This document shows positions 1 through 64,000 of a DNA stretch of 64,000 nucleotides, in pieces. Location: the IMG/VR virus record IMGVR_UViG_3300046534_001898; one strand, written 5' to 3'. Positions within the stretch are counted from its first letter, which is position 1. The number at the start of each line of letters is the position of its first letter. Both the position numbers and the translations under genes were made by a program. A model generated the notes under the pieces. That model had not been told where the DNA came from, ran no database searches, and worked only from the letters and a program-made list of their open reading frames with translations. The DNA comes from an uncultured virus (IMG/VR IMGVR_UViG_3300046534_001898) (lineage: Duplodnaviria > Heunggongvirae > Uroviricota > Caudoviricetes).

Positions 1-8
1 ATAAAATT

Positions 9-1412
9 ATGGAGTCTCAAATTGAGACAGGAGTTCCTTACATGCTTTATAAGGATGCTGCGAATAAAAAATCAAACCAAAAGAACTTAGGTACGATCAA
101 ATCTTCTAACCTTTGTACTGAGATTATGCAGTATACAGACCCTCATAAAGAGATTGCTGTATGTAACCTTGCATCTATTGCGTTACCAAAGTTTCTAAAG
201 CAAACTAATAGGGCAAAAAACGTCTTAAACAAAGTTTGGGAGTATGACTATGAAAGATTGCATGAAGTGACTAAGATCATCGTTAAAAACCTTAACAAGG
301 TAATTGATCATAACTTCTACCCAGTAGAAGCTGCTAGGACTTCAAACTTGAAGCACAGACCGATAGCTTTGGGTGTTCAAGGGCTTGCTGATGTGTATGC
401 TAAAATGCATATCGCTTTTGATTCTGATGAAGCAAAGCAAATCAATAAGAACATTTTTGAAACGATTTATCATGCTGCGGTAGAATCTTCTGCTGATGCT
501 GCTAAAATTGAAGGTGCATATGAAACTTTTAAAGGTTCTGACATGTCTAAGGGTGTTTTTCAATTTGATCTTTGGGATCAAGCTGACAAGACAAAAGATG
601 GTTGGGAGTACTCTCCTATTAAGCTTTCTGAAGAGCTTTCTTATGATTGGGATTCATTGAAGGAAACAGTAAAGTCTACTGGAGTTAGAAACTCATTGTT
701 GGTAGGGCCGATGCCTACTGCTTCAACTTCTCAGATATTAGGAAACAACGAATGTTTTGAACCTTTCACTGCTAATATTTATAAGAGAAATCTTATATCG
801 GGAGAGTTTATTGTGATGAATAAGCATTTGATTGAAAGATTGGTAGCATTAGGGATGTGGAGTGATGAAGTTAAGCAGATTTTAATTGCTGCTAAAGGAT
901 CAGTTCAAAACATTGAAGGTATTCCAGAAGATGTTAAAGAAGTGTTTAAGACAGTTTGGGAAATCAAACAAAGTCATATCTTGGATATGGCAGCAGATCG
1001 TGGAGCATTCATTGATCAATCACAGTCAATGAACATATTTATGACTGGAGCTAATTTCAAAAAACTATCTTCTGCTCATATGTATGCATGGAAGAAGGGT
1101 CTTAAAACTGGAATGTATTACTTGAGAACTCAAGCCGCAACTGATGCGTCACAGTTCACAATTGATAAAAAATATAGAGACGCACAAAAAGTTGTGAAAG
1201 AGCCAACAGTGGTTCTTTCGGAAGCTTATAGAGCGCCTATGCCAAAAGAGGAATCTATTGAAGAAGAGGTTGTTCAATTGGTAGAAAATAGTGAAGTTCA
1301 ACCACCTCAAGCGATAACTGATAATGAGTTTGAGCAGAAGGTTTATGGTATTGATGAACTTCCTCCTAAGCCCACTGATTCGCAGTTTGACTGCATCGGA
1401 TGTGGTTCTTAA
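9..1412 (+). CDS. nrdA: Ribonucleotide reductase class Ia alpha subunit, C-terminal part (gene starts before the window)
   Basis: [40 protein letters not shown] motifs and a C-terminal CIGC. Confidence 0.97.
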
Positions 1413-1434
1413 TTTTTATTTTGTTGTTTAGCAT

Positions 1435-1458
1435 AAGAGGGGCATTAGTCCCTCTTTT
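1435..1458 (+). terminator. Intrinsic terminator after nrdA
   Basis: aagaggg/cctctt stem followed by a T-rich tract. Confidence 0.7.
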
Positions 1459-1484
1459 GTTTTTCTGACCATTTTTCTATATCT

Positions 1485-1982
1485 TTGTACAAAATTAGAA
1501 ACATGGCAAAGAGAAAATTCGACCACTTAGCATATAATGAATTTGATGGCAAAGCCAAAAGAGCATTAAAAAAATACTTAGAGAGACATAATTATACTCT
1601 AGTAGATGACGGTGAACATAAAGCTAAAGTAGATGCAATTTATCTTGATCCAGAAGGGAAAACTGTCGTGTTTGAAAATGAAGTTAGAATTTCAAAAACA
1701 TTCGATGCCATTATTAAAAGATTCCCAACTATTCATATTCCAAGTAGAAAGTATGTAAGTGAGTTTGATTATTACATGGTATGGAAAGGAGATTTCACTT
1801 CATTCATTTCTATTGATAAAGAGACTTTTCAAAGACATAGAGATACGCAGGTGGGAGTTACTTGTAAAGCCTCGGAAGTAAACCCTGTAGTTACTGAGCA
1901 GTTTATTGATATACCTAAGGGTGATTGTAAACTTTTTACTCTCAACGACAAAAAGATATTCAAAGCAGACTCTTTCAAATAA
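1485..1982 (+). CDS. Hypothetical protein, possible PD-(D/E)XK-like fold (real start probably the ATG at 1503)
   Basis: VDAIY...VFENEVR spacing resembles restriction-endonuclease-like motifs. Confidence 0.35.
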   Translation: MYKIRNMAKRKFDHLAYNEFDGKAKRALKKYLERHNYTLVDDGEHKAKVDAIYLDPEGKTVVFENEVRISKTFDAIIKRFPTIHIPSRKYVSEFDYYMVWKGDFTSFISIDKETFQRHRDTQVGVTCKASEVNPVVTEQFIDIPKGDCKLFTLNDKKIFKADSFK

Positions 1983-2677
1983 TCTTCTATATTTATAACA
2001 AAGACTTTTGTTATGAATAAGAAAGAAAGAAGGCTACAAGAAATACAAGAAAGAAAACATCAAATTTTAAACGAGATAGGTGAAAAGAAGAAACGATATA
2101 CTTTCGTGATGGATATGTATATCTACGCTAATGATGACCAACACGCTATCCAAACAGCTGAAAATATAGCTCAGAAGGAACGAAATGAGTGGGATAATCA
2201 AGCAAGAGTAAAGGAAGTTCATAGCACTCCTTTTGCGTCATCCGCAATCGATCAAATTTTTCCATAATTTTATTTGATATTCTCATTTATATTTTCTAAA
2301 TTTTATCACAAAACGATAAAGCAAGAAAATATGAAAAAGCCAGCATCAGGAAAAAAGAAGCAAGTTAAGCACAGAAATGCACGGAAGAGATTCGTCTCTA
2401 AAGCTCAAAAAGCTATTAGATTGAATAGGTATAGAGTTAAACTTGTTGAAAAAGCCAATATAGAAAAGAAAAGAAATGGAGAACTAAAGGAACTTATTTC
2501 AGAATACAATGATGCGTTGCAAGAAGCACAGAATCAGGCTGAAAAAAATGAAACCCAAGAACAAACTAACGAAGCCTTGTTTGACAATGAAGAGCCAAAA
2601 GAAGATTAATCTTTAAGGTTCTTCGTTTTGTTTTTGAGAAATACTCCTTCGGGGGTATTTTTTTTGTCTTTTATTCA

Positions 2678-2692
2678 CTATTTATAGGAAAT
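2678..2692 (+). promoter_or_regulatory. Example of the recurrent (C)TATTTA(T/C) putative late promoter motif
   Basis: Found in sense orientation shortly upstream of many starts on both strands (2703, 9301, 12242, 27276, 35990, 40661; minus strand 18003, 20134, 20912, 51904). Confidence 0.7.
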
Positions 2693-2702
2693 ATCATTCG
2701 CC

Positions 2703-3032
2703 ATGAGTAAATCTTTAGATAAAATTATTAATACCATTACAGAACAAGCGCAAGCTTTAGCTTCAACTATAGCTCCTCAGACTGCTCCTATAGCACCTAC
2801 TGTTGCTCCTGCACCACAGGCAACTGTAGTTTTGTTTGATAAAGGACAAGATGGCGAGTTTAAGGTAAAATTCTCCGAGAGAGGATTTTTAATCGATGGT
2901 ACTAGATTAAGTTTTGAATCTGTAGAGGATGCAATTTCTAAAAATTACAATATCCACTTGAATGGCGGTCAAGGTATTGTTCTGGATGCAGTTCGTATGC
3001 AGAAAATTCTTAAATATAAAGGTAGAGTATAA
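2703..3032 (+). CDS. Hypothetical protein, putative late gene
   Basis: Open ORF preceded by the CTATTTAT motif. Confidence 0.6.
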   Translation: MSKSLDKIINTITEQAQALASTIAPQTAPIAPTVAPAPQATVVLFDKGQDGEFKVKFSERGFLIDGTRLSFESVEDAISKNYNIHLNGGQGIVLDAVRMQKILKYKGRV

Positions 3033-3709
3033 TGTTGAGAAGAGAAATTAGAAATATGATTTTTGAAGCTTTGGCGACAGCTCATTATGAACAGGAGAAA
3101 AATGGTTATAGATTGAAAGATTTATATCGATCTGGTCAAATGTCTAAAGAGGCTTATGTGGATATACTTGGTAAGTTGAATTATTTAGAGGGCATAGAAT
3201 TTCCGATAGCTGATATCGCTCTTAAAGTATTCTCATCCCCAACCACCTACACCACAAGTGAGCCTAATAACAAAAGTTACGCTGGAAATGAATTTTGGAT
3301 CGTTCTAGATAACAACAAAATCCTATCGTTAATGAATCGCCCGTTAAAGAAACGCCCTATGAATGCGGATTATTACTTAACTTTTGAATACATTAGTAAA
3401 TTAGATAAAAAAGAATTAACTTTGCATGATCTTAATCCAGCTAATAAGGAAAAAAAGGTTGGAGCAAGATTTCTTAGGCAGTTAGAAAAGCTACCTAAGT
3501 TAAATATAGGCTCTCGTGATTGGTTCATAGACTCCGATAAAGAACTTGCTTACCCGCAAAAAGATGTAAGCAAACGCATTTCTTTCGACAGACTTTTAGA
3601 TTTAGCAACTTCAGATTCTGACTTTGCAAAGTTAGAACCGTTAATACAGGAAAGAAATGAAAGACGAAATGAAAGACTCGACAAAAGAGACGCAAGAACA
3701 CATCTCTAA
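3032..3709 (+). CDS. Hypothetical protein
   Basis: 225-aa ORF coupled to the previous gene (TAATG overlap). Confidence 0.6.
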   Translation: MLRREIRNMIFEALATAHYEQEKNGYRLKDLYRSGQMSKEAYVDILGKLNYLEGIEFPIADIALKVFSSPTTYTTSEPNNKSYAGNEFWIVLDNNKILSLMNRPLKKRPMNADYYLTFEYISKLDKKELTLHDLNPANKEKKVGARFLRQLEKLPKLNIGSRDWFIDSDKELAYPQKDVSKRISFDRLLDLATSDSDFAKLEPLIQERNERRNERLDKRDARTHL

Positions 3710-4121
3710 AGTAGCAAAGCATCTTGCTGGAGCTTCAATAGAGCTTCTTAATAGAGCTAGAGTACACGATGACTCAAAACTGCAAACTCCTGAGAAAGAA
3801 TTATTTGATAAGTACACTCATGTACTAGATAAGGTTAAGTACGATTCTCCAGAGTATCATGAATGTTTAAAAGGTCTTAAACCCGCTTTAGATCACCACT
3901 ACGCAAATAACACTCACCACCCACAATACTATGAAAATGGAATTGATGGAATGGATTTGTTTGATGTTATGGAAATGTTCTGGGACTGGTGCGCAGCTAC
4001 CGAAAGAACTAAAGACGGAGACATTAGAAAGTCTATAGAAATAAACAAGGGCAGATTTGAAATGTCTGATCAACTTGCTTCTATTTTTATGAATACTGTA
4101 GATCGTTACTATAAGAAGTAA
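3657..4121 (+). CDS. HD-like phage protein (DUF5662-like)
   Basis: H...HDDSK...HHYANNTHHP...DW pattern. Confidence 0.7.
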   Translation: MKDEMKDSTKETQEHISKVAKHLAGASIELLNRARVHDDSKLQTPEKELFDKYTHVLDKVKYDSPEYHECLKGLKPALDHHYANNTHHPQYYENGIDGMDLFDVMEMFWDWCAATERTKDGDIRKSIEINKGRFEMSDQLASIFMNTVDRYYKK

Positions 4122-4152
4122 CATTCCCTCATTTTTTACGTTGTAAGACTAC

Positions 4153-4959
4153 ATGACACAAGAAGGTCACATATTTGATATGGATGATACTTTATTGGTA
4201 TCTCCTTATGTTACAGATTTTGTAAAATTTGATAACAAAGGAATACTAGTGTCTGATCCTAAATTTAGAGAGAAGACTATCGAATACAATATTCACAGGT
4301 TTTGTCGAAAAGTTGTATTGATGGTTTCTGATCTATTCTCTTTAGAAGTCTTTCTAAAAAAACAAAAGGATTACATCATAGTTTGTGATAAAGCAACGGG
4401 AGAGCCTTGTTCTGATCAGTTGATTGATAGCATTCAGAAATTGATAGAAGTAACCGATTTCATGAAGCCTTCTGAAGTAAAGGAGGATTTTTCTTTTGAT
4501 AAGTTTGAGATCAAAGAGATGGATGGGTGGTTTGATGTTGAAGATTCTTTTGTTATTCTTAATGAACCTAGAGGTTTCTACTCATACCAAGATACTATTG
4601 GTATGGAGGGCAATGAGCCTGTGCTTGATATTTACCATAATGTCAAGAATAAAGCCATTCTTACGGGTAGAAACATAAGTCTTCATGGGGACATTGTTAG
4701 AAAATTATTGTATATGGGTATGGATTTACCTAATTATGCTCTATATTGTTTCGATGGTCGTTATAATAAAAATATAAAGCAGTTTAAAGCTGAAGTTGTA
4801 AATATGTTGATTGACCAAAATAATTGGAATGTCGTTCATATGTACGAGGATAAGCTTAATTGGCTTGATTTTATTGAAGCGGCAGTAAAAGAGAAAAACC
4901 CAGAAGTTGAATTTATTGGACACTATATTAGAAACGTTAAAGATAGGAGGGTTATATAG
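4153..4959 (+). CDS. HAD-superfamily phosphatase, similar to the RNA-repair-associated Swiss-army-knife HAD domain
   Basis: FDMDDTL, LTGR, K and YED motifs. Confidence 0.65.
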   Translation: MTQEGHIFDMDDTLLVSPYVTDFVKFDNKGILVSDPKFREKTIEYNIHRFCRKVVLMVSDLFSLEVFLKKQKDYIIVCDKATGEPCSDQLIDSIQKLIEVTDFMKPSEVKEDFSFDKFEIKEMDGWFDVEDSFVILNEPRGFYSYQDTIGMEGNEPVLDIYHNVKNKAILTGRNISLHGDIVRKLLYMGMDLPNYALYCFDGRYNKNIKQFKAEVVNMLIDQNNWNVVHMYEDKLNWLDFIEAAVKEKNPEVEFIGHYIRNVKDRRVI

Positions 4960-5029
4960 CCCTCTAATTTGGTTTTTAATTAAAAGTTTACTATCTTTGT
5001 TTAAATTAAAAACAAAAGGTAAGAACAAG

Positions 5030-5617
5030 ATGTCAGTAAATCAAACCCCTCCTCCACCACCGCCAACGGCTAGAAAGCCTTTGAAACAAAGTGTGCAGGA
5101 AATTAGAGAAGGTAGCGCACCACAATCTCCGACTAATATTGTAGCGGTAAATGCTCCTGCGGTAAATGTAGTGGCACAACCATCTGCTCCAGTTACCGAC
5201 TTTTCTAAAATTAAGAAGATAAGTAGTATTGTTCCTCCAATTAATAGAGTGGAAGAGACTGTGGTTCAACAACCACAAGTTGCTGCTCCTCAGCCCCCTA
5301 CGCAAAACCCTGCTCCAGTTTCACCTCAACAAGTGAGTCAGGATCAGGGTTTTTATACTCCACCTACTTATTACGAGGGAGGAAGTGAAACTAGTGGATA
5401 TATTGAGTTCGATCTTCAATCTTATAGACAAAGAGGTGTTGAGGAAAGATTTCTAAACATTTCCCTAGTAGGGTTATTGGAAGAATTGGGTGTAGATGAT
5501 CAAGATATCGCTAGTGCAGCGGTAGGTAATGTTGCCAGAAATACCATGCGTATTTCTGATAGAGCGCAATTTGACGCTCTTAAAACTTTCTTCAACTCTT
5601 TGGAGTGGGAGGATTAA
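5030..5617 (+). CDS. Pro/Gln-rich hypothetical protein
   Basis: ATG at 5030 (MSVNQTPPPP) downstream of a TATCTTTG box. Confidence 0.6.
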   Translation: MSVNQTPPPPPPTARKPLKQSVQEIREGSAPQSPTNIVAVNAPAVNVVAQPSAPVTDFSKIKKISSIVPPINRVEETVVQQPQVAAPQPPTQNPAPVSPQQVSQDQGFYTPPTYYEGGSETSGYIEFDLQSYRQRGVEERFLNISLVGLLEELGVDDQDIASAAVGNVARNTMRISDRAQFDALKTFFNSLEWED

Positions 5618-5648
5618 TCAAATAGACTAAAACTAAAACAAGGCAAAA

Positions 5649-6554
5649 ATGAAGAGTGGAAAGGATAACTACTACAAGGATAGTGATGTGATGAAAATGT
5701 TCTATAAGGACATTAAGAAAACCGAAGTACTAAGTGCAGAGGAACAAATTGAACTCGCTGTTAAAGCGAAAGCGGGAGATACAAGTGCAATGCACAAATT
5801 ATGTGAAACGAACCTTAGGTTCGTTGTATCAATAGCTAAAGAATACCTAGCAACTGGAATTGCTCTCGAAGACTTAGTAAACGAAGGAAATATTGGACTG
5901 ATTAGTGCGATAGATAGATTTGATGAAACTAGAGGAATTAGATTTATTTCCTATGCCGTATGGTGGGTTCGACAATCAATCACAAAAATGATATACGAAC
6001 AAGGATCAAATGTTCGTTTACCAATCAATAAGATCAACGCAATCAATAAAATTACAAAAGCTAAAGAAAGGCTTTACCAACAACTTGGTAGAGAGCCATC
6101 TTCTAAGGAGATTGTAAGTTTTATCAACAAAGACATATCTCTAGAAGATATGAAATCAATTTCTACTAAACCTTTTACAGAAAACGATATTCGTTCCGTA
6201 GAAAGAAATGGGAATTTTGAAGTTTCTATTGATGATAAAATTGATGAGGAATCAGGAGCTTCCGTTGGCGACATGATTGCTGGAGATGCTTTCGAAGTAA
6301 TGGAATATGACCTCAATGTTCAATCTTTAAAGTCTGAGATTTCAGACGTGCTTGAAGGGCTGGATGAAAGAAGTTCAAAAATCATTTGCATGTATTATGG
6401 AATCAATGGCGAAACCCCAATGACACTGAATGAAATCGGTGAAACTTTAGGGTTGACCAATGAAAGAGTTAGACAAATCAAGGAAGCATCTTTAAGTCAA
6501 TTGCGTACTTTCGATAACTCTGAAAAACTAAGAGACTTTATTACTGTTGGATAA
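5649..6554 (+). CDS. RNA polymerase sigma70 factor, RpoD/SigA family, lacking region 1.1
   Basis: NLRFVVSIAK, DLVNEGNIGL, FISYAVWWVRQ, TLNEIG...ERVRQI. Confidence 0.95.
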   Translation: MKSGKDNYYKDSDVMKMFYKDIKKTEVLSAEEQIELAVKAKAGDTSAMHKLCETNLRFVVSIAKEYLATGIALEDLVNEGNIGLISAIDRFDETRGIRFISYAVWWVRQSITKMIYEQGSNVRLPINKINAINKITKAKERLYQQLGREPSSKEIVSFINKDISLEDMKSISTKPFTENDIRSVERNGNFEVSIDDKIDEESGASVGDMIAGDAFEVMEYDLNVQSLKSEISDVLEGLDERSSKIICMYYGINGETPMTLNEIGETLGLTNERVRQIKEASLSQLRTFDNSEKLRDFITVG

Positions 6555-6835
6555 TGGAAGAGGTTTATAAGTTAAAAGAAGACTTATTCACTAAAGACAA
6601 CAATTACATTCCTTCTGGAACTCTTTTTTGCCTTCATAAAGAGGGTGAGGGGAAGAATTGTTATGTCTCAGTGTTTGATTCTGAAACAAAGATTGTTTGG
6701 ATAAGTTCTGATGATTTAGAAAGTCAGGGTAAACAAGAGATTGAAACTGATCCTTTTTTGAAAAAAATCTTATTTTTATTAGACAATTAGAAAAAAGTTG
6801 TATATTCGCACTCAGCAAACTCATAATATACAGAC

Positions 6836-7672
6836 ATGAATATTCAAATTGAAAAGCCTGTAGTTGTACTTAAAGTGCATACTACGGGAAGAAACACAGA
6901 CAAGGACAGAATTGTACAACTTTCTGTTACTAAGTATGTTAACGGTCAAGACCCTGTTAGTAATACTAGATTAATCAACCCAGAAATGCCAATTCCAGAA
7001 GATGCTAGTGAGTATCACGGTATTACTGATGAACAAGTAGCTGGGGCAAAAACATTTGCTCAGGTAGCTTCTAAGTTGTCTCAGTTTATTGGAGACTCAG
7101 ATATTTTAGGATTTGGAATTACTTTTGATGTATCTATTCTATCGGAAGAGATGAATAGAGCAAATGTTCCCTTTCCTTTAAAGGAAAGAAGAATTGTAAA
7201 TCTTTCTGAAATTTACAACAAATTAAAGCCTAGAGATATCTACGCAGCAATCGAAGAGTTTACTGGTAAGCCTGTAAGTGCTGATAGAACATTTTCAGCA
7301 GAAGAATACAATAGAGCATCTATCGCTATTGTAGATGGAATGATGTCTCAGTATAATGGGAAGACGTTTACTGACCGTTCAGGAGTTGAACATCAAGTGG
7401 AGAACACTGTAGATAGTCTTCATGAGATTTTCTCAGGATCAAAATCTAAAGTGGACTTCAAGGGAAATATTATCCTTAACAAGCAGAAGAGACCAGTTTT
7501 CAGAGCAGGTAAATATAAAGATCAAGTTGTTACTGAAGTGTTTTCTACCAAAGAAGGAAAAGGTTATTATGATTGGATCATAAACAAGAGTGAATACCCT
7601 CAAGACACTAAAGAGGTATTTATGCAATTGTTTAATTCAACATTAAATTCTCAAGAGGAAGTAACTCAATAA
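6836..7672 (+). CDS. DnaQ/DEDDh exonuclease-like protein with a degenerate active site
   Basis: TTG...DRIVQLS...INPEMPIP...HGITDE...F...FD scaffold; ExoI acidic residues replaced. Confidence 0.8.
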   Translation: MNIQIEKPVVVLKVHTTGRNTDKDRIVQLSVTKYVNGQDPVSNTRLINPEMPIPEDASEYHGITDEQVAGAKTFAQVASKLSQFIGDSDILGFGITFDVSILSEEMNRANVPFPLKERRIVNLSEIYNKLKPRDIYAAIEEFTGKPVSADRTFSAEEYNRASIAIVDGMMSQYNGKTFTDRSGVEHQVENTVDSLHEIFSGSKSKVDFKGNIILNKQKRPVFRAGKYKDQVVTEVFSTKEGKGYYDWIINKSEYPQDTKEVFMQLFNSTLNSQEEVTQ

Positions 7673-7677
7673 TTAGT

Positions 7678-9183
7678 ATGGCTAAGAGCAAGAAAAACTC
7701 TGCCCCAAAAGAGCAGATGAGCTTGTTGGATGAAATCGAGAAAGTCGAGTATCCTTTAACAGGTGAACAAGATACGTTTATTAATTACAAAGGCAGGGAT
7801 TCAGTTCTTTGTCTAGCAAGTGCGGGGTCTGGAAAGACCTTCTCTTGTGTAAAGAGGCTACAAGGCTTATTGGCTCGTGGTGTTGATCCGAAGAAGATCA
7901 TGTTTGTGTCGTTCACTAAAGCTGCAACGGAAGAGTTGAAGCAGCGTATAGGTAGAGATGATATTCGAATCACCACTGTACACGCATATTGTGTGCATGT
8001 ACTTGCTTCTGCTCAGAAGTTTAAAACTTTGACAAACTTCTTTAGCTTCATACGTTGGTATGAAAAAGAACATAAACCACCTGCAAGAGCTACTGAAGGT
8101 GATCGCATCGAATTCCGTGAGAACATTAGCTTAATGTATGATGAATGGGAATTGATTTCTTCTAAGATATCTGCTTTCAAACTCCAAAAGGCAGAGGACA
8201 ATATCACCATGCTTCCTTCTCCATATCATAATGAATATGAAAAGTATCAAAGGAAGAGTGGTACTAGAGATTTTTCTGACATGTTGATTGAGGTGCATGA
8301 GTTATTCAAAAAGAATAATTGGTTGAAGCGTTTTAAGGACAAATACGACTATATTTTTATTGATGAGTTCCAAGATACCTCTGCCATCCAAATGCGCATC
8401 ATGTTGGCTCTAAACGCCAAATACTACTATATGATTGGTGATCTCTATCAATCTCTATATGGTTACTCTGGATCAGACTGTCAATACAATATTAATTTAG
8501 TTAAGAAAAGGAGAAAAGTTATTGAGATGACTTTAACCAAAAACTTCCGTAGTGGAGTTGATATCGTTAATAATTCTAACAACTTTTCTGAATTGAATGC
8601 TACCCCATCTAAAGTGGAAAATGGTGAAATCGATCCTGAAATTAAGCTTGACATGGAAGACTTAGTTGAGATATTAGATAGAGAAGGAGAAGTTGCCGTG
8701 TTAGTGAGAACAAATGATATTATCAAAAAGATGGAATATATTCTTCTTAAGAAGAAATATCCAATGAGGTACTTTAACTACTTTACTCAGGATGACGTAA
8801 AGCTAATTCGAGAGAAAGATTTAGATAAAGAGGATGGAAATAGAGTTTTAAAGAGGAAGTGGAAATCTGTAGAAGACGTGTTCGGAACTCCGCTTCAGTT
8901 AATGAATTTCTTGGAATCTAATAGAAAATCTAAAAAGTTCATCACAACTATCCATAAAAGCAAAGGTAGAGAATATGACGCTGTAGTGGTAGTTAATTCT
9001 ATTTCTCCAGAATTATTGTATGAAAACCGACATAGAGTAGCCAATATTAATAGTAAGAAGTATTTAAAGAAGGTATCGTTCACCTACGGTGATTTAAACA
9101 GAGAAGCCCAAAACATTCATTATGTTGCGGTGACGAGACCAAAAGAAAAACTTTATTACATGTTATATGGCAAGGGTATTTGA
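7678..9183 (+). CDS. UvrD/Rep-family SF1 helicase
   Basis: ASAGSGKT, DEFQD, GDLYQSLY, NFRS, TIHKSKGREY, YVAVTR. Confidence 0.95.
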   Translation: MAKSKKNSAPKEQMSLLDEIEKVEYPLTGEQDTFINYKGRDSVLCLASAGSGKTFSCVKRLQGLLARGVDPKKIMFVSFTKAATEELKQRIGRDDIRITTVHAYCVHVLASAQKFKTLTNFFSFIRWYEKEHKPPARATEGDRIEFRENISLMYDEWELISSKISAFKLQKAEDNITMLPSPYHNEYEKYQRKSGTRDFSDMLIEVHELFKKNNWLKRFKDKYDYIFIDEFQDTSAIQMRIMLALNAKYYYMIGDLYQSLYGYSGSDCQYNINLVKKRRKVIEMTLTKNFRSGVDIVNNSNNFSELNATPSKVENGEIDPEIKLDMEDLVEILDREGEVAVLVRTNDIIKKMEYILLKKKYPMRYFNYFTQDDVKLIREKDLDKEDGNRVLKRKWKSVEDVFGTPLQLMNFLESNRKSKKFITTIHKSKGREYDAVVVVNSISPELLYENRHRVANINSKKYLKKVSFTYGDLNREAQNIHYVAVTRPKEKLYYMLYGKGI

Positions 9184-9300
9184 TATTATCGTATCGATCT
9201 TATGGTTGATAATTATTTCTCCATTCCTTATTATTGGACTCTTCTTTTTTCTAATTCTCCTTGTATTGGATAATTAAGAAAAAGAGTCTATTTATAAGAA

Positions 9301-9738
9301 ATGATTAGTCAGAAAATAATAGCAGCAGGTGTATTACCGATCTGTCCAGACACTGGGCGTGTTCTTCTAAATCTTAGGGGAGCAAATCAACCTGAACCAT
9401 TAACTTGGTCTTGTTGGGGAGGTAAGTTTGAAAAAGGAGTCGATAACACTCCTAAGGATTGTGCCAAAAGAGAGTTTTGGGAAGAGAGTAGATGTGATCG
9501 ACTTTACACAATTAGTGAAAAAGAGTTTTATTTTTATGATAGTAACCATGTTCAATTCTGGACATACATCGGAGTCTTCCGAGAAGAGTTTATTCCAAAT
9601 ATCGAAATAGAAAAAGAAGCCCAGAGTTATGGGTGGTTTGAATTAGACCATTTACCTCGACCTCTACTAGGTGGTTTCGAGCAAATGCTAGATGAAAGAA
9701 TGGGAGATTTAAAGGAAATAGCAAGAAGGTTAAGATAA
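9301..9738 (+). CDS. NUDIX hydrolase
   Basis: GGKFE...CAKREFWEES Nudix box. Confidence 0.9.
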   Translation: MISQKIIAAGVLPICPDTGRVLLNLRGANQPEPLTWSCWGGKFEKGVDNTPKDCAKREFWEESRCDRLYTISEKEFYFYDSNHVQFWTYIGVFREEFIPNIEIEKEAQSYGWFELDHLPRPLLGGFEQMLDERMGDLKEIARRLR

Positions 9739-10027
9739 TATTTCTTATATTTGCTTTAAAATTAGAATAAATGAGCGAAATAGCAGAAGTATTACCTAAC
9801 GGAACATATCATACAGAGATAGGCTTAATCTTTGAATCTTATCTTAAGAAAGATGCCGAAGCAGCAATTGCAGTTATAAATACAGAAAATGACAATAAGA
9901 TCATTTTAGACATGAACTACGATAAAGTAGTTTTTGGACACGACATGAAAATCTATAAGATTGGTCAAGACGGAACTTTAACGCCAATTGATAATCCAAA
10001 ATTCAAAGCTGTTCCTATTAAGAAGAT

Positions 10028-11503
10028 TTAAAGCTCAAAAGCAAGAAACTCTTTTACTAAAGATTCTGCGATAAGATTAGAAATTCTTCTTACGACTCTT
10101 TCTTGAAGCATTCCCGCAAGCTCGTCATCTGAGATGTCATCAAACCCTACAGTCTCTGGTTCATTTCCACTTTCTTCATCACCGTATCCTTTTGGCATTT
10201 TACCTGTTGCGAAGTAAGCGTCCATGTCATCCTTAGACCATTTGTCCGCTGACATTTTTTCACCAGTATCAGCCTTATTTGGAGTTGCAGCTTTGTTGAT
10301 GTTAAAGGAAAGTCCTTTCATATCCATACCATCTACATTGATGTGTGGAAGATGTTTTTGGATCGTTGACTTCATTACGGCAGGGAATTTACCAGCCTTC
10401 AAAGCTCCAAGCAATTTAGTTGGATAGTCAAAGTGAGATTTTCCTTGAGTTGAAAGTCTAGCCATGTTATCAGAAGTTAAAGCAGGGTAGTTAGGGTTGT
10501 CAACCATTTCAGCAGTTTTCAATCCATCAACAAATCCAGCTTTGAAAATTTGAGAATCAATTTCTCCTTCGTTTCTATTAAGCTTTAACCATTCAGTTAA
10601 TTCTTTAAAAGCAGAATCTAAATTAGTTCTGATTTCAGTTTCTTCTTCCGAACCGTCAGCTGTTGCAGCTAGTTGGTCGGCAAAAGTTGTACCGTCATCA
10701 CCAATTTGATCATCTAAACTAAGGTCTCCAGAAAGACCACCTCTTTGCTTAAGAGCATGATCGGGATCGCTAGTTCTAGTTTTAGCTTTCATTCTCCTAA
10801 GTGCATCGAAATATCTCTTAGAAGCAAGGATCATATATAAAGAACTAAATGATCCTTGCCTACCTTGACCAATATAGTAGTCAAGTTGCTTTTTGATTGT
10901 TGCTTCGTTAGAAATCATGTTTCTAACCAAAACAACTAAGTCGTTAAATTGCTCCCAGTCAATTTGACCGCTTTTCTTTCTTGGAAGAGTTGGCTTAAGG
11001 CTTCCAAATCTAGAAGAGTTTTTTCCTCCGATCAAAAAAGCTCTAAATACACCTTTTCTGTCAATAACATCGTAAGTCTTTGTAAGTCCTTTAACGATAT
11101 TTGTTTTCATTTGTGGAGTCACAGGGAAACCGTAAGATGTCATTTCTCCGTCAGGAAGAGCATAAATCTCAGCTAGTTTCTCTGTAATGTAATCCAATGT
11201 GTTTGTTTTGGGAGTATCCTGACCCTGTTGCAGTCTGTTCTGAATGATAGAGATTTGCTTATCAGAATCAGCAATTTCCTCTTCCGTAGGATTTGGAGAG
11301 ATAGTTCTGTTGATTGCGTCAATCGATTTTTGAGCTGTTGCTTGATCAACATTCTTTACATCGTCAATATAGCTGTAATCGAGCGCTCCTGCTGCTCCTT
11401 TGGTTAAAATGTTTTTTACAACTTCATCACCTTTCAGTTTCAAAACTGAAGGGATTCTGTCCATGAACGTTTGAACGTCCTCCTGCATTAAGTGGTTATT
11501 CAT
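10028..11503 (-). CDS. Large protein with a possible divergent sigma70-like segment
   Basis: FSSLYMILASKRYFDALRR (region 2-like), SLDDQIGDD (region 3.2-like), GLKTAEM (region 4 HTH-like). Confidence 0.4.
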   Translation of the reverse strand: MNNHLMQEDVQTFMDRIPSVLKLKGDEVVKNILTKGAAGALDYSYIDDVKNVDQATAQKSIDAINRTISPNPTEEEIADSDKQISIIQNRLQQGQDTPKTNTLDYITEKLAEIYALPDGEMTSYGFPVTPQMKTNIVKGLTKTYDVIDRKGVFRAFLIGGKNSSRFGSLKPTLPRKKSGQIDWEQFNDLVVLVRNMISNEATIKKQLDYYIGQGRQGSFSSLYMILASKRYFDALRRMKAKTRTSDPDHALKQRGGLSGDLSLDDQIGDDGTTFADQLAATADGSEEETEIRTNLDSAFKELTEWLKLNRNEGEIDSQIFKAGFVDGLKTAEMVDNPNYPALTSDNMARLSTQGKSHFDYPTKLLGALKAGKFPAVMKSTIQKHLPHINVDGMDMKGLSFNINKAATPNKADTGEKMSADKWSKDDMDAYFATGKMPKGYGDEESGNEPETVGFDDISDDELAGMLQERVVRRISNLIAESLVKEFLAFEL

Positions 11504-11638
11504 AGTGAAATTTGTTTAGATATCCTTTCTATTAAATAGAAAAGAAAAAGAAAAAGTTTTTTCTATTTTCATTTCGGTTTTTAGAAAAAGTTTATTATAT
11601 TTGTACTCAGGAAAAAATAACTAAAATACATTTAAAAA

Positions 11639-12157
11639 ATGGAAGGATTAAATTTACACATGTTGAACGCAACAATCGGATCAGATGTTGAGTACAGAAA
11701 TTTTAATGACTCTGACAGAGCGGTAGCGAGTTTCTCAGTAGCAACTAACAGAACCTATAAGAATAGGGATGGTGAGAAGCAAACAGAGACACAATGGCAC
11801 AGAATTGAGTGTTGGAACAAGTTGGCAAAGTTTGCTAGCGAACACTTGAAGAAAGGGACTAACATCCATATTCAAGGAGAGGTTAGAACTGACAAGAGTG
11901 AAAAAGACGGGGTTACTCGTTACTTCACTAAGACGTTGGCTAACAGAATCACCTTTTTACCGGGTGGAGCTAACTCTCAAAACGCTTCTGCTAGTGAAGC
12001 TAAAGAGCAAGTAGACACCTTGAAGAACGATAGCGCTCCTCAAGGACAGGCACAGGCTCAGCCACAGGCACAGGCTCAGCCACAAAACTCTGGTCAGGCT
12101 GTGACGGCTAACCAGAATGCTTTTAACGGTGATGCAGACGAGGATTTACCATTCTAA
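11639..12157 (+). CDS. ssb: Single-stranded DNA-binding protein
   Basis: FSVATN...ETQWHRI OB fold, Q/A/P linker and a DEDLPF tail. Confidence 0.95.
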   Translation: MEGLNLHMLNATIGSDVEYRNFNDSDRAVASFSVATNRTYKNRDGEKQTETQWHRIECWNKLAKFASEHLKKGTNIHIQGEVRTDKSEKDGVTRYFTKTLANRITFLPGGANSQNASASEAKEQVDTLKNDSAPQGQAQAQPQAQAQPQNSGQAVTANQNAFNGDADEDLPF

Positions 12158-12241
12158 GTCAAAGCCAAAGCAAATTAAAGAAGAGGGGTGCATTAAGCGC
12201 TCCTTTTTTTTTTGCTATTTATAGGAAATAATAATCTATAA

Positions 12242-12688
12242 ATGTTCTCAGATTTAGAAAAAAATAGAAACCGCAAACTGCTTGGACTTAAATTGATCAC
12301 CGAAAACACGGAGATTAATGAGGAAAGGATCACCAATAAGGAAGCTTCTGGCTATATCAATAGTAGGGAGAATTTTGTTGGATCGCACACATATGGAGAA
12401 GACTTGGGTGGAAAGGGGCAGATGTATGTCGCTTACTCTTACGGTGAACAACACCCTCTTTATATGTGGAGTGCAGATGATAATAGATGGTACTACAATA
12501 CTGATGATTACATTACCGAAGAAGGAAAACCCAATGTTTGGACTAGAAAGCACTTAAGAGACTTGAAGCCAAACAATGAAATTCAAGGAATACCTAAGAG
12601 CTTAATGCTTAAGAAGGTGTCGAATTTTAAACAACAAAACAATATTGGGGATAATGTCCATACCGACCTTGAACCGGGCGAGAAATAA
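12242..12688 (+). CDS. Hypothetical protein, putative late gene
   Basis: ORF preceded by CTATTTATAGGAAAT. Confidence 0.6.
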   Translation: MFSDLEKNRNRKLLGLKLITENTEINEERITNKEASGYINSRENFVGSHTYGEDLGGKGQMYVAYSYGEQHPLYMWSADDNRWYYNTDDYITEEGKPNVWTRKHLRDLKPNNEIQGIPKSLMLKKVSNFKQQNNIGDNVHTDLEPGEK

Positions 12689-12751
12689 CCTTGATTTATT
12701 ACTTTATTTTCTCCCAAAATTTTACTATATTAGATAATAAACATTATCAGG

Positions 12752-14476
12752 ATGGCAAGAAAAAACAAAAACAAGAGACCTAGTTTGCTCCTACCAATAT
12801 TGGTTGGGCTATCGTCTTTAGCATTAGCTTCAATAGCTGCATATATTTCTGTTACAGGGCTTAGTAAAATATTTCCAGTAGCAGCTTCAATATTTTTGTT
12901 CGGTGCATTAGAGATTTCTAAACTTGTTACAGCCTCTCTGCTCCACAATCATTGGAAGAGACTTAATAAAGCATTAAAAACTTACTTAACCATTGCAGTC
13001 GTCTTTTTGATTGTAATCACATCCGCTGGTCTTTATAGTTTCCTATCGTCTGCTTACTCAAAAACGGCTACTAAGATTGAGGTTGCTCAAAAAGAAAATT
13101 CATTAGATGACCTTAATAAGAAGAATTTAGAAGATAAGGTGGTTAATTATCAAGATTTAATAAACTCAAAAAATAAACGTATAGATATTTTGGCTGACCA
13201 AAGAAGTCAACAAGAAACACGTTTGGATTCGCTTTATGCAAGAAGAGCTTATAATTCCGCTAAAAGAACTGAAACTTTAATTAAAGATGCTAATAGCGAT
13301 ATTTCTCAATTAACATCTGAAGTTGATTCTCTTAACACTCTAATCACCACTGCTCAATCGGGAGTTTATGATCTAGAGATTGGAAAGATTGACAGAGAAG
13401 TTGAACAAGCAGAAAGTGATGTGCTTACATTTATTTACATTTCAGAACTTACAGGTCTTCCGATTGGTAAGGTAATAAATTGGTTAGTGATTTTGTTGGT
13501 GTTTATCTTTGATCCACTAGCGGTATTATTACTAGTGTCGTTTAATTCATTACTTCAACATAGAAGAGAGTTTGATGAAAATGAAGAAAATATTGAATTT
13601 GAAGAAGAAAATATTGAATTTGAAGAAGAAAATTCGGATATTGGTGTTGTACCTCCTAAAGAAGAGGAAGTAGTTACTAGTGACATTAGGTTTCAAGAAG
13701 AAGTTCCAGAAGAGCCAATTTTTGATGAACCATCTCCATATGAAGGAGAGTTAATATTTGAAAACACCATGAAAACAGAAGAAAAACCTGAAAAGGAGAT
13801 AAAAGAAGATTTTGAAATATATCATGCAGATGAAAGTGGAAAGTTTAATCCGTTAGACTTTCTTTCTCCCGAAGAAAAGGAGAGGGTTCTAAAAGCAATG
13901 CAAGAGAAACAGGAACAGCAAGACAAGGAGAAGGCTGAAAAAGAAGAAGCTGCAAGATTGATTATTCAAGAAGCAGAGGAGAGAAGATTAGCTATTATAG
14001 AAAAAGAACGTCATGAGAAAGCGATGGAGCTTGTAAGAATAGAAGAGGCTAAAGAGAGTGAGAGATTAAAAAAAGAAGAAGAGGCTAAATTTAGAAGAGA
14101 AGAAATTGAAAGAATTCAGAAAGAGAAAGAAGAGATTGATAAGGCAATTCTAGTTGAGGAAGAAAGGAAAGAGAATGAAGAGATGCAAATTCTATCTAAC
14201 CTAGAAGAGAACAGAGGTCTTTTTCTCCATATGATTGATGTTTTATACGATAATGGTAACCGAACCAAAGGAAGTTCTTTTGAGCCTTACAGCATGCTTA
14301 AAACAAGTATGAAGAATGCTGGGGTTGAAATTATAGATAGGGAGTATGATGATTTTTTAACCGTCTGCGCTTTACTTCGAATCATTCAAGTGCAAACTTC
14401 TGGAGATGATCAGAATAGGAAGCTACTAAAAGACTATAAACGAGCTAAGGTGATACTGTCTGCTTTAGGGAGTTAA
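12752..14476 (+). CDS. Membrane protein with coiled-coil and acidic regions
   Basis: Three N-terminal hydrophobic segments, a coiled coil, a VFIFDPLAV transmembrane segment and an E/K-rich tail. Confidence 0.7.
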   Translation: MARKNKNKRPSLLLPILVGLSSLALASIAAYISVTGLSKIFPVAASIFLFGALEISKLVTASLLHNHWKRLNKALKTYLTIAVVFLIVITSAGLYSFLSSAYSKTATKIEVAQKENSLDDLNKKNLEDKVVNYQDLINSKNKRIDILADQRSQQETRLDSLYARRAYNSAKRTETLIKDANSDISQLTSEVDSLNTLITTAQSGVYDLEIGKIDREVEQAESDVLTFIYISELTGLPIGKVINWLVILLVFIFDPLAVLLLVSFNSLLQHRREFDENEENIEFEEENIEFEEENSDIGVVPPKEEEVVTSDIRFQEEVPEEPIFDEPSPYEGELIFENTMKTEEKPEKEIKEDFEIYHADESGKFNPLDFLSPEEKERVLKAMQEKQEQQDKEKAEKEEAARLIIQEAEERRLAIIEKERHEKAMELVRIEEAKESERLKKEEEAKFRREEIERIQKEKEEIDKAILVEEERKENEEMQILSNLEENRGLFLHMIDVLYDNGNRTKGSSFEPYSMLKTSMKNAGVEIIDREYDDFLTVCALLRIIQVQTSGDDQNRKLLKDYKRAKVILSALGS

Positions 14477-15141
14477 AATTAGAGATTAATAGAAAAAGGC
14501 AGCGGTGAGCTGCCTTTTTTGGTTATTTACTATTACTATGAAACAATTACGACAGTTAATAAAGGATATCATTCAAGACCATTACGCAAGAGGTAATGGT
14601 GCTGCTGTGTATCCTGCATCTGGCGGAAAATTCCCTTATGAAGTAGAAGGTGGATTTGTCCCGACTCCAGAAGAAATTGAGCCAATCAAGAACTATGTAA
14701 AAGATTTTCAGGCTTTTTCAGATAATGACGAAGTATTTGAGTTCCCAAAAGAAGACTTTTATTTAGGTTTAAGGATAGAGAGAGATAAATTACCGAACGA
14801 CCCAATTTTGGTAGTGGCGGAAAAAGTTATCGATCACTTAAAAGCAGACCCTCAGTTTTATAGCAAGTTAAAATAAGTCTTATGAATATTATTACGGAAA
14901 CAGTCACTAAGGTTGTTCTCGAAACAACTCAGAAAGAAATCCAAGAAATGGGGTTTGATGAATTGTGGGAAGAAGTGAGAGAGCAATTTCCTAGAAATCA
15001 ATACAGAGTATTCAGTATTGATAGAAAACCAAGTGATGACGAGCTTATCTATATTGAGCTGACACCCTTTGATTTAGAAGAATAATTTTCTATTTTTTTG
15101 TTTTTGTCGCAGTTTATTCGTACTTTTGGTTATCAAAATTA

Positions 15142-17268
15142 ATGTATATAAACAACGAAGAAATGGAAGAGAGATTTGATTTGCCTAAAAATGCTGGGTT
15201 CGAAGACGATGGCGGAATTTATCCTGAAGATGAAGGAACAGGCGGAACAGAAGGTGGAAGTGGTCGTAGTCGGAAGAAAGGTGGGAAATCCAAAACTCCC
15301 GCACTAGACAGTTTTAGTCGAGATTTGACTGAATTTGCTAGGCTTGATAAACTTGATCCTGTTATAGGTAGAGATGTTGAGTTGGATATGATTATCCAAA
15401 TCCTGAATAAGAGGAAGAAGAATAATCCAATTATCATCGGAGAGCCGGGTATCGGTAAAACTGCCATTGCAGAAGCTCTTGCTATTAGAATTTCAAAAAA
15501 AGACACCGACCCTTGGTTGCATGATAAAAGAATTGTAGAACTCAATATTACTGATATCGTTTCAGGCACAAAATATAGAGGTCAGTTCGAAGAGAGAATG
15601 AAAGCCATCATTGAAGAATTGAAAAAGAATCCTGATATCATTGTATTCATTGATGAGATTCACATGGTTCTTGGTGCTGGTTCAGCTTCAGGCTCTATGG
15701 ATGCGGCAAACATTTTGAAGCCAATTCTGGCTAGAGGTGAAATGACTGTTATTGGTGCGACAACTTTAAACGACTACAAAAAATCAATTGAGAATGATAC
15801 GGCTTTAGCTAGAAGATTTCAGAAAGTTGTTTTACAAGCTCCGACAGAAGAGGAAACTTTTCAAATCCTTAAGCAAATCAGATACAAATATGAAGATCAC
15901 CACAGAGTAACCTATTCTGATGAGGTGATCGAAGAAATTATCAACTTAACAGATCGTTATATCAACTACAGAAATTTTCCCGACAAAGGAATTGATGTAA
16001 TGGATGAAGCGGGTTCTGTAGCCAAGCTTGCGATTGAACTTCCAGATCATATCATTGATATGCAAGATAAGTTGAGAGCAGCAATTGGTAAGAAGGAGAA
16101 GGCATCTGATGCCCAAAACTACGAAGAGGCTGCTGTGTTCAGGGATGAGCAGAAAGAGATTGAGGCAGCACTTAAACTTTCTACTGAAAAGTGGGAAGAA
16201 GAGTTTAACCAACATAGAAAACCAGTTACGGTTGCCGATGTTGCTCAAGTGATATCTTCTCATACAGGAATTCCTTTAAATAAACTCACTGACTCTGAAA
16301 CAGATAGAATGTCTAAGATTACAGAAGTTCTTTCGGAACAGGTTGTTGGTCAAGCCGCAGCTGTAGAGAAAGTAGCTCTAGCAATTCAGAGATCAAGGTT
16401 GGGGATTCAAAACCCTAATAAACCAGCATCATTTTTGTTTTTAGGGCCGACTGGTGTAGGTAAAACTCACTTGGCAAAAACGCTTTCGAAGTATTTGTTT
16501 GATCGTGATGATGCTTACATTAGATTTGACATGTCGGAGTACATGGAGAAATTTTCTGCTACGAGATTGATTGGAGCGCCTCCCGGGTTTATTGGATATG
16601 ATGAAAAAGGTGAATTGACTGAAAAAGTTAAAAACCAACCATACTCAATCCTTTTGTTTGATGAGATTGAGAAAGCTCATAAAGATGTGTTCAACCTATT
16701 CCTCTCCATTTTGGATGATGGACATATAACTGATTCTTCAGGAAGTAAAGTTAACTTCAAAAACTGCATTATCATTATGACCTCAAACATCGGAACTGCT
16801 AAGATAGCATCGGGTGGAGCAGGTGGTCTTGGTTTCTCAACAGAGACTGAAAAATCTAAAGTGAAGAATGTGGAGTCACTTGTTTTTAAGGAACTTGAAA
16901 AAGAATTTACTCCAGAGTTTATAAACAGAATTGATGAAAAGATTGTGTTTAATGTTTTGGATGAAGACAATGCTTTGGATATTGTGAATATAGAAATTGA
17001 CTCTATGATTAATAGATTGTTGAAAGATCAAAAGATCAACATAACAATTGACAAGTCAGTTAGATTGTTAGTTGCAGAGAAAGGTTTTGATGAAAAGTAC
17101 GGAGCCAGACCTCTTAAGAGAGCAATTACTCAGTATATTGAGAATGAAATATCAAATGCTTTAATTAGCGGAGGTGTCTCTCGTACTGAGAAAATCAAAG
17201 TTTCTTATGATAAGAAGAAAGAAAAAATAAACGTCAGTGGTACAGATACGAAGACAAGGAAAGATTAA
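15142..17268 (+). CDS. ClpC-like Hsp100 AAA+ ATPase lacking the N-terminal Clp repeat domain
   Basis: LDPVIGR, GEPGIGKT, FIDEIH, UVR-like YEEAAVFRD, GPTGVGKT, DMSEYME, GARPL. Confidence 0.95.
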   Translation: MYINNEEMEERFDLPKNAGFEDDGGIYPEDEGTGGTEGGSGRSRKKGGKSKTPALDSFSRDLTEFARLDKLDPVIGRDVELDMIIQILNKRKKNNPIIIGEPGIGKTAIAEALAIRISKKDTDPWLHDKRIVELNITDIVSGTKYRGQFEERMKAIIEELKKNPDIIVFIDEIHMVLGAGSASGSMDAANILKPILARGEMTVIGATTLNDYKKSIENDTALARRFQKVVLQAPTEEETFQILKQIRYKYEDHHRVTYSDEVIEEIINLTDRYINYRNFPDKGIDVMDEAGSVAKLAIELPDHIIDMQDKLRAAIGKKEKASDAQNYEEAAVFRDEQKEIEAALKLSTEKWEEEFNQHRKPVTVADVAQVISSHTGIPLNKLTDSETDRMSKITEVLSEQVVGQAAAVEKVALAIQRSRLGIQNPNKPASFLFLGPTGVGKTHLAKTLSKYLFDRDDAYIRFDMSEYMEKFSATRLIGAPPGFIGYDEKGELTEKVKNQPYSILLFDEIEKAHKDVFNLFLSILDDGHITDSSGSKVNFKNCIIIMTSNIGTAKIASGGAGGLGFSTETEKSKVKNVESLVFKELEKEFTPEFINRIDEKIVFNVLDEDNALDIVNIEIDSMINRLLKDQKINITIDKSVRLLVAEKGFDEKYGARPLKRAITQYIENEISNALISGGVSRTEKIKVSYDKKKEKINVSGTDTKTRKD

Positions 17269-18075
17269 TTTTGAAGGCAGAGAGCTTGAAATTCCTCACC
17301 ATCAGTTGGGGGATTTCTTGCTCACCTCTGTTTCGGAACAAATCGAATTAGAAAAAGGCGTTACTCTTAGTGAGTTAATGAATACTTTTTTTCATTTGAA
17401 GGGTTTCATACGAGATTACTTCATAGAAGAATATGATGCTTTAAATGCAATTATATCATCTGGGACAGTAATTGACCCAATATCAGAAGTGATTGTGTAT
17501 AAAGAAATGGTTGTGTCTTCCGAAGGAGACTTAATGATCGTTCCTAAAATTAGAACAACTAAATCAACTAGTTTATCTGAAGGATATCAGAATGTAACTA
17601 TTCGTATTGACAATAAAGTTGTTGTGCATGATGAGAGCGGTTTTACTAATAAGGGTAAGAATGTTGTCTCTCACATAACTCTTCTAGAGCTTTTAGGGGC
17701 TGTTTTCGAGGACTTTCAGGATTATATAACACGAAGTGCGGGAACTCACTGATGCTTGCTTAATTTGGCTAAGAATGCTTTTTTAACAGCTTCATCTACA
17801 GCTTCATCTACAAAATCTTCTTTTGAATCTTTTTTCCACTCTTCTCCTTCCCCTAAAGGCTCGTCTTTTGCATAGTAATAATCCATAACTAATCCGATTA
17901 GATATGAGAAGTCAGCCATATCGTTTGATATATAGCCACGAGCTTGTTGATTTTGACCCTCTCCTTGATTATTGTTGATGTTTGGTTGTTGATTCTCAGA
18001 CATAGCTTTCTTTTTAAATAAATAGTCTTTTTTATCGGGTATTGATAATATAGTTTCTAATTCCTATATTATCAA

Positions 18076-18396
18076 ATGGAATGTATATATTTGATTGGGT
18101 CTCATGAAACTTCCTTATACAAAATAGGTGTAACAGAAGAGAAGGAAATCAACACAAGGCTTCGTAACATTCAAGTTGGGTGTCCGTATAAGATAGAGGT
18201 TATTGATCATTTTCCTACGCTTTATGCTTACAAAGTGGAAAAAATAGTTCACAGAAGTTTGTCTTGTGAGAAAACTGACGGCAATGGTGTACCTCTTCAT
18301 GGAGAGTGGTTTTACTTGGGTTTAGAAAATGTTTATAAGTTTCAAGAAAAATGCACTCTAAGTGAATCTAACTACAAACTTATTCAAGACCTGTGA
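18076..18396 (+). CDS. GIY-YIG-like protein (T5orf172/MUG113 type)
   Basis: IYLI...YKIG...RL..IQ.GCP...E..H...GEWF. Confidence 0.85.
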   Translation: MECIYLIGSHETSLYKIGVTEEKEINTRLRNIQVGCPYKIEVIDHFPTLYAYKVEKIVHRSLSCEKTDGNGVPLHGEWFYLGLENVYKFQEKCTLSESNYKLIQDL

Positions 18397-19219
18397 CGCT
18401 TATTAAAGTATACTTCTCATCTCGAAAAATCTTGTGACTTGATATTTTACCAGAAAATGTAATTTCTTCTCCAACCTGAATATCTTTTCCCCAAAACTCT
18501 TTTGTAACTCCAATAATATTATTGACTTTAACTTTACCCGCCAACATATGCTGCTTGTATCTTTGGTCAAAAGCTTTCCTCTCAATTGTCATAACAATTC
18601 TAACCTTATCTCCAATTTTACCCATGTGTTCTGAGAACCCTACTGATCTTCTAGGGGTTGTTTTTAGAATATGTTTAGCGGTATAGTATAATCTATATTT
18701 GTCGTTTAGAAAGAACGTGTCGGGAGACTGAATTAGAGCTTGTTTTGCATCCGGTGTAGATTTAACAAAATATTTTTTTATCCAGTTCTCAAGGTAATCG
18801 TGTGGAATTTTACTAGCAAGCTCCCCTTGGAATTCCCCAAAGTGCATTTCTAGTTTGTCATTAACTTTATCAAGATTGTTTAAAACAGCATCAGCCGCAG
18901 CTTCTGTTTCTTTAGAAAGAGTTCTATTTCTTTTGTCGATAAAGACATTGAAAAATAAAGCTAGCTCCTCTTTTGTGAAGTTAGCGTAGTTGGAAGTTGT
19001 AATATTTGGAACATCTTTTCTTTTGATTAATTCCTGCTTAATCAAAGCCACCCTTTTTTGGTGAACAAATTCATGACCATGCTTTCCCAGCCAAGGAATT
19101 AAGATGTTACTTGGAACTTCAGAAACAGCAAGACCAGCATACTCTTTAAAATGAGGGAATGCTTCTGGGCTAATAGCAGCAATTGCCGCTTCTTGAATTA
19201 TTTTTCTGATTCTTTCCAT
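18380..19219 (-). CDS. Hypothetical protein with a possible C-terminal OB-like fold
   Basis: 279-aa ORF coupled to the PAS genes. Confidence 0.5.
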   Translation of the reverse strand: MERIRKIIQEAAIAAISPEAFPHFKEYAGLAVSEVPSNILIPWLGKHGHEFVHQKRVALIKQELIKRKDVPNITTSNYANFTKEELALFFNVFIDKRNRTLSKETEAAADAVLNNLDKVNDKLEMHFGEFQGELASKIPHDYLENWIKKYFVKSTPDAKQALIQSPDTFFLNDKYRLYYTAKHILKTTPRRSVGFSEHMGKIGDKVRIVMTIERKAFDQRYKQHMLAGKVKVNNIIGVTKEFWGKDIQVGEEITFSGKISSHKIFRDEKYTLISVTGLE

Positions 19220-19677
19220 TTGAATGGTTTATAATCTTCGTTGTAAACATTTATTCCTTGATGTCCGATAGGGATTTCAAAGGCAGTAAACAACCAAAGT
19301 TTAAGTTCTTTTGAATAAATAGACTCAAACCATTGAATCATTGCATATTCACCATTTCTTTTTCGATATCTATTGGCGAACATTTTAATTGCTGGCTTTC
19401 CTTTTACTGAAAAGAATTTGTATGCATCCATAGATTCAGCAATATCATCTGGATGCAAGAAGACAGAAAAGGGAACAGCTTTAAATTCTTCTTCCGAAAA
19501 ACCTAAACACGCACTCCACGATTTACTCATGTATTTGAATTTACCAGAATAATCTAGTGCAGCATATAACATTTGATCATTATCAAATATTTTATTTCTA
19601 ATCTCTTGTTTTTCAAAGATATCATCTACGAGTTTATCAAACTCTGGAATGCTTTCTATTTTATTTTTTTCCTCCAT
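19198..19677 (-). CDS. Stand-alone PAS-domain protein
   Basis: LDYSGKF..MS..W...LGFSEEE......FLHPDD...NRYRKRNGEY..IQW. Confidence 0.88.
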   Translation of the reverse strand: MEEKNKIESIPEFDKLVDDIFEKQEIRNKIFDNDQMLYAALDYSGKFKYMSKSWSACLGFSEEEFKAVPFSVFLHPDDIAESMDAYKFFSVKGKPAIKMFANRYRKRNGEYAMIQWFESIYSKELKLWLFTAFEIPIGHQGINVYNEDYKPFKWKESEK

Positions 19678-20134
19678 TTAAAAAGTTTTGATAATTATCT
19701 GTTAACACTGAAACTCCTTTACTCTCAAGAGGTATTTGGTAAGCATATATCAACCAAAATCCCTCTTCTTCTAAAAAAATAGGCTGTAAACACTGAACTT
19801 GAATTAATGTCCCATCTATCTTTTTGTATTTTGTTGGATGCATGAAGAAAGCAGGTTCGTTATGTTGAACCATGAATTTGTATATAGGTAGATTCTCGCC
19901 ATCATCTCTAGGGTCGGACATCTCAATTAAACTCATCCCTGCCATTTCTTCGGGAGTATATCCCAGAGATGCTGCCATTGATTTACTAACTTTAACCATA
20001 TCCATATTATTGTCTATAAACCCAAACATTAATTGGTCATGATTAAAAAAAGCATGCCTTAGATTTCTATCTTCTAAGACTTGATCTATTCCTGATGCTT
20101 TTTTATTTGAATTTATTTTTAAATCACTCCTCAT
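19661..20134 (-). CDS. Stand-alone PAS-domain protein (paralogue of the adjacent gene)
   Basis: VSKS....LGYTPEEMAG......DPRD...YKKIDGT. Confidence 0.85.
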   Translation of the reverse strand: MRSDLKINSNKKASGIDQVLEDRNLRHAFFNHDQLMFGFIDNNMDMVKVSKSMAASLGYTPEEMAGMSLIEMSDPRDDGENLPIYKFMVQHNEPAFFMHPTKYKKIDGTLIQVQCLQPIFLEEEGFWLIYAYQIPLESKGVSVLTDNYQNFLNGGKK

Positions 20135-20175
20135 TTTTTGTATTAAATTATGGCTCTCCTTATAAATAGGAAAGA

Positions 20176-20667
20176 TTAATTGACCTCCTCTTCGTCAGCC
20201 CCAAATGACCCTCCACTTTGTTTATCTGAATCATTGTAGCCATCGTAATCATTGTTATAGTCATCATTATCTACATCACTTGATGGAGAAGCTCCTCCGT
20301 ATGAATCCGTACCAAAGTCTGAATAAGGATTGCTTATATGACCTCCGTAAGGGTTGTTGTGATGACCACCACCCTCTCTTTCGTGATTGTAGTTGTTGGA
20401 TATTCCTGTATCTCTATCACGGAATGCACCAATACCCTTACCACCTAAAACATATAAGGAGAATGACCCTAATGCCCACTTTAAGTTGGAACTCACCAAC
20501 TCTAAAGACTCTTTGTCTTCAAGAGGAATTCCTTTAAAGGCACATACAGCTAAGAGAACATTTAGGGCAATAAAAGCCACAAAGGAAATAAAGAGATACA
20601 TTCTACCTTGAGAAAATCTCCTACCTCCCTGAGTTGGTTCTTTTAATATGTCGCCAAAAAAGCTCAT
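20176..20667 (-). CDS. Two-TM membrane protein with an acidic tail, possibly holin-like
   Basis: FSQGR followed by two hydrophobic helices. Confidence 0.45.
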   Translation of the reverse strand: MSFFGDILKEPTQGGRRFSQGRMYLFISFVAFIALNVLLAVCAFKGIPLEDKESLELVSSNLKWALGSFSLYVLGGKGIGAFRDRDTGISNNYNHEREGGGHHNNPYGGHISNPYSDFGTDSYGGASPSSDVDNDDYNNDYDGYNDSDKQSGGSFGADEEEVN

Positions 20668-20912
20668 CTAACTCTTCCGTTTTTTAAATCATTGTATTTT
20701 TGGTATAGTCCTTTATAGCCTATAACTCCTAGCATAGTTAAGCCTAATAGTCCTGAAAACCAATATCCCCAATCTGGGTATCCAAACCCTACAGGGTCTA
20801 AAGCTCCCCAAATTACAACCGCTAGAGTTGCAATGAATAACCATAAGTATGGATTTGATATAGCCACTATTTGAAACCAGCTCTTACCTTCTGTTAAATC
20901 TCTTTTCTTCAT
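20664..20912 (-). CDS. Small two-TM membrane protein
   Basis: Two hydrophobic segments and a basic C-terminus. Confidence 0.55.
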   Translation of the reverse strand: MKKRDLTEGKSWFQIVAISNPYLWLFIATLAVVIWGALDPVGFGYPDWGYWFSGLLGLTMLGVIGYKGLYQKYNDLKNGRVR

Positions 20913-20995
20913 AACGTAGTATTTTACTGTAAATAGTTTCTGGAATTTAAAACCCGATTCTTTACTTTGCGCAATTAATTACGTATCTTTGTGGT

Positions 20996-21451
20996 ATGAA
21001 AAGAAAGAGAGTTTATATCGACATGGACGGAGTAATGTGTGACTTTATGAAAATGAAGTCTCTAAAACTAGATCAAAACCCAAACATGCCTTTCCCTCAA
21101 TCTCAAATTGAATTTTGGATTGATCTAGAGCCTATTGATGGAGCTATTTGGGCTTACAAGAGGTTGGAGAAGAATTTTGAGGTACACATTTTAACCGCAC
21201 CTTCTATATATAACCCTGCATCATACTCTGGAAAGAGAATATGGGTGGAAAAACATTTAGGAATGGATGCTGTTCATAATATGATTCTTTCTTACGATAA
21301 AAGTTTATTGATAGGTGACTACCTTGTTGACGATTCAGATTGGAATGGACAAAGAGATTTCGAAGGAGAATGGATTCAATATCACCAAGCTAAAATGGGT
21401 ACACAACAATGGGAAGAAGTTGTTGCTAAAATAGAAAAAGAAAATGTCTAA
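20996..21451 (+). CDS. 5'(3')-deoxyribonucleotidase (NT5C, HAD family)
   Basis: DMDGV, LTAP, K..WV..H, GDYLVDD. Confidence 0.9.
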   Translation: MKRKRVYIDMDGVMCDFMKMKSLKLDQNPNMPFPQSQIEFWIDLEPIDGAIWAYKRLEKNFEVHILTAPSIYNPASYSGKRIWVEKHLGMDAVHNMILSYDKSLLIGDYLVDDSDWNGQRDFEGEWIQYHQAKMGTQQWEEVVAKIEKENV

Positions 21452-21917
21452 GATAATTTACAAGCAAGGTAATTTGCTTGATCAAACAGAAACACTTGAC
21501 CTCATAGGTCATGGGTGCAATTGCTTTCTAAGTATGGGAGCAGGTATTGCAAAAGAGGTTAAACAAAGATTCAATGAAGCTCACTTAGCTGATCTTGGAA
21601 CTAAATACGGAGATAGAAATAAGTTAGGAGATTACACCTTGGCTGAATACGATGGGTTTAAAATTTTAAACCTATACACTCAATATAAGTATACAAGACA
21701 TGAGGTTGATGTTGACTATGATGCTATAACAAATGTGTTTGCTAAAATAAATGAGGAATATGAAGGTCAGTCTTTAGGGATACCTGTTATTGGAGCAGGT
21801 CTTGCGGGAGGTAATTGGGCAGAAATCGCTGAGATAATTGAGGCTGAAACCCCTGATTTAGATGTTTATGTTTACATCCTTCCGAGAGATAATAATTGGC
21901 ATTATCTTTTGAGTTGA
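21444..21917 (+). CDS. Macro domain protein (ADP-ribose processing)
   Basis: GNLL, HGCNC...MGAGIA, IGAGLAGG. Confidence 0.92.
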   Translation: MSKIIYKQGNLLDQTETLDLIGHGCNCFLSMGAGIAKEVKQRFNEAHLADLGTKYGDRNKLGDYTLAEYDGFKILNLYTQYKYTRHEVDVDYDAITNVFAKINEEYEGQSLGIPVIGAGLAGGNWAEIAEIIEAETPDLDVYVYILPRDNNWHYLLS

Positions 21918-21943
21918 TGTAACATTTTGGTTTATTTTACGTT
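21918..21943 (+). promoter_or_regulatory. Example of the recurrent TGWAAC-N16/17-CGTT (ECF-type) promoter motif
   Basis: Exact or 1-mismatch copies at about 4117, 22270, 28057, 30457, 31409, 43282, 45324, 50940, 54467 and 58729. Confidence 0.75.
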
Positions 21944-22369
21944 ATTGATATATGGATACACCAGAATTAGTTTTAGAATTGCTTCGTCAATTACAAGATC
22001 GAGAGATCGATGAGTTTAAATTTGTTCGAGATGAATCAAGTCCTATGAAGGCGGAGATTTGGGTGAATGGAGAAGTGTATGTTGACCGTAGGATAATTGA
22101 TTCTAATGTGTTAAATGTTATTGGAACCAAAGAGGAAGATAAAGAGTGGAGTAAAAATAAAACAAAAGAACTTCAAGAAAAGAGGATGCAAAGAGCAGAT
22201 AGAAATAGGCTCTTATACCCCCATTAAATCTAGGTTCTTGAAATTAAATTGAAAAAAGATTTGCAAAGTTGTAACATTTTACTTTACTTTGCGTTTTAAT
22301 AAAAGAAGCCAATTCATTTTGGATTTTAAAAAAGTTTTATATATTTGTAATAACAAAAAACAATTAGTT

Positions 22370-23356
22370 ATGAGTAACATGTAGATTAATTCAAAGTTAA
22401 CAGTAGTAACACGACACGATTTTTCGTTCGGTTACCAAATTGCCCAAAGTAATCATGCAACAGCTGATTTCGGGCAGGAATTTCCAGAAGTTAGTAACCA
22501 ATGGAAAGAGGAGTCAAACTCCATCATTGTTCTCACAGTCAAAAATGAGGACGAGCTTATCAAACTCTATGAGAAGCTCAATAAAAATCACAACGTTTCA
22601 TTATTTTTCGAACCTGATATTGATCAGTATACAAGCCTGAGCTTTTATGCCGATGAAAATGCTAGGAAGAAGCTAAGACACCTACCACTTGCTGGTAAGA
22701 AGTCTGGGAAAGTAGATTGTCTAATTTTAGACATGAAGAAGACTCCTCAGACCGATACACAGTCAGTATGGGATCATGGTGTAGCTGTATCAGAAAAATA
22801 CAAGGAACTTGTTTCTTATCTCCGAGGAGAATCAAAATTAACATCTGAATGGAAAATGCCTGATTGGGTAGAAGATAACAAGAAATTCATTCTTGACAAT
22901 CTTTACTCAGACGATATCATGCGACAATATCACGTATACCACGATTGCGGTAAGCCCTACTGCATCGAGTATGATGATGAAGGTCGTAAGCATTTTCCAA
23001 ACCATTCTCAAGTATCATATGACACCTATTTAGATGTTTTTGGTTCTGACGGAAGTAATCAAGCTATTGCCGATTTGATCAAGCACGATATGGATGTGCA
23101 TATGATGAAGGCAGCAGGTGTTGAAGACTTCTGTAATGAAATGGGAGCAAAAAAAGCAATCAGCTTATTAATCACTGCTTTGTGTGAGATTCACGCTAAC
23201 GCAGATATGTTCGGAGGAATTAATTCCACTAGTTTTAAAATAAAATTCAAACAAATCAATAAAAGAGGTAAAGCAATTATTAACTTTTTAAAAGAAAAAA
23301 ACAATGACGATCAAAGAGAAAATCAAAGAGATGGTGAAGTTGCAGAAGCAATATAA
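22370..23356 (+). CDS. Pth2-like peptidyl-tRNA hydrolase fused to an HD domain, with an in-frame TAG at codon 5 (22382-22384)
   Basis: Manual translation MSNM*INSKLTVVTRHDFSFGYQIAQSNHA...IIVLTVKNEDEL...FEPD...LRHLPL is in frame with the 22733 ORF (H...HDCGK...H...HD). Confidence 0.8.
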
Positions 23357-23660
23357 GAACCACAGAAAGACAGTAAACTTTACAGGCGAGAGAATGAAAA
23401 TCAAAAACTGGAGAGGAGAAACTGTAGACCTAATGCCTTCAAGTGCAAACGACAAGGTAAGAGTTACAAAAGAATCTTTAAGACATCACTACATTGCACA
23501 CAAAGTCTTAAGATCAAGATTAACTCTAGAAGAGTTCAAGCAAAACAACATGCTTGATCTAATGGAGCAAAAAAGGAAAGAGGAACCTTCTTGGTCACAG
23601 ATTGAGAAAATTGTTGAAAAGTATCAGAAAGATTTTGTGTGGATTGAAGAAGCAGCATAA
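23304..23660 (+). CDS. Hypothetical basic protein
   Basis: 118-aa ORF directly before the tRNA cluster. Confidence 0.6.
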   Translation: MTIKEKIKEMVKLQKQYKNHRKTVNFTGERMKIKNWRGETVDLMPSSANDKVRVTKESLRHHYIAHKVLRSRLTLEEFKQNNMLDLMEQKRKEEPSWSQIEKIVEKYQKDFVWIEEAA

Positions 23661-23685
23661 TTTTTGAGGGTGAAACTCCCTTTCT

Positions 23686-23740
23686 GTCCCGATGAGAGAT
23701 TGGTCTCATTTACTACGTTCGAATCGTGGTCGGGACACCA
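23686..23740 (+). ncRNA. Anticodon-less mini-tRNA with encoded CCA
   Basis: gtcccga/tcgggac acceptor, one hairpin (loop gattgg), T arm with ttcgaat, ACCA end. Confidence 0.7.
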
Positions 23741-23741
23741 A

Positions 23742-23814
23742 CCCCTTGAAGCTCTATTGGTTGAGCAGCGGTCTCTAAAACCGTAGTGTGCGAGTTCAAG
23801 TCTCGTCAAGGGGG
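23742..23814 (+). tRNA. Amber suppressor tRNA (CUA) with a Trp-like body
   Basis: Full cloverleaf, anticodon arm gcggt-ctCTAaa-accgt, G73, short variable loop. Confidence 0.88.
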
Positions 23815-23819
23815 CAAAT

Positions 23820-23872
23820 GGTGAGGCATCTAGTTGGAGATGTTCGTGAAGGTTCGATCCCTTCTCTCACCA
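23820..23872 (+). ncRNA. Anticodon-less mini-tRNA
   Basis: ggtgagg/tctcacc acceptor, catct-agttgg-agatg hairpin, gaagg-ttcgatc-ccttc T arm. Confidence 0.7.
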
Positions 23873-23876
23873 CAAA

Positions 23877-23927
23877 TGCTGGGATGCTTAGTTGGAAGCA
23901 CATGGGAGTTCGACTCTTCTCTTGGCA
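23877..23927 (+). ncRNA. Anticodon-less mini-tRNA
   Basis: GU-rich acceptor, tgctt-agttgg-aagca hairpin, T loop ttcgact. Confidence 0.65.
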
Positions 23928-23932
23928 CAAAC

Positions 23933-23987
23933 GGAGGGCGCTAAATTGGTAGTGGTAAGTCTTGAGGTTCGAACCCTCTTCCCTCCA
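23933..23987 (+). ncRNA. Anticodon-less mini-tRNA
   Basis: ggaggg/ccctcc acceptor, cgcta-aattgg-tagtg hairpin, gagg-ttcgaac-cctc T arm. Confidence 0.65.
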
Positions 23988-23991
23988 CTAT

Positions 23992-24065
23992 GATCATGTA
24001 GCATTAAGTGGATTATGCAGTCATCTTCGGATGAAAGATTGGAGGTTCGATTCCTTCTATGATCA
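23992..24065 (+). ncRNA. tRNA-like RNA with the anticodon loop replaced by a cUUCGg tetraloop
   Basis: Acceptor, D and T arms present; middle arm is tcatc-ttcg-gatga. Confidence 0.7.
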
Positions 24066-24070
24066 CAAAT

Positions 24071-24121
24071 ACCGAGAACTCAGATGGGAGTTTCGGGGAG
24101 GTTCGAATCCTTCTCTTGGTA
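24071..24121 (+). ncRNA. Anticodon-less mini-tRNA
   Basis: accgaga/tcttggt acceptor, actc-agatgg-gagt hairpin, ggagg-ttcgaat-ccttc T arm. Confidence 0.7.
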
Positions 24122-24126
24122 CAAAT

Positions 24127-24198
24127 GTCCCAATAGCTCAGCGGCAGAGCAATGGTCTCTAAAACCATAGGTCGCAGGTTCGAACCCTGCTTGGGACT
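24127..24198 (+). tRNA. Second amber suppressor tRNA (CUA)
   Basis: Canonical cloverleaf, atggt-ctCTAaa-accat, perfect gtcccaa/ttgggac acceptor, U73. Confidence 0.9.
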
Positions 24199-24517
24199 CT
24201 AATGATGGCAGTAGATAAATATGGTAACAGTATAAATTTAGAAAAGGTTTGGGGAATTGAACACGGCTTTAGTGAAGGTCGATTTGATTCCTCAATTTTT
24301 TCTTGGACTATTTCGAACAAATATAAATCTCAAAGAGCTATGAATCAAGCTTTAAATGATCTCAGAAAACATAATCCAGCAACCGTAAGAACAAGGTCTG
24401 GAAAAGGAGAGTGGACACAGCTTTATAGCCATTATCGACCTGTTCATGTAAATTATAGTTTCTAAATTTGTCTAAACAAATAGAAATTACTATATTTGTA
24501 TTATAAAATCGATACAA

Positions 24518-26689
24518 ATGATAACAGAAGAGAGTAAGAAAGAGATTATTGTTAGAAAGAAAGAGCTTGAAAAAGCCAGAAAACAACTCAAAAAAGAATT
24601 TGTAGGTCTTGATAGTATCATCGATGAAATCATCGAACAAGTTAGGTCTTGGTATATTTTTCCTGACGGTCAAGTTCGACCATCAATCGTAAATCTTTGG
24701 GGTATGACAGGTGTTGGGAAGACTTCTTTAGTTAGAAGGCTGTTTGACATTCTTGATATGTCTGAGAATTTTTTCAAGTTCGATATGGGTGAATACACTT
24801 CTGGGGATTTGAAAATAAAAGATGACTTTTCTGATAAGGTAAAAAATCTTGAAGATCAGCCAGTGATTATTGTTTTCGATGAGTTCCAGATTGGAAGAAC
24901 TATCGATGAGATGGGAATGGAAATCGATAGAAAAAATCTAAGAGTTATTTGGGATTTACTTGATACTGGAAAGTTTGATGTACTGAATTCTTCTTGGTAC
25001 GGAAAAGAGGTTTATCTATTGTACTTTAAAATCTTAAAATTTATTCATGAGGATAATATCAAAGTAAAAAACGGAATCATTACTGAGAGTGGAGAAGAGC
25101 ATGCTAAAATGTTTTTTGAGATAGGAACAAAATTCCTTACTTACGATGAAGCTATGTTAAAGGTGACGGGAAAATCGAAAGTAGTTACTCCTGAGCCAGA
25201 AGTAGTTGAAGAATCAACTTCTGATACCACCAAGAAGAAAAAGAAGAAAAAGAATAAAGAAAAAGCGGTTGACGAGGATAAAAAAATTCAATATCTTATC
25301 CCCACAAACCTTCACTGGGTAATCAAGTCTTTTTGGGAAGACAGGTTCATTAGCAATTATGAGTTTTTGAACTTCATTCGATCTTTAGATGCCGAAGGAA
25401 CTGTTCAGTTTTTATCAGACACTTGCGATAGAGCAATGAAGCCAAAGCTTTATGATTTTTCTAATTCAATTATCTTTGTAATTGGAAACCTTGATAGCGT
25501 TTATTCAATGTCCCGTGAGTCAAACCCAGATGTTGACGCTGATTCGTTCCACGAAAATTCTCTTGATATCACTCAGACCGAAATAAAACAAGCTCTTCAA
25601 GGAAGGTTTAGAATTGAACAGATTGCTAGACTAGGAAATAACCATATTATATACCCAGCCTTCTCTTCTAAAATTTATCAAGATTTGATTGTGCTAGAGT
25701 TAGGGAAGTTAAATGATAAAATTCAAAAGAAGTTCGATCTTACTTTTGATTTTGATCCTTCGGTAAATGAAATCATCTATAAAGAAGGAGTGTTTCCAAC
25801 TCAAGGAGTAAGACCTGTGTTTACAACAATCAGCTCAATCATTGAGTCTTATATCGGAAAGTTCATTTCTCTTTTAATTGAGAAGAACATGATCGATAAT
25901 GTTGATTCAATTAAATGGAGCTACAAGGAGAATGAGCATATTCTGGAATTTTACGATGATAATATCGACTTATTGCTTCGCCAAACCTACCCAGTTAATT
26001 TGAAGGTAGAATCTCTGAGAGAATCAACTGATGATGACAACCAAGCTTTTACCGCAGTTCATGAAGCAGGGCATGCAGTTGCTATGATGGTAGCAATGAA
26101 GATTGTTCCGAAAATGATTCGCAGTAAGACGGCAAACACCTCTGAGGGCTTCTGTGCATCGCAAATGCCAGAGATTCATTCGAAAGTAGTACTGGAGGAT
26201 AGAATTGCTATTTCAGTAGCCGGTCGAGTGGCTGAGCAAGTGATATTTGGTGAAGATAGAATTTCAACAGGAGCTTCTGGAGATATAGCAACAGCTACCG
26301 AAACAGCGATGAAAATGTTGAAGTTTTTAGGAATGAATGCATCGGGAGATATGATCATTTATTCTAGAACAGAAAACAATAACGATAGAGTTGCAAATTC
26401 AAGTACAGAGAAAGTAAATCAAGAGGCAATAACTTTGATTACTAGACAAAAGAATAGAGTGGTAGAGATTTTGAATAGGGAAAAAGTTCTCTTATTGAAG
26501 ATGGCAGAGTATTTAACTTCTCATTCTTTTATTGATGAAGAGAAAGCAATTGAGTTTTATAAGTTGTATGGATCAGATTCAGAACTTGAATTTCTGGATC
26601 AAAAACATTACTATCCTTATAAGAATATTATGTTACAAGAACTTAAGAAGATAGAAGCTGTAAGCAAACTAGACTTAAGTTACAAGTAA
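24518..26689 (+). CDS. Soluble AAA+ ATPase fused to a peptidase M41 (FtsH-type) domain
   Basis: GMTGVGKT, FDEFQ, HEAGH, AGRVAE, GASGD; no transmembrane segment seen. Confidence 0.85.
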   Translation: MITEESKKEIIVRKKELEKARKQLKKEFVGLDSIIDEIIEQVRSWYIFPDGQVRPSIVNLWGMTGVGKTSLVRRLFDILDMSENFFKFDMGEYTSGDLKIKDDFSDKVKNLEDQPVIIVFDEFQIGRTIDEMGMEIDRKNLRVIWDLLDTGKFDVLNSSWYGKEVYLLYFKILKFIHEDNIKVKNGIITESGEEHAKMFFEIGTKFLTYDEAMLKVTGKSKVVTPEPEVVEESTSDTTKKKKKKKNKEKAVDEDKKIQYLIPTNLHWVIKSFWEDRFISNYEFLNFIRSLDAEGTVQFLSDTCDRAMKPKLYDFSNSIIFVIGNLDSVYSMSRESNPDVDADSFHENSLDITQTEIKQALQGRFRIEQIARLGNNHIIYPAFSSKIYQDLIVLELGKLNDKIQKKFDLTFDFDPSVNEIIYKEGVFPTQGVRPVFTTISSIIESYIGKFISLLIEKNMIDNVDSIKWSYKENEHILEFYDDNIDLLLRQTYPVNLKVESLRESTDDDNQAFTAVHEAGHAVAMMVAMKIVPKMIRSKTANTSEGFCASQMPEIHSKVVLEDRIAISVAGRVAEQVIFGEDRISTGASGDIATATETAMKMLKFLGMNASGDMIIYSRTENNNDRVANSSTEKVNQEAITLITRQKNRVVEILNREKVLLLKMAEYLTSHSFIDEEKAIEFYKLYGSDSELEFLDQKHYYPYKNIMLQELKKIEAVSKLDLSYK

Positions 26690-28102
26690 AATGGGAAACC
26701 AAAAACAGTTAAGAGAAAAACAAATTTAGCAACAAAGTAAACATGAGAACAACAGAGAGAACATGGAGTGATATTTTGCAATCACTTGTAAAAATTGCAA
26801 AAGAAAATGGATTTGAATGTGACGATAAGAAAGTTTTGTCAGGCTCTATGGTTATGGACTATAACTATTATGTGTTAATCTTCAGGCATGATTTTGCTAA
26901 AGCTCTTTGGGGAGAAGAGGAGGCATACCAGAAAATGGTGGCTAGTTATAAGAAGATGGAAGAGGAAGGGATGACTGTTGATTATTCGTTACTTCCTCCT
27001 CCAGCGTGGAAGAGAAATCTTGAAGCCTTAGTTTTGGTTGAAGATAAGTATCTATTTTTAGAAAGACATCTCAATCATATTGAGAATGGATCGATAGATG
27101 CTAAACCAAATCAAGATGAGGTGGATGCGAGAAGAGAGGCTTTAGTTAATTCTCTCGGAGATAGATTCAAGAAAAAATAAGAGTAAAATAGTCAAAAAAA
27201 ATTATAAACCATTCTTTTTCGAAAGAGTTAACAACTCCAGTCTCTACCACTATTTATGGTTAAAGAAATATAATTATGAGACTTTCCAAATTTGGAAAAT
27301 ATAAAAGAGAAGAGGTAACAGAATTTGACAGGTTCTTATACGTTCAGTTACACAAACTAATTCAAGAAAAAAGCACTAGAATCGCTTCACGATTGCCAGA
27401 ATTTATTGTTTATGAATCTCTAATTTATTTCTTAGAAAACGAGAAATTTGAAGAATATAATATCATTAAAGGATATCTTATCCTAAATACCAAGAAGGTA
27501 GTCCAAATGAGCCGCAAAGATTGGCTCGACTATGGATGGAGAGGAATACTTAAAGGAAAGATAGACGACACACAGAAAGATGAAGAAACGATTTAATGAA
27601 AATTTAAGCCCAACTTACAAGAGGAGAAATAACACTCTCCTCTCTTTGTTTGAAAAAGCTGGAATGAAGGTCTCACTTCTTGGTGACCTTAGAAAACCAA
27701 ATATGATTTATGAAGATACTGACGGAAATGTATTTCAGTTAGCTATCTATGTCAAAAACTTTGATCTCTATATCAAGGAAAATCTTTATGACCAAGATCA
27801 TTTTGCAATATTCTCTTTAGATGATGCTGAAGAAAAATTATCTGAATTCATTCAGTTAATGGAATCATCCAATCAAGAGAAAGTCTTCCGTATCATTTAT
27901 GGAGACCTATATTATGCTGGATCAAAGAGAGATTCTAATTCAGGAGAAAGCTATCCAGTGTTCTCAAAACAATTTCCAAAAATCTATTATACTACCGATA
28001 AAGCTATCGAAGAATCCTACTCTTTAAGGGTGTTGGGGTACGAAACTGAGTTTGAGTGAAACATTTTGGATTATTTTGCGTTTAATAAACAAAAGATAAG
28101 AT

Positions 28103-28639
28103 ATGGGTTCATTTTGGATATTAATAATTGCAGGGATTTTAATCGGAGCATACTTAGGTTTTAAAATCCTTAGTTTTAACGCTGCTCTTTGGGAAAAGAT
28201 AGGAATGGTTTTAATCTGTTCTTTCATTGGTCTTATTATTGGGGGCTTTGTCACAGTTTTTGTAGGAGCGATTTATACAAGCGGGGCTACAGATTGTGAG
28301 TGGAAAAGGATCGAGGTTTCTGGTTATGATCTTTCATCATTAGATGATGGAGTTTCTGCTTCGGGAGAATTCTTTCTTGGGTGTGGAACCATCGAAGGGA
28401 AACTCAATTATTTCGGGTATCGAGAATTGCATGAAGGCGTTTTTGAGAATGTAAGCATCTCATCAGATAATACTTACATCTATCAGTCAGATACGGTTAC
28501 AATCCCTAGAGTAGAAGTTTGGAGAGCCGACAAGGTTCTTGATGATACTTGGTTTCTGTCACTATATGGGAATAACTTCACAAAAATATATGTCCCAACA
28601 GGAACTATCAAAACAACTTATTCTTTAGACTCAAAATAA
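28103..28639 (+). CDS. Membrane protein
   Basis: Two N-terminal TM helices and a GEFFLGCG motif. Confidence 0.6.
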   Translation: MGSFWILIIAGILIGAYLGFKILSFNAALWEKIGMVLICSFIGLIIGGFVTVFVGAIYTSGATDCEWKRIEVSGYDLSSLDDGVSASGEFFLGCGTIEGKLNYFGYRELHEGVFENVSISSDNTYIYQSDTVTIPRVEVWRADKVLDDTWFLSLYGNNFTKIYVPTGTIKTTYSLDSK

Positions 28640-29605
28640 TGGCTATGAAAAGAATCAAAGATATGACCCGTGACGAGTTTGATCGTCACGACCTGATCAT
28701 GAAAGACTTGATGGATTTCATCCTAAAGACTTGGAGTGTTCAAGCTGAACCATTAGGTTATCAGGAGTTTATGAAAGACTATCAAGAATTCAAAGGAATT
28801 GGTGAGGATAAATATGACATCTCTGAATTGTTTGAAGGGTTCATGGATACTCACAAAATGGCGCAGCCTATTTGTTATTCAACCAACTTACCTAATGTAG
28901 GATACAGTGACAGAAATCACGGTAGGAGACCTATGGAGACTCTTTTTAGCTGCTTAATCCAGTATGGAGTAGCCTTGGGAAGAGAGCGTGTTAGAAGAGA
29001 GACTATTCAGTTAGTGAGTGAGATGAAAATGTACAAAAGAACTCACGAAGATTTAATCAATAAACTTATATCATAATGTCAGCAGTAAGAACAAAAGACC
29101 TTATTAAGCTTCTTCAGGAAGCTGATCCTACGGGAGAACAAGAAATTGTAGTAATGACCAATGATGGTTATGCCTACAATTTATCACCCTCTGCTGAACT
29201 CGTTAATTGTAGCGAAGGTCAAGTGGATGAAGATAATGAAAACGTTAATTGTCTAATGCTAGATGCGGCAAATTAATGAGTGAAGAAAAAGAATACATAT
29301 TATGTGCTGCAATAGACTATGATGGCGTAATTGTTTCAGGGCATAGACACGGAGATTGCTACGAAGTTTTAGAAGCTTTAATTGGCAAAATAGAAGTAAG
29401 TAAATTGCCAGATAGAAATAAGCAAGGTTTTTTAACTTCACAAAATAGATATGTCGGAAGAGAGGAGGCTTGGGTAATAGCTAAAGAAAACAATCAAATT
29501 AGGTTTGGGCTAAACGCAAGCGATCATGATAACGACATATTGCTCGAAGGTTTGGAGATTAATGAAAAACCTAAATCAATGTTAATATCTGAAAATCTTT
29601 ACTAA

Positions 29606-30070
29606 ATGAGCAGAAAAAAGAAAGTAGAAAAAAAGAGAAAAGAAGGTCTGAATATTGTATCCATTGTTGGTCAGGTTTCAGAAATATCATCTGAACATCT
29701 AGAGAATCTTCTAGTGTGTAAATTTGTTCTTGTTGTTCATAGAAGTTATATGAACAAGAAGCGTGAAATTCAAATAGATACTCAGAATATTAAAGTGGAG
29801 TGTTACAATAAGATGGCTGGGTTTGCTGATGAACATATTAAGAACGGAAACTTCGTAAATGTTCATGGGTCGATGGTAATTAAAGACGGAGCTTATATAG
29901 TTCAATCAAGACGTATTTCTTTTGTCCCTGAACCTGTTGATTTAAGCGATACTTCTTGGGAATATGATCTACAGGAAGAAGTTAGATGGGGAACCGATGA
30001 TCAGATAGATGATATTTGTTTTTTCATCAAAAACAACTTAAACAGAATTAACAAAGAGGAAACAATTTAA
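29606..30070 (+). CDS. Second, divergent SSB-like OB-fold protein
   Basis: LNIVSIVG...DTQNIKVECYNKMA...KNG..V.V.G parallels the SSB at 11639. Confidence 0.7.
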   Translation: MSRKKKVEKKRKEGLNIVSIVGQVSEISSEHLENLLVCKFVLVVHRSYMNKKREIQIDTQNIKVECYNKMAGFADEHIKNGNFVNVHGSMVIKDGAYIVQSRRISFVPEPVDLSDTSWEYDLQEEVRWGTDDQIDDICFFIKNNLNRINKEETI

Positions 30071-30501
30071 TATGAGTGATTTCAATAAAGTAAGTGAGCG
30101 TTTTGATGATGCAGATTTTAATCAGATTTTTTTGATTAGAGATCGAGTTAAACCTCAATGTTTCAAAATAAATTATGTTCAATACATAATCAAAAGACAC
30201 ATGGAGAAATCTGATATCTCTAAAGACGCAATCCAAGCACTTGAGGAGATAAGAGCTTCAATTGAAGAGATTCGATACCAAAAAGGTCTATTAGAAATTT
30301 TTATTCAAAACTCTTTGGATGAAAAAAACCAATACACAAAAAGGTTTTTAGACTCAAACTTTGAAGAAATTAATTCAAATAAATAACAACATTTTTACTA
30401 TCTTTACTAAATGAGCAGAAAAAGAAAGTGCAATAATATAAATATTTTGGATAACGTGTAACAATTTGTATATTTGTTCCGTTAGACTAATACCAAACGT
30501 T

Positions 30502-30649
30502 TGCAACGTAGATTCTGTTGGAGAGTTATATGGGGTTAGATTTTCATCGAAGAGGGGTATACACCAATTCGGGAGTTTGACTAACCTATCTACTCAAGAA
30601 TCACCGCCTTACTGGGCGGAGGACGTAGGTTCGATTCCTGTCGTTGCCA
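30502..30649 (+). ncRNA. tRNA-Val-like RNA with an insertion of about 80 nt in the D loop
   Basis: gcaacg/cgttgc acceptor, gattc/gaatc D stem around the insert, ccgcc-ttactg-ggcgg arm, T arm. Confidence 0.55.
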
Positions 30650-30784
30650 CTAAGATTTTTTTTGACTGCGAAACGCCCAATGTGATGATAACTCTAGGGT
30701 AGTCTCAGAAATGACGCAGTAATGAGTTCGGATACAGTGACCGATGAAAGTAATGGCACGATAGCTATGCGCTCCAAATAAAAT

Positions 30785-30892
30785 GTTCCTATAGCTCAGT
30801 TGGTAGAGCAGATTGTGGATTAAATGGTTTTGAAAACCGCCCTTGAAAAAGGGGAGCCAGTCAGGTCGCAAGTTCAAGTCTTGCTGGGATCA
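30785..30892 (+). ncRNA. tRNA-like RNA with a structured anticodon loop of about 40 nt
   Basis: Canonical D (gctc-agttggta-gagc) and T arms; gattg/cagtc stem encloses two small hairpins. Confidence 0.65.
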
Positions 30893-31076
30893 CGAAATTC
30901 TTGATTGCCATTAAGTAATCAAGTGAGGTAAGAACAAATACCTATCAACAAAAATGGCGTTTAAAGTCAAGCACTATAGCTGGCGAAACATGAGGTGAAT
31001 CAATAGACTGATAGCTGGTCGTTGTTCTGAGATTTAATAATGTTTCGCTTTTTTTCCTCCCTTAAATATTTAAGTA

Positions 31077-31391
31077 ATGCCATATAAATCAGAAAAAATT
31101 AAAATAGCAGGAGGTAAATATGACAGAAGGGTTAAGCTTACTTCCGAACAAAAAAAAGAAATCCACGCTAATGAATTAGGTTTGTCTCAAAGAAAATTAG
31201 CTGTTAATTATGGAGTGTCAAGGAGAACTATTCAATTTATACTTGATCCTGAAAAATTAAAAGAGAATCTTAAAAGAAGGAAAGAAAGAGGCGGTTCAAA
31301 GCAGTACTACAACAAAGAAGAGTGGGTTAAAACAATGAAGGAACATAGAGAGTACAAACAAGATTTAAAGTTAAAAGGAAAAATAAATTGA
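31077..31391 (+). CDS. HTH DNA-binding protein
   Basis: LSQRKLAVNYGVSRRTIQFI. Confidence 0.75.
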   Translation: MPYKSEKIKIAGGKYDRRVKLTSEQKKEIHANELGLSQRKLAVNYGVSRRTIQFILDPEKLKENLKRRKERGGSKQYYNKEEWVKTMKEHREYKQDLKLKGKIN

Positions 31392-31475
31392 AATTTTTTT
31401 GGTTTCTATGAAACTTTTACTATCTTTGTTGCGTTATAAAGAAACAGAAAATAAATTTTTGCTATATTTAAAAAC

Positions 31476-31568
31476 ATGAACACAATTAACAACATATCTA
31501 CATGGTCATCTTCAAGATGGAGTTCGAGACAGTCTCGAAGCGATCAAGGTATGTCAAATTTTTTGTGA
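31476..31568 (+). CDS. Putative attenuator leader peptide, Ser/Trp/Arg-rich (30 aa)
   Basis: MNTINNISTWSSSRWSSRQSRSDQGMSNFL, lying between a promoter motif and a terminator. Confidence 0.85.
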   Translation: MNTINNISTWSSSRWSSRQSRSDQGMSNFL

Positions 31569-31592
31569 TGATAGCATAAAATTAAACGATAT

Positions 31593-31627
31593 AAAAAAGC
31601 CTTGGTCATTACGACTGAGGCTTTTTT
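31593..31627 (+). terminator. Attenuator terminator upstream of the Ser/Arg/Trp tRNA operon
   Basis: aaaaaagccttggtc/gactgaggctttttt; the 5' arm can also pair with leader segment gatcaaggt (31542-31550). Confidence 0.85.
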
Positions 31628-31643
31628 GCGTTTAAGATAATTT

Positions 31644-31727
31644 GGAGATGTGACAGAGCGGAAATGTGCCTGTTTTGAAAATAGAGACTTGTATATTGCA
31701 ACGGGGGTTCGATTCCCTCCATCTCCG
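31644..31727 (+). tRNA. tRNA-Ser(UGA)
   Basis: Cloverleaf with long variable arm, loop ttTGAaa. Confidence 0.85.
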
Positions 31728-31800
31728 CAAATGGAATAAAAAGTTATTCCAATTGCGATAGTTTTAGATATTACCGCATATTTATGTAGAAATATATAAT

Positions 31801-32199
31801 ATGAAAGAATGTCTAAGTTGCAAAAGTGAATTAAAAAAGGATACGCAGAAATACTGCTCTTATCAATGTCAGAATGATTATCAAAGAATGAAAAAAGTAA
31901 ATCTTTGGTTAGAGGGAAGGCATGATGGTATGAGAGGTAAAACCGCAACAGCCATGTGGATAAAGTGGTATCTTATTAAACAAAATGGAGAAAAGTGCAT
32001 GGAGTGCAATTGGTGTGAAAGAAATGAACACACTGGAAATATTCCTATAGAACTTGAACATGTTGATGGAGATTTCACTAATAATAAAATTGAAAACTTA
32101 AAATTGTTATGCCCAAATTGTCACTCTCTTACTGGGACTTATAAAGGGGCTAATAAGAAGAAAGGAAGACCACGATCTAAATATTATCGTGGCACTTAA
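31801..32199 (+). CDS. HNH endonuclease inside the tRNA array
   Basis: C..C...ELEHVDG...NN..ENL.LLCPNCHS. Confidence 0.92.
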   Translation: MKECLSCKSELKKDTQKYCSYQCQNDYQRMKKVNLWLEGRHDGMRGKTATAMWIKWYLIKQNGEKCMECNWCERNEHTGNIPIELEHVDGDFTNNKIENLKLLCPNCHSLTGTYKGANKKKGRPRSKYYRGT

Positions 32200-32202
32200 C
32201 AA

Positions 32203-32292
32203 GGAGGGGTTATCCGAAAGATTCTGGGTAGCGGAGCTGGCTTTGAACCCCAGTTGTCTTACGACTTGAGGGTTCGAATCCCTTCCCCTCCT
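32203..32292 (+). tRNA. Atypical tRNA with an ambiguous anticodon (Ser UGA or Gln UUG)
   Basis: ggagggg/cccctcc acceptor, 9-nt loop ctttgaacc, long variable arm. Confidence 0.55.
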
Positions 32293-32350
32293 CTTTTATA
32301 AGCCAGAGGGCTTATATATTGACATTATAAGTCTGGTGGCTTATAAATTT

Positions 32351-32433
32351 GGAAGATTGACAGAGCGGAAATGTGCCTGTTTCGAAAACAGAGGCTTGCT
32401 ACTGCAACGGGGGTTCGATTCCCTCATCTTCTA
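32351..32433 (+). tRNA. tRNA-Ser(CGA)
   Basis: Loop ttCGAaa, long variable arm. Confidence 0.85.
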
Positions 32434-32504
32434 CCGATATAACCTAATGAGGTTATAATTGAATAATATGCATTGATAAGAGCATAATTGAAGTATTGAA
32501 TTAT

Positions 32505-32592
32505 AGAGGTATGGCAGAGTGGTAATGTACTTGCTTGCTAAGCAATGGTCTGTCTAACGGCAGCGGGGGTTCGATTCCCTCTACCTCTACCA
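32505..32592 (+). tRNA. tRNA-Ser(GCU)
   Basis: Loop ttGCTaa, long variable arm, encoded CCA. Confidence 0.88.
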
Positions 32593-32593
32593 T

Positions 32594-32677
32594 AGTAGAT
32601 TGACAGAGCGGTAATGTGCTTGCTTGGAAAGCAACGGCTTGTATTTTGCAACACTGGTTCGATTCCAGTATCTACTA
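32594..32677 (+). tRNA. tRNA-Ser(GGA)
   Basis: Loop ttGGAaa, long variable arm. Confidence 0.85.
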
Positions 32678-32684
32678 CTAAATT

Positions 32685-32758
32685 GGTCTCATAGCTTAAC
32701 TGGACAAAGCATCAGATTTCTAATCTGAGGAGTCGGGGTTCGAGTCCCTGTGGGATCA
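32685..32758 (+). tRNA. tRNA-Arg(UCU)
   Basis: tcaga-ttTCTaa-tctga. Confidence 0.9.
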
Positions 32759-32858
32759 CTAATATCTGAGAAGGTTGTTATTTTTAACACTTTTCTCAGA
32801 TGGAATAATGAAGATAGATAATCGGACGCTTTCCGATTATCTATTAAAAAATTGACAT

Positions 32859-32938
32859 GGGGGTGTAACCGAGGTATTTTTCTAAATTGCTATCCGTAAT
32901 TGAAGTTGAAAATGGGGGTTTGAATCCCTCCGCCCCTT
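32859..32938 (+). ncRNA. Degenerate tRNA-like element
   Basis: gggggtg/cgcccct acceptor and a T arm; no canonical D or anticodon arm. Confidence 0.45.
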
Positions 32939-32968
32939 CTAAAGCTCTCTAAAAGTAGAGAGCAACAC

Positions 32969-33052
32969 ACTGCGGCTACTCATTGGTGAGATAGAAGGTC
33001 TCCAAAACCTTTGCCCGTAAGGGATGTGTCGGTTCGACCCCGACTCGCAGTG
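32969..33052 (+). tRNA. tRNA-Trp(CCA) with a long variable arm
   Basis: aaggt-ctCCAaa-acctt, ccc-gtaa-ggg variable stem, G73. Confidence 0.78.
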
Positions 33053-33058
33053 CAAAAC

Positions 33059-33129
33059 ACAGGTGTAGTTCAATGGTAGAATAGCGGTCTCCAAAACCGT
33101 TGATGGGGATTCGAATTCCTCCACTTGTG
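33059..33129 (+). tRNA. tRNA-Trp(CCA)
   Basis: gcggt-ctCCAaa-accgt, G73. Confidence 0.92.
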
Positions 33130-33148
33130 CAAATTTAGGGTCAGATTT

Positions 33149-33188
33149 TGAGTAAACCCTAAAATAACGTTATTTTAGGGTTTACTCA
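33149..33188. repeat. Perfect 40-bp palindrome between tRNA genes
   Basis: tgagtaaaccctaaaataacgttattttagggtttactca equals its own reverse complement. Confidence 0.95.
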
Positions 33189-33204
33189 GTTTTTGACATT
33201 AAAA

Positions 33205-33291
33205 GGTCTCATGGTAGAACTGGATATTGCACCACCCTCCTAAGGTGGCGACCCGAAAGGGCAACTGGGGGTTCGAATCCCTCTGAGATCA
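33205..33291 (+). tRNA. tRNA-Arg(CCU) with a long variable arm
   Basis: ccacc-ctCCTaa-ggtgg, ccc-gaaa-ggg variable stem. Confidence 0.78.
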
Positions 33292-33334
33292 CAAAAGTTT
33301 TTTGTACATTTGCATTTGGAAAAAAAGTTAGAAG

Positions 33335-34672
33335 ATGGCATATTTAATATTAGAAGGTGAAGGTGAAAATACGTTGGTGCATGAGGATGATTTAAAGTCT
33401 TTCGTGGCTAAAGGTCGTCTTGTATTTAGCATTAATACTGAAAACTTTGATGAGGCAAAAAAAGTGTATAACAATTACCTAGACACTTACTCTGAAAAGA
33501 TTGATATTTCAAAAATTAAAACAACACCTCCAAATATGGAATTTGGTTTTTGTGTCTACGGAGAGCCTTCTCAGGAGATTATAAATTGGGCAGGTGTTCA
33601 TGACTTTAAATTAGAGCCATCAGGCAAGTTTACCAATATTCTGATACCAGAAGACTTTAATCTATTTGAGTGTCTCCAGAAGCCTTCATTTCCCTTCTAT
33701 TTAGATGGTTTCTCTCCCAACCTAAACAAGGAATTACACTTTGGTCATTTTACCAATTTTATTGTGGCTAAAGCGATTCATTGTTTAACCTCAATGAAAC
33801 CCATTGCCATTCTTGGTGATTCCTTAGGGACTCCAGAACAGCATCAAGAAAACCTTAAGCTTGTAAAACAATACTATCAAAAATACGATTATAATCCTGA
33901 GTTATTTTTTGCTTCTGAAATGAAGCTTAAAGATACTTCTATTCTAAAAGAGGGTGAAGGAAAATATGAAGGAACAAAGGTTTTTGATCTAGGTGAAGAA
34001 AAGCAGGTTGGAGTAAAGTCTAACGGCTCTACTTCTTATTTCTATCAAGATATTGCATTTGCTCAGGAGCTTGATAACCCTACTTTGGTTATGACGGGAA
34101 CCGAGCAGAAAGAACACTTCCAGAAAGTATCTCAAATCAACCCTAATGTATCTTATAAAGGTCTGGGTTTGGTTAAACTCAAAACTCAAGATGGAGTTGA
34201 GAAGATGAGTTCTCGTTTAGGTAATACCATCTTCATGAAAGAGGTTATTAAAAACCTAGAGACTGAGTTTGTTGACCCGAAACTTTCGTACAATATTGTG
34301 GCGGGAAAAATCCTTAACTATAAAGTTGTTTCGGAAAAGATTGTAGTTGAAGAAGAGCTTTCTCAACACGATAAGTCTGAGGGTCTTTATATTAGTTATA
34401 CCTGCGCTCGTTTGAAGTCAGCTGGCTGTGAGGTGGTTGATGTTGAGCTACAGGATCACAAGTTAGTTCATGCGTTGATTATGGCTCAGAAACAAATAGA
34501 ACCACATACTTTCTTAAGGGCTGTTTTAGTTTATTGTAAGGAGATCAATAATTTGTATCAAAATCATATAATCAAAGATAATCCAAAGAATAAAGAAATG
34601 TTTACTCAGAAGCTTGCTCAATTAGAGAAGGCTATTCAGTATCTAGGTCTTTATAGTGTTGATCGAGTTTAA
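33335..34672 (+). CDS. argS: Arginyl-tRNA synthetase (compact)
   Basis: FSPNLNKELHFGH (HIGH motif), KSNGSTSYFYQD, KMSSRLG, YISYTCAR. Confidence 0.88.
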   Translation: MAYLILEGEGENTLVHEDDLKSFVAKGRLVFSINTENFDEAKKVYNNYLDTYSEKIDISKIKTTPPNMEFGFCVYGEPSQEIINWAGVHDFKLEPSGKFTNILIPEDFNLFECLQKPSFPFYLDGFSPNLNKELHFGHFTNFIVAKAIHCLTSMKPIAILGDSLGTPEQHQENLKLVKQYYQKYDYNPELFFASEMKLKDTSILKEGEGKYEGTKVFDLGEEKQVGVKSNGSTSYFYQDIAFAQELDNPTLVMTGTEQKEHFQKVSQINPNVSYKGLGLVKLKTQDGVEKMSSRLGNTIFMKEVIKNLETEFVDPKLSYNIVAGKILNYKVVSEKIVVEEELSQHDKSEGLYISYTCARLKSAGCEVVDVELQDHKLVHALIMAQKQIEPHTFLRAVLVYCKEINNLYQNHIIKDNPKNKEMFTQKLAQLEKAIQYLGLYSVDRV

Positions 34673-35289
34673 GATTCAGAAGAGTGATTTATTCCACCTC
34701 TTTGGCAAATCACTCCAAAGTAATCGTTGTAAAAAACATCTTGTTGATGTCCGTTTTTGAATTTGATAACAAAAGATGATTCACGGCTTGGTGTCCAGAT
34801 ATCTTCAATGTCTTCGGAACCATTGTTGATCATGTCAACAACTACTTCAATAGGCAAGTCTTTACTAAGTTCTTCAGGCATATCTGAACCCATTGTCTCT
34901 TTGATTGACCTGCTACTATCGTAGTACATGTTTAGTTCGTATTTTCCACTATCCATTCTGTAAATCTGAACATGAAGTAAATTTTTTGCTGGCTCACCAT
35001 TTCTGTTTAGTTCAAAAGAATTTCTTTTAGTTTGACCGTATGTAATTCCCCCAACACCAAACTGAAACAATTGTTCATCATTAATCTCGTATCCTTTTTT
35101 TGACAAAAATTCTTCCACTTCACTTAATGCTTCCGATAGTGTGTTATGGTATATCTCAAAATCACTTGATGAAACATTAGATTCTTTTATAATCTCTTTA
35201 TACTGATTATGAGAGATTACACCAGCAAGCATTTTTGATCTTGCTGCTTCTTTGATTAAGGAATTGTTGCTCATGACATTGTTTTTCAA
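34669..35289 (-). CDS. Hypothetical protein, putative late gene
   Basis: ORF preceded by CTATTTAT on the minus strand. Confidence 0.6.
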   Translation of the reverse strand: MKNNVMSNNSLIKEAARSKMLAGVISHNQYKEIIKESNVSSSDFEIYHNTLSEALSEVEEFLSKKGYEINDEQLFQFGVGGITYGQTKRNSFELNRNGEPAKNLLHVQIYRMDSGKYELNMYYDSSRSIKETMGSDMPEELSKDLPIEVVVDMINNGSEDIEDIWTPSRESSFVIKFKNGHQQDVFYNDYFGVICQRGGINHSSES

Positions 35290-35989
35290 TAAATAGGGTA
35301 TAATTTATGATTCATAAAACACAATACTTTTTGACTTAGATAAAGCCTCAAAATATGTGCTGTACCCAATGTCTGAATACGTATTGTCGGAAAAATAGAT
35401 ACTGACATGGCTATTATAAGAGTCAGAGCCAATAGCTTCTATCCTTTTGTCTGATGAATTAATCATTTCTATAATCTCTTCCGTAGAGAATTTATCTCTT
35501 ATGTATTTTCTAATTTCTTCCATTACCAATCACATTTGAAGGATTTAATATTTGCTTTCATGAGTATGCTCCCATATTCAATGAATTCTTTAATGTATTC
35601 TTCTCGTTCTTCTTTTGGGTAATTCTCTTCTCCCCACTTAGGGTCTTCAAGAATCATATAAACATCTTCAAAAGAGTAGTGAAGTATATCATATGTATCA
35701 TATCGATCCATATGATCACCGTCTATCCATTCTCTATATTCAGGAGCTTTTTCTCTTAATTCGAATAAATCATCAGCATGAGCTTTTTCGCCATTCTTAA
35801 ACCATCGGAGTATCTTTTGTTCTTCAGGCATATCGAATTTTAAGATTTGCTTATTAATCTTTCTTTTCTCTTTCTCTAACCCTCTGATTTGCTTATCAAT
35901 ACCAGAGATTTTGTCTTCTAGTTCTTTTATTTCTTTCATACAACAAATATAGCAAACTTTTTATCTATTTACAAGAAAGCTTTTATACT

Positions 35990-37120
35990 ATGAACCTTAA
36001 GGAATCAATCAAAAACCTTGTTCACAATAAGGTTGTGAATGAAATTGATTGGGATGGGGATTTTCAGGATGTTAAAAAATCCTGTATTCCACCCGCTCAA
36101 TTGAAACAACAGTTACAAGGAGTACTTGACCGTCTGGCTCTACCTGCCAATAAGAGAGGGGAGTTGCCATTGAATAGACCAATCATCGGAAAGAAATACA
36201 TTCACCAAGATGAAGAGGGTGAAATTGATGTGCAAGCTTTTATTGAAGAGATTACAGCTATTCCTACTAAGTTGATTTCACAGAATGGAAAGATGGAAAA
36301 AACATCGCAAGGAGATGTCTGGGCTGTCAATACAGGGATTCCTGCATTGAACGGAATTGTATATGATATTTCTGGTAAGGAATTTTATCAAGTCAACACC
36401 TGCCCCGGTGCTGGATCATGTGCTGCTGTTTGTTACGCCAGAAAAGGATCGTTCGTTCGTTTTGATGCCGTATCAAGACAGTTGACTCAAAGGCTTAATT
36501 TTATGTTAAATGATCCTCAGTCATTTGAGGCTATCATATATCTGGAATTAAAAAGACTTTGTATTGTAAAAAATTCAAAAGGTATTAAACTTCTCATGCG
36601 TTGGAATGATGCAGGAGACTTCTTCACCAAAAAATATTGGGATATTGCCCACAACGTGACTAAGAGGCTTTTGTCGGAAGGTCACGATTTTTTTTCTTAT
36701 GCTTACACTAAAATGGGTGACTATGCTGGTGATATCTCTAAAGATATTCTAGTAAACTTTTCTCGTGACGCAAACAAGAGAGAGAAGGATAAGGTTGACA
36801 TTGATAAAGTAAAGGCATCTACTATTGAAACAAAAGATGTATTTCAGGATTTATTTGTTAAAGGTAAGGGTGCGCATTTCCAAAAAGATGATCAAGGGAA
36901 GCCAATGTTTGTTGAACCTCAAGGTCAAGCAAAGCAGGAGTTGAAGAATCGTTTAGCTAAAAAACATGATCTTCCAGTAGATTCTATTGTTTATCAGGAT
37001 GAGCTTCCTCAAGAGGAGCAAGGAAAAAATCAGTTTAACCTTATCGTTCTTCCATCGGGAGAATCAGATTTAGGTGCGCATCGTGAAGATGTTCAAGTGT
37101 CATTCTTATTGATTCATTAA
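35990..37120 (+). CDS. GP88-like Cys-cluster protein
   Basis: TCPGAGSCAAVCYA, RWNDAGDF, YAYTK. Confidence 0.7.
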   Translation: MNLKESIKNLVHNKVVNEIDWDGDFQDVKKSCIPPAQLKQQLQGVLDRLALPANKRGELPLNRPIIGKKYIHQDEEGEIDVQAFIEEITAIPTKLISQNGKMEKTSQGDVWAVNTGIPALNGIVYDISGKEFYQVNTCPGAGSCAAVCYARKGSFVRFDAVSRQLTQRLNFMLNDPQSFEAIIYLELKRLCIVKNSKGIKLLMRWNDAGDFFTKKYWDIAHNVTKRLLSEGHDFFSYAYTKMGDYAGDISKDILVNFSRDANKREKDKVDIDKVKASTIETKDVFQDLFVKGKGAHFQKDDQGKPMFVEPQGQAKQELKNRLAKKHDLPVDSIVYQDELPQEEQGKNQFNLIVLPSGESDLGAHREDVQVSFLLIH

Positions 37121-37121
37121 T

Positions 37122-39779
37122 ATGAGAAGTTTAATTGAAAATAGAATTTCAGCTTTATTAGAAGGTCAAGATCAAGTTTACTATCACGGAACTAGAGCTT
37201 TGTTTCCTTTTAATGAATTCACACCTAGACTTATTGGTACTGGAACGTCTTCGTCTGGTCAAAAGTTTGGTGGATTCTTTTTCACTTCGGAACAAGAAAA
37301 CGCAGAATTTTATGCGGAGGACTTTGTTGCAAAGATCAAAATCAAAGATATTAAACCAGCTCCAGAAGGTGAAACACATTCCCCAACTGTTTTGAGGATG
37401 GCAATTGAATCCAGTCAGAACCTAAAATTAGAAGACGTGCTTGATGGTTCTATGTATTCAGATATTGTTGTAGTCCCTACGAGTAATGTTGATGATATTG
37501 AAATTATTGAATGGATTTTTGTTGGAGATAAAGAGTTTTATTTTGATCAGTTAGATAAGTTATTTTTTAACTTGGATGATTACGATCCAGAAGATGAGGA
37601 TAATATTGATGATGATGGAAATGTTATGCCTCCGTATATTGATACCTATCAAATAGATTCTTTATTAGGTCAGATGGAATTGAATGTTAAGAGCATGATG
37701 AGTGTTCCTATTTTTAATGAATACTATAACACTGTGGAAGAGAGATTGAGTAAAGAATATGGTTTGATGCAAGAAATTATTAATAATAGAATCTCAACTT
37801 TATTTGAGAACCCTCAAAAGGCAGATAAGGAGTTTTTTAATTCCAAAGAGTATTTAACTCCTGCGGATAAAGAAATTGTATTGTCTATTACTGGTGGAGA
37901 TATTTTCACGTATAAGATAGCTGAGTTATTAGATCAATTTCTTGCTTACGAAAGAGAACAAAACCCTGATAGTGATGCTTCCATTTATAAGCCTTCATTG
38001 CAAGATTTTTATAATGGTTTAAAATCTTATAATGCAAGTGTTTTTCCTTTAAAAGGATTTCTGGTTGACCAACCTTCTAAAGATGCTTATGAGGTTGCAG
38101 AGTTTATGAAGCATAGAGCTGCTGCTGTTGATAAACTAAAACAACTTCCAAAGATTGTTGTTCGTAATTTAAGACATATTACTCAACCAGAACGTGAATA
38201 TAACTATCAAATCAAAGAGTTTAATCAAGGGTTGAAATCTATTGTAAGCATGTTGCAACATATTTCTGATACGCTGGACGAAGAGGGTTACTCAAGGGTT
38301 ATTAAGAAAGCTTTTCATAGCAAGGATTTATATTATAATTTCGAACATTATTTTGAGAAACTACAGGGTCTTTTGGATATTGAAACTTTTGATACTCGAA
38401 ACATAGATAAGGAAGAAGTTAAACAAGATGCGGTAAATATTGGGGCTGAGATATTACAAGAAGGGGAAGATTTTCTTTTAATGGCGGTTACTGAAGCTCA
38501 TCAACTTCGTGAAATCAGCTGTAATGTTCATTGGTGTGTAACGGGAGAGGGTTATTTTGATACTCATACAACTGTTATTCCAGAAATGTATATTCTTCTT
38601 CAGTTGGATTCAAGGATAAATAATGAAGATAGACTCCTTTTGTACACTGAATCTGATGGTATGGATTATGAAGATACCTCTATAGTAAGAGAGTATGGAA
38701 TGCCAGAAATGGAATGGTATAATGCTCATAATGAGAATACGTATCCAATGGCAGAAATTGACGATGAAGAACTAAAACAAAGAGTGAAAGAGTTAACTAA
38801 AGAATATGCTCAGGATTATTTTGATCGATTTGAAGAAGAAGAGGAAGAGGAAGAATTATCGATGGTAGCTGAGTTTGTTAGGATGGCGGTTGGTGAATAT
38901 ATTAAAGGAGGAGAGGCTGACAGTAAGTCTGTTGAAGATATTGCTCAAAAGCATGATGTTCCAGTTTTCTTTATTAAACACGAACTTAGTATTGGGAGTA
39001 AAATTGAAATAGAACATGTCGATGATAATGTATTAGCTAGAGAGATTGCTATGGATCATCTTTGGGAATTTCCAGATTACTATACTCGTTTAGAGAAAAT
39101 GGAGAAGGATGCTGATCTAGATGAAGCTAACCCTTTAATTGCAGTAGACGACATTCCGAAAGGACATGATGCTAGGGTGGTGGATGAAGAGTGGGATTAC
39201 GATGAAGACCAAATGAATTATACAACCACTTCTGTTTCGGGAGAATTCTATCATGGAACATCTATCGATGAAGGGGAAGTTTACAGAGAGCTTGATCCTA
39301 ACTATTCAGATTGGGAAGCTATTTGGTTTGCTAATGATGAGAACATTTCTCAAGAATTTGGAGAGAATCGCACAAATGACGGAGACACCCAAGTAGTTTA
39401 TACTGTAGAGATTAATAGTGATAAGATTGTCTATCTAGGTCAACAAGATTTCGAAGACATTAAAGAACATTACCATCTTGAAGATTTGAGAGAAGCTATT
39501 CCTATTTTAAGACAGGCTGGATTTGATGGCTGGCAGACACTTGGTTCTATCGGATGGAACCAATACGATGATTTTGCTATTTGGAATATGGATGTGGTTA
39601 CGATTAAATCTATAATGCTGATGGATGCCGAAGGTGAGTGGAGTGAAAAAATGAGTTTAGATCAAGCTCAAGAGATCGTCTCTTCTAAAGAAGGTATTGA
39701 TGAGGCTAATCCAATCATTCCTATAGATGATATCCCTAAAGGTCATTTCGCAAGAAACGTTGGAATTGTTTCTTGGTAA
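37122..39779 (+). CDS. Large acidic mosaic protein with two ADP-ribosyltransferase-like segments and a DUF5661-like motif
   Basis: YYHGT...GFFFTS and FYHGT...IWFAN; EIEH...EIAMDHL.E.PDYYTRL; duplicated DEANP...DDIPKGH. Confidence 0.55.
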   Translation: MRSLIENRISALLEGQDQVYYHGTRALFPFNEFTPRLIGTGTSSSGQKFGGFFFTSEQENAEFYAEDFVAKIKIKDIKPAPEGETHSPTVLRMAIESSQNLKLEDVLDGSMYSDIVVVPTSNVDDIEIIEWIFVGDKEFYFDQLDKLFFNLDDYDPEDEDNIDDDGNVMPPYIDTYQIDSLLGQMELNVKSMMSVPIFNEYYNTVEERLSKEYGLMQEIINNRISTLFENPQKADKEFFNSKEYLTPADKEIVLSITGGDIFTYKIAELLDQFLAYEREQNPDSDASIYKPSLQDFYNGLKSYNASVFPLKGFLVDQPSKDAYEVAEFMKHRAAAVDKLKQLPKIVVRNLRHITQPEREYNYQIKEFNQGLKSIVSMLQHISDTLDEEGYSRVIKKAFHSKDLYYNFEHYFEKLQGLLDIETFDTRNIDKEEVKQDAVNIGAEILQEGEDFLLMAVTEAHQLREISCNVHWCVTGEGYFDTHTTVIPEMYILLQLDSRINNEDRLLLYTESDGMDYEDTSIVREYGMPEMEWYNAHNENTYPMAEIDDEELKQRVKELTKEYAQDYFDRFEEEEEEEELSMVAEFVRMAVGEYIKGGEADSKSVEDIAQKHDVPVFFIKHELSIGSKIEIEHVDDNVLAREIAMDHLWEFPDYYTRLEKMEKDADLDEANPLIAVDDIPKGHDARVVDEEWDYDEDQMNYTTTSVSGEFYHGTSIDEGEVYRELDPNYSDWEAIWFANDENISQEFGENRTNDGDTQVVYTVEINSDKIVYLGQQDFEDIKEHYHLEDLREAIPILRQAGFDGWQTLGSIGWNQYDDFAIWNMDVVTIKSIMLMDAEGEWSEKMSLDQAQEIVSSKEGIDEANPIIPIDDIPKGHFARNVGIVSW

Positions 39780-39799
39780 TAATTAGAGACCAATACAAC

Positions 39800-40609
39800 T
39801 CATAACTTAAACTCGTTTTCAAGGTCTGGATGATACCAGAATGTTCTACCCTGCTTATCTTTGATGTGGCACATGCCTTCTTTCCTATAACATTGAAGCC
39901 ATTCTTTAAATTTATCTTTTGATCCTACTCCTTCTGGGTTTTCCCAACTCATAAACTCACCTCCACCAACTTTATAAGACTCCTTACATATATCTCTTGT
40001 TAATTGACATAAATAAGACACTTCTGACTTGGTTAGCTCTGAGAAAGTTGAATGGGGTTTGATTTGACGGTCTACGAAGGCTCTGTAGAGAATTTCTGCT
40101 CTTAAGTAGTTGCCAACGCCATTGAAATACTTTTGGTTCATCAGAGAGCTGTATAATGGCTTGTCAGATAAATAGGTCTCATGACGATCTAAAATATACT
40201 TCTTAAATTCTGAATACTCAGTAGTAGGGTCAGACCCTCTAGTTTCTGACCATTTGTTTTGTTGTTTCCAATGACCAAATCTTCTAGGGTCAATAAAGCA
40301 TAAGTATAGGTTGTCGTAGGTTTCTTTGAGCCAAAGATGGCAGTGATCTGGAATAAGTTCCGATACAACCCAATGCCCAGTCATTCCCATTGACATAAAT
40401 AAATGAACAGGTGTGCATTGTTTTTCGGACTCTATAATCAGTTTCATTTCTTTTCCTCGACTCTCAGCTGATATGGTGAATTGATCAAAATCCACAACAG
40501 GTCTTAGATTCTTTGTAACTGTTGATATTCCTATTTTATTGAAGGTCTTTCCTTTGCAAGCTTGTTTTACAAACTTCGCCATGTATTTAACCTCTGATAT
40601 TTCAGGCAT
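39800..40609 (-). CDS. Fpg/Nei DNA glycosylase, NEIL1-like with a zincless finger
   Basis: N-terminal PE, RGKE, MGMTG, DPRRFG, FNGVGNYLRAEIL, WLQCY...GRTFW. Confidence 0.92.
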   Translation of the reverse strand: MPEISEVKYMAKFVKQACKGKTFNKIGISTVTKNLRPVVDFDQFTISAESRGKEMKLIIESEKQCTPVHLFMSMGMTGHWVVSELIPDHCHLWLKETYDNLYLCFIDPRRFGHWKQQNKWSETRGSDPTTEYSEFKKYILDRHETYLSDKPLYSSLMNQKYFNGVGNYLRAEILYRAFVDRQIKPHSTFSELTKSEVSYLCQLTRDICKESYKVGGGEFMSWENPEGVGSKDKFKEWLQCYRKEGMCHIKDKQGRTFWYHPDLENEFKL

Positions 40610-40660
40610 ATTTTTGTATTTGAAAACAAATGTAAGTCTTTTTTTTGGTTATTTATCAAT

Positions 40661-41938
40661 ATGGCTAATAGATTGACATACAACCAAGGGGAATCAGACC
40701 TCAATCCATTGCAGAATTTCATCTCTCAAGTCTTTGAGGAAAGCGATCAAATCGTTGCCGCATCTACTTGGAGATTTAAAGGAAAAATGAATGAGCTGTT
40801 TTACTACAAGAACTCAATTACTCGAAAGGGTTTGTTAGTGAATGAGCATGGTGAGCCTTATGAGTTTATAAATGAACCTGCTAAGATATCTCTTCAAGAA
40901 GCTTATGATAGGAACTTCAATAGATACTCTAAAATATCAGATCATAGAAAAGGTTTGTCTTGGTTCAAAAAATACGAACTAAGAGAGTCTGTTGCGGGAG
41001 AGGTTAAAAAATTATTAGGAGAATCTACAGTGGCGAATGCTCCGTTACCAAAACGATTTGACCACCTTAAGTGGGAGTTGGAAGATTATCAGATTCATGA
41101 ACTTGATCGTTTTGTGAAAGCTCCTTTAGATGCTATCTCTGAAAGGGATATGAAAAATATTTCTAAAATTATAGGGATTCCAGAAAAGAACTTACTATCG
41201 ATTCACAACACTTATTCTCCCGAAACTCCAGAAATAAGCCCATCTGAAATGGATTTCAGATATCCTAGTCTAGAAAAAGGAGCTACAATGGCTGATTTGG
41301 GAATGAATGTACACAATTCAAATAAACAACCATCTTTAAATAAGTCCTTAAACAAAATGGCTGAGTATAAGACTCCAGCTCAAAAACAAACTGAGACTAG
41401 AATGCAGAAATGGAAAATTGAACCCAATCAAGGAATTCAATTGATGGAGAATCCTAGATTGGATGAATTCCTTATGATGTATTTGGAGGTTGACTTTAAG
41501 CCAAATGAAATTGACATCTCTCCAACTAAAAAGATTATCATGTCTATGAACCGTGAGGAGTCAGGAGATGAGTTTTACCAGAGTCTCGGTGAATCGCTAG
41601 AGCAGTTCAATGATATTTATGGTACAGGATACATTTTAACAGGATCATATATAAAGGACGGAGATAACAAGTGTATTATAGGTGTTGATTGGAAAATGAG
41701 AGATCATGTCAATGAGTGGGGTTTAGATGAGTTGGTAAATAAATATGGCGCTCAAAAGGGTTCTGAGATTTTTGAAATCAGACAGGAGAAGAAGAAAAGG
41801 AAACAAAGTATTATCGATGGATTAGAGAAGTCTCATTATGACCGAGCTTACCATAGAGAACACTGGGATTCAGATAAGAATAAAATTATGAGAGACTTCC
41901 ATTCTGGGGAGTTAGGATATGCAGACCCTTGGTTTTAA
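40661..41938 (+). CDS. Hypothetical protein, putative late gene
   Basis: 425-aa ORF after TATTTAT. Confidence 0.6.
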   Translation: MANRLTYNQGESDLNPLQNFISQVFEESDQIVAASTWRFKGKMNELFYYKNSITRKGLLVNEHGEPYEFINEPAKISLQEAYDRNFNRYSKISDHRKGLSWFKKYELRESVAGEVKKLLGESTVANAPLPKRFDHLKWELEDYQIHELDRFVKAPLDAISERDMKNISKIIGIPEKNLLSIHNTYSPETPEISPSEMDFRYPSLEKGATMADLGMNVHNSNKQPSLNKSLNKMAEYKTPAQKQTETRMQKWKIEPNQGIQLMENPRLDEFLMMYLEVDFKPNEIDISPTKKIIMSMNREESGDEFYQSLGESLEQFNDIYGTGYILTGSYIKDGDNKCIIGVDWKMRDHVNEWGLDELVNKYGAQKGSEIFEIRQEKKKRKQSIIDGLEKSHYDRAYHREHWDSDKNKIMRDFHSGELGYADPWF

Positions 41939-42459
41939 TGAATGAGAGATTAAACATATTGAGTGAAAGGTTCAATTCTTTTTTGAATTATGAGAACAAA
42001 TCTGTACTTTTGCCGTTAAAGGAAGAAGTGGAAGAACAAGACCCAGCACTATTAAGTTATACTGCCGTTTTCATTGAAGACCCAGCAGAGATAAAAAAGC
42101 TTGAAGCAATTGCAAATCAAGCTATCGATACTGTTGTGCCTAAAAATGCTATAGATAATACAATCTGGCACTTCCCTCCTGATTACCATATGACTGTGAA
42201 GTTAGGTAAGCTTGCGTTATCAAGGCGAATGAATGCTGATCCCGATTTAGGTTCTGAAGTTACTTTAGAAGTTATTGGTGTTGGGGTGAACAACGATGCT
42301 ATTGCTTTGTTAGTTACAGGGTATATGAGCAAGAATGTAAAGCAGCATATTACTCTTGCTTTCAAAACAACCCCTTCCGCTTCAAACTCAATACCGAACA
42401 GGAATTGGTACAAATTAAAAAAGAGTTTTCCTTTAAAAGGTGTGATTAGAGAAGTTTAA
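41929..42459 (+). CDS. 2H phosphoesterase (cyclic phosphodiesterase-like)
   Basis: HMTV and HITL motifs, and SN near the C-terminus. Confidence 0.8.
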   Translation: MVLMNERLNILSERFNSFLNYENKSVLLPLKEEVEEQDPALLSYTAVFIEDPAEIKKLEAIANQAIDTVVPKNAIDNTIWHFPPDYHMTVKLGKLALSRRMNADPDLGSEVTLEVIGVGVNNDAIALLVTGYMSKNVKQHITLAFKTTPSASNSIPNRNWYKLKKSFPLKGVIREV

Positions 42460-42719
42460 GGTTATTTACATAAAGTATAAACCTTTTAAAACTAAACATT
42501 ATGCACGAAGGAATCATTATCGGAGCGATTGGAGTAATCGTAATTATCGCTGTCGTACTTACTATTAAGGTAAGAAAAAGAAATAAGTAATTTGTTTACA
42601 ATTACTTATTATTGATTCTGAAATATCTTTCTATTTTTAGATAATGAAATCAGAGAAAAATATCAGAATCGATTTGAGCAAAGTAGTGTATATCACTCTT
42701 ATGCTTGTAGTGTTGGCAA

Positions 42720-43289
42720 TTAGTTTTCTTTGGTGATCAATTCATGATCCCAGCCTTCGAAAACTATAGTAAAGTCTTCACTTTTATGAATGTCTTCTGG
42801 AGTGGTCATGTACCATTCTGAGAAGACATTTTTATATAACCACGCTACGTACTCGGAGCAATAGAATTTCTTCTCTGCTTTTCTAGCCTTGGTGTGTCCA
42901 TACCACTTCCCAGTTATTTGATACAGTATTTGAAAAAAGATCAAACTCAATATGTCATATTTTGTAGTAGACACTTTTGAAAGAGCCTTCTTTGACATAT
43001 CTCTTTTGTCGATCTCAAAATTAGGTCTAACTACAGATACTTTCATTTTATCAGGAAACTCTTTAATCGGTCTAATAATAATACCGCTAGTATAGGCTTC
43101 GCAAATAAACATACTCCCCCAACATTCTAAAGCAATTGCTGCATGAGTGTATTTGTATTTCGTAAAGAATCGAATCATGGGAGCCATATAAGTCACTGGT
43201 CTCTTCCATTCGAATGGAGTATAAGTGATGATGATATCTCCAGTCTGAAGTGTAAATTTAGTTTCCATACTAATAAGTAGTTGTAACAA
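42720..43289 (-). CDS. Permuted papain-like (YiiX/NlpC-P60) protein
   Basis: GDII...YTHAAI...YD...FYCSEYVA...TPEDI. Confidence 0.85.
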   Translation of the reverse strand: MLQLLISMETKFTLQTGDIIITYTPFEWKRPVTYMAPMIRFFTKYKYTHAAIALECWGSMFICEAYTSGIIIRPIKEFPDKMKVSVVRPNFEIDKRDMSKKALSKVSTTKYDILSLIFFQILYQITGKWYGHTKARKAEKKFYCSEYVAWLYKNVFSEWYMTTPEDIHKSEDFTIVFEGWDHELITKEN

Positions 43290-43853
43290 ATCTTAATTTT
43301 TTCCGTTACAGAGTTGAGTTAAATTTAATAGAAACATACATATGTCATTTTTTAAGAAGTTTTTCGGTGATTCGAAAAGCAATACAAACGAACCCGACTC
43401 TAAACCTACTGAAGTAAAAGAGCCAGCACAAAAGAAGCCAAGAGTTATTCTTTTAAAGGATAGGGAAAAAATCCAAGTACTTCAGACAGTTTCTGAAAAG
43501 AATTACAAAATTGTCAGGAATGAAGGTGCTACGGGAGATCAAATTGATCATTATCAGTATTATGATGATGACGGCAAAGGAGTGACAGGTTTCACTCAAG
43601 TACTTTGGTTGTTTGATAATATGGTGAAGTCAAATCTTGCAAATGTTAAAGATCACATATAAGCGACAAAAATGATAGACAAGTTAAAGAAGTGGTGGTT
43701 TAAAGTTACTCATGTAAAGTGTGACTATTGTAAAGAGCCTTGCGATGTTTGGTATGAAGCTTACTTATTTCCAGTTAAAGAATATAAAGGAATGAAAATT
43801 TGCACCAAATGTATTGACGAACTTCCTAGTCAAGAAAACATAATCCGAGTATA

Positions 43854-44765
43854 ATGCTTTTAAACACAAGACCTCCATTTAATTTTTTATTCAGTAAAGT
43901 AAAGAACGAATTCATTTTCGTTACGATCTACTCTATAATTTTAGGAGTAGCCCACAACTATTTTGGATTAGCAATTACCATCCCATTAGCCATCCCTTCC
44001 ATTCTAGGAACTGCCATCTCTTTGATTTTGGCTTTTAGAACCAAACAGTCTTATGATCGTTGGTGGGAAGCTAGAAAAATATGGGGAGCTATTGTCAATG
44101 ACTCCCGAACTCTCATTCGAGACATCATAACATTTACTCATCTTAAGAAAGAATCTCTCAAAGACAGTCAGGAAGACAATATCTTTGTGGAAAGGCAAGT
44201 TGCTTGGTGCTATAGTTTAGGTCAAAGTCTTCGTGGTATAAATCCTCTCATGGGTTTAAAAAAGATTCTTAAGACTGACCCTGCTGATTACGAATACATT
44301 AAAGATCACCACAACGTCCCCAACGCACTCTTAATGCTTCACAACTACGACATAAAGCAGTTGATGGAAGATGGGAAAATTGATTCTATTCAACAAGTAG
44401 CTTTAGCTGAAGTCACAGCTAGACTTTGTGATAGTATGGGTAAGTGTGAGAGAATCAAGAATACAGTATTCCCTAAGACTTACACAATGTTTGTTGAGTA
44501 TCTGTTGTATTTGTTTATTATCTTGCTTCCTTTCGGTGTAATGGATTTCTCGGCTTGGTTTCAAATTCCATTGACAATCTTTGTATCGATGGCTTTCTTT
44601 CTACTAGAGAGGACTGCGGTGCATATGCAAGACCCTTTTGAGAACAGACCAACAGATACACCCGTAACAACATTAGCTCAAACCATAGAACTTAATTTGC
44701 ATCAAATGATTGAGGAGGATATGGATAAGAAGCCTCCAGTTAATAAGGAATTTTATCAAATGTAA
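43854..44765 (+). CDS. Bestrophin-family ion channel
   Basis: FRT..SYDRWWEARKIWG, CERIKNTVFP, DPFE and TM helices. Confidence 0.92.
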   Translation: MLLNTRPPFNFLFSKVKNEFIFVTIYSIILGVAHNYFGLAITIPLAIPSILGTAISLILAFRTKQSYDRWWEARKIWGAIVNDSRTLIRDIITFTHLKKESLKDSQEDNIFVERQVAWCYSLGQSLRGINPLMGLKKILKTDPADYEYIKDHHNVPNALLMLHNYDIKQLMEDGKIDSIQQVALAEVTARLCDSMGKCERIKNTVFPKTYTMFVEYLLYLFIILLPFGVMDFSAWFQIPLTIFVSMAFFLLERTAVHMQDPFENRPTDTPVTTLAQTIELNLHQMIEEDMDKKPPVNKEFYQM

Positions 44766-45342
44766 TGAAAAAGGAATTAAAAAATAGACTAAAAGAGTTT
44801 AAGAATACTTTGAATGGATACATGCATTCGACCACAGAGTATTCTGTAAAAGTCTTAGCTACAATTGTAAGGTTGATCAGTAGATTGACTTACATAATTG
44901 GAAAGTATGCCGTCACGACCCTCTTAGGGAATAAATCCCAGCGAGTTACTTTTTTTGCTGATCTAGTAAGTCTGGCAGATGAAGTTCGGCTTTATAAAGG
45001 AAATTCTTTCGATGAAGAAGAGAAGAGTGTGTTTAAAAAAATACTTGATGAACTTAATGGGATTATAGATGATTATTTCCCAGAAGAACGTGCAGCTGGG
45101 TTTCAGCAGTTTAAGATTGAGTGTACCAAAGACCTTTATAAGAGAACCTATAAAGAGAATGCTTTTACAAAAGGTCAGACTTATTTGGTTTTAAAAGATT
45201 GGGAAGGGAATTATGATGTGGAAGATAATTTGGGACGTGCGTTTAACTTTAACCATGACGGAAGCTCCGTAACAATGTATAAATTTAACGAATATTTTAA
45301 TCATGACTTTATTTAATAAAGTCTGAAACATTTTAACTATCT

Positions 45343-46230
45343 TTGCGTTTAATAAGTATGTCACTCTCAAGAAAATATGGTCAAAACGGTAAGACGTATC
45401 ACGTTCCTTACTCAAAAGGTACTGATTCTACCGATAGGAAGAATTGGGACTACTGGGATAATATTATCAAAGGAGTAACACAAGGAGAACAGTCTTGGAC
45501 AACTTTGAATCTAGAAAGTGGTCAGATGGAACGAGTTGAGTCTCAAGCTCAATCTCCAATCAAAAACTTAATCTTTACAGAAAAGTTAGACGGTCAGGGA
45601 AATTGCTTTAACCAGTATGGTTTATTTGCACGTTCTCATGGCGCACCTTCGGAACTCCCTTGGGATAGAACTTTAAGAGAGAAGTGGGCGTTGATTAAAA
45701 ACGATCTAGCTTCTTATGATCTTGAATTGTTTGGGGAGAACATGTATGCTTGTCACTCAATTGAGTATCTTAGGGTAGAGCAAGACTATCATGTATTCGC
45801 TGCCAGAATTAAAGACAAATGGCTTTCATGGGAACAAGTGAAAGAGTTTGCTTTCCTTTTTGATTTCCCACATGCTCCAGAATTCTCTTTGAGACCATCT
45901 TCTGATTTTAAAAATCAAGGAGAACTTCAAGCTTATGTTGAGAGTTTAATGGGTCAGCAAAGTGTTTATGGATCAATTGATTTTCATTCGAAAGAGTTTG
46001 ATCAAATGGAGGGAGTTGTTTTTAGGAACACGGAAGAATATCACGTAAATAACTTTGTTCATAATGTCTTTAAGATTGTTCGACAATCACATGTTAAGAC
46101 AGATGAGCATTGGACAAAAAATTGGAGACCAGCATTTAAACTCTGGCAGCTTCATTTAGAGTTAGTTAAAGAAACCGCTACGGATGAAGAGTATAGACAA
46201 GCTATTATTAATTTAGAAAAGAAAAGGTGA
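45343..46230 (+). CDS. ATP-dependent RNA ligase (Rnl2-like family); real start probably the ATG at 45358
   Basis: KTYHVPYS, TEKLDG, FGEN, EGVV, KIVR..HV.TDEHW. Confidence 0.85.
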   Translation: MRLISMSLSRKYGQNGKTYHVPYSKGTDSTDRKNWDYWDNIIKGVTQGEQSWTTLNLESGQMERVESQAQSPIKNLIFTEKLDGQGNCFNQYGLFARSHGAPSELPWDRTLREKWALIKNDLASYDLELFGENMYACHSIEYLRVEQDYHVFAARIKDKWLSWEQVKEFAFLFDFPHAPEFSLRPSSDFKNQGELQAYVESLMGQQSVYGSIDFHSKEFDQMEGVVFRNTEEYHVNNFVHNVFKIVRQSHVKTDEHWTKNWRPAFKLWQLHLELVKETATDEEYRQAIINLEKKR

Positions 46231-46874
46231 TGGGAAAAATAGGAATGTTAAGGATCGCAGAAGATTGTGAAAGACTAGGAATTGAAACTCCTAGAGAGTT
46301 TTACAACAAGAGAATGATGCTTCTTAAAGGGACTCCAGATGCAGGTGTCTCTGAAGTTGCGTTCTGGCAGCGTAAAGTGAGAGAGGCTAGAGGTCTAGCA
46401 ACTTATCAGTTGCGCCATAAGCATTACGACAAGTATTCTTATATGTATCACGTAGATGAGGTTGCTCGTTATTGTAAGTTCTATACAGAGGGAACAATTA
46501 TCGAGCAGTTAATCGCTGAAATATGTGGTCTTTTACATGATGTAGAGGAAGATGGGGATTTAACTTTCAATGATTTTAAGAGTGAGTTTGGTGAATATAT
46601 TGCTGAAGTCACTATTCGTGTCTCTGATGAGAAGGGTAGAGATCGTCAAGAGAGAAAGCCTGATAGTCTTTATGAAGAAATGAAAGAAATTACTGGCGCT
46701 GTTTTTACAAAGCTTTGTGACCGTATGTCGAACCAGAAGAATGGTAAGATTAGAGCAGGGGGAATGAAAAAAACTTACATGCTAGAGCATGATGGTTTTA
46801 AATCAAAACTTCACACTGAAGGAATATTGGAAGATGTGTGGTTTTCACTAGAAACATTAATAGGATTAAGATGA
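46227..46874 (+). CDS. HD-domain protein, SpoT/Mesh1-like (p)ppGpp hydrolase
   Basis: YMYH...LLHDVEED...FG..IAE....VSD...KLCDRMSN. Confidence 0.8.
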   Translation: MMGKIGMLRIAEDCERLGIETPREFYNKRMMLLKGTPDAGVSEVAFWQRKVREARGLATYQLRHKHYDKYSYMYHVDEVARYCKFYTEGTIIEQLIAEICGLLHDVEEDGDLTFNDFKSEFGEYIAEVTIRVSDEKGRDRQERKPDSLYEEMKEITGAVFTKLCDRMSNQKNGKIRAGGMKKTYMLEHDGFKSKLHTEGILEDVWFSLETLIGLR

Positions 46875-47811
46875 AAAATACAGAAGAATTTATTAAAAGC
46901 CTCGTTAAGATCGATGAAATAGAGGATGGAATGTTTGGTCACTACCCTTTTTCAATGGTAATTGAAAAAGAGGATGGAGGACTTGAAATTGCAGCTCTTG
47001 CTTTGAATGGAGTTATCCCAGTTTACATGAGAGTGGCAGTTGAAAGAGTGAAAGGGTTTAAGAAGATTTTTCTGGCTGTTGATTTCCCAAAAGGAGGAGA
47101 CATGACCGAGGATTTTGTTGCTGTTTTCACTGTTGAGGCAGATAGCACCTCTCTTGTTGCAATTCCTTACAATCCTGATAACGGAGAAGTTTACGATCAA
47201 ATAACTGAATCGGAACAACTTACAATGGTTTTGAGTCAATTCAAATCTCTTTCGGGAGATGTTGAGCTAAAACAGGAGGGTTAAATAGCATTTAAAAACC
47301 CAAGTTTAGTTATCAACACTAGGTGGTTTTTGACCTTATAGAGGTATTTATAATCAAAGAAAACGTTCTTTATATTATACCATTTAAACTATAAGTCATG
47401 AAACAAAAAAAGTTTGAATTTCTCAAGCCAGTAGAGCTTGGATATCATAATGATGATACTTGGACAGATTACTATGTTCTATTATCGGAAATAAAAAAAG
47501 GTGATACATTTTATGAATGCGATCACGGCAGAAATGTCAAGTTAACAGCATTAACCAATCCTAAAAAAAGCAAGAATGGTTGGCTTTGCACAGTAAGAAG
47601 TGAAAACTATGGCGACAGGAGTGTGTTTGCCTCAGCAACAACAACTTACCTTAATGCAAATTTTTCAAAAGTGCCATTAATATTGTCAGAATACAATGGA
47701 TTTTTTGGATTCATTGTTGAATAAGATAAAAATATAAGTAGAAAAAGAGCCTTTCATTTTGTGAGAGGCTTTTTTTTTGTTATCTTTGTTGCTCAAACTA
47801 ACAATTGATAG

Positions 47812-48429
47812 ATGAAGATAGGAATGTCAAACTTTGCTTTAAGACATTTTAAGCAAGGAGCAGGGACAGTAGTGGGAAACTTAAGTCCAGAAGAATTTAT
47901 AACCTCAATAAATGATAAACTTGAAGAATGGGAAATTGAAGAGTTTATTGTTGAATTAGAAGATTCTATATATCCTTTCTGTAAGTATCTAATCATCGAG
48001 AATTTTACTGATGCAATTTCATCTACAGAGAAGATTACTCTGGAAAATTATCAGTATCTCCGCTCTGGTTATTCAGCTAGAAGGGATAGTGAACTCCCAT
48101 ATCTTTCCCGTTGGTTTGATTTTCCAGTAAAAAACACAGAACCATCCAAGAATTTGGTCTTAATTCTTTATTCAAGAGAACAGCTTCTTGAAGAACATAA
48201 TGGAGACCAAGCGCAATTCGAATCTCATGAGTTTGAGATTCCAGAGGATTGTGAGTACGGTATAGTGTCGATGCAAGCTCTTAATGAGGTTGTTGTTGAG
48301 CCTATGACACCTTATACAATGGTGCGTAACGCTTTAGGTATTAAGTGGGGAGGAAATGGAGAAGATATCAATGAAGACTATTTAAGGACTGCGGCTGAGT
48401 ACTGGAATACTCATGCCATTATAAAATAA
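47812..48429 (+). CDS. DUF3228-like protein
   Basis: LRSGYSARR.SELPYL.RWF, ILYSREQL, PMTP.TM.RNALG...GG.G. Confidence 0.8.
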   Translation: MKIGMSNFALRHFKQGAGTVVGNLSPEEFITSINDKLEEWEIEEFIVELEDSIYPFCKYLIIENFTDAISSTEKITLENYQYLRSGYSARRDSELPYLSRWFDFPVKNTEPSKNLVLILYSREQLLEEHNGDQAQFESHEFEIPEDCEYGIVSMQALNEVVVEPMTPYTMVRNALGIKWGGNGEDINEDYLRTAAEYWNTHAIIK

Positions 48430-48440
48430 TAAACTAAAAG

Positions 48441-49112
48441 ATGAATTACCTAACCTTAGAAGATGCGGAGCATAAAATTTTAGTCGGAGTCCTGCAAGTT
48501 GTTAAAAGTGACAACAAAGCTCCGATTGTACACGAAACAGTTGTTAAGGCTGTTGGTAGATATAAGCATCAGTTTGTTGATCAAGGCGTTGCTTACGGTG
48601 GGCTTGAACAGGAAGTTAAAGAAAGTCAAGAGAATGAGTATACAGGAAGTGGCGATCCTAAAGATATGCTAAATGATCTTTTTCAAGATCAAATACTAGA
48701 ATACGACCAAGTGGATGAAATAGTTCCGTTGGAAGAAGCTGCTTTTAGAGTTGTTGATATAGAGTATGATTCTGAAAGGAGAGAAATTCTTGGAAGAGTT
48801 CAAATACTTGACACTGAGCTTGGACTAGAAGCTCAGAGAAGAATAAATAATGGAATGAAACCCTTTATCTCTCAAGGAGGTATCGAAGGTGCAGTTGATC
48901 CAAATAATATAAAAATAGGAGATTTAAGACCAGTGTATAAAGTGGTTAAGATTCTCCCAAACTACAAACTAAGTTTCATCAAGGCTGATGAGACATTTAC
49001 GACTCTCAAATACACGGAATTGAATAACGATGATGTGGAGAATCCAGATGAAAAATTTAATGAAGAAATAAACACTAATTTAGATGACGATGCAAGAGAA
49101 ATTATCGGATAA
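48441..49112 (+). CDS. Hypothetical protein with a possible degenerate prohead-protease-like fold
   Basis: GRVQILDTELG resembles a T4 gp21 family segment; catalytic motif not evident. Confidence 0.3.
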   Translation: MNYLTLEDAEHKILVGVLQVVKSDNKAPIVHETVVKAVGRYKHQFVDQGVAYGGLEQEVKESQENEYTGSGDPKDMLNDLFQDQILEYDQVDEIVPLEEAAFRVVDIEYDSERREILGRVQILDTELGLEAQRRINNGMKPFISQGGIEGAVDPNNIKIGDLRPVYKVVKILPNYKLSFIKADETFTTLKYTELNNDDVENPDEKFNEEINTNLDDDAREIIG

Positions 49113-50553
49113 GACGGTTCATGGAAAATTGAGCGAGAATGCAAATTATGTATGTGAACTATATAATGCCGAACTAGAAAAGAGAAAAAAAGGACAATTG
49201 CCTGATGGTTTTGAAATCCCACAATTCTTTTTAGAAGGAGATGAAGAAGTTAAGCTTGAAAGGTTCTGGGGAATTTCTTTCTCAATTAATAAACTTACAG
49301 AAGCGCAAGCATATTGTGAAAAGAAGAAACTTAAGAAGTCAATCGGGATCATAAATATCGAAGAAGTATCAGATTCTTTAGCCTTTGATAAGTTCTACTT
49401 TGATTTAGAATATAATTCTTCAGATAAAAAGATTTCTGATTATGACTCTACTGGAGTTTTTAGAATCGACTTGAATGATGGAGACTTCCTTTATATTGCT
49501 CAATGGGCTGCGGGAGAAGGAAGAGAAACTGTTGCTGATGCGGTTGTTATCTCAACATTAGATGCTTACTCTAAATTAAGAGAAGCATTAAATAAGCAGG
49601 ACGTTGTTCGTTCGGTTATCAAGAAAGGCGTTTACAGATTGAGAGAGCATAAGGGCGTTCCTATCTACACGATAGTAAAGGATATGCAGCAAACACCTGT
49701 TATTCACCCTGAGAAGGATAGGGCTGTTAGTCTTATTAAGAACTTCTTTGACAACGTGGATCACTTTGCTAAAGATGGAAGATCGGGAACGAGAAAGGGT
49801 ATTTGGATCGGGCCTCCCGGTACTGGAAAAACTTCTCTTTCACGTCAAATTCTACGTGATTACGGAAAGAAGTTCAATGTCTGTATCACCACCGACCTCG
49901 GAGCTTGTTATCTTCATATGGTAAAAGCTGCCAAGTCAAAAAAATCAACAATCATTGTTTTGGAGGATGCTGAGAACTCTTTATCAAAAGCTAATTCAGA
50001 TGTCTTAAATGTATTGGATGGTATTGATTTACCAAGAAACCCAGCTGGAACGTACATTATTATGACTACCAACAAACCTCAGATGATTGAGAAGCGTATC
50101 CTCATGAGACCGGGTAGGATTGATGATTGGTGTTTCTTCGGAGCGCTTAAAGGAAACAACGCCTTACAATGTGCTAAATTTTATTTCTCTTCTACTCTAT
50201 ACAAAGGTCTCTTGACTGTTGAAGATAAAGAGGGACTAAAGACTGTGAAGACAGTTAAAGGGAAGGAAACTGAGGTAGAGGTTCTTGATAAAGGACTGCT
50301 TGAGATCGTTTCTAACGGCAATAGCGGAATGTCTGGAGCGCAAATCGCAGGTCTTGCTGACTCGATGATTTCTTTCTCTATCTCTAAAAACAAACCTGTT
50401 TCAGTTGAGTTAATCCATGAAGCTAAAAAAGAAATGGAAGGTTACCTTTCTAGTATCGACAAGTTGATTCAAGAAGAGGGTTTACTGAAAGATAATAAAC
50501 TTGGGTTTAATTTGGATGAAGACGATGGGAAATCAGGATTCAAATCATGGTAG
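49084..50553 (+). CDS. AAA+ ATPase
   Basis: GPPGTGKT, VLEDAE, LNVLDG, TTN, RPGRID. Confidence 0.92.
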   Translation: MTMQEKLSDKTVHGKLSENANYVCELYNAELEKRKKGQLPDGFEIPQFFLEGDEEVKLERFWGISFSINKLTEAQAYCEKKKLKKSIGIINIEEVSDSLAFDKFYFDLEYNSSDKKISDYDSTGVFRIDLNDGDFLYIAQWAAGEGRETVADAVVISTLDAYSKLREALNKQDVVRSVIKKGVYRLREHKGVPIYTIVKDMQQTPVIHPEKDRAVSLIKNFFDNVDHFAKDGRSGTRKGIWIGPPGTGKTSLSRQILRDYGKKFNVCITTDLGACYLHMVKAAKSKKSTIIVLEDAENSLSKANSDVLNVLDGIDLPRNPAGTYIIMTTNKPQMIEKRILMRPGRIDDWCFFGALKGNNALQCAKFYFSSTLYKGLLTVEDKEGLKTVKTVKGKETEVEVLDKGLLEIVSNGNSGMSGAQIAGLADSMISFSISKNKPVSVELIHEAKKEMEGYLSSIDKLIQEEGLLKDNKLGFNLDEDDGKSGFKSW

Positions 50554-51220
50554 TACCTGAGAGAATCATATCCCAAGAGGAACTAAAAGATAAGTGGGAA
50601 CATAATCTAACGGTTGGTGATCTTCTTGATTATATCGAGAAGAACAACCTTCCGAGAGATGCTAAAGTTCTTTCTCAAAGAATCGAAGATAGGTATTTTG
50701 AGACAGGAGGCTGGGGTGTTGTTGTGAAGGAGGGTCATTGGTTTGATTCAATGGTAGAGAGAAACAAGGATATTGATGCTGGTGAATATGATGACCCAGA
50801 AGAGTATCCTTTATTGGAGAGCAAAAGACCTGCAAAGTTTCCTGAAGATGATTTGGATCAATTAATGGAGCAGTATCACCCTGTGTGGTGCGGTGTTAAG
50901 TATAAAGATGATGATAATCTGTATTTAGATTTACATTATTGAAACAAAATGAATTTTATTGCGTTATAATGATAAGAATGAAAGTAGGAGACAGATTAAA
51001 ATTCAAAAACTATTGGGACTCAAGAGATAGCGGTACAGCTGTTGTTATTGATGTCGAAGATACGATTTTTCAACCTTTTGATGAGCAAGCGGAAGAAGAC
51101 TTAGCTTATACGATTAAGGATGAAGAGACAGGGAGAGAATTTGAAGTAGATGATGATGATTACTACGTAGAATTAATTTGAACTTTGGGAAGTGCTTCGG
51201 CACTGGTTAATAAATAAAAG

Positions 51221-51253
51221 AAAAAGGCTCTGGAAATTTCCAGAGCCTTTTTT
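51221..51253. terminator. Bidirectional intrinsic terminator between convergent genes
   Basis: aaaaaggctctggaa/ttccagagccttttt. Confidence 0.85.
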
Positions 51254-51271
51254 GATTGTATCAAGTTTTTT

Positions 51272-51904
51272 TTAATCTTCTTTTCGGTCTACCCAATCAA
51301 AAGCCTCGCACTCTGTGCAATTAGAGTTGGTTTCTTTAAAGCTAGCTTCCTTACCACAGCTTTCACAGTAGTATTCGGAGAGACCTGCAAATTCTCTTAA
51401 GCTAGATTGAAAAGATGGGAAAGGATATCCAGCATCCTGAGTCTCATCGTTAGAGTAGTTTCCAGCTTGTTCTGGATTCTTTTCAATTGTGTGATTGTAT
51501 ACGGAAGGGTCAATTTCTGCATCGACATCTCCAGTCATAGCATCCAAATCCAAATCTAACATCCCTTTATCCATTGCTGGCATATCGTTTAGTTGATCTA
51601 GTGGCATAGGTGCGATTTCATCATCAAAGTGATCGAGAGAGTTTTCCATCGGCATATCAGCAAAATCAGAGTCTTCTACTCTTTTAGAGGCAAATGTAAC
51701 TTCGTCTGCATTAACGTTTTTGCTTTCACCATCTGGATTGGAAATAAAGACTTCATCGCCAACTATATAGTCTACGTGCCACTCTCCTAAAGCAGGGTGT
51801 TTGTAGTGGACAAAATCTCCTTTGTTAATTTGTGAAACTGGAGATACAGCTTCTCTAAGAAGGTTCTCTACATCACTCACTATTTGATTAACTTTCCTTG
51901 TCAT
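51272..51904 (-). CDS. Acidic hypothetical protein with a C-terminal Zn-ribbon
   Basis: CESC...CTEC, preceded by TATTTAT. Confidence 0.55.
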   Translation of the reverse strand: MTRKVNQIVSDVENLLREAVSPVSQINKGDFVHYKHPALGEWHVDYIVGDEVFISNPDGESKNVNADEVTFASKRVEDSDFADMPMENSLDHFDDEIAPMPLDQLNDMPAMDKGMLDLDLDAMTGDVDAEIDPSVYNHTIEKNPEQAGNYSNDETQDAGYPFPSFQSSLREFAGLSEYYCESCGKEASFKETNSNCTECEAFDWVDRKED

Positions 51905-52735
51905 AATTTGGCGTTTCTAATAAATATGTAGATATTTGTATAAGATGAAAATTCATACACCAATTCCTAGTTACGCTAAATCATTGTTGGAAGCAAGTTC
52001 TTACAATAAAGACGATCATCATTTGATCTATTCTTATTTTAGAATGATAGATGCTCAAAAATATCCTTATAAGAATTTGAGAGAAATCAATTTTTTTAAT
52101 GAAGGAAAAGTAGCTTTAACATTCTCTTGCATGCAGGAGAGTAGTCTGTTTTCTATTTCTGAAATTCAGAAATTAATGGATTATTACATTTACACAATTA
52201 GAAATCTAGATATTGAGATACTTGAGTTGATTGAAGCGGAAGAGGTCGAGTTTGATGATGGAGATATTTCAATGCGCATGATACATTGCTTAGTATATTA
52301 TTTCAAGTTCTATGTCTGCAATAAAAAGAAGCCTTGGTCAAAAAGAGATGTTGCGAATGAAGTATTCGTTGAAAATAATTTAACAGCAAAAGAGTGGAAC
52401 ATAAACGAGACCCGAAATACGGGAAGATATTAAAGTGTGCATCGGAAGATTGTAAGAAAGAATCTTTTTATATTGAAGGATTTGAGTCTTGGACAGAGCA
52501 TAAAGGAGAATATTTTTGCTTTAAATGCTCTGTTGATAATGTGGATATTGATTGGAAAAATTGTTTTCTAACTTATAGGTCAGTAGAGCTAGAAAGAAGA
52601 AGAGAACTTGTTTCAAAACAGGTTAAAAAACAGTTAGTTTTAGATAGTTATTCCAAGTTAACTTAAACCCTTTATTATGGTTATTTTTAATTAAAAATAA
52701 CTTGATTTTCATGTATTAATTTACTACATTAATAC

Positions 52736-53953
52736 ATGAATGATAAGCTATATATCCCTGAGAGGATTAACGTAGGATACCAACTAAGAGAGGATACTTA
52801 CACAGGAAAATTAGCCTATGTTATCTATTGGGATAGCAAAGGTAAACTAAGAAAAGAAACAGGATGGAATAGTTGGAGGAATCGTCCAGAAGATGTTCAA
52901 TCAGGCGAATACGACTATAAAACAAGAACGTACTCAAACGAAACACTTTACGGAGATCAAGTAAAAGCTCAAGAGTTCGTCAACGAACCAACGGAAGGGT
53001 TTGTCCTTAACAAAGGAGTTGGTGGACAAAGACAATCGTGGGGATGGAATGCTAGAAATGAATACATTCGTGTTTATGATCCTAGAGACTTTGAATTTGA
53101 AATTAGTGTTGCAAATTTATTGTTCATTCTACAGGAATCAAACTCAATCAAAGGTAAAGGTTTAGAGGGTAAATTTGTTTACTCATGGGAAGGTAAAGAA
53201 TTAGTTTTACTTCCAGCTGAATCTTTCGAACACCAGACATCATCAAGACACACAAACCTTCAATCTAAGAAGGTCACTAGAAAAGATATGCTAGCTGGTT
53301 GCCAGTATGTTTCTAAAGATGGGTCAGAACTTGTTTACTTGGGAAGACACGATTATATGAGTCATGACAGGAACAGATACTCTTACTATAATTCTGGAGT
53401 TAATAAGGTTAAGGGTCATGTTTTCTATGATCTTGGAGCGGAAGAAGATGAGTGTCAATATCAGTTTCACAAAGGGTTTACAAAACTAGCTGAAAAAGTT
53501 ACTACTGAAGCTGCGGGAAACTATGCAGACATATTAGAGGAATTTTTGGAGTCAAAGTATGGTTGTCTTGTGAAAGATGTTCAGTACAAAAAAGTAGACT
53601 TGGATTGGAGTGAGTTGATGACAAAAAAAGATTCACATGGATGGAAAGAATACCCTGAAAAGGAACTTTTTATTGTTAATGGAGCCAAGGTAGCTTTATC
53701 AACGCTTAATTACAGCGATGCGAAGGATAGCTATTATCATAAGGCTAACTCAAGAACTAAAAACCCACACTTCGAGGTTAGTAGAAATTATGTGATCTCA
53801 TTTAAAGATGGGAGCATCGTTAAAAATTACGCTAACAGAGAGGATACTTATTATACCCCAGACGAAGCTTTCTCAGCTGTTGAGGCATATGATATGAACA
53901 TCATACTAGAGAGTGGGAAAGAAATAACATACAACGAATACTTTAACGATTAA
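52736..53953 (+). CDS. Phage hypothetical protein
   Basis: 405-aa ORF; no function recognised. Confidence 0.65.
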   Translation: MNDKLYIPERINVGYQLREDTYTGKLAYVIYWDSKGKLRKETGWNSWRNRPEDVQSGEYDYKTRTYSNETLYGDQVKAQEFVNEPTEGFVLNKGVGGQRQSWGWNARNEYIRVYDPRDFEFEISVANLLFILQESNSIKGKGLEGKFVYSWEGKELVLLPAESFEHQTSSRHTNLQSKKVTRKDMLAGCQYVSKDGSELVYLGRHDYMSHDRNRYSYYNSGVNKVKGHVFYDLGAEEDECQYQFHKGFTKLAEKVTTEAAGNYADILEEFLESKYGCLVKDVQYKKVDLDWSELMTKKDSHGWKEYPEKELFIVNGAKVALSTLNYSDAKDSYYHKANSRTKNPHFEVSRNYVISFKDGSIVKNYANREDTYYTPDEAFSAVEAYDMNIILESGKEITYNEYFND

Positions 53954-53957
53954 AATT

Positions 53958-54413
53958 ATGTCAACTAAACAAACAAACGACACAAAAGTACAAGCACTAC
54001 TAAAAGTGGTGGAAGGAAAGAAGGAAGAAGTAAAAAGATTATCCAAGAAACCATCTTGGAGAACTAACTGCGCTTTTACTTTCGATGACAAAACTGGAAT
54101 GAGCATGAAAATGCTTAATCTAAATACTGCTAATAAAGAGGAAGCAATCATTCAAGCTCTTTCTTGGTTAATACAAAAAGAGTCCGCTTATTCTCAAGCT
54201 AGAGAAGAATTAGGTTTGGACGAAAAAGAATTCCAATGGAATGGCTTTTTAGTGTCGGATTGGAGAGAGGATTTCAAGAGTAGATTGGAAAGAATTACTA
54301 TCGAGGACAAGAAAAAAGAACTTGAAACTCTTGATAAGAAGCTTTCAAAACTCCTTTCGGAAGAGGCTAGGACTAAGAACGAGCTTGAAGAGATAGAAAA
54401 TCTTCTAAAGTAA
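53958..54413 (+). CDS. Coiled-coil hypothetical protein
   Basis: 151-aa ORF 4 nt after the previous gene. Confidence 0.6.
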   Translation: MSTKQTNDTKVQALLKVVEGKKEEVKRLSKKPSWRTNCAFTFDDKTGMSMKMLNLNTANKEEAIIQALSWLIQKESAYSQAREELGLDEKEFQWNGFLVSDWREDFKSRLERITIEDKKKELETLDKKLSKLLSEEARTKNELEEIENLLK

Positions 54414-54539
54414 CTAACTGATAATCAGCAAGATATAAAAAAGTTTCAAAAATAGTTTGGTAATGAGGAAACTTTTTATATCTTTGTTGCGTTATTAAGA
54501 AAGAGAAATAAAAATTTACACATACTTAGAAACAAGAAA

Positions 54540-54644
54540 ATGAAAACAATGAACACAAATATCGCAATGACTTATGCCCCGATGGGGAATGGTTATGATG
54601 CTGCGCCCGATTATGGCGATAGTAGCGGTACAGGTGTGTTCTAA
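54540..54644 (+). CDS. Putative attenuator leader peptide, Tyr/Ala/Pro/Gly/Asp-rich (34 aa)
   Basis: MKTMNTNIAMTYAPMGNGYDAAPDYGDSSGTGVF, lying between a promoter motif and a terminator. Confidence 0.85.
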   Translation: MKTMNTNIAMTYAPMGNGYDAAPDYGDSSGTGVF

Positions 54645-54670
54645 GTTTTGAACATATAAATGACTTGAAG

Positions 54671-54707
54671 AAGTCCTGTACCAACTAAAAGGTACAGGAC
54701 TTTTTTT
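54671..54707 (+). terminator. Attenuator terminator upstream of the Tyr/Pro/Gly/Asp/Ala tRNA operon
   Basis: aagtcctgtacc/ggtacaggactt plus a T tract; leader segment ggtacagg (54627-54634) is perfectly complementary to the 5' arm. Confidence 0.9.
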
Positions 54708-54755
54708 ATGTCCAAAAATGAGATTGAAAAGTTGATCTCAATAAAAAAAATACAT

Positions 54756-54838
54756 TGTGAGGTGGCTGAGTGGTTAAAAGCGCCAGACTGTAAATCTGGT
54801 CTCTTCGGAGTTCGGGGGTTCGAATCCCTCCCGCACAA
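54756..54838 (+). tRNA. tRNA-Tyr(GUA)
   Basis: ccaga-ctGTAaa-tctgg, long variable arm. Confidence 0.9.
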
Positions 54839-54901
54839 CAGAAATGTTCTTTGACGTATTGGAGTGATTAAAATGGGAAGGTAACCATCCTTCCCAAAAA
54901 T

Positions 54902-54974
54902 CTGGATGTAGCTCAGTTGGCAGAGTGCTTGCTTTGGGAGCAAGAAGCCGCAGGTTCGAGTCCTGCTATCCAGA
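54902..54974 (+). tRNA. tRNA-Pro(UGG)
   Basis: cttgc-ttTGGga-gcaag, C1:G72, A73. Confidence 0.92.
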
Positions 54975-54980
54975 CTTAAT

Positions 54981-55064
54981 CGAGATGACAATTTGGGTAC
55001 GCCCATTATTGGCGGTACTAGGATTGATCATCTTAGTTTTCGGGTTCGAATCCCTACATTTCGA
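54981..55064 (+). ncRNA. Degenerate tRNA-like element
   Basis: cgagatg/catttcg acceptor, T loop ttcgaat, enlarged D region, loop ttgatca. Confidence 0.45.
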
Positions 55065-55068
55065 CAAT

Positions 55069-55213
55069 CAAAGTATAGCTTATTGGTAAAGCGCCCCTTG
55101 GAGAATGGTAGGTTCGATTCCTCCCAGCGTGACTAAAAAAAATATCATCACGTTGTAGTTTATTGGTAAAACAATGTTTAGGAGAATGGTAGGTTCGAAT
55201 CCTCCTGCTTTGA
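55069..55213 (+). ncRNA. Pair of tRNA-Pro-like units with reciprocally swapped acceptor strands
   Basis: caaagta pairs with tgctttg of unit 2; cagcgtg of unit 1 pairs with cacgttg of unit 2. Confidence 0.6.
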
Positions 55214-55224
55214 CAAATTAAAAT

Positions 55225-55309
55225 GGGGGTACGCCAGAGTTGGAGAGCTTGGAGCGGTCTGTAAAACCGTTGGCGAAAGCCTGAGTAGGTTCGAATCCTA
55301 TTACCCTCA
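55225..55309 (+). tRNA. tRNA-Tyr(GUA)
   Basis: gcggt-ctGTAaa-accgt, long variable arm. Confidence 0.85.
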
Positions 55310-55314
55310 CTTAT

Positions 55315-55388
55315 CTTGATGTAGCTCAGTTGCGTAGAGTACCTGCCTTGGAAGCAGGGAGTCGCTGGTTCGAGTCCAGCCATTGAGA
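55315..55388 (+). tRNA. tRNA-Pro(UGG)
   Basis: cctgc-ctTGGaa-gcagg. Confidence 0.9.
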
Positions 55389-55399
55389 CAAATAAAAAT

Positions 55400-55474
55400 C
55401 TAGTTGCGATACATTGGCGTGTTTACCTCACTTGGACTGAGGGTTGCTTGAAGGTTCGACTCCTTTCAACTAGA
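55400..55474 (+). tRNA. tRNA-Pro(UGG) with an atypical D arm
   Basis: cctca-ctTGGac-tgagg, ctagttg/caactag acceptor. Confidence 0.75.
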
Positions 55475-55479
55475 CAATT

Positions 55480-55553
55480 GCAGGAGACGCATAAATGGTG
55501 GTGCGCCAGCCTTCCAAGTTGGAATAGAGTCGGTTCGATCCCGTCCTTCTGCA
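55480..55553 (+). tRNA. tRNA-Gly(UCC)
   Basis: ccagc-ctTCCaa-gttgg. Confidence 0.8.
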
Positions 55554-55558
55554 CAAAT

Positions 55559-55631
55559 GCGGTATTCGTATATTGATTGATTACGTCTGGTTTCCATCCA
55601 GAAGAGGGCAGTTTGATTCTGTTATACCGCT
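55559..55631 (+). tRNA. tRNA-Gly(UCC)
   Basis: tctgg-ttTCCat-ccaga, U73. Confidence 0.8.
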
Positions 55632-55709
55632 CAATAAGTCACATTGTCTAGGCATGGCGCAATGTGAGGAAGGTTAGGGTGAAAACCCTATTTGTAAGAC
55701 TGTCTGCAT

Positions 55710-55781
55710 GCGGAAGTAGCTCAGAGGCAGAGCATTAGGTTTCCAACCTGAGGGTCGAGATTTCGAAATTCTTCTTCCGCT
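55710..55781 (+). tRNA. tRNA-Gly(UCC)
   Basis: ttagg-ttTCCaa-cctga, U73. Confidence 0.85.
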
Positions 55782-55822
55782 CAAATGTGTGCATATGGGG
55801 ACAGTCGCTCTGTCTCCGCCAT

Positions 55823-55895
55823 GCGGTATTCGTATATTGGTTGATTACACCACATTGCCAATGTGGAGAGGGCAGTTCGATTCTGCTATACCGCT
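55823..55895 (+). tRNA. tRNA-Gly(GCC)
   Basis: ccaca-ttGCCaa-tgtgg, U73; paralogue of the 55559 gene. Confidence 0.87.
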
Positions 55896-55928
55896 CAAAA
55901 AGTTATTAGTTCTTTAAAAACTAAAAAT

Positions 55929-56001
55929 AGTCCAGAGGTGTTAATGGTAACACGCCTCCCTGTCACGGAGGAAATTGCGGGTTCGATTCCCGTGTGGACT
56001 G
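55929..56001 (+). tRNA. tRNA-Asp(GUC)
   Basis: cctcc-ctGTCac-ggagg, G73. Confidence 0.9.
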
Positions 56002-56120
56002 CAATTAAAAGGTGTTCGGATTCGAACGTATGCAAAGAAGAAGCGATGATTGTACATATTAAATCGTGAAGTACCTTAGTGTTAGGGCGCAAGCCAAACA
56101 CAGCACCTTTTTCTTTATTC

Positions 56121-56197
56121 GGTTTTATATGCTGCTCTGGTGAGTGGATTTGCCCTGTCACGGCTCAAAAACGAGGGATCGTAACCCTCTAAGACCG
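56121..56197 (+). tRNA. Degenerate tRNA-Asp(GUC)
   Basis: gcc-ctGTCac-ggc, ggtttta/taagacc acceptor, atypical T loop. Confidence 0.55.
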
Positions 56198-56201
56198 CTA
56201 T

Positions 56202-56273
56202 AGTGTCGTAGTTTAAAAAATAGAATTCCTCCGTTAGAGGGGGCGGGTATAGGTGAGAGTCCTGTCGATACTA
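56202..56273 (+). ncRNA. Degenerate tRNA-like element
   Basis: agtgtcg/cgatact acceptor, 6-nt middle loop, T loop tgagagt. Confidence 0.45.
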
Positions 56274-56277
56274 CTAT

Positions 56278-56351
56278 AGTGATGCAGCATATTGGTGTAT
56301 GGCGCTACGTTGTCAGCGTAGAGATTGCGGGTTCGAATCCCGTCATTACTG
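56278..56351 (+). tRNA. tRNA-Asp(GUC)
   Basis: ctacg-ttGTCag-cgtag, G73. Confidence 0.87.
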
Positions 56352-57164
56352 CAAATTATTAACTTTATAAAATTAGAAAACATGGATGACTTGGGGGCGA
56401 TAAGCTGAATAAAATCGAAAACAGAAAAAAAACAATTGGATCACGAAACCATAGGAAGCTTAAGAAATATTCCGACAACTTTAATGAGATGTTTGATTTC
56501 TTTTTGAAATCATCTCATAGTGGATTACTGGAGTTTTGCGGCTCAGGTGTTAGTGTTGAATCCGACCCGAATTCTCCAGACGGCAAATTTTGCTTTAGGA
56601 AATATGAAAACGGTCATAATGATTGGCATGTCACTCGTCATCCTAATATTTTGTATCATGTGGTGAGGGGTAAAAAGAGTTTCGGACTTTGGGTAAAACA
56701 ATGGTCGGAAGGAATTGCAGAATGTTCTTTTACAAAAGAAGAAATCATTCAAGAATTCACAGATAGAGATTTAGTAATCCCTAAAGGATTGATGAAGAGT
56801 TTTGATGACTCAATTCGGAAGGAAAAACAAAAACGTTATGATAGAGATTTACGAGAATTGGAAAGAACTAAATGATATTGAAATTTGCAACAATGTTGTT
56901 GCCGACATTGAAGTTGGATTAGTTTTAATCGAAAAGAGAAGCAAAAGGAAATGTATTATAGATGGTAAATCTAAAAACACCATTTCCATTTGGGGAACAA
57001 AAACTTCAAAAGAAGGAATCAATTGCGCTCAGTGGACTCAGTTAGATGGGAAGCACGGAGCAGTTGCTAACTTCTTTAAGTCTGATGAAGTGATTGAAGA
57101 TGTTTTAGCTTGGAAAGATGCCAAAATTAGAAAAGTGGCGCAGAAGTATAGAAAATAATAAAAT

Positions 57165-57238
57165 GGGGACGCATGTGCCAAGGCTGGCGAGGATGCTTTG
57201 CAAGTAACCTGTGGTGAATTCGATTTTCACCGTCTCCA
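57165..57238 (+). tRNA. tRNA-Ala(UGC)
   Basis: G3:U70, loop ttTGCaa. Confidence 0.8.
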
Positions 57239-57398
57239 CTAAAACAAAAGATGATAGTTACCGCATTGGCTGACTGACGAGAGCTACGTCAATAGTTATA
57301 ACAAGGGTTGTGTAGCGTTTTGATTTTAAACCTTAGCGGGTTTAAGGGATTTGAATCATAAGAACGACTTGTATTGCTTTTTACTTTTGTTTTTATTT

Positions 57399-57455
57399 GG
57401 GGAGGTATAAGAGGTGTAAACGGTATACCCAAGGGTTCGACTCCCTTCCTCTCCA
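57399..57455 (+). ncRNA. Anticodon-less mini-tRNA with Ala identity elements (G3:U70, A73)
   Basis: ggggagg/cctctcc acceptor, aaggg-ttcgact-ccctt T arm, a single middle hairpin. Confidence 0.7.
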
Positions 57456-57485
57456 CTAATAGTAGAAATAATAATTTATAAACAC

Positions 57486-57558
57486 GGGGCTGTAGCTAAA
57501 CTGGCTTAGCACCTCCCTTGCACGGAGAAGCATGTGGGTTCGACTCCCATCAGCTCCA
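57486..57558 (+). tRNA. tRNA-Ala(UGC)
   Basis: ggggctg/cagctcc acceptor, ctcc-ctTGCac-ggag. Confidence 0.92.
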
Positions 57559-57571
57559 CAACATTTTAATT

Positions 57572-58645
57572 ATGAAACAAATTACGTTATTTCCTATGCA
57601 ATCTACAGATGACTTGCATAGAGTTAAATTGGGAATTGATCCCACAAGCGATAAGCTCCACTTGGGTCATTTGGCTCCTTTAAGAATTGCACGAAAGATG
57701 CAGGAACGAGGAAAGCACTTGACATTGGTTTTAGGTACGTTTACAGCTCAAATGGGCGATCCTTCGGGACGAGATAAAGCTAGACCTATTTTACCAGCGG
57801 AAGAGGTTAAGCAGAACGGAGAGAAGCTTTTAGAACAAGCTTCTAAAGTTTTGATCGAAGGTTTTGATGTTTTTAGAAATGGAGATGTTTTCGATAAGAT
57901 GACAGTTCCAGAATTAATGGCATTGGTTTCTAATTTTACATTGAAGAGAATTACATCGAGAGATGCTTTTCAGCTTAGAATTGAAAACAACCAGTCAATT
58001 TCTATTCAGGAATTGATTGTCCCAGTTCTTCAGGGTTTTGACAGTGTTTCCTTGAAGACTGAAATCGAGATTGGAGGTTCTGATCAGTTGTTCAACTTTC
58101 AATTGACCAGAGAATTGCAACAGATGCATGGTCTTGAACCAGAGGTTTGTGTTATGACTCCTATCTTGAGTGGGACTGACGGTAGGAAGATGTCAAAATC
58201 TTTAGGGAATTGCATCTTTTTGGATGAGACTCCTGAAAACATGTTTGGTCTTTGTATGAGTATTTCGGATGAAGTTATGGATGAGGAATTTATTCCAATA
58301 TTAACTGATCTAAAAGACTTGGAAGAAAGTCCAATAAAAAGAAAGATGCAAATGGCGTTTGATATCGTGGAACAGATTCACGGAATTAATGCGGCTAGAT
58401 TGGCTCAGAAGCATTTTGAATCTACAATTCAGAATAGACAGCTTCCGCAAGACATTAAAACAACCAATCACAAAGATATCATTGATATCATCAAAGAAGT
58501 TAGAAACTGTAGTGGTTCTGAAGCTATGAGGTTGATTAAAGGTGGTGGAATTAAGATTGATGGAAAGAAGGTCGAGGAGCGTTGTGAAGTCAATCAAGGT
58601 GTTGTTGTAAAGGTTGGTAAGAGAGACTTTGTAGAAGTCATCTGA
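57572..58645 (+). CDS. tyrS: Tyrosyl-tRNA synthetase
   Basis: GIDPTSDKLHLGH, GDPSGR, LQGFD, GGSDQ, KMSKS and a C-terminal S4 domain. Confidence 0.96.
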   Translation: MKQITLFPMQSTDDLHRVKLGIDPTSDKLHLGHLAPLRIARKMQERGKHLTLVLGTFTAQMGDPSGRDKARPILPAEEVKQNGEKLLEQASKVLIEGFDVFRNGDVFDKMTVPELMALVSNFTLKRITSRDAFQLRIENNQSISIQELIVPVLQGFDSVSLKTEIEIGGSDQLFNFQLTRELQQMHGLEPEVCVMTPILSGTDGRKMSKSLGNCIFLDETPENMFGLCMSISDEVMDEEFIPILTDLKDLEESPIKRKMQMAFDIVEQIHGINAARLAQKHFESTIQNRQLPQDIKTTNHKDIIDIIKEVRNCSGSEAMRLIKGGGIKIDGKKVEERCEVNQGVVVKVGKRDFVEVI

Positions 58646-58649
58646 TAAT

Positions 58650-58723
58650 GGGGGCGCATGTGCCAAGGCTGGCGAGGATGCTTTGCAAGCAACCTGTGGT
58701 GAATTCGATTTTCACCGTCTCCA
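58650..58723 (+). tRNA. tRNA-Ala(UGC), near-identical to the 57165 gene
   Basis: G3:U70, loop ttTGCaa. Confidence 0.8.
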
Positions 58724-59118
58724 CAAGATGTAACAAATCTTTAATTTTAGCGTTTAAGAATTATGGATTTACAAGAATTATGCAAGCATGATAATGGGAC
58801 AGAAATTGTAGGGGAATCAATTGAGTTAAAATATGGCATGAAACCATACTCAGGAGATTATTTAAGTTTTCAGTTTCCTAAGAATTATAAAACAAAACAT
58901 CATACAGTAATTGAATTTTGTTTTAAATCTCAGTCTTCTGATCTTTTTGATAAGTATTCAGAGTTGGGTGATGACAATCCAAATTGGATTGTAAAAACAA
59001 GAGTGTGTACAAGTCATATTTTTATGTCTCAACCCCATATTTTATTTAGTCTTATGGTGTCTATTCCAAACGAAGAGGCTAAAGATATTTTAAAAAATGC
59101 CTTTAAATAAAAGTAATA

Positions 59119-60261
59119 ATGAAACTGAATTCTGTAGAAGAAATAAGGGAGACAAGTATTGAGAGATTTGTTGCAAAATACAAATTGAAGCATAAAGATT
59201 ATGGACATAAGTTCAGTCTTAAATACGATCAGCTTGATACTCCTAAGAAACCAGCTGCAAATGAGTGTAGAGGGATTGTTCTTTCAAACAATTTAGAAGT
59301 TCTTTCTATGCCTTTTGCTAGGTTCTCAAATTACAATGAGACTTCTCGGAAGGATATAGATTGGGAAACTGCAACGTATTGGGAGAAGACTGATGGAACA
59401 ATGATTCAATATTACTATGATCATATTATTGATAAATGGTGTGTTGGAACTACTGGTACAGCGGAAGCTGTAGATAATGTTTCTAGTAGAGATAAGATCA
59501 AGCAAATTGAGAATCATTATGATTTCAACTTGACTGATTTGTTTTACAAGGTTTGTGAAGAAAACGGGATTGACTTAACACAATGCGAAAAAGAAAATTA
59601 CACTTTCATATTTGAGCTTGCTACTGAATGTAATATTGTCATCAATAGCTATGAAAAAAGGCGTATAGTCCTTTTGGGGATTAGAGACTTAGCTTCTTTA
59701 AAAGAATTGTCTCAAGATGATTTGGATAGATGGGCAGAGGCTTTGAGTTGCGAAAGACCAAGGCAATACTTTTTTGAGTCTGAAACAGAAATGATTTCTT
59801 CTCTAAAAAATGTAAAGCATGGTGATGTTAATTTTGAGGGGTATGTAGTTGTTGATCAGAATCATAACAGGGTAAAAGTTAAATCTAATACCTACATTAT
59901 ATTCTCTCAGTTCAATGGAGACATTGAATCCAGATGGAGGTTAGTGGATGTGGTTATTAGCAACGAAATAGATGAGGTAGGTTCTTACTTCCCAAATCTA
60001 TTGGAACCCATGAGAAGCATTGAAAAGAAGTATAAAGAATTAATCGCTCCGATACAAGAAAAATTTGAGTTCCTAAAGGAAAACATTGACTCACTTGAAA
60101 AGAAGGAATTCTTTATCGAGGCTCAAAAGGCAGTTAGCTTCGATAAGAAGAAGAAGATTCTTTTGGGTGTAATGAGCCAACTTCAAAGAGATCGTAATAT
60201 TGATTTCAATGATGCGGTAGATAAAATTGATAAAAGGAAATTGTATAAACTTTTGAAGTAA
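59119..60261 (+). CDS. T4 Rnl1-like RNA ligase
   Basis: ECRG...PF.RF.N, EKTDGT, TFIFE, EGYV, RVKVKS..Y. Confidence 0.9.
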   Translation: MKLNSVEEIRETSIERFVAKYKLKHKDYGHKFSLKYDQLDTPKKPAANECRGIVLSNNLEVLSMPFARFSNYNETSRKDIDWETATYWEKTDGTMIQYYYDHIIDKWCVGTTGTAEAVDNVSSRDKIKQIENHYDFNLTDLFYKVCEENGIDLTQCEKENYTFIFELATECNIVINSYEKRRIVLLGIRDLASLKELSQDDLDRWAEALSCERPRQYFFESETEMISSLKNVKHGDVNFEGYVVVDQNHNRVKVKSNTYIIFSQFNGDIESRWRLVDVVISNEIDEVGSYFPNLLEPMRSIEKKYKELIAPIQEKFEFLKENIDSLEKKEFFIEAQKAVSFDKKKKILLGVMSQLQRDRNIDFNDAVDKIDKRKLYKLLK

Positions 60262-60601
60262 TGGAAAAAATAGAAATAACCAAAGAAGATTTACAGACCT
60301 TTATGGATGATGTAAACAAGGGTGTAGGTTGGTCAGATACTTCTTATAGAATATGTGAATTTGTAGGTATTGACCCTACAGATGGGGTTTAAAACGACAG
60401 ATAAAATGGGTTGGAAAAGCACATTAGACTTAACTAGAGACGAAGCAGTTTCGCTAATTCAAAAAAGGATGGCGAATCTTGATGAGTTCTCTGATAGTGA
60501 ACTAGAAGAAATGATTGAGGGTCTCGGTTATGGAGAGAATACTGAGCTGCCACATTACGGTTGCAATTTTTCAATAGTGGATTAATATAAAATTAGAAAC
60601 A

Positions 60602-62098
60602 ATGGCTGGATTAAAAATTACAGGTAAGGACTTATTAGAGATTGGTTTCGAGAGTGGAAAAACTCTTGGGGTGACTCTTGATGTCGTTAGAAAAGGTTAC
60701 AAGCGTGATCACTGGGATGATGTAACTCCAGTCTTGAAGAAGATGTTGGCTGATCCAGAGGCTTTCTTGAATCACAATATTCTTGGGAGAGCTGCTGAGA
60801 CTTTAATCGTTAAGACAGAATTCGACCCAACCGTTGCTATCAATGACGAAAGTGTTCGTTACGATGTTTATGGTAAGGAAGGAATTGAGCAGGGAGCTTT
60901 CGATCAAATTGATTGGGCTACTAAGTTGCCAGTTGCTATTAGAGGAGCTTTAATGCCAGATGCTCACCAAGGATATGGTTTACCAATCGGAGGTGTACTT
61001 GCAACTGATAACGCTATTATTCCTTACGGAGTAGGTGTTGATATCGGTTGTAGAATGTGTTTGACAGTTTATGACACTAAAAGCGATTTCATTACTGGAA
61101 ACAGAAAGTTCTTAGCTGATATCTTGAGGAAGAATGCTTTCTTTGGAATCAACGGAAACGACATTACCCTTGAGCATGAGATTTTGGATAACATCAATGA
61201 GACTGATGTGGTCTTTGCTAGAAATTTAATTGATAAAGCGCAAGCTCAATTAGGAACTTCTGGTGGAGGAAATCATTTCATTGACTTTGGACATGTTGAT
61301 ATCACTGATGTTAATAACGAGTTTGGATTAGAAATAGGAAGGTACTTTGGTATCTTGTCACACTCAGGATCGAGAGGTTTTGGTGCTAAGATTTCTAATG
61401 AGTATACCGAAAGAGCGAGAGCTTCTTGTATGCTTCCATCACAAGTTAAAGACTTGGCTTGGTTAGATATGGATTCTCAGGATGGTCATGAGTATTGGGT
61501 CGCTATGAATTTAGCGGGAGATTATGCTTCGGCTTGTCACGAGAAGATGCATGAGAGAATATCGACTGCTCTTGGTATTGAAGAAGTCGGAAGAGTAGAG
61601 AATCACCACAACTTCGCATGGAAGGAAATGGTGAACGGCAAGGAGGCTATTGTTCACCGTAAGGGAGCGACTCCAGCTGGTGAGGGAGTTATGGGAATCA
61701 TACCGGGTTCGATGGTCTCAAAAGGATATATCGTTCGTGGTAAAGGGAATCCACACTCTTTATCTTCAGCTTCTCACGGAGCAGGAAGACTACACTCAAG
61801 AACAAAGTGTAAAGAGTTGTTCAACAAAGAAACAGTAGCTGCAACGTTGAGAAACGCTGAAGTAACACTTATTGGTGGAGGTCTCGATGAGGCTCCAGAT
61901 GCTTACAAAGATATTGACACAGTTATGTCTTACCAGAATAACTTGGTTGATATTGTAGGAAGTTTCACTCCACAAGTTGTTCGTATGGCTTCTAGTTCTG
62001 AAGAAGGTCTTTCTTGGAAGGAACGTAAAGATAAGAAGAAAAAAGACCAAGAACGTAAAATAAGACAAAGTAAAGAAAGAGAGCGTAAGATGCGTTAA
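60602..62098 (+). CDS. rtcB: RtcB 3'-phosphate/5'-OH RNA ligase
   Basis: MPDAH.GYG.PIG, GVDIGC, GGGNHF, HSGSRG, HHN, HRKGAT, HGAGR, DEAPDAYK. Confidence 0.97.
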   Translation: MAGLKITGKDLLEIGFESGKTLGVTLDVVRKGYKRDHWDDVTPVLKKMLADPEAFLNHNILGRAAETLIVKTEFDPTVAINDESVRYDVYGKEGIEQGAFDQIDWATKLPVAIRGALMPDAHQGYGLPIGGVLATDNAIIPYGVGVDIGCRMCLTVYDTKSDFITGNRKFLADILRKNAFFGINGNDITLEHEILDNINETDVVFARNLIDKAQAQLGTSGGGNHFIDFGHVDITDVNNEFGLEIGRYFGILSHSGSRGFGAKISNEYTERARASCMLPSQVKDLAWLDMDSQDGHEYWVAMNLAGDYASACHEKMHERISTALGIEEVGRVENHHNFAWKEMVNGKEAIVHRKGATPAGEGVMGIIPGSMVSKGYIVRGKGNPHSLSSASHGAGRLHSRTKCKELFNKETVAATLRNAEVTLIGGGLDEAPDAYKDIDTVMSYQNNLVDIVGSFTPQVVRMASSSEEGLSWKERKDKKKKDQERKIRQSKERERKMR

Positions 62099-62114
62099 GC
62101 GCTCTCTTTAATTT

Positions 62115-62202
62115 GGCAATATGGCAGAGTGGTCAATTGCGCTCGGCTCATATCCGAGTTTCCGAAAGGATACCGTTGGTTCAAATCCAACTATTGCCAC
62201 CA
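62115..62202 (+). tRNA. tRNA with a CAU anticodon (Met/Ile2) and a long variable arm
   Basis: ctcgg-ctCATat-ccgag, tcc-gaaa-gga variable stem, ACCA end. Confidence 0.8.
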
Positions 62203-62204
62203 AA

Positions 62205-62579
62205 TTAATTTTCTAATATACAGCTCTCAAATTTGAGAGCGATATTTATATCCATAATATCGGAGAAATAATTATCAAACGATGTTTGCTCTACATTGCA
62301 TTTTTTGAAATAAATTAATTCTCCATCCTGACAACCTAATGTATCAATTATTTCAATATGGAAGTCAAAGTCTTTCATTTTGGAAACTTCCTTCACAAAG
62401 ATTTCTATTTCATCTGAGGGGAGGTCATCTATAGGGGTAAACTTGAATAGCTCCCATTCTTCTTTTGTTGTATTGAATATGGGCATATAGTTAGACTGAA
62501 TAATCCAAGGACTAACTTTTGGGAGATGGGCAATGAAATGTCTTTTAATCATAGGTTCATCTTCTATTTTGATTGTCAT
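62205..62579 (-). CDS. Divergent tail-tube-like paralogue
   Basis: EP....F...P...W.....P and the C-terminal ESC match the upstream gene. Confidence 0.5.
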   Translation of the reverse strand: MTIKIEDEPMIKRHFIAHLPKVSPWIIQSNYMPIFNTTKEEWELFKFTPIDDLPSDEIEIFVKEVSKMKDFDFHIEIIDTLGCQDGELIYFKKCNVEQTSFDNYFSDIMDINIALKFESCILEN

Positions 62580-62594
62580 AAACTTGTTTTTAAT

Positions 62595-63167
62595 TTAAAA
62601 TTCAGCTTGTTTAAAGCTTTTAAAAACGCAGGATTCTGGCTTAATGCTAATGGTGACTTTGCTGAGATCATCATTACCGTAATCGCTATTACCATAATCG
62701 ACACTTTCTAGTTTGCAATTTGTTAGAGTCTATTTATCTAATGCTACTCCAGCGCAATCAAGGTCTGTAAACGTACAGTCAAAACCTTTGTTTTCAGATA
62801 ACATTTTCTGAATCCCATTAAGAGTAGAGTTGTTTGTTAGTTCCAGAATTTGAATACTCACTGGTAGCCATTCGCACCCTTTAACTGATTCGTTGATTTT
62901 TATTTTAGGTCTATCAGCTGTTTGAACTAGATAGGAATCAATACCGAATTTTTCTGGGAATCTGAATTCAAAACTGTTTTTGAGTTTTGGCTCATTTGCT
63001 AGAGGAGCTAAATTATATTCCTTAATTAACCTTTCTCTTCTTTGGGTTTCTTGGTTTTCTTTTAAGGATGATTTAACTTCCTCTCTAATTGTGTACATTA
63101 AATCTACTCGTTCACGTTGCTCAGGTGTCATGAGGTCTATTGGTATTGGGTTATAGTAATCTGGCAT
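62595..63167 (-). CDS. Tail-tube (gp19-like) protein with an in-frame TAG at 62730-62732
   Basis: Reading through gives DLDCAGVALDK*TLTNCKLESVDYGNSDYGNDDLSKVTISIKPESCVFKSFKQAEF and then TAA. Confidence 0.7.
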
Positions 63168-63329
63168 GTTTCTTTTTCTTTTAAATAAGAATTGAAAAAT
63201 TTTTCGTATCTTTGCGATATGGAATTAATAAAGAGTTACGAATTTCATTCAAGATGAAAGCTATGGTGAGCAAGGGTGGGCTTTCTTTTTGAATGATAAG
63301 AAAGTTGAGTTAAATGAAGAATAACATAA

Positions 63330-63785
63330 ATGATATTAATAGATAAGAATGGAACCACTGGTTGGTCTCATATGGTGGCATCCACAGTCTCGGAATTGCA
63401 TGATTTTGCAAAAAGGGTAGGTTGCACAAGATTTTCGAACAAGAGAGGTAAATACCAACCTCACTATGATGTTCGGGACGAAGAGTTTGATAAAGCAGTT
63501 GATCTAGGGGCAGTCCTAGTATCGAGTAAAGCGATTATACATTTTTTAAGATTACATTATGGTTCTGATATTTCTCAGGATCGTATCAATAAGTTGGTTA
63601 TGCTTTGGGAGGTGTTTCATTTTGCTCTTAATGAGGAAACATTAGAAACCTCTAGTGATTCCCATAAAGAGAAGTTAAAAAAAATGATGGAATCTGCCGA
63701 GAAGAGATATGATGAATATTCAGAATTTGGATCGGAAGTGGCGGAGTATTTGGCGATGTTTGAATTAATTTCAAAAGTTTTTTAA
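63330..63785 (+). CDS. DUF4031-like protein
   Basis: WSHMVA....ELH.FA..VG......HYD........A...GA. Confidence 0.75.
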   Translation: MILIDKNGTTGWSHMVASTVSELHDFAKRVGCTRFSNKRGKYQPHYDVRDEEFDKAVDLGAVLVSSKAIIHFLRLHYGSDISQDRINKLVMLWEVFHFALNEETLETSSDSHKEKLKKMMESAEKRYDEYSEFGSEVAEYLAMFELISKVF

Positions 63786-63860
63786 AAAAAGTTTGCCAAT
63801 TAGAAAAACATTCATATATTTGCATCCGCATTAGGGGAAACGTTCCTTAATAAATACCTG

Positions 63861-63989
63861 TCCGATGTAGCTCAGTGGTAGAGCGCCTAATATCTCATTT
63901 AGAGATTATGAAATTTTTAGGTTTTGACATTATAAATGATACTACGCATTCCAAGCGGGAGGTCGGGGGTTCGATTCCCTCCATCGGCA
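63861..63989 (+). ncRNA. tRNA-like RNA with an insertion of about 55 nt in the anticodon arm
   Basis: ccgatg/catcgg acceptor, canonical D and T arms, cgc-atTCCaa-gcg after the insert. Confidence 0.65.
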
Positions 63990-64000
63990 CTAAAATTAGA

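What the first reader, a model, noticed from the sequence alone, without database searches (positions are those of the whole stretch)
22370..24198. Amber-gated Pth2-HD gene at the head of an amber-suppressor tRNA cluster
Seen: an A-rich initiation region and ATG AGT AAC ATG TAG are followed by an uninterrupted frame. That frame encodes a full Pth2-like domain, missed by the ORF track because it has no ATG/GTG/TTG after the TAG, fused to the HD domain at 22733. Two CUA tRNAs lie within 900 nt of the gene end. Established: stop-codon-dependent control exists (prfB frameshift), and minigenes cause peptidyl-tRNA drop-off that Pth recycles. Inference: Pth2-HD is made only when UAG termination fails, either through suppressor feed-forward or RF1 limitation. 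This would be a third codon-matched sensor.
Basis: partly seen in the sequence, partly recalled or inferred. Interest (0 to 1): 0.88.

Follow-up and report, generated by a model that had tools for sequence, protein, structure and literature searches.

The report
Stop-codon gate on phage tRNA-repair genes
A phage gene for a tRNA-cleaning enzyme begins with a few codons and then a stop codon that sits beside the phage's own stop-reading tRNAs, and the same arrangement recurs in more than a hundred related phage sequences, so it looks like a built-in translational switch that had been overlooked.

Summary
ATG AGT AAC ATG TAG (22370-22384) runs in frame into a 323-codon open frame with no ATG/GTG/TTG for 116 codons. 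The product is a Pth2-like domain fused to an HD-fold domain. Two tRNA(CUA) genes lie 386 and 771 nt after the gene's stop.

The early stop is strongly conserved. I found 189 distinct homologous Pth2-like or HD-like frames with a leader of ATG plus 0-11 codons followed by a stop. The stop is TAG in 182, TGA in 6 and TAA in 1 (doubtful). These come from uncultured phage contigs and from cultured phages pT24, Arash, GAP32, XacN1 and RsoM2USA.

- Only 62 of 2197 other long frames in the same loci show the pattern.
- Where a Shine-Dalgarno core exists, it is spaced for the leader ATG.
- The codon after the stop is a canonical start in 4 of 189.
- Where a suppressor tRNA was in reach, stop and anticodon always matched: TAG with CUA in 43 sources, TGA with UCA in 2, none crossed. 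The tRNA is a median 427 nt away and usually co-oriented.

Best reading (about 0.7): these genes are translated only by read-through, chiefly by the phage's own suppressor tRNA. No experiment shows this yet. I found no report of it.

The parts
22318..22347 (+). Promoter-like motif of the Bacteroidota type (TTTG, 18 nt, TAnnTTTG), 22 nt upstream of the leader ATG
   Evidence: 15 matches in the window against 3.0 expected; 0 of 100 shuffles reach 15. One match is here and one is before the next gene (24467-24498). The consensus itself is recalled, not tested.
22370..22381 (+). Four-codon leader ATG AGT AAC ATG, preceded by an A-rich stretch
   Evidence: Homologues have leaders of 1-12 codons including the ATG, and 156 of 189 have 2-4 codons.
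22382..22384 (+). In-frame TAG (the gate), followed by ATT
   Evidence: The stop is conserved as TAG in 182, TGA in 6 and TAA in 1 of 189 distinct gated homologous frames. Other runs confirm the bases.
22385..22732 (+). Pth2-like domain and linker (residues 6-121 of the read-through product)
   Evidence: Pfam PF01981 at 26.6 bits; PDB profile hit 2zv3 at E 4e-7; Z 13-14 to solved Pth2 structures. In the AF2 model the first strand starts at residue 9 and residues 1-5 are disordered.
22733..23356 (+). HD-fold domain (from the invariant Met122) plus the TAA stop
   Evidence: Z 16.2, rmsd 2.6 over 165 residues to residues 250-448 of 3wfr; Z 9-11 to HD hydrolases. Invariant H136, H191, D192, D240. 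No Pfam HD hit. PHROG 14850, function unknown, E 5.8e-69.
23304..23660 (+). 118-aa ORF of unknown function, overlapping the end of the Pth2-HD gene by 53 nt
   Evidence: no Pfam or PHROG match.
23686..23740 (+). Mini tRNA-like unit (acceptor, D-like and T arms; no anticodon arm); ends in ACCA
   Evidence: fold at -21.7 kcal/mol, z -2.66; acceptor and T stems with compensatory changes among the five units.
23742..23815 (+). tRNA with anticodon CUA (amber suppressor 1)
   Evidence: ARAGORN; Rfam tRNA 57.8 bits, anticodon loop CUCUAAA.
23820..23991 (+). Three further mini tRNA-like units (23820-23874, 23878-23930, 23933-23991)
23992..24066 (+). tRNA-shaped gene whose anticodon loop is replaced by a UUCG tetraloop
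   Evidence: Rfam tRNA 39.5 bits; cloverleaf with a 5-bp stem closed by a 4-nt loop.
24071..24123 (+). Fifth mini tRNA-like unit
24127..24199 (+). tRNA with anticodon CUA (amber suppressor 2)
   Evidence: (Rfam tRNA 71.7 bits).
24264..24291 (+). First terminator-like site after the tRNA array. None lies between the gene and the tRNAs, so the gene and its suppressors may share a transcript (inferred).

Best explanation
The gene at 22370-23356 is a translationally gated gene.

Proposed mechanism:
1. Ribosomes start at the leader ATG.
2. After three more codons they meet UAG.
3. They make the Pth2-HD protein only if the UAG is decoded instead of terminated.
4. The decoder is most likely one of the two tRNA(CUA) genes encoded just downstream, probably on the same transcript.

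This makes a coherent feed-forward unit: the enzyme appears only once the phage's own suppressor tRNA is transcribed, processed, charged and able to outcompete RF1.

The gate sits in a disordered N-terminal tail, so the residue inserted should not matter.

The gated proteins are a Pth2-like ester hydrolase and an HD-fold domain closest to the C-terminal part of a class II tRNA nucleotidyltransferase. Both plausibly act on tRNA 3' ends.

Shown here: the anatomy, its conservation, its specificity to these two gene families, the match of stop type to suppressor type, and the physical linkage of gate and tRNA.

Inferred: that read-through occurs, that the phage tRNA does it, the co-transcription, the enzymatic activities, and the purpose (timing, or matching the enzyme level to suppressor activity).
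For: 1. Conservation.
- Of 44 sources with a Pth2-domain tblastn hit, 43 have an in-frame stop 0-15 codons before the domain, no ATG/GTG/TTG in between, and an in-frame ATG 1-11 codons upstream. The stop is TAG in 39, TGA in 4 and TAA in 0.
- Profile search over 68 non-duplicate sources found 62 Pth2-like frames. 44 are TAG-gated and 5 are TGA-gated. 6 more lie in HD-first fusions that are TAG-gated at their start.
- A separate metagenome sample gave 56 of 59 Pth2-like frames TAG-gated.
- Stand-alone HD-like genes carry the same leader: 35 TAG and 2 TGA of 67 frames, with 20 more inside gated fusions; and 41 of 71 frames, with 22 more in fusions.

2. Specificity.
- 66 of 83 target frames have an ATG within 11 codons before a bounding TAG, against 62 of 2197 other frames of at least 100 codons.
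- TAA is never the gate in the viral set, although TAA ends 1047 of those 2197 frames and TAG only 306.

3. Where translation starts.
- An SD core lies 4-10 nt (median 7) before the leader ATG in 60 of 189 gated frames. In those frames it is at least 15 nt from the codon after the stop.
- That codon is ATG or GTG in only 4 of 189.
- In the window, a promoter-like motif ends 22 nt before the leader ATG.

4. The stretch after the stop is coding.
- Between L052, L062 and L064 the 12 codons between the TAG and the first Met differ mostly at synonymous positions (sequences).
- The first strand of the Pth2 fold begins 4 codons after the TAG.

5. Match with suppressors (131 non-duplicate sources with a gated gene).
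- 43 TAG-gated sources have tRNA(CUA) in the fetched DNA.
- 2 TGA-gated sources have tRNA(UCA).
- None is crossed.
- The median distance from tRNA to gated gene is 427 nt; 25 of 45 lie within 500 nt; 44 of 45 are on the same strand.
- Whole-record scans found tRNA(CUA) elsewhere in three large records whose 20-kb flanks had none: G005, G006 and G007.

6. Suppression-friendly context. The base after the stop is A in 145, G in 35, C in 8 and T in 1 of 189. That purines favour amber suppression in E. coli is recalled (Bossi 1983; Miller and Albertini 1983), not tested.

7. Cultured phages show the same arrangement.
- pT24, Arash and GAP32 each have a gated Pth2-like gene and a tRNA(CUA).
- XacN1 ORF364 and two RsoM2USA genes are gated. 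Their papers report CUA suppressor tRNAs, with no identified target in XacN1 (passages read).
Against: - No expression, proteomic or reporter data exist; no RNA run holds this DNA.
- Two complete genomes with gated genes (G004 at 373 kb and LR745206.1 at 634 kb) have no tRNA(CUA) at ARAGORN's default threshold among all Rfam tRNA hits.
- Only sub-threshold candidates with a CUA loop appear when the threshold is relaxed, and I relaxed it only on four fragments that I had picked by a pattern. The G004 candidate scores 25.4 bits against Rfam's 29.
- G008 (83% complete) also shows none.
- 82 of 131 gated sources have no suppressor in the DNA I fetched, although most are fragments or 12-20 kb windows.
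- The codon after the stop is ATT in 93 of 189 frames. ATT is a weak start codon, and this preference is unexplained.
- The invariant Met122 could allow gate-independent synthesis of the HD half.
- Some homologous proteins have ordinary N-termini (8 of 20). I could not see their DNA.
- In mycobacteriophages Myrna and Grungle, the TAG is followed directly by a GTG that is well spaced from the SD, so there the gene may simply start after the stop.
- The Pth2 lysine of the GK motif aligns with Tyr22 in this subfamily. The enzymatic activity may therefore differ from peptidyl-tRNA hydrolysis. That this lysine is catalytic is recalled.
Confidence: 0.7

Rival explanations
1. The leader is a mini-ORF that terminates at the stop. 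The real protein starts at the next codon (ATT in the window), either by direct weak initiation or by termination-reinitiation. This would give low, possibly IF3-sensitive expression.
For: - The codon after the stop is ATT, ATA, ATC, CTG, ATG or GTG in a majority of frames, with ATT alone in 93 of 189.
- In mycobacteriophages Myrna and Grungle the stop is followed by GTG at good SD spacing.
- AUU is a known rare start codon (infC; recalled).
Against: - In many frames the codon after the stop is GTT, GTA, AAC, AAT or ACN, which are not start codons.
- SD cores are spaced for the leader ATG and lie at least 15 nt from the codon after the stop.
- Leaders of up to 12 codons exist.
- If only termination mattered, TAA should be the commonest leader stop in these AT-rich genomes. 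It is essentially absent: 0 in the viral set and 1 doubtful case in the metagenome set.
- Stop type co-varies with suppressor anticodon.
Confidence: 0.1
2. The gate senses release-factor activity rather than a suppressor. UAG is read only by RF1 and UGA only by RF2. When that factor is scarce or inhibited during infection, near-cognate host tRNAs read through and the enzyme is made. The nearby suppressor tRNAs would then be helpers or have other targets.
For: - The gate is always a stop read by a single release factor (TAG or TGA) and not TAA.
- Two complete genomes lack a clear tRNA(CUA).
- The precedent is prfB, whose early UGA senses RF2 (recalled).
- Very short nascent chains terminate poorly (recalled from minigene work).
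Against: - The tight linkage and co-orientation of a matching suppressor tRNA (median 427 nt; 44 of 45 on the same strand; no crossed pairs) is not expected if the tRNA is irrelevant.
- Near-cognate read-through in bacteria is usually very inefficient (recalled).
- The two exceptions carry sub-threshold CUA candidates.
Confidence: 0.12
3. The phage simply uses a changed genetic code (TAG as a sense codon, as in code 15), and this TAG is one ordinary sense codon among many.
For: - Phage-wide TAG or TGA recoding with suppressor tRNAs is well documented (Borges et al. preprint, passages read).
- Some TGA-gated loci such as L022 show several other frames bounded by TGA with nearby ATGs.
Against: - In the 64-kb window, reading TAG as sense changes nothing else of substance. 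This is the only start-less frame behind a TAG.
- At least three ORFs end in TAG: 4153..4959, 49084..50553 and 62730..63167(-).
- The stop is always at the same place, the first few codons, of the same two gene families.
- XacN1 and RsoM2USA are described as standard-code phages with orphan suppressors.
Confidence: 0.05
4. The gene is a pseudogene, or the TAG is a sequencing error.
For: None beyond the presence of a stop.
Against: - The sequence is identical in contigs of two other runs.
- The frame is intact for 323 codons and the fold is predicted with confidence (pLDDT 92.1).
- The same stop occurs in 189 distinct homologous frames.
Confidence: 0.01

Closest known systems
Stop-codon recoding in phages (TAG or TGA read by phage suppressor tRNAs; crAss-like, Lak and other gut phages)
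   Same: A phage-encoded suppressor tRNA decodes in-frame stops in phage genes. Authors have proposed that this delays expression until the suppressor is made (preprint 10.1101/2021.08.26.457843, passages read).
   Different: - There, a quarter to most genes carry many in-frame stops, mainly structural and lysis genes. Here there is one stop, at codon 2-13, in one or two genes per genome.
- The gated genes are always the same two families, both tRNA-related, in genomes that otherwise use the standard code.
- That preprint's main text does not contain the word 'hydrolase'.
prfB (RF2) autoregulation
   Same: An early in-frame stop in a translation-factor gene makes synthesis depend on how well that stop is terminated.
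   Different: prfB needs a +1 frameshift at CUU UGA with an internal SD (recalled). Here the frame continues unshifted, so the stop must be decoded. A matching suppressor tRNA is encoded beside the gene. No feedback from the product onto termination has been shown.
Lambda bar and other two- or three-codon minigenes
   Same: An SD or A-rich leader, an ATG, one to three codons and a stop. Such minigenes release peptidyl-tRNA that Pth must recycle (recalled). The gated enzyme here is Pth-like.
   Different: Minigenes are followed by nothing. Here the minigene is in frame with, and directly abuts, a conserved coding region. No drop-off has been measured.
Engineered suppressor-tRNA feed-forward 'leak dampener' (PMC7969014)
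   Same: A gene with an amber codon and the suppressor tRNA are driven together, so the protein appears only when both are expressed (listing and start of abstract seen).
   Different: That is a synthetic circuit in E. coli. The present arrangement is natural and widespread. Co-transcription is only inferred, from the lack of a terminator-like site between the gene and the tRNAs.
Leaky read-through in RNA phages and retroviruses (Qbeta A1, MuLV gag-pol)
   Same: Decoding of a stop yields a longer protein.
   Different: Those use host tRNAs at low efficiency to add a C-terminal extension to an abundant protein (recalled). Here nothing useful is made without read-through, and the virus brings its own tRNA.

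Membership tests
Pth2 (peptidyl-tRNA hydrolase 2, PF01981) | Sequence match above the curated threshold | tested here: met
   26.6 bits against a cut-off of 23, residues 9-74. Profile of 21 homologues against PDB: 2zv3 at E 4e-7, covering 3-114 of 115 residues.
Pth2 (peptidyl-tRNA hydrolase 2, PF01981) | Pth2 / Bit1 fold | tested here: met
   Z 13.3-14.4, rmsd 2.0-2.2 over 101-105 residues to 3erj, 1q7s, 2zv3, 1wn2 and 1xty. The model has pLDDT 92.1.
Pth2 (peptidyl-tRNA hydrolase 2, PF01981) | Conserved Lys of the GK motif and Asp of the RDAG motif (reported as catalytic; recalled) | tested here: not met
   In the alignment to 2zv3, the GK lysine aligns with Tyr22 (the window has GYQ) and the Asp aligns with invariant Glu81. 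Other gated subfamilies (L025, L039, L040) keep GKL/GKC...Q.GHA. The activity of the window's subfamily is therefore uncertain.
HD-domain phosphohydrolase superfamily | HD fold | tested here: met
   Z 16.2 to 3wfr residues 250-448, and Z 9-11.5 to PPX/GppA, PhnZ, PgpH, YfbR and OxsA, covering model residues 112-306. Helical domains can reach middling Z by chance, but Z 16 stands above that.
HD-domain phosphohydrolase superfamily | H...HD...D metal-binding residues | tested here: inconclusive
   H136, H191, D192 and D240 are invariant in 21 sequences and fit the pattern. I did not verify their structural equivalence to the metal ligands.
HD-domain phosphohydrolase superfamily | Match to a Pfam HD model | tested here: not met
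   No HD family at E<=10. The only match is PHROG 14850, of unknown function.
Phage alternative genetic code (code 15 or code 4) | Many genes with conserved in-frame TAG or TGA; that stop rarely used as a terminator | tested here: not met
   There is one such gene in the 64 kb, and at least three ORFs end in TAG. Only the window was tested; no whole genome is held.
Pyrrolysine system (ARAGORN labels the tRNAs 'Pyl') | Atypical tRNA-Pyl architecture and a PylRS with pyl biosynthesis genes | tested here: inconclusive
   Both tRNAs fit the general tRNA model well (71.7 and 57.8 bits, with a standard cloverleaf). The label reflects only the anticodon. I did not search the window for PylRS.
prfB-type programmed frameshift | The downstream frame is shifted by +1 relative to the leader | tested here: not met
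   Leader, stop and coding region are in one frame.

The most novel reading that the evidence does not exclude
The 'orphan' suppressor tRNAs of standard-code jumbo phages may exist largely to operate a dedicated translational switch. In this switch a tRNA(CUA) or tRNA(UCA) gene and a stop-gated pair of tRNA-3'-end enzymes (Pth2-like and HD-like) form a portable, self-contained module.

The module would report whether phage tRNAs are being made, charged and able to beat the release factor. It would then license, or homeostatically limit, tRNA repair or counter-defence enzymes accordingly. If the enzyme acts on the suppressor itself, the loop would be analogous to prfB.

The anticodon-less mini-tRNAs packed between the two suppressors in this window could be further substrates or decoys of the same module.
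Probability: 0.3. Interest if true: 0.9.

Novelty: new variant of a known kind. Interest (0 to 1): 0.86.

Why it matters
- **A target for orphan suppressors.** Many large phages that use the standard code carry amber-suppressor tRNAs with no known target. The XacN1 authors read through 18 amber stops in silico and found none. A conserved, position-specific stop at the head of two tRNA-related gene families gives these tRNAs a concrete target.
- **An annotation fix.** These genes are routinely mis-annotated. Examples are truncated starts in pT24 and GAP32, a gene split in Arash, and an unannotated gap in RsoM2USA.
- **A natural circuit.** The arrangement is a natural counterpart of engineered suppressor-tRNA feed-forward circuits.
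- **Testable.** It can be tested directly in cultured phages.
- **A possible recoding precursor.** It may show how a minimal, single-gene use of a suppressor precedes genome-wide recoding.

Tried and rejected
- **Own genome:** none is held for this window, so TAG use outside the 64 kb could not be assessed.
- **Near-identical DNA in the phage collection:** no match.
- **First locus search:** a single-sequence query gave only one locus. An alignment query was needed.
- **Amino-acid identity of the two CUA tRNAs:** global alignment to 1021 tRNAs from the loci gave no clear nearest type. Left undetermined.
- **Initiator-like suppressor that starts at UAG:** considered and rejected by reading the tRNAs. 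Both have a paired 1:72 and lack three G:C pairs at the base of the anticodon stem. The criteria are recalled.
- **Frameshift or hopping:** rejected because the frame is continuous.
- **Covariance model of the five mini tRNA-like units:** apart from the window's own units, it found only two weak matches among 68 sources, L006 20280-20333 (E 9e-4) and L049 6451-6509 (E 3.5e-3). A conserved association with the module is therefore not shown.
- **RNA evidence:** no RNA holder was listed for this DNA.
- **Earlier notes of this scan:** three look-ups returned nothing.
- **Literature:** five searches and passages of four papers gave no report of an early stop in phage Pth2 or HD genes. Subscription journals and supplements were not searched.
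- **Structure prediction:** a first attempt was not accepted. It was repeated after the stated wait.
Full report
**1. What is in the window**

At 22370 the + strand reads ATG AGT AAC ATG TAG ATT AAT TCA AAG. From the codon after the TAG the frame stays open to TAA at 23354-23356. No ATG, GTG or TTG occurs in that frame for 116 codons after the TAG. ORF lists under table 11 therefore show only the distal 207-codon piece, 22733..23356.

Read through, the product has 328 residues.
- Residues 9-74 match Pfam PTH2 above its curated cut-off: 26.6 against 23 bits.
- A profile of 21 homologues matches the solved Pth2 of M. jannaschii over its whole length, at E 4e-7.
- An AlphaFold2 model built on that alignment is confident (mean pLDDT 92.1). 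Residues 1-5 are disordered and the first strand starts at residue 9.
- The N-terminal domain superposes on Pth2/Bit1 structures at Z 13-14 and rmsd about 2.1.
- The C-terminal domain (residues 112-312) superposes best on residues 250-448 of a class II tRNA nucleotidyltransferase-type 'tRNA processing enzyme' (3wfr; Z 16.2, rmsd 2.6, 165 residues). It then superposes on canonical HD hydrolases at Z 9-11.5.
- No Pfam HD model matches, but H136, H191-D192 and D240 are invariant.

ARAGORN and Rfam agree on two tRNAs with anticodon CUA at 23742-23815 and 24127-24199.

The TAG is not an error. Contigs of two other runs cover it without a difference.

**2. The surroundings**

- A promoter-like motif of the type recalled for Bacteroidota (TTTG, 17-21 nt, TAnnTTTG) ends 22 nt before the leader ATG. 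The motif is enriched in the window: 15 found against 3.0 expected.
- No terminator-like site lies between the gene and the tRNAs. The first follows the array, at 24264.
- Between and around the two suppressors lie five 53-59-nt units that fold as an acceptor stem plus a D-like arm plus a T arm, with no anticodon arm.
- There is also one tRNA-shaped gene with a UUCG tetraloop in place of the anticodon loop.
- Upstream genes encode an NT5C-type nucleotidase and a weak Macro-domain protein. Downstream lies an FtsH-like AAA+/M41 protease.
- Apart from this gene, the window reads well under the standard code. At least three ORFs end in TAG.

**3. Conservation of the early stop**

The first three relatives I opened all showed the same thing:
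- LR745206.1: ATG AAC AAT TAG ATT
- Tenacibaculum phage pT24: ATG AAA TAG ATA
- Salmonella phage Arash: ATG CTG TAG AAC

A scan of viral contigs with an alignment query gave 72 loci. Of 44 sources with a Pth2-domain hit, 43 have an in-frame stop 0-15 codons before the domain, no canonical start in between, and an in-frame ATG 1-11 codons upstream. The stop is TAG in 39, TGA in 4 and TAA in 0. L028 is the exception.

Unexpectedly, the HD-like domain carries the same leader when it is encoded as a separate gene. So do more divergent Pth2-like genes that tblastn had missed.

Counts from a profile search over all stop-to-stop frames:

| Sample | Family | Frames | TAG-gated | TGA-gated | Inside gated fusions | Other |
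|---|---|---|---|---|---|---|
| 68 non-duplicate sources | Pth2-like | 62 | 44 | 5 (one doubtful) | 6 (HD-first fusions, TAG-gated at their start) | 7 |
| 68 non-duplicate sources | HD-like | 67 | 35 | 2 | 20 | 10 (ordinary starts) |
| 80 metagenome loci, duplicates removed | Pth2-like | 59 | 56 | 0 | not applicable | 3 (one a doubtful TAA case) |
| 80 metagenome loci, duplicates removed | HD-like | 71 | 41 | 0 | 22 | 8 |

Pooled, there are 189 distinct gated frames: TAG in 182, TGA in 6 and TAA in 1 (doubtful).

As a control, only 62 of 2197 other frames of at least 100 codons in the same loci have an ATG within 11 codons before a bounding TAG, against 66 of 83 target frames. TAA ends 1047 of those background frames and TAG only 306. 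The choice of TAG as the gate is therefore not compositional.

A 93%-identical relative of the window's protein has the leader ATG CGT AAC ACT TAG ATT. Two leader codons have changed, while the stop and the next codon are kept.

**4. Where translation starts, and whether the region after the stop is coding**

- In the 60 of 189 frames that have a Shine-Dalgarno core, it lies 4-10 nt (median 7) before the leader ATG and at least 15 nt from the codon after the stop.
- Leaders reach 12 codons.
- The codon after the stop is a canonical start in only 4 of 189. It is ATT in 93, and in the rest often GTT, GTA, AAC, AAT or ACN.
- Between L052, L062 and L064, the 12 codons between the TAG and the first Met of the HD-like gene differ mostly at synonymous sites (sequences), as expected of translated sequence.
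- In the Pth2-type genes the fold begins a few codons after the stop.

Together these points say that ribosomes load at the leader ATG and must decode the stop to make the protein.

**5. Link to suppressor tRNAs**

Among 131 non-duplicate sources with a gated gene:
- 43 TAG-gated sources have a tRNA(CUA) in the DNA I hold.
- 2 TGA-gated sources have a tRNA(UCA).
- No source has the crossed combination.
- The tRNA is a median 427 nt from the gated gene. It is within 500 nt in 25 of 45 sources and on the same strand in 44 of 45.
- The remaining 86 sources show none, but most are short contigs or 12-20 kb windows.

Whole-record scans located a tRNA(CUA) far from the gene in G005, G006 and G007.

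Two complete genomes, G004 and LR745206.1, have none at default settings. A pattern search followed by a relaxed ARAGORN threshold, applied to four picked fragments, finds a tRNA-like gene with a CUCUAAA loop 3.4 kb upstream of the gated genes in G004. Rfam scores it at 25.4 bits, below its gathering score. A weaker candidate turns up in LR745206.1. I regard these two genomes as unresolved rather than as clean counter-examples.

Cultured phages fit the pattern:
- GAP32 has a gated Pth2-like gene, annotated in truncated form, and a tRNA(CUA) 2.8 kb downstream.
- Arash has a tRNA whose anticodon loop reads CUA although it is annotated tRNA-Phe.
- XacN1 ORF364 (an HD-Pth2 fusion) is gated. Its paper reports CUA suppressors and says no target could be found.
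- RsoM2USA has a gated HD-like gene and a gated Pth2-like gene that lies in an unannotated gap. Its paper also reports a CUA suppressor.

**6. Mechanism**

The best-supported reading is suppressor-dependent read-through of a leader stop, forming a feed-forward unit with the adjacent tRNA.

The early position has two advantages:
- It puts the inserted residue in a disordered tail.
- It wastes only a two- to four-residue peptide when the gate is closed.

The base after the stop is a purine in 180 of 189 frames. This matches the context recalled to favour amber suppression.

Why these enzymes are gated is inference. Possibilities:
- timing after tRNA expression;
- matching a peptidyl- or acyl-tRNA clean-up activity to the amount of read-through the suppressor causes;
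- a homeostatic loop, if the enzyme acts on the suppressor itself.

The window's Pth2 subfamily lacks the GK lysine, so its substrate may not be ordinary peptidyl-tRNA.

**7. Comparison and novelty**

The principle, a phage suppressor tRNA reading in-frame stops as a regulatory delay, has been proposed for recoded gut phages. It has also been engineered as a feed-forward leak dampener (listing only).

What I did not find in print is a single, position-fixed stop at the head of Pth2-like and HD-like genes. This arrangement is conserved across phages with Bacteroidota-type and SD-type leaders, and it is physically coupled to a matching suppressor tRNA in otherwise standard-code genomes. The basis for 'not in print' is five searches and passages of four papers.

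I file it as a new variant of a known kind.

**8. Verdict**

Interest is high, because it proposes a target for orphan phage suppressor tRNAs and is directly testable in cultured phages.

Noticed in passing
window 23686-24123: There are five tandem 53-59-nt tRNA-like units with acceptor, D-like and T arms but no anticodon arm. One tRNA-shaped gene (23992-24066) has a UUCG tetraloop in place of the anticodon loop. All are packed between and around the two CUA tRNAs. A covariance model of the five units found only two weak matches in 67 other sources.
   Followed up: partly
L032 8981-9530 (record G004): Three tRNA-like genes share one acceptor/T-arm sequence but carry 22- to 54-nt insertions, or nothing recognisable, in place of the anticodon loop. 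They lie directly upstream of the gated Pth2 gene. A sub-threshold tRNA with a CUA loop lies at L032 6485-6558.
   Followed up: partly
L133 about 1171-1179 and L134 about 1195-1203: Mycobacteriophages Myrna and Grungle have GTG TAG or ATG TAG immediately before the annotated GTG start of their Pth2 gene. Grungle has a tRNA annotated 'Pyl' (anticodon CUA) about 300 nt downstream. The SD spacing favours the GTG after the stop, so these may be ungated.
   Followed up: partly
L001, L017, L023, L027, L030-L032, L038, L043, L048: In several phages the Pth2-like and HD-like parts are separated by 480-1000 nt of other sequence, and each part has its own ATG-leader-TAG. In L048 a 5' fragment of the HD-like gene is followed by unrelated sequence and then a second full copy, which suggests an inserted element.
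   Followed up: no
L005 9030 and L013 9029: A 311-322-codon ORF with repeated CPxHG...GC.KC motifs and an endonuclease-like C-terminus sits just upstream of the gated gene. It is itself preceded by an ATG-leader-TAG-ATT, as if an inserted homing-endonuclease-like gene had duplicated the leader.
   Followed up: no
L111, L124, L126 and L221 (records G005, G007, LR745206.1): ARAGORN reports tRNAs with four-base anticodons (ggaa, acat, attc, gtag), and several with two-base anticodon loops, in the huge-phage tRNA clusters. These are possible frameshift suppressors or artefacts.
   Followed up: no
L003 3283-3357 (Salmonella phage Arash): The tRNA annotated tRNA-Phe in the record has the anticodon loop CUCUAAA, that is, anticodon CUA.
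   Followed up: yes
L132 1468-1913 (Ralstonia phage RsoM2USA); L002 3001-3087 (pT24); L131 2136-2231 (GAP32): Annotation gaps or truncated starts are caused by the early TAG. The RsoM2USA Pth2-like gene is not annotated at all. The pT24 and GAP32 genes are annotated from internal start codons.
   Followed up: yes
window 20996-21917 and 24518-26689: The neighbours of the module are an NT5C-type 5'-nucleotidase, a weak Macro-domain protein (21.7 bits against a cut-off of 22) and an FtsH-like AAA+/peptidase M41 protein.
   Followed up: no
window, whole: There are 23 tRNA genes in 64 kb, in several clusters with duplicated isoacceptors. The same DNA occurs in ice, sediment and seawater metagenome runs.
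   Followed up: no

Follow-up and report, generated by a model that had tools for sequence, protein, structure and literature searches.

We propose that an uncultured large phage gates two of its own tRNA arrays through ribosome-mediated (leader-peptide) transcription attenuators, a reading that we consider quite probable. The two attenuator-like units lie at 31398-31627 (unit 1) and 54456-54707 (unit 2) of the window, by which we mean the whole 64,000-nucleotide stretch of phage DNA analysed here, and all features of the two operons described below are on the plus strand. The order in both units is promoter, leader ORF, a terminator-pairing strand within the 3′ part of that ORF, intrinsic terminator and tRNAs. 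The original prediction had described such a shared layout for two tRNA operons, and all of the elements that it listed are present. Because each leader is spelled in the amino acids of its array and precedes a switchable stop, the tRNA set is probably made only when those codons are read slowly. As the product of the operon would relieve the stall, each array would form a self-correcting supply loop.

Promoters of the two units

Exact copies of the 16-mer ATCTTTGTTGCGTTAT are confined to two sites in the window, 31422 and 54480, and allowing up to three mismatches yields four matches in the window where 0.95 would be expected. It is embedded in a conserved block (31398-31452 in unit 1) containing TTTG...TAnnTTTG, a Bacteroidota-type promoter common to both units, which bears out the claim that the two promoter regions are near-identical. 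The promoter of unit 1 (31398..31428) has a -33 TTTG and a -7 TAtcTTTG, and that of unit 2 (54456..54486) has the corresponding TTTG ... TAtcTTTG; the -7 box stands 48 nt from the leader ORF in unit 1 and 54 nt in unit 2. The pattern TTTG..TAnnTTTG occurs 15 times in the window versus 3.0 expected. By sequence, no promoter is apparent between terminator and first tRNA, where one would have spoken against attenuation: the 16 nt from the unit 1 terminator to the first tRNA are too short for one, and the 48 nt between the unit 2 terminator and its first tRNA contain no match to TTTG..TAnnTTTG. Comparable leaders were not found at the window's other tRNAs (the 23.7-24.2 kb cluster, 30785, 62115 and 63861).

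Leader ORFs and the arrays that follow them

The unit 1 leader ORF (31476..31568; MNTINNISTWSSSRWSSRQSRSDQGMSNFL, 30 codons) ends in TGA, followed by in-frame TGA and TAG, and its regulatory cassette occupies codons 8-22 (31497-31541). The unit 2 leader ORF (54540..54644; MKTMNTNIAMTYAPMGNGYDAAPDYGDSSGTGVF, 34 codons) ends in TAA, with a cassette at codons 9-27 (54564-54620). The early MNT that had been noted in both leaders is present, at codons 1-3 in leader 1 and codons 4-6 in leader 2. Serine, arginine and tryptophan account for 14/29 residues of leader 1 (binomial p 1.4e-6), which contains only 2/29 from the unit 2 set; tyrosine, proline, glycine, aspartate and alanine account for 17/33 residues of leader 2 (p 1e-3), which contains only 2/33 from the unit 1 set. 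Among the 306 short ORFs of the window, each leader ranks first for its own amino-acid set. The predicted enrichment of each leader in the identities of its downstream tRNAs thus holds for own sets and disappears when the sets are swapped.

We infer that both leaders are translated. In start context, the leaders look like the phage's own genes: a Shine-Dalgarno core is absent at both leader starts, as it is in 41/42 of the phage's long genes, and the A fraction of the start context is 0.60 in unit 2 and 0.35 in unit 1, with a gene mean of 0.47.

The unit 1 array (31644..33292) consists of Ser(TGA), an inserted HNH ORF (31801-32199) that is missing from a variant contig, Ser(CGA), Ser(GCT), Ser(GGA), Arg(TCT), two Trp(CCA) and Arg(CCT), giving four Ser, two Arg and two Trp tRNAs. 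The corresponding leader has one CGA codon without a cognate tRNA in the array and zero AGG codons for Arg(CCT). Immediately 3′ of the array is a short ArgRS-like gene (33335..34672), the protein of which is divergent (38.8 bits to argS, under the cut-off of 262); its homologues are labelled arginyl-tRNA synthetase in their source records. Inside the array, 5′ of tRNA-Arg(CCT) and of the ArgRS-like gene, a 19-bp hairpin plus T5 (33148..33189) may be a site of processing or of internal termination. The unit 2 array (54756..56352) reads Tyr, Pro, Tyr, Pro, Pro, four Gly and two Asp. Together with tRNA-Ala(TGC) (57486..57559), the single Ala tRNA 3′ of a leader that has four Ala codons, it brings the unit to two Tyr, three Pro, four Gly, two Asp and one Ala. 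A TyrRS gene follows (57572..58645; TIGR00234, 242 bits vs a cut-off of 114). The anticipated pairing of array and aaRS is therefore found in both operons, above the cut-off in unit 2 and below it in unit 1, and the aaRS genes probably belong to the gated transcripts.

Terminator and antiterminator pairing

Intrinsic terminators precede both arrays, as had been claimed, at 31599..31627 (GCCTTGGTC / GACTGAGGC plus T6) and 54668..54707 (AAGAAGTCCTGTACC / GGTACAGGACTT plus a T-run). The antiterminator segments predicted at the leader 3′ ends were likewise located, both inside the ORFs. In unit 1, region 2 (31542..31554) contains GATCAAGGT (31542-31550), which pairs with the terminator 5′ arm at -12.9 kcal/mol, a value that 0/200 shuffles reach; in unit 2, the core of region 2 (54624..54641), GGTACAGG (54627-54634), repeats the 3′ arm of the terminator and base-pairs with the 5′ arm, with 1/200 shuffles reaching the observed value. 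A further strand, region 1 (31492..31507 in unit 1; 54551..54565 in unit 2), is paired to region 2 in folds of the free RNA and would serve as an anti-antiterminator. This 1:2 pairing is seen in the MFE and centroid folds, whereas the co-transcriptional fold without a ribosome favours 2:3, and one terminal pair of the 1:2 pairing is lost in the L101 homologue. Overall, the leaders fold far better than shuffled sequences (z -5.0 in unit 1 and z -7.5 in unit 2; 0/200 shuffles as good in either).

Modelling a ribosome on the leader indicates how these pairings may be exchanged. In folds of RNA truncated ahead of the terminator 3′ arm, with an assumed footprint of -15 to +12 around the A site, the 5′ arm is predicted to pair with the ORF strand when the ribosome is at codons 1-18 of unit 1 (P>=0.88) or 1-26 of unit 2 (P>=0.91), and this pairing drops once the modelled ribosome moves past these permissive codons. 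Cassette codons fall within the permissive span in 10/14 cases in unit 1 and 14/17 in unit 2. At equilibrium, the terminator of the full-length RNA forms with P=0.998 whatever the ribosome position; the model thus implies that the switch must be kinetic, as in classical attenuators. With the ribosome on the unit 1 stop codon, region 2 is uncovered under the assumed footprint (P paired 0.99), so termination there would depend either on timing or on region 1 pairing with region 2 again.

This weakness of the unit 1 model at the stop codon would suit another reading, in which the leader senses translation status in general, or operates with reversed polarity, and the amino-acid cassette is secondary. 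On this view, a ribosome finishing the leader near the terminator would suppress it, and the arrays would be transcribed when translation runs well. The terminators do lie just 23-30 nt past the leader stops, and translating ribosomes are reported to repress terminators that follow a gene by a few bases (PMC4824070). A gap of 23-30 nt, however, exceeds the ribosome's reach from the stop codon, and positive feedback on tRNA supply would make little biological sense. Nor does a status sensor explain why each cassette lists the amino acids of its own array, why the ORF contains a duplicate of the terminator 3′ arm, or why the ORF and both terminator arms change together in a homologue (see below). 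We regard this reading as unlikely.

Proposed attenuation mechanism

The attenuation mechanism that we propose would begin with firing of the Bacteroidota-type promoter and initiation by a ribosome on the leader ORF, the middle codons of which form a cassette that specifies precisely the amino acids of the downstream tRNAs. Slow reading of these codons would halt the ribosome within the cassette, where it covers region 1. Starvation, host shut-off, tRNA damage or poor charging could each leave charged cognate tRNA in short supply. Region 2 would then be free to pair with the emerging terminator 5′ arm and block the terminator, allowing RNA polymerase to continue into the tRNA array and probably into the linked aaRS gene. 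Upon fast decoding, the ribosome would instead cover region 2, the terminator would form and transcription would stop. Without translation, regions 1 and 2 would pair, and the terminator would again form. We infer that a stall leads to readthrough in vivo as well.

Leaders and arrays in related huge phages

The original prediction had suggested that related phages be scanned with shuffled leader-array pairings as a control, and such a scan agrees with it. Units were picked by structure only, as a terminator <=260 nt 5′ of a tRNA, closely preceded by the end of a short ORF, which gave 22 units in related huge phages. The summed own-array z of these units, which are phylogenetically non-independent (several types are common to genomes G004 and G005), reaches 81.7, whereas permuted pairings average 11.3 and peak at 43.3 (0/20000 permutations as high), and a unit's own array ranks first in 16/22. 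Removal of the window's units again gave 0/20000. Three of the 22 match poorly (L029, z -1.3; L073, -0.1; L080, 1.1). In the leader frame, 314/686 codons specify array amino acids, whereas the two alternative frames give 114/640 and 124/633. An antiterminator strand reaches a threshold of <=10/200 shuffles in 15/21 units and in 6/8 further ones, or 21/29, with 8/29 falling short; it is always within the last 1-59 nt of the ORF.

The match is one of amino acids. Codons readable by the array anticodons number 318/362, vs a mean of 316.6 when synonymous codons are resampled (425/1000 resamples as high). The claim that leaders are codon-matched to their arrays therefore stands at the amino-acid level (0/20000 permutations) and is not borne out at the codon level, where readability equals that of synonymous resampling. 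Coverage of the array anticodons is mildly raised, with 133/142 having a cognate triplet in the leader vs 127.4 (30/1000 resamples as high). Such complementarity could also be expected if the leader RNA bound tRNA anticodons directly, in a T-box-like manner without a ribosome, the apparent codons being specifier triplets. Yet the triplets lie in one frame from ATG to stop, and homologues keep this frame through an indel; T-boxes rely on a single specifier rather than on 14-17. The T-box covariance model (Stem I, specifier loop and T-box sequence) has no match at E<=1 across 20000-64000 on both strands, nor is any other riboswitch family matched at E<=1. Direct binding appears very unlikely to us.

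Homologues of the window's own units again place matching leaders before tRNA arrays. In G002, the unit 1 homologue places MKVTTTYRWSWRSSSSSSKRTSGPASILS before Ser/Trp/Arg tRNAs plus ArgRS, and the unit 2 homologue, which also has counterparts in L101/L090, places MKKVMTYPVYTVAAPAMGDAGMGYAPDYSKGAGSLTIFMTKL before Ala/Pro/Asp/Tyr/Gly tRNAs. The frame of the unit 1 leader is kept in both L086 and G002, although the L086 leader is 12 nt shorter; lack of conservation, which would have counted against the prediction, is thus not what the homologues display. Leu/Phe/(Val)/Arg tRNAs follow an L/F/R(V) leader in a third type of unit, which shares the promoter and the MNT start, and L045 has MNLNNNISTTTTNRWHRRTRTSQGLLSGHGML before His/Arg/Arg/Thr tRNAs plus ArgRS. 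Between the window and L101, a three-way compensation is seen in unit 2: the 5′ arm changes at 54679 (T>C), the 3′ arm at 54694 (A>G) and the ORF at 54630 (A>G), where a Thr codon becomes one for Ala.

Alternatively, the small peptides encoded by the short ORFs could themselves be functional, as some bacterial attenuator leader peptides are reported to act in trans (peTrpL), or the match could arise from chance or composition. Homologous leaders, however, conserve composition and not residue order, and the nonsynonymous change at 54630 tracks RNA pairing. A chance match is excluded by the permutations (0/20000) and the rank of 1/306, and we judge this explanation as a whole to be the most improbable of those considered. 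Ribosome-read attenuation of the tRNA arrays, as originally predicted, is supported as far as sequence analysis allows by the array match, frame specificity, antiterminator strands, frame-keeping indel and three-way compensation.

Relation to known regulatory systems

Our literature searches found no published account of a phage tRNA attenuator, in agreement with the original prediction, and the units are a variant of classical attenuation previously undescribed in the literature searched. A broader proposal, which we offer tentatively and at somewhat less than even odds, is that they represent a family of self-referential 'tRNA homeostats', modular and widespread among huge phages of Bacteroidota-type hosts. 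Their natural role would be to sense host tRNA loss during infection, caused by host shut-off or anticodon-nuclease immunity, in concert with the three RNA-ligase/repair genes of the phage (45343-46230, 59119-60261 and 60602-62098). If so, the conserved scaffold would comprise the promoter, the MNT-type start and a region 2 copying the terminator 3′ arm. Because such a scaffold would take any cassette, each array and its linked aaRS could gauge the decoding speed of its own amino acids.

T-box riboswitches of Firmicutes also respond to how much of a given charged tRNA is available, switching a terminator and antiterminator before aaRS and related genes, but they bind uncharged tRNA directly, through one specifier codon and without a ribosome. 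The phage units appear instead to have what defines a leader-peptide attenuator: a short ORF, a cognate codon cluster, a terminator before the first gene and a position-dependent antiterminator. The pheST (pheM leader) attenuator of E. coli, which controls an aaRS via codons of its cognate amino acid, is likewise a leader-peptide attenuator on a translation-apparatus gene; it differs in that it is bacterial, senses one amino acid and has no tRNA genes in its operon.

The closest parallels are the multivalent enterobacterial attenuators. The ilvGMEDA leader has Ile/Leu/Val codons and the thr leader has Thr/Ile codons, and these systems, like trp and his, have a promoter, a short ORF with a regulatory-codon cassette, exclusive 1:2, 2:3 and 3:4 pairings and an intrinsic terminator. 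The phage units have a like arrangement of promoter, leader cassette and terminator; the proposed logic from stall to readthrough is the same, as is the sensing of several amino acids at once. By sequence, however, they do not belong to the Rfam leader families: Thr_leader scores 26.4 bits at 54532-54708, below its gathering score of 55, and unit 1 has no hit. Unlike their enterobacterial counterparts, the phage units would gate tRNAs (plus aaRS) rather than biosynthetic enzymes, so that the loop would close on decoding capacity itself. Phage leaders also cover up to 5-7 amino acids each, and their region 2 is inside the ORF and not after the stop codon. Finally, the phage-borne system is modular, with one scaffold in which cassettes are swapped together with the array.

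Two leader units head the tRNA arrays

The two tRNA operons that the original prediction described as sharing one layout are both found as described, each with a promoter, a short leader ORF and a terminator ahead of the tRNAs (unit 1, 31398-31627; unit 2, 54456-54707). The 16-mer ATCTTTGTTGCGTTAT has exactly two copies in the window, at 31422 and 54480, and the block around it aligns between the units from the -33 TTTG to about 20 nt beyond the -7 box. The unit 1 leader ORF (31476-31568) encodes the peptide MNTINNISTWSSSRWSSRQSRSDQGMSNFL and is followed by a terminator (31599-31627) that lies 16 nt before tRNA-Ser(TGA). Array 1 runs Ser(TGA), an HNH ORF, Ser(CGA), Ser(GCT), Ser(GGA), Arg(TCT), Trp twice and Arg(CCT), after which an ArgRS-like gene of 445 aa begins at 33335. 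In unit 2, the leader ORF (54540-54644; peptide MKTMNTNIAMTYAPMGNGYDAAPDYGDSSGTGVF) and terminator (54668-54707) precede Tyr, Pro, Tyr, Pro, Pro, four Gly and two Asp tRNAs; 3' of this array lie two unknown ORFs, tRNA-like pieces, tRNA-Ala(TGC) and the TyrRS gene (ATG at 57572). The TyrRS identity is secure (TIGR00234, 242 bits; cut-off 114). The ArgRS-like gene encodes a divergent, short protein, for which argS gives 38.8 bits (cut-off 262) and Pfam an E of 4.5e-4. Of its 488 homologues at E≤1e-5, many sit on contigs of 100-700 kb, and several homologues bear the source-given name arginyl-tRNA synthetase.

A consensus terminator scan listed neither leader terminator, probably because the A-run and T-run lengthen the stem and consume the tail; our own rule of a hairpin followed by a T-run recovered both. 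Twelve strong terminators in the window, counting both strands, have a short ORF just upstream, and only those of units 1 and 2 precede tRNAs. The promoters belong to a wider set: TTTG-N17-21-TAnnTTTG, which we take to be the Bacteroidota promoter consensus, occurs 15 times in the window against 3.0 expected (0/100 shuffles reach 15), mostly ahead of plus-strand genes. A Shine-Dalgarno-like core stands upstream of just one of the window's 42 long ATG genes.

Leader composition follows the array in frame

Enrichment of each leader in the amino acids of its downstream tRNAs, as originally predicted, is confirmed in both units. Relative to how the long ORFs of the window use amino acids, Ser, Arg and Trp make up 14 of the 29 residues of leader 1 (expected fraction 0.118; p 1.4e-6), and Tyr, Pro, Gly, Asp and Ala make up 17 of the 33 residues of leader 2 (expected fraction 0.251; p 1e-3). 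Scored for the other unit's set, the leaders have 2/29 and 2/33, and none of the 306 ATG ORFs of 20-45 codons in all six frames of the window equals or outranks either leader for its own set.

This match is one of amino acids. Cassette codons, that is, leader codons for the amino acids of the downstream tRNAs, can be read by array anticodons in 13 of 14 cases in unit 1 and in 14 of 17 in unit 2 (17/17 with relaxed U34 wobble), and 6/7 and 6/6 array anticodons, respectively, have a codon in the leader. Across 28 units, codon readability (318/362) does not exceed the mean of synonymous resampling (316.6), and anticodon coverage is mildly raised (133/142 against 127.4; 30/1000 resamples as high). 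Thus, of the proposal that the attenuators are codon-matched, the amino-acid part stands, whereas the codon match is no better than synonymous resampling provides.

Direct binding of tRNA by the leader RNA could also be imagined to tie a leader to its array. Over 24 leaders, array amino acids account for 314 of 686 codons in frame, and for 114/640 and 124/633 in the other two frames. Such frame-limited enrichment argues for reading by a ribosome over direct RNA-tRNA pairing, which fits worse.

The pairing of leader and array recurs in related huge phages

A family profile of the ArgRS-like protein matched 40 huge-phage loci in IMG/VR (37-50% identity), and further tRNA regions were added from five of these 40 records; no relative was confirmed when IMG/VR was scanned with TyrRS or the ArgRS-like protein singly. 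Units were defined by structure alone, as a G+C-containing hairpin with a T-run at most 260 nt upstream of a tRNA, together with any ATG ORF of 10-71 codons ending at most 110 nt upstream. Of 28 raw units, 25 were left after removal of duplicates and ORF-less cases, and 22 had stems of at least 9 pairs. Every leader was scored against every array, the best candidate ORF being taken in real and permuted pairings alike.

The shuffled-pairing control called for by the original prediction favors the match strongly: the summed own-array z is 81.7, permuted pairings averaging 11.3 (sd 6.8, maximum 43.3), and 0/20000 permutations reach the observed value. Removal of the window's two units leaves the outcome unchanged. 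The own array ranks first in 16 of the 22 units, which are not independent, several types being common to the related phages G004 and G005; the remaining ranks are 2, 2, 2, 4, 13 and 17. Examples include MKMITQQQQQNNIREVDR ahead of three Gln tRNAs, MKTTLSLSLSLSLSLSGWTNRAM ahead of a Leu/Ser array, MKKYNAYQQYNQNQNQSSGLSVISPFEK ahead of an Asn/Tyr/Gln array, and MKQMINIVRISRRRSDVLSGLCPIVS ahead of Ile, Arg and Arg tRNAs and then ArgRS. Three loci score poorly: the candidate leader of L029 is probably the end of an ordinary gene, and L073 and L080 have 'ADCADE'-type cassettes set against a high Asp/Glu/Ala background. About 50 loci were examined overall, and many of the 31 listed tRNA stretches in the relatives lack a unit.

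Homologues of units 1 and 2

The promoter 16-mer matched 27 IMG/VR loci by chance, none with unit context, and the promoter core matched 22 loci in metagenome contigs, 8 of them phage-like; neither tRNAs nor leaders accompany the other 14, which resemble unrelated promoters built on the same consensus. Unit 1 recurs at locus L086, where the leader MNTINNISSRWSSRQSRSDQGMSSFL is shorter by 12 nt with its frame kept, and the tRNAs behind it are Ser, Ser, Arg, Trp and Arg; a search for ArgRS after this array gave a 27-residue C-terminal match only. Unit 2 recurs at L101/L090 (MKTYNTNIAMTYAPIGNGYDAAPDYGDSSGAGVF) with Tyr, Pro, Tyr, Pro, Gly and Asp tRNAs. A third type of unit, at L095/L091 and L097/L099, has the same promoter and MNT start as the window's units, and its leaders, MNTVYNISRLLLVFFSLLLSRERSGMLYPNVCTI and MNTVYNITRLFLVFFRLLLPRERSGVLCPKLVRTS, precede Leu/Phe/(Val)/Arg tRNAs. 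In the more distant phage G002, three units follow the same logic through pairing sequences that differ, and two of these units are counterparts of those in the window.

Comparison of the window with L101 bears on the possibility that the leader peptide is itself functional. Between the two, a position in the terminator 5' arm (54679 T>C) has changed together with both of its alternative partners, A>G at 54694 in the 3' arm and A>G at 54630 in the ORF; such a three-way change is what would be predicted if either strand can pair with the 5' arm. The change at 54630 turns a leader Thr codon into Ala and shows the leader peptide giving way to RNA pairing; a functional peptide fits worse.

In a run with related-strain contigs, one contig about 97% identical to the window has a single change in leader 1 (31500 A>T, Thr ACA to Ser TCA). 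Its array 1 is without the HNH-endonuclease-like ORF that in the window separates the first tRNA from the rest (31801-32199), 536 nt being replaced by 68, and this ORF is probably a mobile homing element. Three more contigs of this run share only the promoter block (window 31409-31472) and then diverge, one into unit 2 and one directly into an apparent tRNA without a leader; this divergence implies that one promoter heads several units in the phage lineage.

Folding and the proposed switch

The leader-terminator RNAs beat dinucleotide shuffles in folding by a wide margin (z -5.0 for unit 1, -7.5 for unit 2). The predicted fold of the free, full-length RNA is a closed leader hairpin, in which region 1 (the first codons) pairs with region 2 (the 3' end of the ORF), together with the terminator. 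In equilibrium folds with ribosome masks the terminator is predicted to win at every masked position, and any switch must therefore be kinetic, as in classical attenuators. Equilibrium masking was replaced by folds of RNA cut just before the terminator 3' arm, in which the 5' arm is predicted to be almost wholly paired to the ORF strand GATCAAGGT (31542-31550) in unit 1 and GGTACAGG (54627-54634) in unit 2, the latter being a literal copy of the unit 2 terminator 3' arm. In these models a ribosome leaves the pairing in place anywhere from codon 1 to codon 18 in unit 1, or to codon 26 in unit 2, and reduces it when further along; 10 of 14 and 14 of 17 cassette codons, respectively, lie inside this permissive span. 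The leader's complement to the 5' arm is better than in all but 10 of 200 shuffles for 15/21 units and for 6/8 others. The antiterminator strand always lies in the last 1-59 nt of the ORF, and the 'SG/GL' that recurs near leader C-termini is this strand in translation (CGGG/TGGG cores).

The best account of these observations is classical attenuation directed at tRNA supply itself. We propose that a ribosome stalled on the cassette would leave region 2 free to trap the terminator 5' arm, so that polymerase enters the array, and that smooth reading of the cassette would allow the terminator to form. A polarity from stall to readthrough is expected because region 2 lies inside the ORF, downstream of most cassette codons. 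It could instead be supposed that a terminating ribosome masks the terminator, giving the opposite polarity, and this fits worse; a weak point of the attenuation account is the unit 1 stop codon, where a ribosome of the assumed footprint is predicted no longer to cover region 2. That the leaders are translated is an inference, as are the switch kinetics, the natural trigger and how far the transcripts extend. As to extent, the four Ala codons in leader 2 point to a unit that reaches tRNA-Ala (57486) and hence TyrRS. Transcript 1 could end at a hairpin with T5 (33148-33189), before Arg(CCT) and the ArgRS-like gene. In six other phages an ArgRS-like gene lies directly 3' of an Arg-containing array behind a leader and terminator.

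Genomic setting and other tRNAs

The 64-kb window derives from a large uncultured phage. Pfam assigns to it a ribonucleotide reductase, a sigma-70 family factor, ClpB- and FtsH-like ATPases, an RNA ligase, RtcB and two aaRS-like genes, and NCBIfam adds a T4 RnlA-family ligase at a score below cut-off. Near the tRNA units are three RNA-ligase/repair genes (RNA_ligase PF09414, 45343-46230; the below-cut-off T4 RnlA-family ligase, 59119-60261; RtcB, 60602-62098), which suggests that the phage invests in tRNA repair. Near-identical DNA occurs in runs labelled ice, sediment and marine metagenomes, several of which may be the source sample; no RNA run is among those listed as containing it. In INPHARED, blastn with the window found tRNA-sized pieces only (≤5% coverage, 20 records), and tblastn with TyrRS and a neighbouring 405-aa protein found distant phages and no close relative.

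ARAGORN finds 23 tRNAs in the window and Rfam a few more. Two have the amber-reading anticodon CTA (23742-23815 and 24127-24199; labelled Pyl by ARAGORN) and sit among tRNA-like pieces of about 55-60 nt (23660-24200) with an apparent acceptor stem and T arm and no anticodon arm; no leader unit stands ahead of this cluster. Just 3 of the window's 53 long frames have TAG as their stop. Further tRNA-like pieces lie between array 2 and tRNA-Ala (57164-57240 and 57399-57458), the second of which matches the Rfam tmRNA model at its tRNA-like ends only (33.4 bits, threshold 47). At 30446-30670, a promoter-like TTTG..TAtaTTTG precedes an RNA of about 170 nt whose ends pair (GCAACG...CGTTGCCA) and whose 3' part resembles a T arm; it has no ARAGORN call and may be a small tmRNA-like or expanded tRNA-like RNA. 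Rfam tRNA matches without an ARAGORN call at 30785-30892 (108 nt, 40.7 bits) and 63861-63989 (129 nt, 43.1 bits) are probably tRNAs with long insertions or introns. The 85-nt tRNA at 32969-33053 has a CCA (Trp) anticodon and a long variable arm, unusual for tRNA-Trp, and scores best in Rfam as tRNA-Sec-like (40 bits, threshold 47). An Rfam Thr_leader match scored far below threshold and was given no weight.

Implications

The reason that phages carry tRNAs is a matter of decades-long debate, and to our knowledge little has been described of how their tRNA genes are regulated. Recent work is reported to link phage tRNAs to escape from tRNA-cleaving defences (PMC10264068, PMC11555353, PMC12409363). 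If the proposed attenuation is correct, tRNA supply would be metered block by block through direct ribosome feedback, and the sorting of huge-phage arrays by isotype would gain a regulatory rationale. Leaders would then reveal operon boundaries and tRNA identities, and when a phage needs its tRNAs would become a question testable with simple reporters. The exchangeable cassettes would also offer a natural parts kit of decoding-capacity sensors for chosen amino acids.

A full-text literature search, with small coverage of subscription journals, found no paper, on phages or otherwise, in which tRNA genes stand behind a leader-peptide attenuator, in agreement with the original statement that no phage tRNA attenuator had been described. 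The mechanism itself is of a known kind; what is new is its proposed direction at tRNA arrays, the closed feedback on decoding that would follow, and the exchange of cassettes along with the array.

What the first reader, a model, noticed from the sequence alone, without database searches (positions are those of the whole stretch)
31476..31627. Ser/Trp/Arg leader peptide with competing hairpins
Seen: the leader MNTINNISTWSSSRWSSRQSRSDQGMSNFL has 9 Ser (TCT, TCA, TCG, AGT, AGC; 5 of the 6 codons), 2 Trp and 3 Arg, and ends in TGA TGA TAG. Segment gatcaaggt (31542-31550) can pair with terminator 5' arm gccttggtc (31599-31607). A further hairpin, ttcgaga/tctcgaa (31523-31539), lies in the sensing region. 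Downstream are Ser UGA/CGA/GCU/GGA, Arg UCU/CCU, two Trp tRNAs and ArgRS. Inference: stalling at codons 8-18 leaves the antiterminator free, and the mixed synonymous codons sample several isoacceptors.
Basis: partly seen in the sequence, partly recalled or inferred. Interest (0 to 1): 0.9.

Follow-up and report, generated by a model that had tools for sequence, protein, structure and literature searches.

The report
Leader-peptide attenuator gating phage tRNA array
In this uncultured large phage a tiny gene spelled in serine, tryptophan and arginine codons, joined to a switchable transcription stop, sits in front of the phage's own Ser/Arg/Trp tRNA genes, so the phage probably makes these tRNAs mainly when ribosomes read those codons slowly.

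Summary
Only "ArgRS" is weak: 38.8 bits against a cut-off of 261.65.

The unit runs in this order:
- a Bacteroidota-type promoter, TTTG-N19-TATCTTTG (31398-31428)
- a 30-codon ORF (31476-31568)
- a Y-shaped 5' domain
- a 9-bp antiterminator (31542-50 pairing with 31599-607)
- a terminator (-18.6 kcal/mol)
- 16 nt later, the Ser/Arg/Trp tRNA array

Decisive new evidence: a paralogous second unit (54456-54707) has the same promoter and the same start of the peptide. Its leader, MKTMNTNIAMTYAPMGNGYDAAPDYGDSSGTGVF, precedes the Tyr/Pro/Gly/Asp/Ala array and TyrRS.

- Among 191 small ORFs, each leader ranks first for its own array's amino acids. Swapping the sets gives 2/30 and 2/34.
- Both antiterminators beat shuffles (1-3 and 8-15 of 1000).
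- Ribosome-footprint folding frees the antiterminator only for stalls at codons 2-18 (unit 1) or 2-25 (unit 2).
- I found the same design in Maribacter phage Panino and in huge phage LR756501.1, but not in a crAss-like phage.

Weak points: only two near-identical relatives, so no covariation; no RNA data; and the terminator wins at equilibrium, so the switch must be kinetic.

This scan had already noted the same design on other DNA. Ten literature searches found no published account.

Best reading: a multivalent ribosome-mediated attenuator of tRNA genes, confidence about 0.7.

The parts
31398..31428 (+). Unit 1 promoter, Bacteroidota type: TTTG, 19 nt, TATCTTTG. The transcript start is inferred about 7 nt downstream (~31435).
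   Evidence: The pattern TTTG-N18-21-TAnnTTTG occurs 15 times in the window against 2.39 expected; 0 of 100 shuffles reach 15. It is conserved in unit 2 and in L001. The consensus itself is recalled from the Bacteroides promoter literature.
31476..31568 (+). Leader ORF 1, 30 codons: MNTINNISTWSSSRWSSRQSRSDQGMSNFL. The regulatory run is codons 8-22, densest at 10-18 (WSSSRWSSR).
   Evidence: The ORF is kept in L001 and in the variant contig of run X8.
31492..31507 (+). Segment 1, the 5' strand of helix P1 (anti-antiterminator), with a 3-nt bulge at 31500-31502. It overlaps codons 6-11.
   Evidence: MFE folds. The same helix forms in L001.
31510..31539 (+).
31542..31554 (+). Segment 2. It pairs either with segment 1 (P1) or, through 31542-31550, with the terminator's 5' arm (antiterminator).
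31592..31627 (+). Intrinsic terminator. Arms are 31599-31607 and 31613-31621, the loop is ATTAC, the T-run is 31622-31627, and an A-run lies 5' of the stem.
   Evidence: -18.6 kcal/mol. Not listed by the simple scan.
31644..33292 (+). tRNA array 1: Ser(UGA), Ser(CGA), Ser(GCU), Ser(GGA), Arg(UCU), Trp x2, Arg(CCU). It also holds tRNA-like stretches at 32203-32291 and 32859-32938 and an inserted HNH endonuclease gene at 31801-32199.
   Evidence: The HNH gene is absent from the variant contig in X8.
33335..34672 (+). 445-aa protein with a weak likeness to the ArgRS catalytic domain.
54456..54486 (+). Unit 2 promoter (TTTG, 19 nt, TATCTTTG), paralogous to that of unit 1.
54540..54644 (+). Leader ORF 2, 34 codons: MKTMNTNIAMTYAPMGNGYDAAPDYGDSSGTGVF. 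The antiterminator segment GGTACAGG lies at 54627-54634.
54666..54707 (+). Unit 2 terminator. Arms are 54673-54682 and 54691-54700; the T-run is 54701-54707.
   Evidence: -24.2 kcal/mol.
54756..57559 (+). tRNA array 2: Tyr, Pro, Tyr, Pro, Pro, Gly(UCC) x3, Gly(GCC), Asp x2, Ala(UGC).
57518..58645 (+). Tyrosyl-tRNA synthetase. The listed TTG start overlaps tRNA-Ala, so the true start is probably the ATG at 57572.
   Evidence: TIGR00234 tyrS scores 242.3 bits against a cut-off of 113.8. Pfam tRNA-synt_1b.

Best explanation
Unit 1 is a ribosome-mediated (leader-peptide) transcription attenuator that gates the phage's own Ser/Arg/Trp tRNA array. It is one of at least two paralogous units in this phage.

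Proposed sequence of events:
1. Transcription starts about 7 nt after the TAnnTTTG box. A 40-nt A-rich 5' UTR without a Shine-Dalgarno sequence leads into a 30-codon ORF.
2. If Ser-, Trp- and Arg-tRNAs are plentiful, the ribosome runs through codons 8-22 and on over segment 2 (31542-54) while RNA polymerase makes the terminator. Behind the ribosome segment 2 can pair again with segment 1. The terminator hairpin forms and the transcript ends at 31627, 16 nt before the first tRNA.
3. If any of those charged tRNAs is short, the ribosome stalls in the run WSSSRWSSR. It then sits on segment 1 and the inner hairpins. Segment 2 stays free and pairs with the terminator's 5' arm as that arm emerges, and polymerase reads on into the array.
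4. New phage tRNAs, once charged, relieve the stall and shut the unit again. That makes it a per-isotype supply homeostat.

Shown here: the sequence anatomy, the enrichment of matched codons, the alternative pairings and their excess over chance, the paralogous unit, and the same design in other phages.

Inferred: translation of the ORF, the transcript start, the kinetic choice between structures, the direction of the response, and its biological trigger (host tRNA loss or codon demand).
For: 1. Anatomy. The order is promoter (15 matches against 2.39 expected, 0/100 shuffles), ORF, terminator (-18.6 kcal/mol), then a tRNA 16 nt later. None of the 15 promoter matches lies inside either array.

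2. Codon match. The leader has 14/30 Ser+Arg+Trp and ranks 1st of 191 small ORFs. All 3 amino acids of the array are present, and 9 in a row belong to the set.

3. Internal replicate. Unit 2 shares the promoter (a 16-mer exact in both) and the peptide start MNT.N.I. Its leader is 17/34 Tyr+Pro+Gly+Asp+Ala, also 1st of 191, and covers all 5 amino acids of array 2. Swapping the sets gives 2/30 and 2/34, so GC-rich stems do not explain the composition.

4. Switch. The antiterminator duplexes are -12.6 and -13.4 kcal/mol. Shuffles reach these values 3/1000 and 8/1000 times, or 1/1000 and 15/1000. With a 30-nt footprint, the nascent RNA pairs the 5' arm with segment 2 when the A site is at codons 2-18 (unit 1) or 2-25 (unit 2). 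It does not do so at later codons, nor at the unit 2 stop codon, nor in free unit 2 RNA. The leaders fold far better than shuffles: z = -4.4, -6.9 and -6.0, with 0/200 shuffles each.

5. Relatives. L001 keeps an ATG-started ORF in the same frame although its 5' part has been rebuilt. It is identical from codon 10 of the window's ORF to the first stop and has the same fold. A variant contig in run X8 lacks the upstream HTH gene (31056-31397 skipped) and the HNH gene but keeps promoter, leader, terminator and tRNA. Its one change inside the ORF is 31500 A>T, which turns Thr9 into Ser and lies in the P1 bulge. The terminator therefore does not simply belong to the HTH gene.

6. Same design elsewhere, checked here.
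- Maribacter phage Panino: MKTQRLHQELEQPTNIGRDFYGVDGY precedes Pro, Glu, Gln, His, Leu, Leu, Arg (10 of 10 consecutive residues in the set, 6/6 kinds). MRAATGIAIIGRTKDKPLGRISVL precedes Ala, Lys, Ile, Gly (1st of 45 small ORFs).
- LR756501.1: MLQTSKHSKHFSSSSKWFTTFGVETDLLCVS precedes Trp, His, His, Phe, Lys, Ser (14 in a row; antiterminator reached by 7/1000 shuffles). MNNILHINLLNSLCLLGIKLIG, using all six Leu codons, precedes five Leu tRNAs.

7. Context. TyrRS, RtcB and a weak Rnl1-like ligase follow array 2.
Against: - No covariation. Of 128 loci holding the neighbouring HTH gene, only L001 has the element. L001 and the X8 contig are identical over both strands of the antiterminator and the terminator stem.
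- At equilibrium the full-length RNA forms the terminator at every stall position in both units (0 antiterminator pairs). The switch therefore has to be kinetic, which I could not simulate.
- Unit 1 fits less cleanly than unit 2. In free nascent RNA of unit 1 the lowest-energy fold already has the antiterminator. A ribosome at the stop codon (mask 31551-31580) does not cover 31542-50.
- The CGA codon has no cognate tRNA in the array.
- L001 keeps both Trp codons, yet no Trp tRNA was found on its 4.65-kb contig.
- A second ORF (31502-31579, 25 aa) overlaps and is equally conserved.
- Part of the Ser/Arg content follows from the palindrome TCGAGA/TCTCGA.
- The design is not universal. The tRNA cluster at 23.7 kb in this window has no leader, nor do the crAss-like Kolpuevirus tRNAs. 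Panino unit 1 ranks only 12th of 45 on whole-ORF composition, and the Panino unit 2 antiterminator is not significant (241/1000).
- No Rfam leader family matches. Thr_leader scores 22.6 bits against 55, E = 0.71.
Confidence: 0.7

Rival explanations
1. The unit is an independent small transcription unit. Promoter, structured RNA and terminator make a ~190-nt small RNA (or a 30-aa peptide) that acts in trans. The terminator merely insulates it from the tRNAs, which are made by unregulated leak-through or from unrecognised promoters.
For: The RNA is strongly structured (z = -4.4 to -6.0). The core is 100% identical at the nucleotide level between the window and L001, more than coding alone requires. 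At equilibrium the terminator always wins. Attenuator RNAs that also act in trans are known, for example rnTrpL (abstract of PMC6614838 seen in the listing).
Against: This reading does not explain three things: why each of two paralogous units is the top-ranked ORF for exactly its own array's amino acids, why the terminator's 5' arm has a significant alternative partner inside the ORF, or why unrelated phages repeat the design with other amino-acid sets. No consensus promoter lies between the terminator and the tRNAs.
Confidence: 0.12
2. The leader is translated and coupled to the array, but by different logic. Possibilities: translation as such opens the terminator or blocks Rho, so the array is on only when translation is active; or stalling recruits a nuclease or tmRNA. 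Under any of these the polarity or the signal differs from the classical model.
For: In unit 1 neither the free nascent RNA nor the ribosome at the stop codon gives the clean classical pattern. Several units (unit 1, Panino U1, LR756501 U1) have segment 2 lying 16-26 nt before the stop, so a terminating ribosome would not mask it. Phage Panino encodes a tmRNA inside its tRNA region.
Against: Unit 2 behaves classically in all three states: free, stalled and at the stop. A matched set of codons is what a stall sensor needs, and is not needed merely to pass a ribosome.
Confidence: 0.1
3. The element is an ordinary terminator of the upstream HTH gene plus a chance ORF whose Ser/Arg content comes from palindromic stems.
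For: TCGAGA/TCTCGA gives Ser-Arg in both arms. The ORF is short. The N-terminal part is read from different nucleotides in L001.
Against: The X8 variant lacks the HTH gene but keeps the unit from 31398 onward. A promoter lies between the gene and the ORF. The ORF ranks 1 of 191. A replicate unit exists at 54.5 kb, and the swap control gives 2/30 and 2/34.
Confidence: 0.05

Closest known systems
Leader-peptide transcription attenuators of enterobacterial amino-acid operons (trpL, hisL, leuL, pheL; multivalent thrL and ilvL)
   Same: A short ORF holds a run of regulatory codons. Alternative 1:2, 2:3 and 3:4 pairings end in an intrinsic terminator. The stall position decides which pairing forms. 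As in thr and ilv, several amino acids are sensed together. The model as described for pheL was read in passages of PMC3082878.
   Different: The controlled genes are tRNA genes of a virus, not biosynthetic enzymes. The codon set lists the isotypes of the array, and several synonymous codons are used. The promoter is Bacteroidota-type with no Shine-Dalgarno sequence. No Rfam leader model matches. That trp 3:4 is more stable than 2:3 is recalled, not checked.
pheM leader of the pheST (phenylalanyl-tRNA synthetase) operon
   Same: A leader peptide senses charged tRNA and controls a component of the translation apparatus rather than a biosynthetic pathway. In this window TyrRS and an ArgRS-like gene lie behind the arrays.
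   Different: It senses one amino acid and controls a cellular gene with a protein product. This comparison is recalled from memory; no paper was read here.
T-box riboswitches
   Same: They sense the supply of a particular tRNA and switch an antiterminator against a terminator upstream of translation-related genes.
   Different: A T-box binds uncharged tRNA directly and needs no ORF. No T-box match appeared in the Rfam scan of 29000-35000 at E <= 1. The element here has a matched ORF instead.
The same design noted earlier by this scan on other phage genomes, and found here in Maribacter phage Panino and LR756501.1
   Same: A promoter is followed by an ORF of ~22-34 codons listing the array's amino acids. 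A copy of the terminator's 3' arm lies inside the ORF, then come the terminator and the tRNA array.
   Different: The sequences are unrelated and the amino-acid sets differ. The earlier notes are unchecked AI notes on DNA I could not see.

Membership tests
Ribosome-mediated (leader-peptide) transcription attenuators | Own promoter and a short leader transcript upstream of the regulated genes | tested here: met
   TTTG-N19-TATCTTTG lies at 31398-31428. The pattern is enriched in the window (15 against 2.39 expected) and conserved in unit 2 and L001. It is a consensus match only; the transcript start was not measured.
Ribosome-mediated (leader-peptide) transcription attenuators | Short translatable ORF in the leader | tested here: inconclusive
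   An ATG ORF of 30 codons has an A-rich upstream region without a Shine-Dalgarno sequence, like the window's other genes. The ORF is kept in L001 and X8. Translation itself was not shown, and an overlapping 25-aa ORF exists.
Ribosome-mediated (leader-peptide) transcription attenuators | Run of codons cognate to what is regulated | tested here: met
   14/30 Ser/Arg/Trp, 1st of 191 small ORFs. Unit 2 has 17/34 and is also 1st of 191. The swap gives 2/30 and 2/34.
Ribosome-mediated (leader-peptide) transcription attenuators | Intrinsic terminator between the ORF and the regulated genes | tested here: met
   A 9-bp GC-rich stem plus T6 at -18.6 kcal/mol, 16 nt before tRNA-Ser. Not listed by the simple scan.
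Ribosome-mediated (leader-peptide) transcription attenuators | Antiterminator that excludes the terminator, and an anti-antiterminator that overlaps the stall site | tested here: met
   The 2:3 duplex is -12.6 kcal/mol, reached by 1-3 of 1000 shuffles. P1 (31492-507 pairing with 31542-54) appears in the folds. Caveats: the terminator is favoured at equilibrium, and the free nascent RNA of unit 1 already prefers 2:3.
Ribosome-mediated (leader-peptide) transcription attenuators | Covariation supporting the alternative helices | tested here: inconclusive
   Only two relatives exist, and both are identical in the helices. Their differences fall in the P1 bulge, the terminator loop and the A-run.
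Ribosome-mediated (leader-peptide) transcription attenuators | Read-through rises when the cognate charged tRNA is limiting | not testable with these tools
   This needs infected cells or a coupled in vitro system.
Ribosome-mediated (leader-peptide) transcription attenuators | Regulated genes are amino-acid biosynthesis or synthetase genes (the classical scope) | tested here: not met
   The first regulated genes are tRNAs. This is the point of novelty and not a failure of mechanism.
Rfam leader families (Thr_leader and others) | Score at or above the family's gathering threshold | tested here: not met
   The best match is Thr_leader at 22.6 bits against 55, E = 0.71.
T-box riboswitch | Match to the T-box covariance model | tested here: not met
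   No T-box match appears among the 22 matches at E <= 1 in 29000-35000.

The most novel reading that the evidence does not exclude
Large tRNA-rich phages of Bacteroidota, and possibly other phages, carry a modular sensor of charged-tRNA supply that appears not to have been described in print. Each isotype-sorted block of viral tRNA genes sits behind its own 'test' peptide that lists the block's amino acids and samples their synonymous codons. The virus therefore measures decoding speed codon family by codon family and switches on only the tRNA block that is short. This would work as a homeostat, and probably also as a trigger against host tRNA loss or tRNA-cleaving defences; RtcB and an RNA-ligase-like gene lie next to array 2. 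The modules evolve by duplicating the promoter and leader start and rewriting the codon run.
Probability: 0.5. Interest if true: 0.9.

Novelty: new variant of a known kind. Interest (0 to 1): 0.85.

Why it matters
Why phages carry tRNA genes, and when they use them, is an old open question. The usual proposals are codon-usage matching, replacement of degraded host tRNAs, and escape from anticodon nucleases. A leader that reads out the decoding speed of exactly the codons served by the downstream tRNAs would show that at least some phages regulate tRNA supply by demand. It would also make the question directly testable, because the regulatory codons name the signal.

It would extend trp-style attenuation, a textbook mechanism for enzyme operons, to non-coding RNA genes and to viruses, in a phylum (Bacteroidota) where such control is little studied.

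In practice, the codon-matched leaders give a sequence-only rule for finding regulated tRNA operons. They also offer compact, programmable sensors of specific aminoacyl-tRNA pools. A cultured system with the same design exists: Maribacter phage Panino.

Tried and rejected
Searches for relatives of the element
- Megablast of 31000-34700 against phage records: no match.
- Distant blastn: 64 records, none covering 80% or more, all short tRNA or HNH pieces.
- tblastn-based locus searches with the 445-aa and 376-aa neighbours in IMG/VR: no relatives.
- Exact or degenerate pattern scans of IMG/VR found only the L001 contig or nothing.
- Two genome-contig scans found nothing.
- The promoter pattern found 11 stretches. 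10 of them are ordinary promoters before protein genes, without a leader or tRNA.
- The HTH neighbour has 590 homologues, but 127 of 128 loci lack the element, and the 10 closest loci have other genes downstream.

Protein-level search with the leader
- The search of protein representatives gave 13 hits. All are long (479-1831 aa) Ser-rich proteins with 4-11 matched stretches, which means compositional matches and no small-peptide relative.

Rejected leads
- The 12-mer TTTGCTATATTT just before the ATG occurs twice but is not above chance (34/100 shuffles).
- Sigma-70-type promoter hits are not enriched (34 against 28.4).
- I considered stop-codon recoding, prompted by the two CTA-anticodon tRNAs, but found no support in this window.
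- T-box and known leader families were rejected on Rfam scores.

Expression and other checks
- No RNA holder is listed among the 20 runs, so nothing can be said on expression.
- Parts of the stretch without contig cover in runs X7-X10 are not interpreted.
- The earlier-findings look-ups by place and by sequence gave nothing.
- No whole genome is held for this window.
- Structure prediction, complex prediction and the protein atlas were not used because they do not bear on an RNA switch.

Literature
All 10 searches returned no paper that joins leader peptides or attenuation with phage or viral tRNA genes. The Panino paper (PMC11590407, passages read) mentions 20 tRNAs but no leader or terminator. 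About 1.7 million PMC articles and the subscription journals are not covered by those searches. Older work on E. coli tRNA-Phe genes, which I half recall, could not be checked.
Full report
**What the window is.**
The window is AT-rich (GC 0.33-0.41) and densely coded on the + strand. It carries phage-type genes: an HNH endonuclease, SSB, a GP88-like protein, a polyvalent ADP-ribosyltransferase protein and an FtsH-like protease. It also holds 23 tRNA genes in three clusters. No whole genome is held for it, and it has no close relative among deposited phages. Gene starts lack Shine-Dalgarno sequences. The pattern TTTG-N18-21-TAnnTTTG, which I recall as the Bacteroides/Bacteroidota promoter consensus, occurs 15 times against 2.39 expected (0 of 100 shuffles). 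The host is therefore probably a member of Bacteroidota. The neighbouring HTH protein has homologues that their sources label Bacteroidota and Flavobacterium.

**The observation.**
- The peptide is MNTINNISTWSSSRWSSRQSRSDQGMSNFL followed by TGA TGA TAG.
- It has 9 Ser in 5 of the 6 codons, 2 Trp and 3 Arg.
- The 31523-31539 hairpin appears in the folds.
- The 9-bp complementarity between 31542-50 and 31599-607 is -12.6 kcal/mol.
- The downstream tRNAs are Ser UGA/CGA/GCU/GGA, Arg UCU/CCU and two Trp.
- Only 'ArgRS' is weak: 38.8 bits against a cut-off of 261.65 for argS, below the Pfam threshold, and no match to a solved structure.
- The simple terminator scan did not list the hairpin, probably because the A-run pairs with the T-run. 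ViennaRNA gives it -18.6 kcal/mol.

- A consensus promoter (31398-31428) lies 7 nt after the stop of the HTH gene and 47 nt before the ATG.
- The leader folds into a Y-shaped 5' domain. Helix P1 pairs 31492-31507 with 31542-31554, with a 3-nt bulge at 31500-02. It encloses two hairpins, 31510-22 and 31523-39.
- P1 is the missing anti-antiterminator. Segment 2 (31542-54) can pair either with segment 1 or with the terminator's 5' arm.
- Only 16 nt separate the T-run from tRNA-Ser(UGA). None of the 15 promoter matches lies inside the array.

**The decisive finding: a second, paralogous unit.**
A second unit sits upstream of the other large array: Tyr, Pro, Tyr, Pro, Pro, Gly x4, Asp x2 and Ala at 54756-57559, followed by a clear TyrRS.
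- It has the same promoter. The 16-mer ATCTTTGTTGCGTTAT is exact in both units (alignment).
- It has a similar A-rich 5' UTR and an ORF that begins alike (MKTMNTNI... against MNTINNI...).
- The ORF continues AMTYAPMGNGYDAAPDYGDSSGTGVF.
- A -24.2 kcal/mol terminator follows. An 8-nt copy of its 3' arm (GGTACAGG, 54627-34) lies near the end of the ORF.

I compared all 191 ATG ORFs of 25-45 aa in the six frames of the window.
- Leader 1 ranks first for Ser+Arg+Trp, at 14/30 (background 0.119; binomial 2.6e-6).
- Leader 2 ranks first for Tyr+Pro+Gly+Asp+Ala, at 17/34 (background 0.254; binomial 1.8e-3).
- Swapping the sets gives 2/30 and 2/34. This also rules out GC-rich stems as the cause of the composition.
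- Every isotype of each array appears in its leader (3/3 and 5/5).
- Leader 2 uses all four Ala codons and several codons that are rare in the phage's genes, such as CCG, CCC, GCC and GGC.

**The switch.**
- The antiterminator duplexes are stronger than in dinucleotide shuffles of the upstream RNA: 3/1000 and 8/1000, or 1/1000 and 15/1000 in a second run.
- I masked a 30-nt ribosome footprint and folded the nascent RNA up to the end of the terminator's 5' arm.
- In unit 1 the arm pairs with 31542-50 for every stall with the A site at codons 2-18, loses that partner at codons 19-20, and does not pair with it again until the stop codon.
- In unit 2 the arm pairs with the 54627-64 region for codons 2-25. 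It does not pair there later, at the stop codon, or in free RNA.
- Unit 2 thus reproduces all three states of the classical model.
- Unit 1 is less clean. Its free nascent RNA already prefers the antiterminator, and a ribosome at the stop (mask 31551-80) does not cover segment 2. Termination after full translation must therefore rely on timing and on P1 re-forming.
- In the full-length RNA the terminator is the lowest-energy fold at every stall position in both units. The antiterminator is not competitive at equilibrium and the choice must be kinetic. I recall that the same holds for the E. coli trp leader, but I did not check it.

**Relatives.**
The neighbouring HTH gene has 590 homologues, but only 1 of 128 loci holding it (L001, 91% protein identity) carries the element.
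- L001 has a 50-nt insertion in the 5' UTR and a different ATG. Its 5' part is otherwise rebuilt and codon 9 is lost.
- Even so, it keeps an ORF in the same frame, MKVTTNISWSSSRWSSRQSRSDQGMSNFL.
- It is identical from codon 10 to the first stop, has the same Y-domain and terminator, and is followed by Ser(GGA), Arg(UCU) and Arg(CCU). No Trp tRNA was found on its 4.65 kb.

Contigs from public runs add a third version.
- An 18-kb contig in run X8 lacks the HTH gene (31056-31397 skipped) and the HNH gene. It keeps 31398-31731 with six substitutions and one inserted base.
- The only change inside the ORF is 31500 A>T. It turns Thr9 into Ser and lies in the P1 bulge.
- The unit from promoter to tRNA therefore travels as a module, and its terminator does not belong to the HTH gene.
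- All differences among the three versions fall in unpaired positions (bulge, terminator loop, A-run, 5' UTR). This agrees with the structure but is not covariation.
- X8 also holds other contigs that share the promoter but continue differently, one of them as unit 2's 5' UTR. This hints at further copies outside the window.

**The same design elsewhere, checked here.**
- Maribacter phage Panino (PP540027.1, a cultured flavobacterial phage). MKTQRLHQELEQPTNIGRDFYGVDGY, with a terminator, precedes Pro, Glu, Gln, His, Leu, Leu, Arg; residues 4-13 are 10 of 10 in the set and cover 6/6 kinds. MRAATGIAIIGRTKDKPLGRISVL, with a terminator, precedes Ala, Lys, Ile, Gly and ranks 1st of 45 small ORFs.
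- On whole-ORF composition Panino unit 1 ranks only 12th of 45.
- The Panino unit 2 antiterminator is not significant (241/1000). The Panino unit 1 test used a mis-set arm.
- Huge phage LR756501.1. MLQTSKHSKHFSSSSKWFTTFGVETDLLCVS precedes Trp, His, His, Phe, Lys, Ser, with 14 set residues in a row and a 9-bp perfect antiterminator reached by 7/1000 shuffles. MNNILHINLLNSLCLLGIKLIG, using all six Leu codons, precedes five Leu tRNAs.
- Negative cases: the window's own cluster at 23.7 kb starts directly after a gene, the crAss-like Kolpuevirus tRNAs follow a CDS without a leader, and small clusters of 1-3 tRNAs in LR756501.1 show none.
- After I had found unit 2, the scan's notebook showed that the same design has been noted on at least seven other genomes. 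Those are unchecked AI notes on DNA I could not see, and I do not count them as evidence.

**Comparison with what is known.**
The element works like the multivalent leader-peptide attenuators of thr and ilv, and like pheM-pheST in controlling translation machinery. It meets the structural criteria of that class but matches no Rfam leader or T-box model. It differs in what it controls (viral tRNA genes), in listing a whole set of isotypes, and in its promoter and initiation signals. Ten full-text searches found no paper joining leader peptides or attenuation with phage tRNA genes. The Panino paper does not mention it. Subscription journals and about 1.7 million PMC articles were not searchable.

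**Verdict.**
The best explanation is a ribosome-mediated attenuator that turns the Ser/Arg/Trp tRNA array on when those codons are decoded slowly (confidence about 0.7). It is a new variant of a known kind of control and is of high interest. It gives phage tRNA genes a demand-driven logic and a directly testable signal, and a cultured system with the same design exists. RtcB and a weak Rnl1-like ligase next to array 2 fit a phage that contends with tRNA damage, but that link is inference.

Noticed in passing
window 23660-24200: A dense cluster sits directly after a gene. It holds two tRNAs with the amber-reading anticodon CTA (called tRNA-Pyl by ARAGORN) among several ~65-75-nt tRNA-like repeats with GGTTCGA T-arm motifs that ARAGORN does not call. 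Reading TAG as sense barely lengthens ORFs in this window, so what the suppressors read is unclear.
   Followed up: partly
window 30446-30892: A consensus promoter (30446-30476) is followed by a ~190-nt RNA ending in a tRNA-like acceptor/T-arm. After it comes a tRNA (Rfam 40.7 bits, 30785-30892) with a ~35-nt insertion in the anticodon loop. Relaxed ARAGORN calls it Ser(GGA) with an intron and also proposes a permuted tmRNA; both calls are low-confidence.
   Followed up: partly
window 32859-32938; L142 4941-5083: An 80-nt tRNA-like element (Rfam tRNA 24.1 bits, below threshold) is 88% identical to a stretch of Maribacter phage Panino that is annotated there as a hypothetical protein (CDS0068). 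The two phages are otherwise unrelated.
   Followed up: no
window 31056-31397, 31732-32267, 32827-33204: The HTH gene, the HNH endonuclease gene and a stretch holding the Trp tRNAs are presence/absence or replacement polymorphisms in a related contig (run X8). L001 has a GIY-YIG-like ORF where the window has HNH. Homing endonucleases seem to shuffle the array.
   Followed up: partly
window 57518-62098: A translation-repair block lies behind array 2: TyrRS (242 bits), a protein with a weak T4 Rnl1 C-terminal match (59119-60261), RtcB (60602-62098, 270 bits), then tRNA-Met.
   Followed up: partly
window 33148-33195: A 19-bp perfect hairpin followed by a T-run lies between the second Trp tRNA and tRNA-Arg(CCU). 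It may end the array-1 transcript before Arg(CCU) and the ArgRS-like gene. Variant contigs in X7 and X10 join 33099/33100 to 33266.
   Followed up: no
window 31077-31391: The 104-aa HTH protein is very widespread: 590 homologues at E <= 0.001 and many at 60-90% identity in aquatic metagenomes. Its downstream neighbours vary. This is a strikingly conserved small phage regulator of unknown role.
   Followed up: partly
window 31409-31472 versus run X8: Three further X8 contigs share the unit's promoter region and then diverge. One continues as unit 2's 5' UTR, one runs directly into a tRNA-like 5' end, and one continues into unknown sequence (tables 7-8). The phage probably has more copies of this promoter outside the window.
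   Followed up: no
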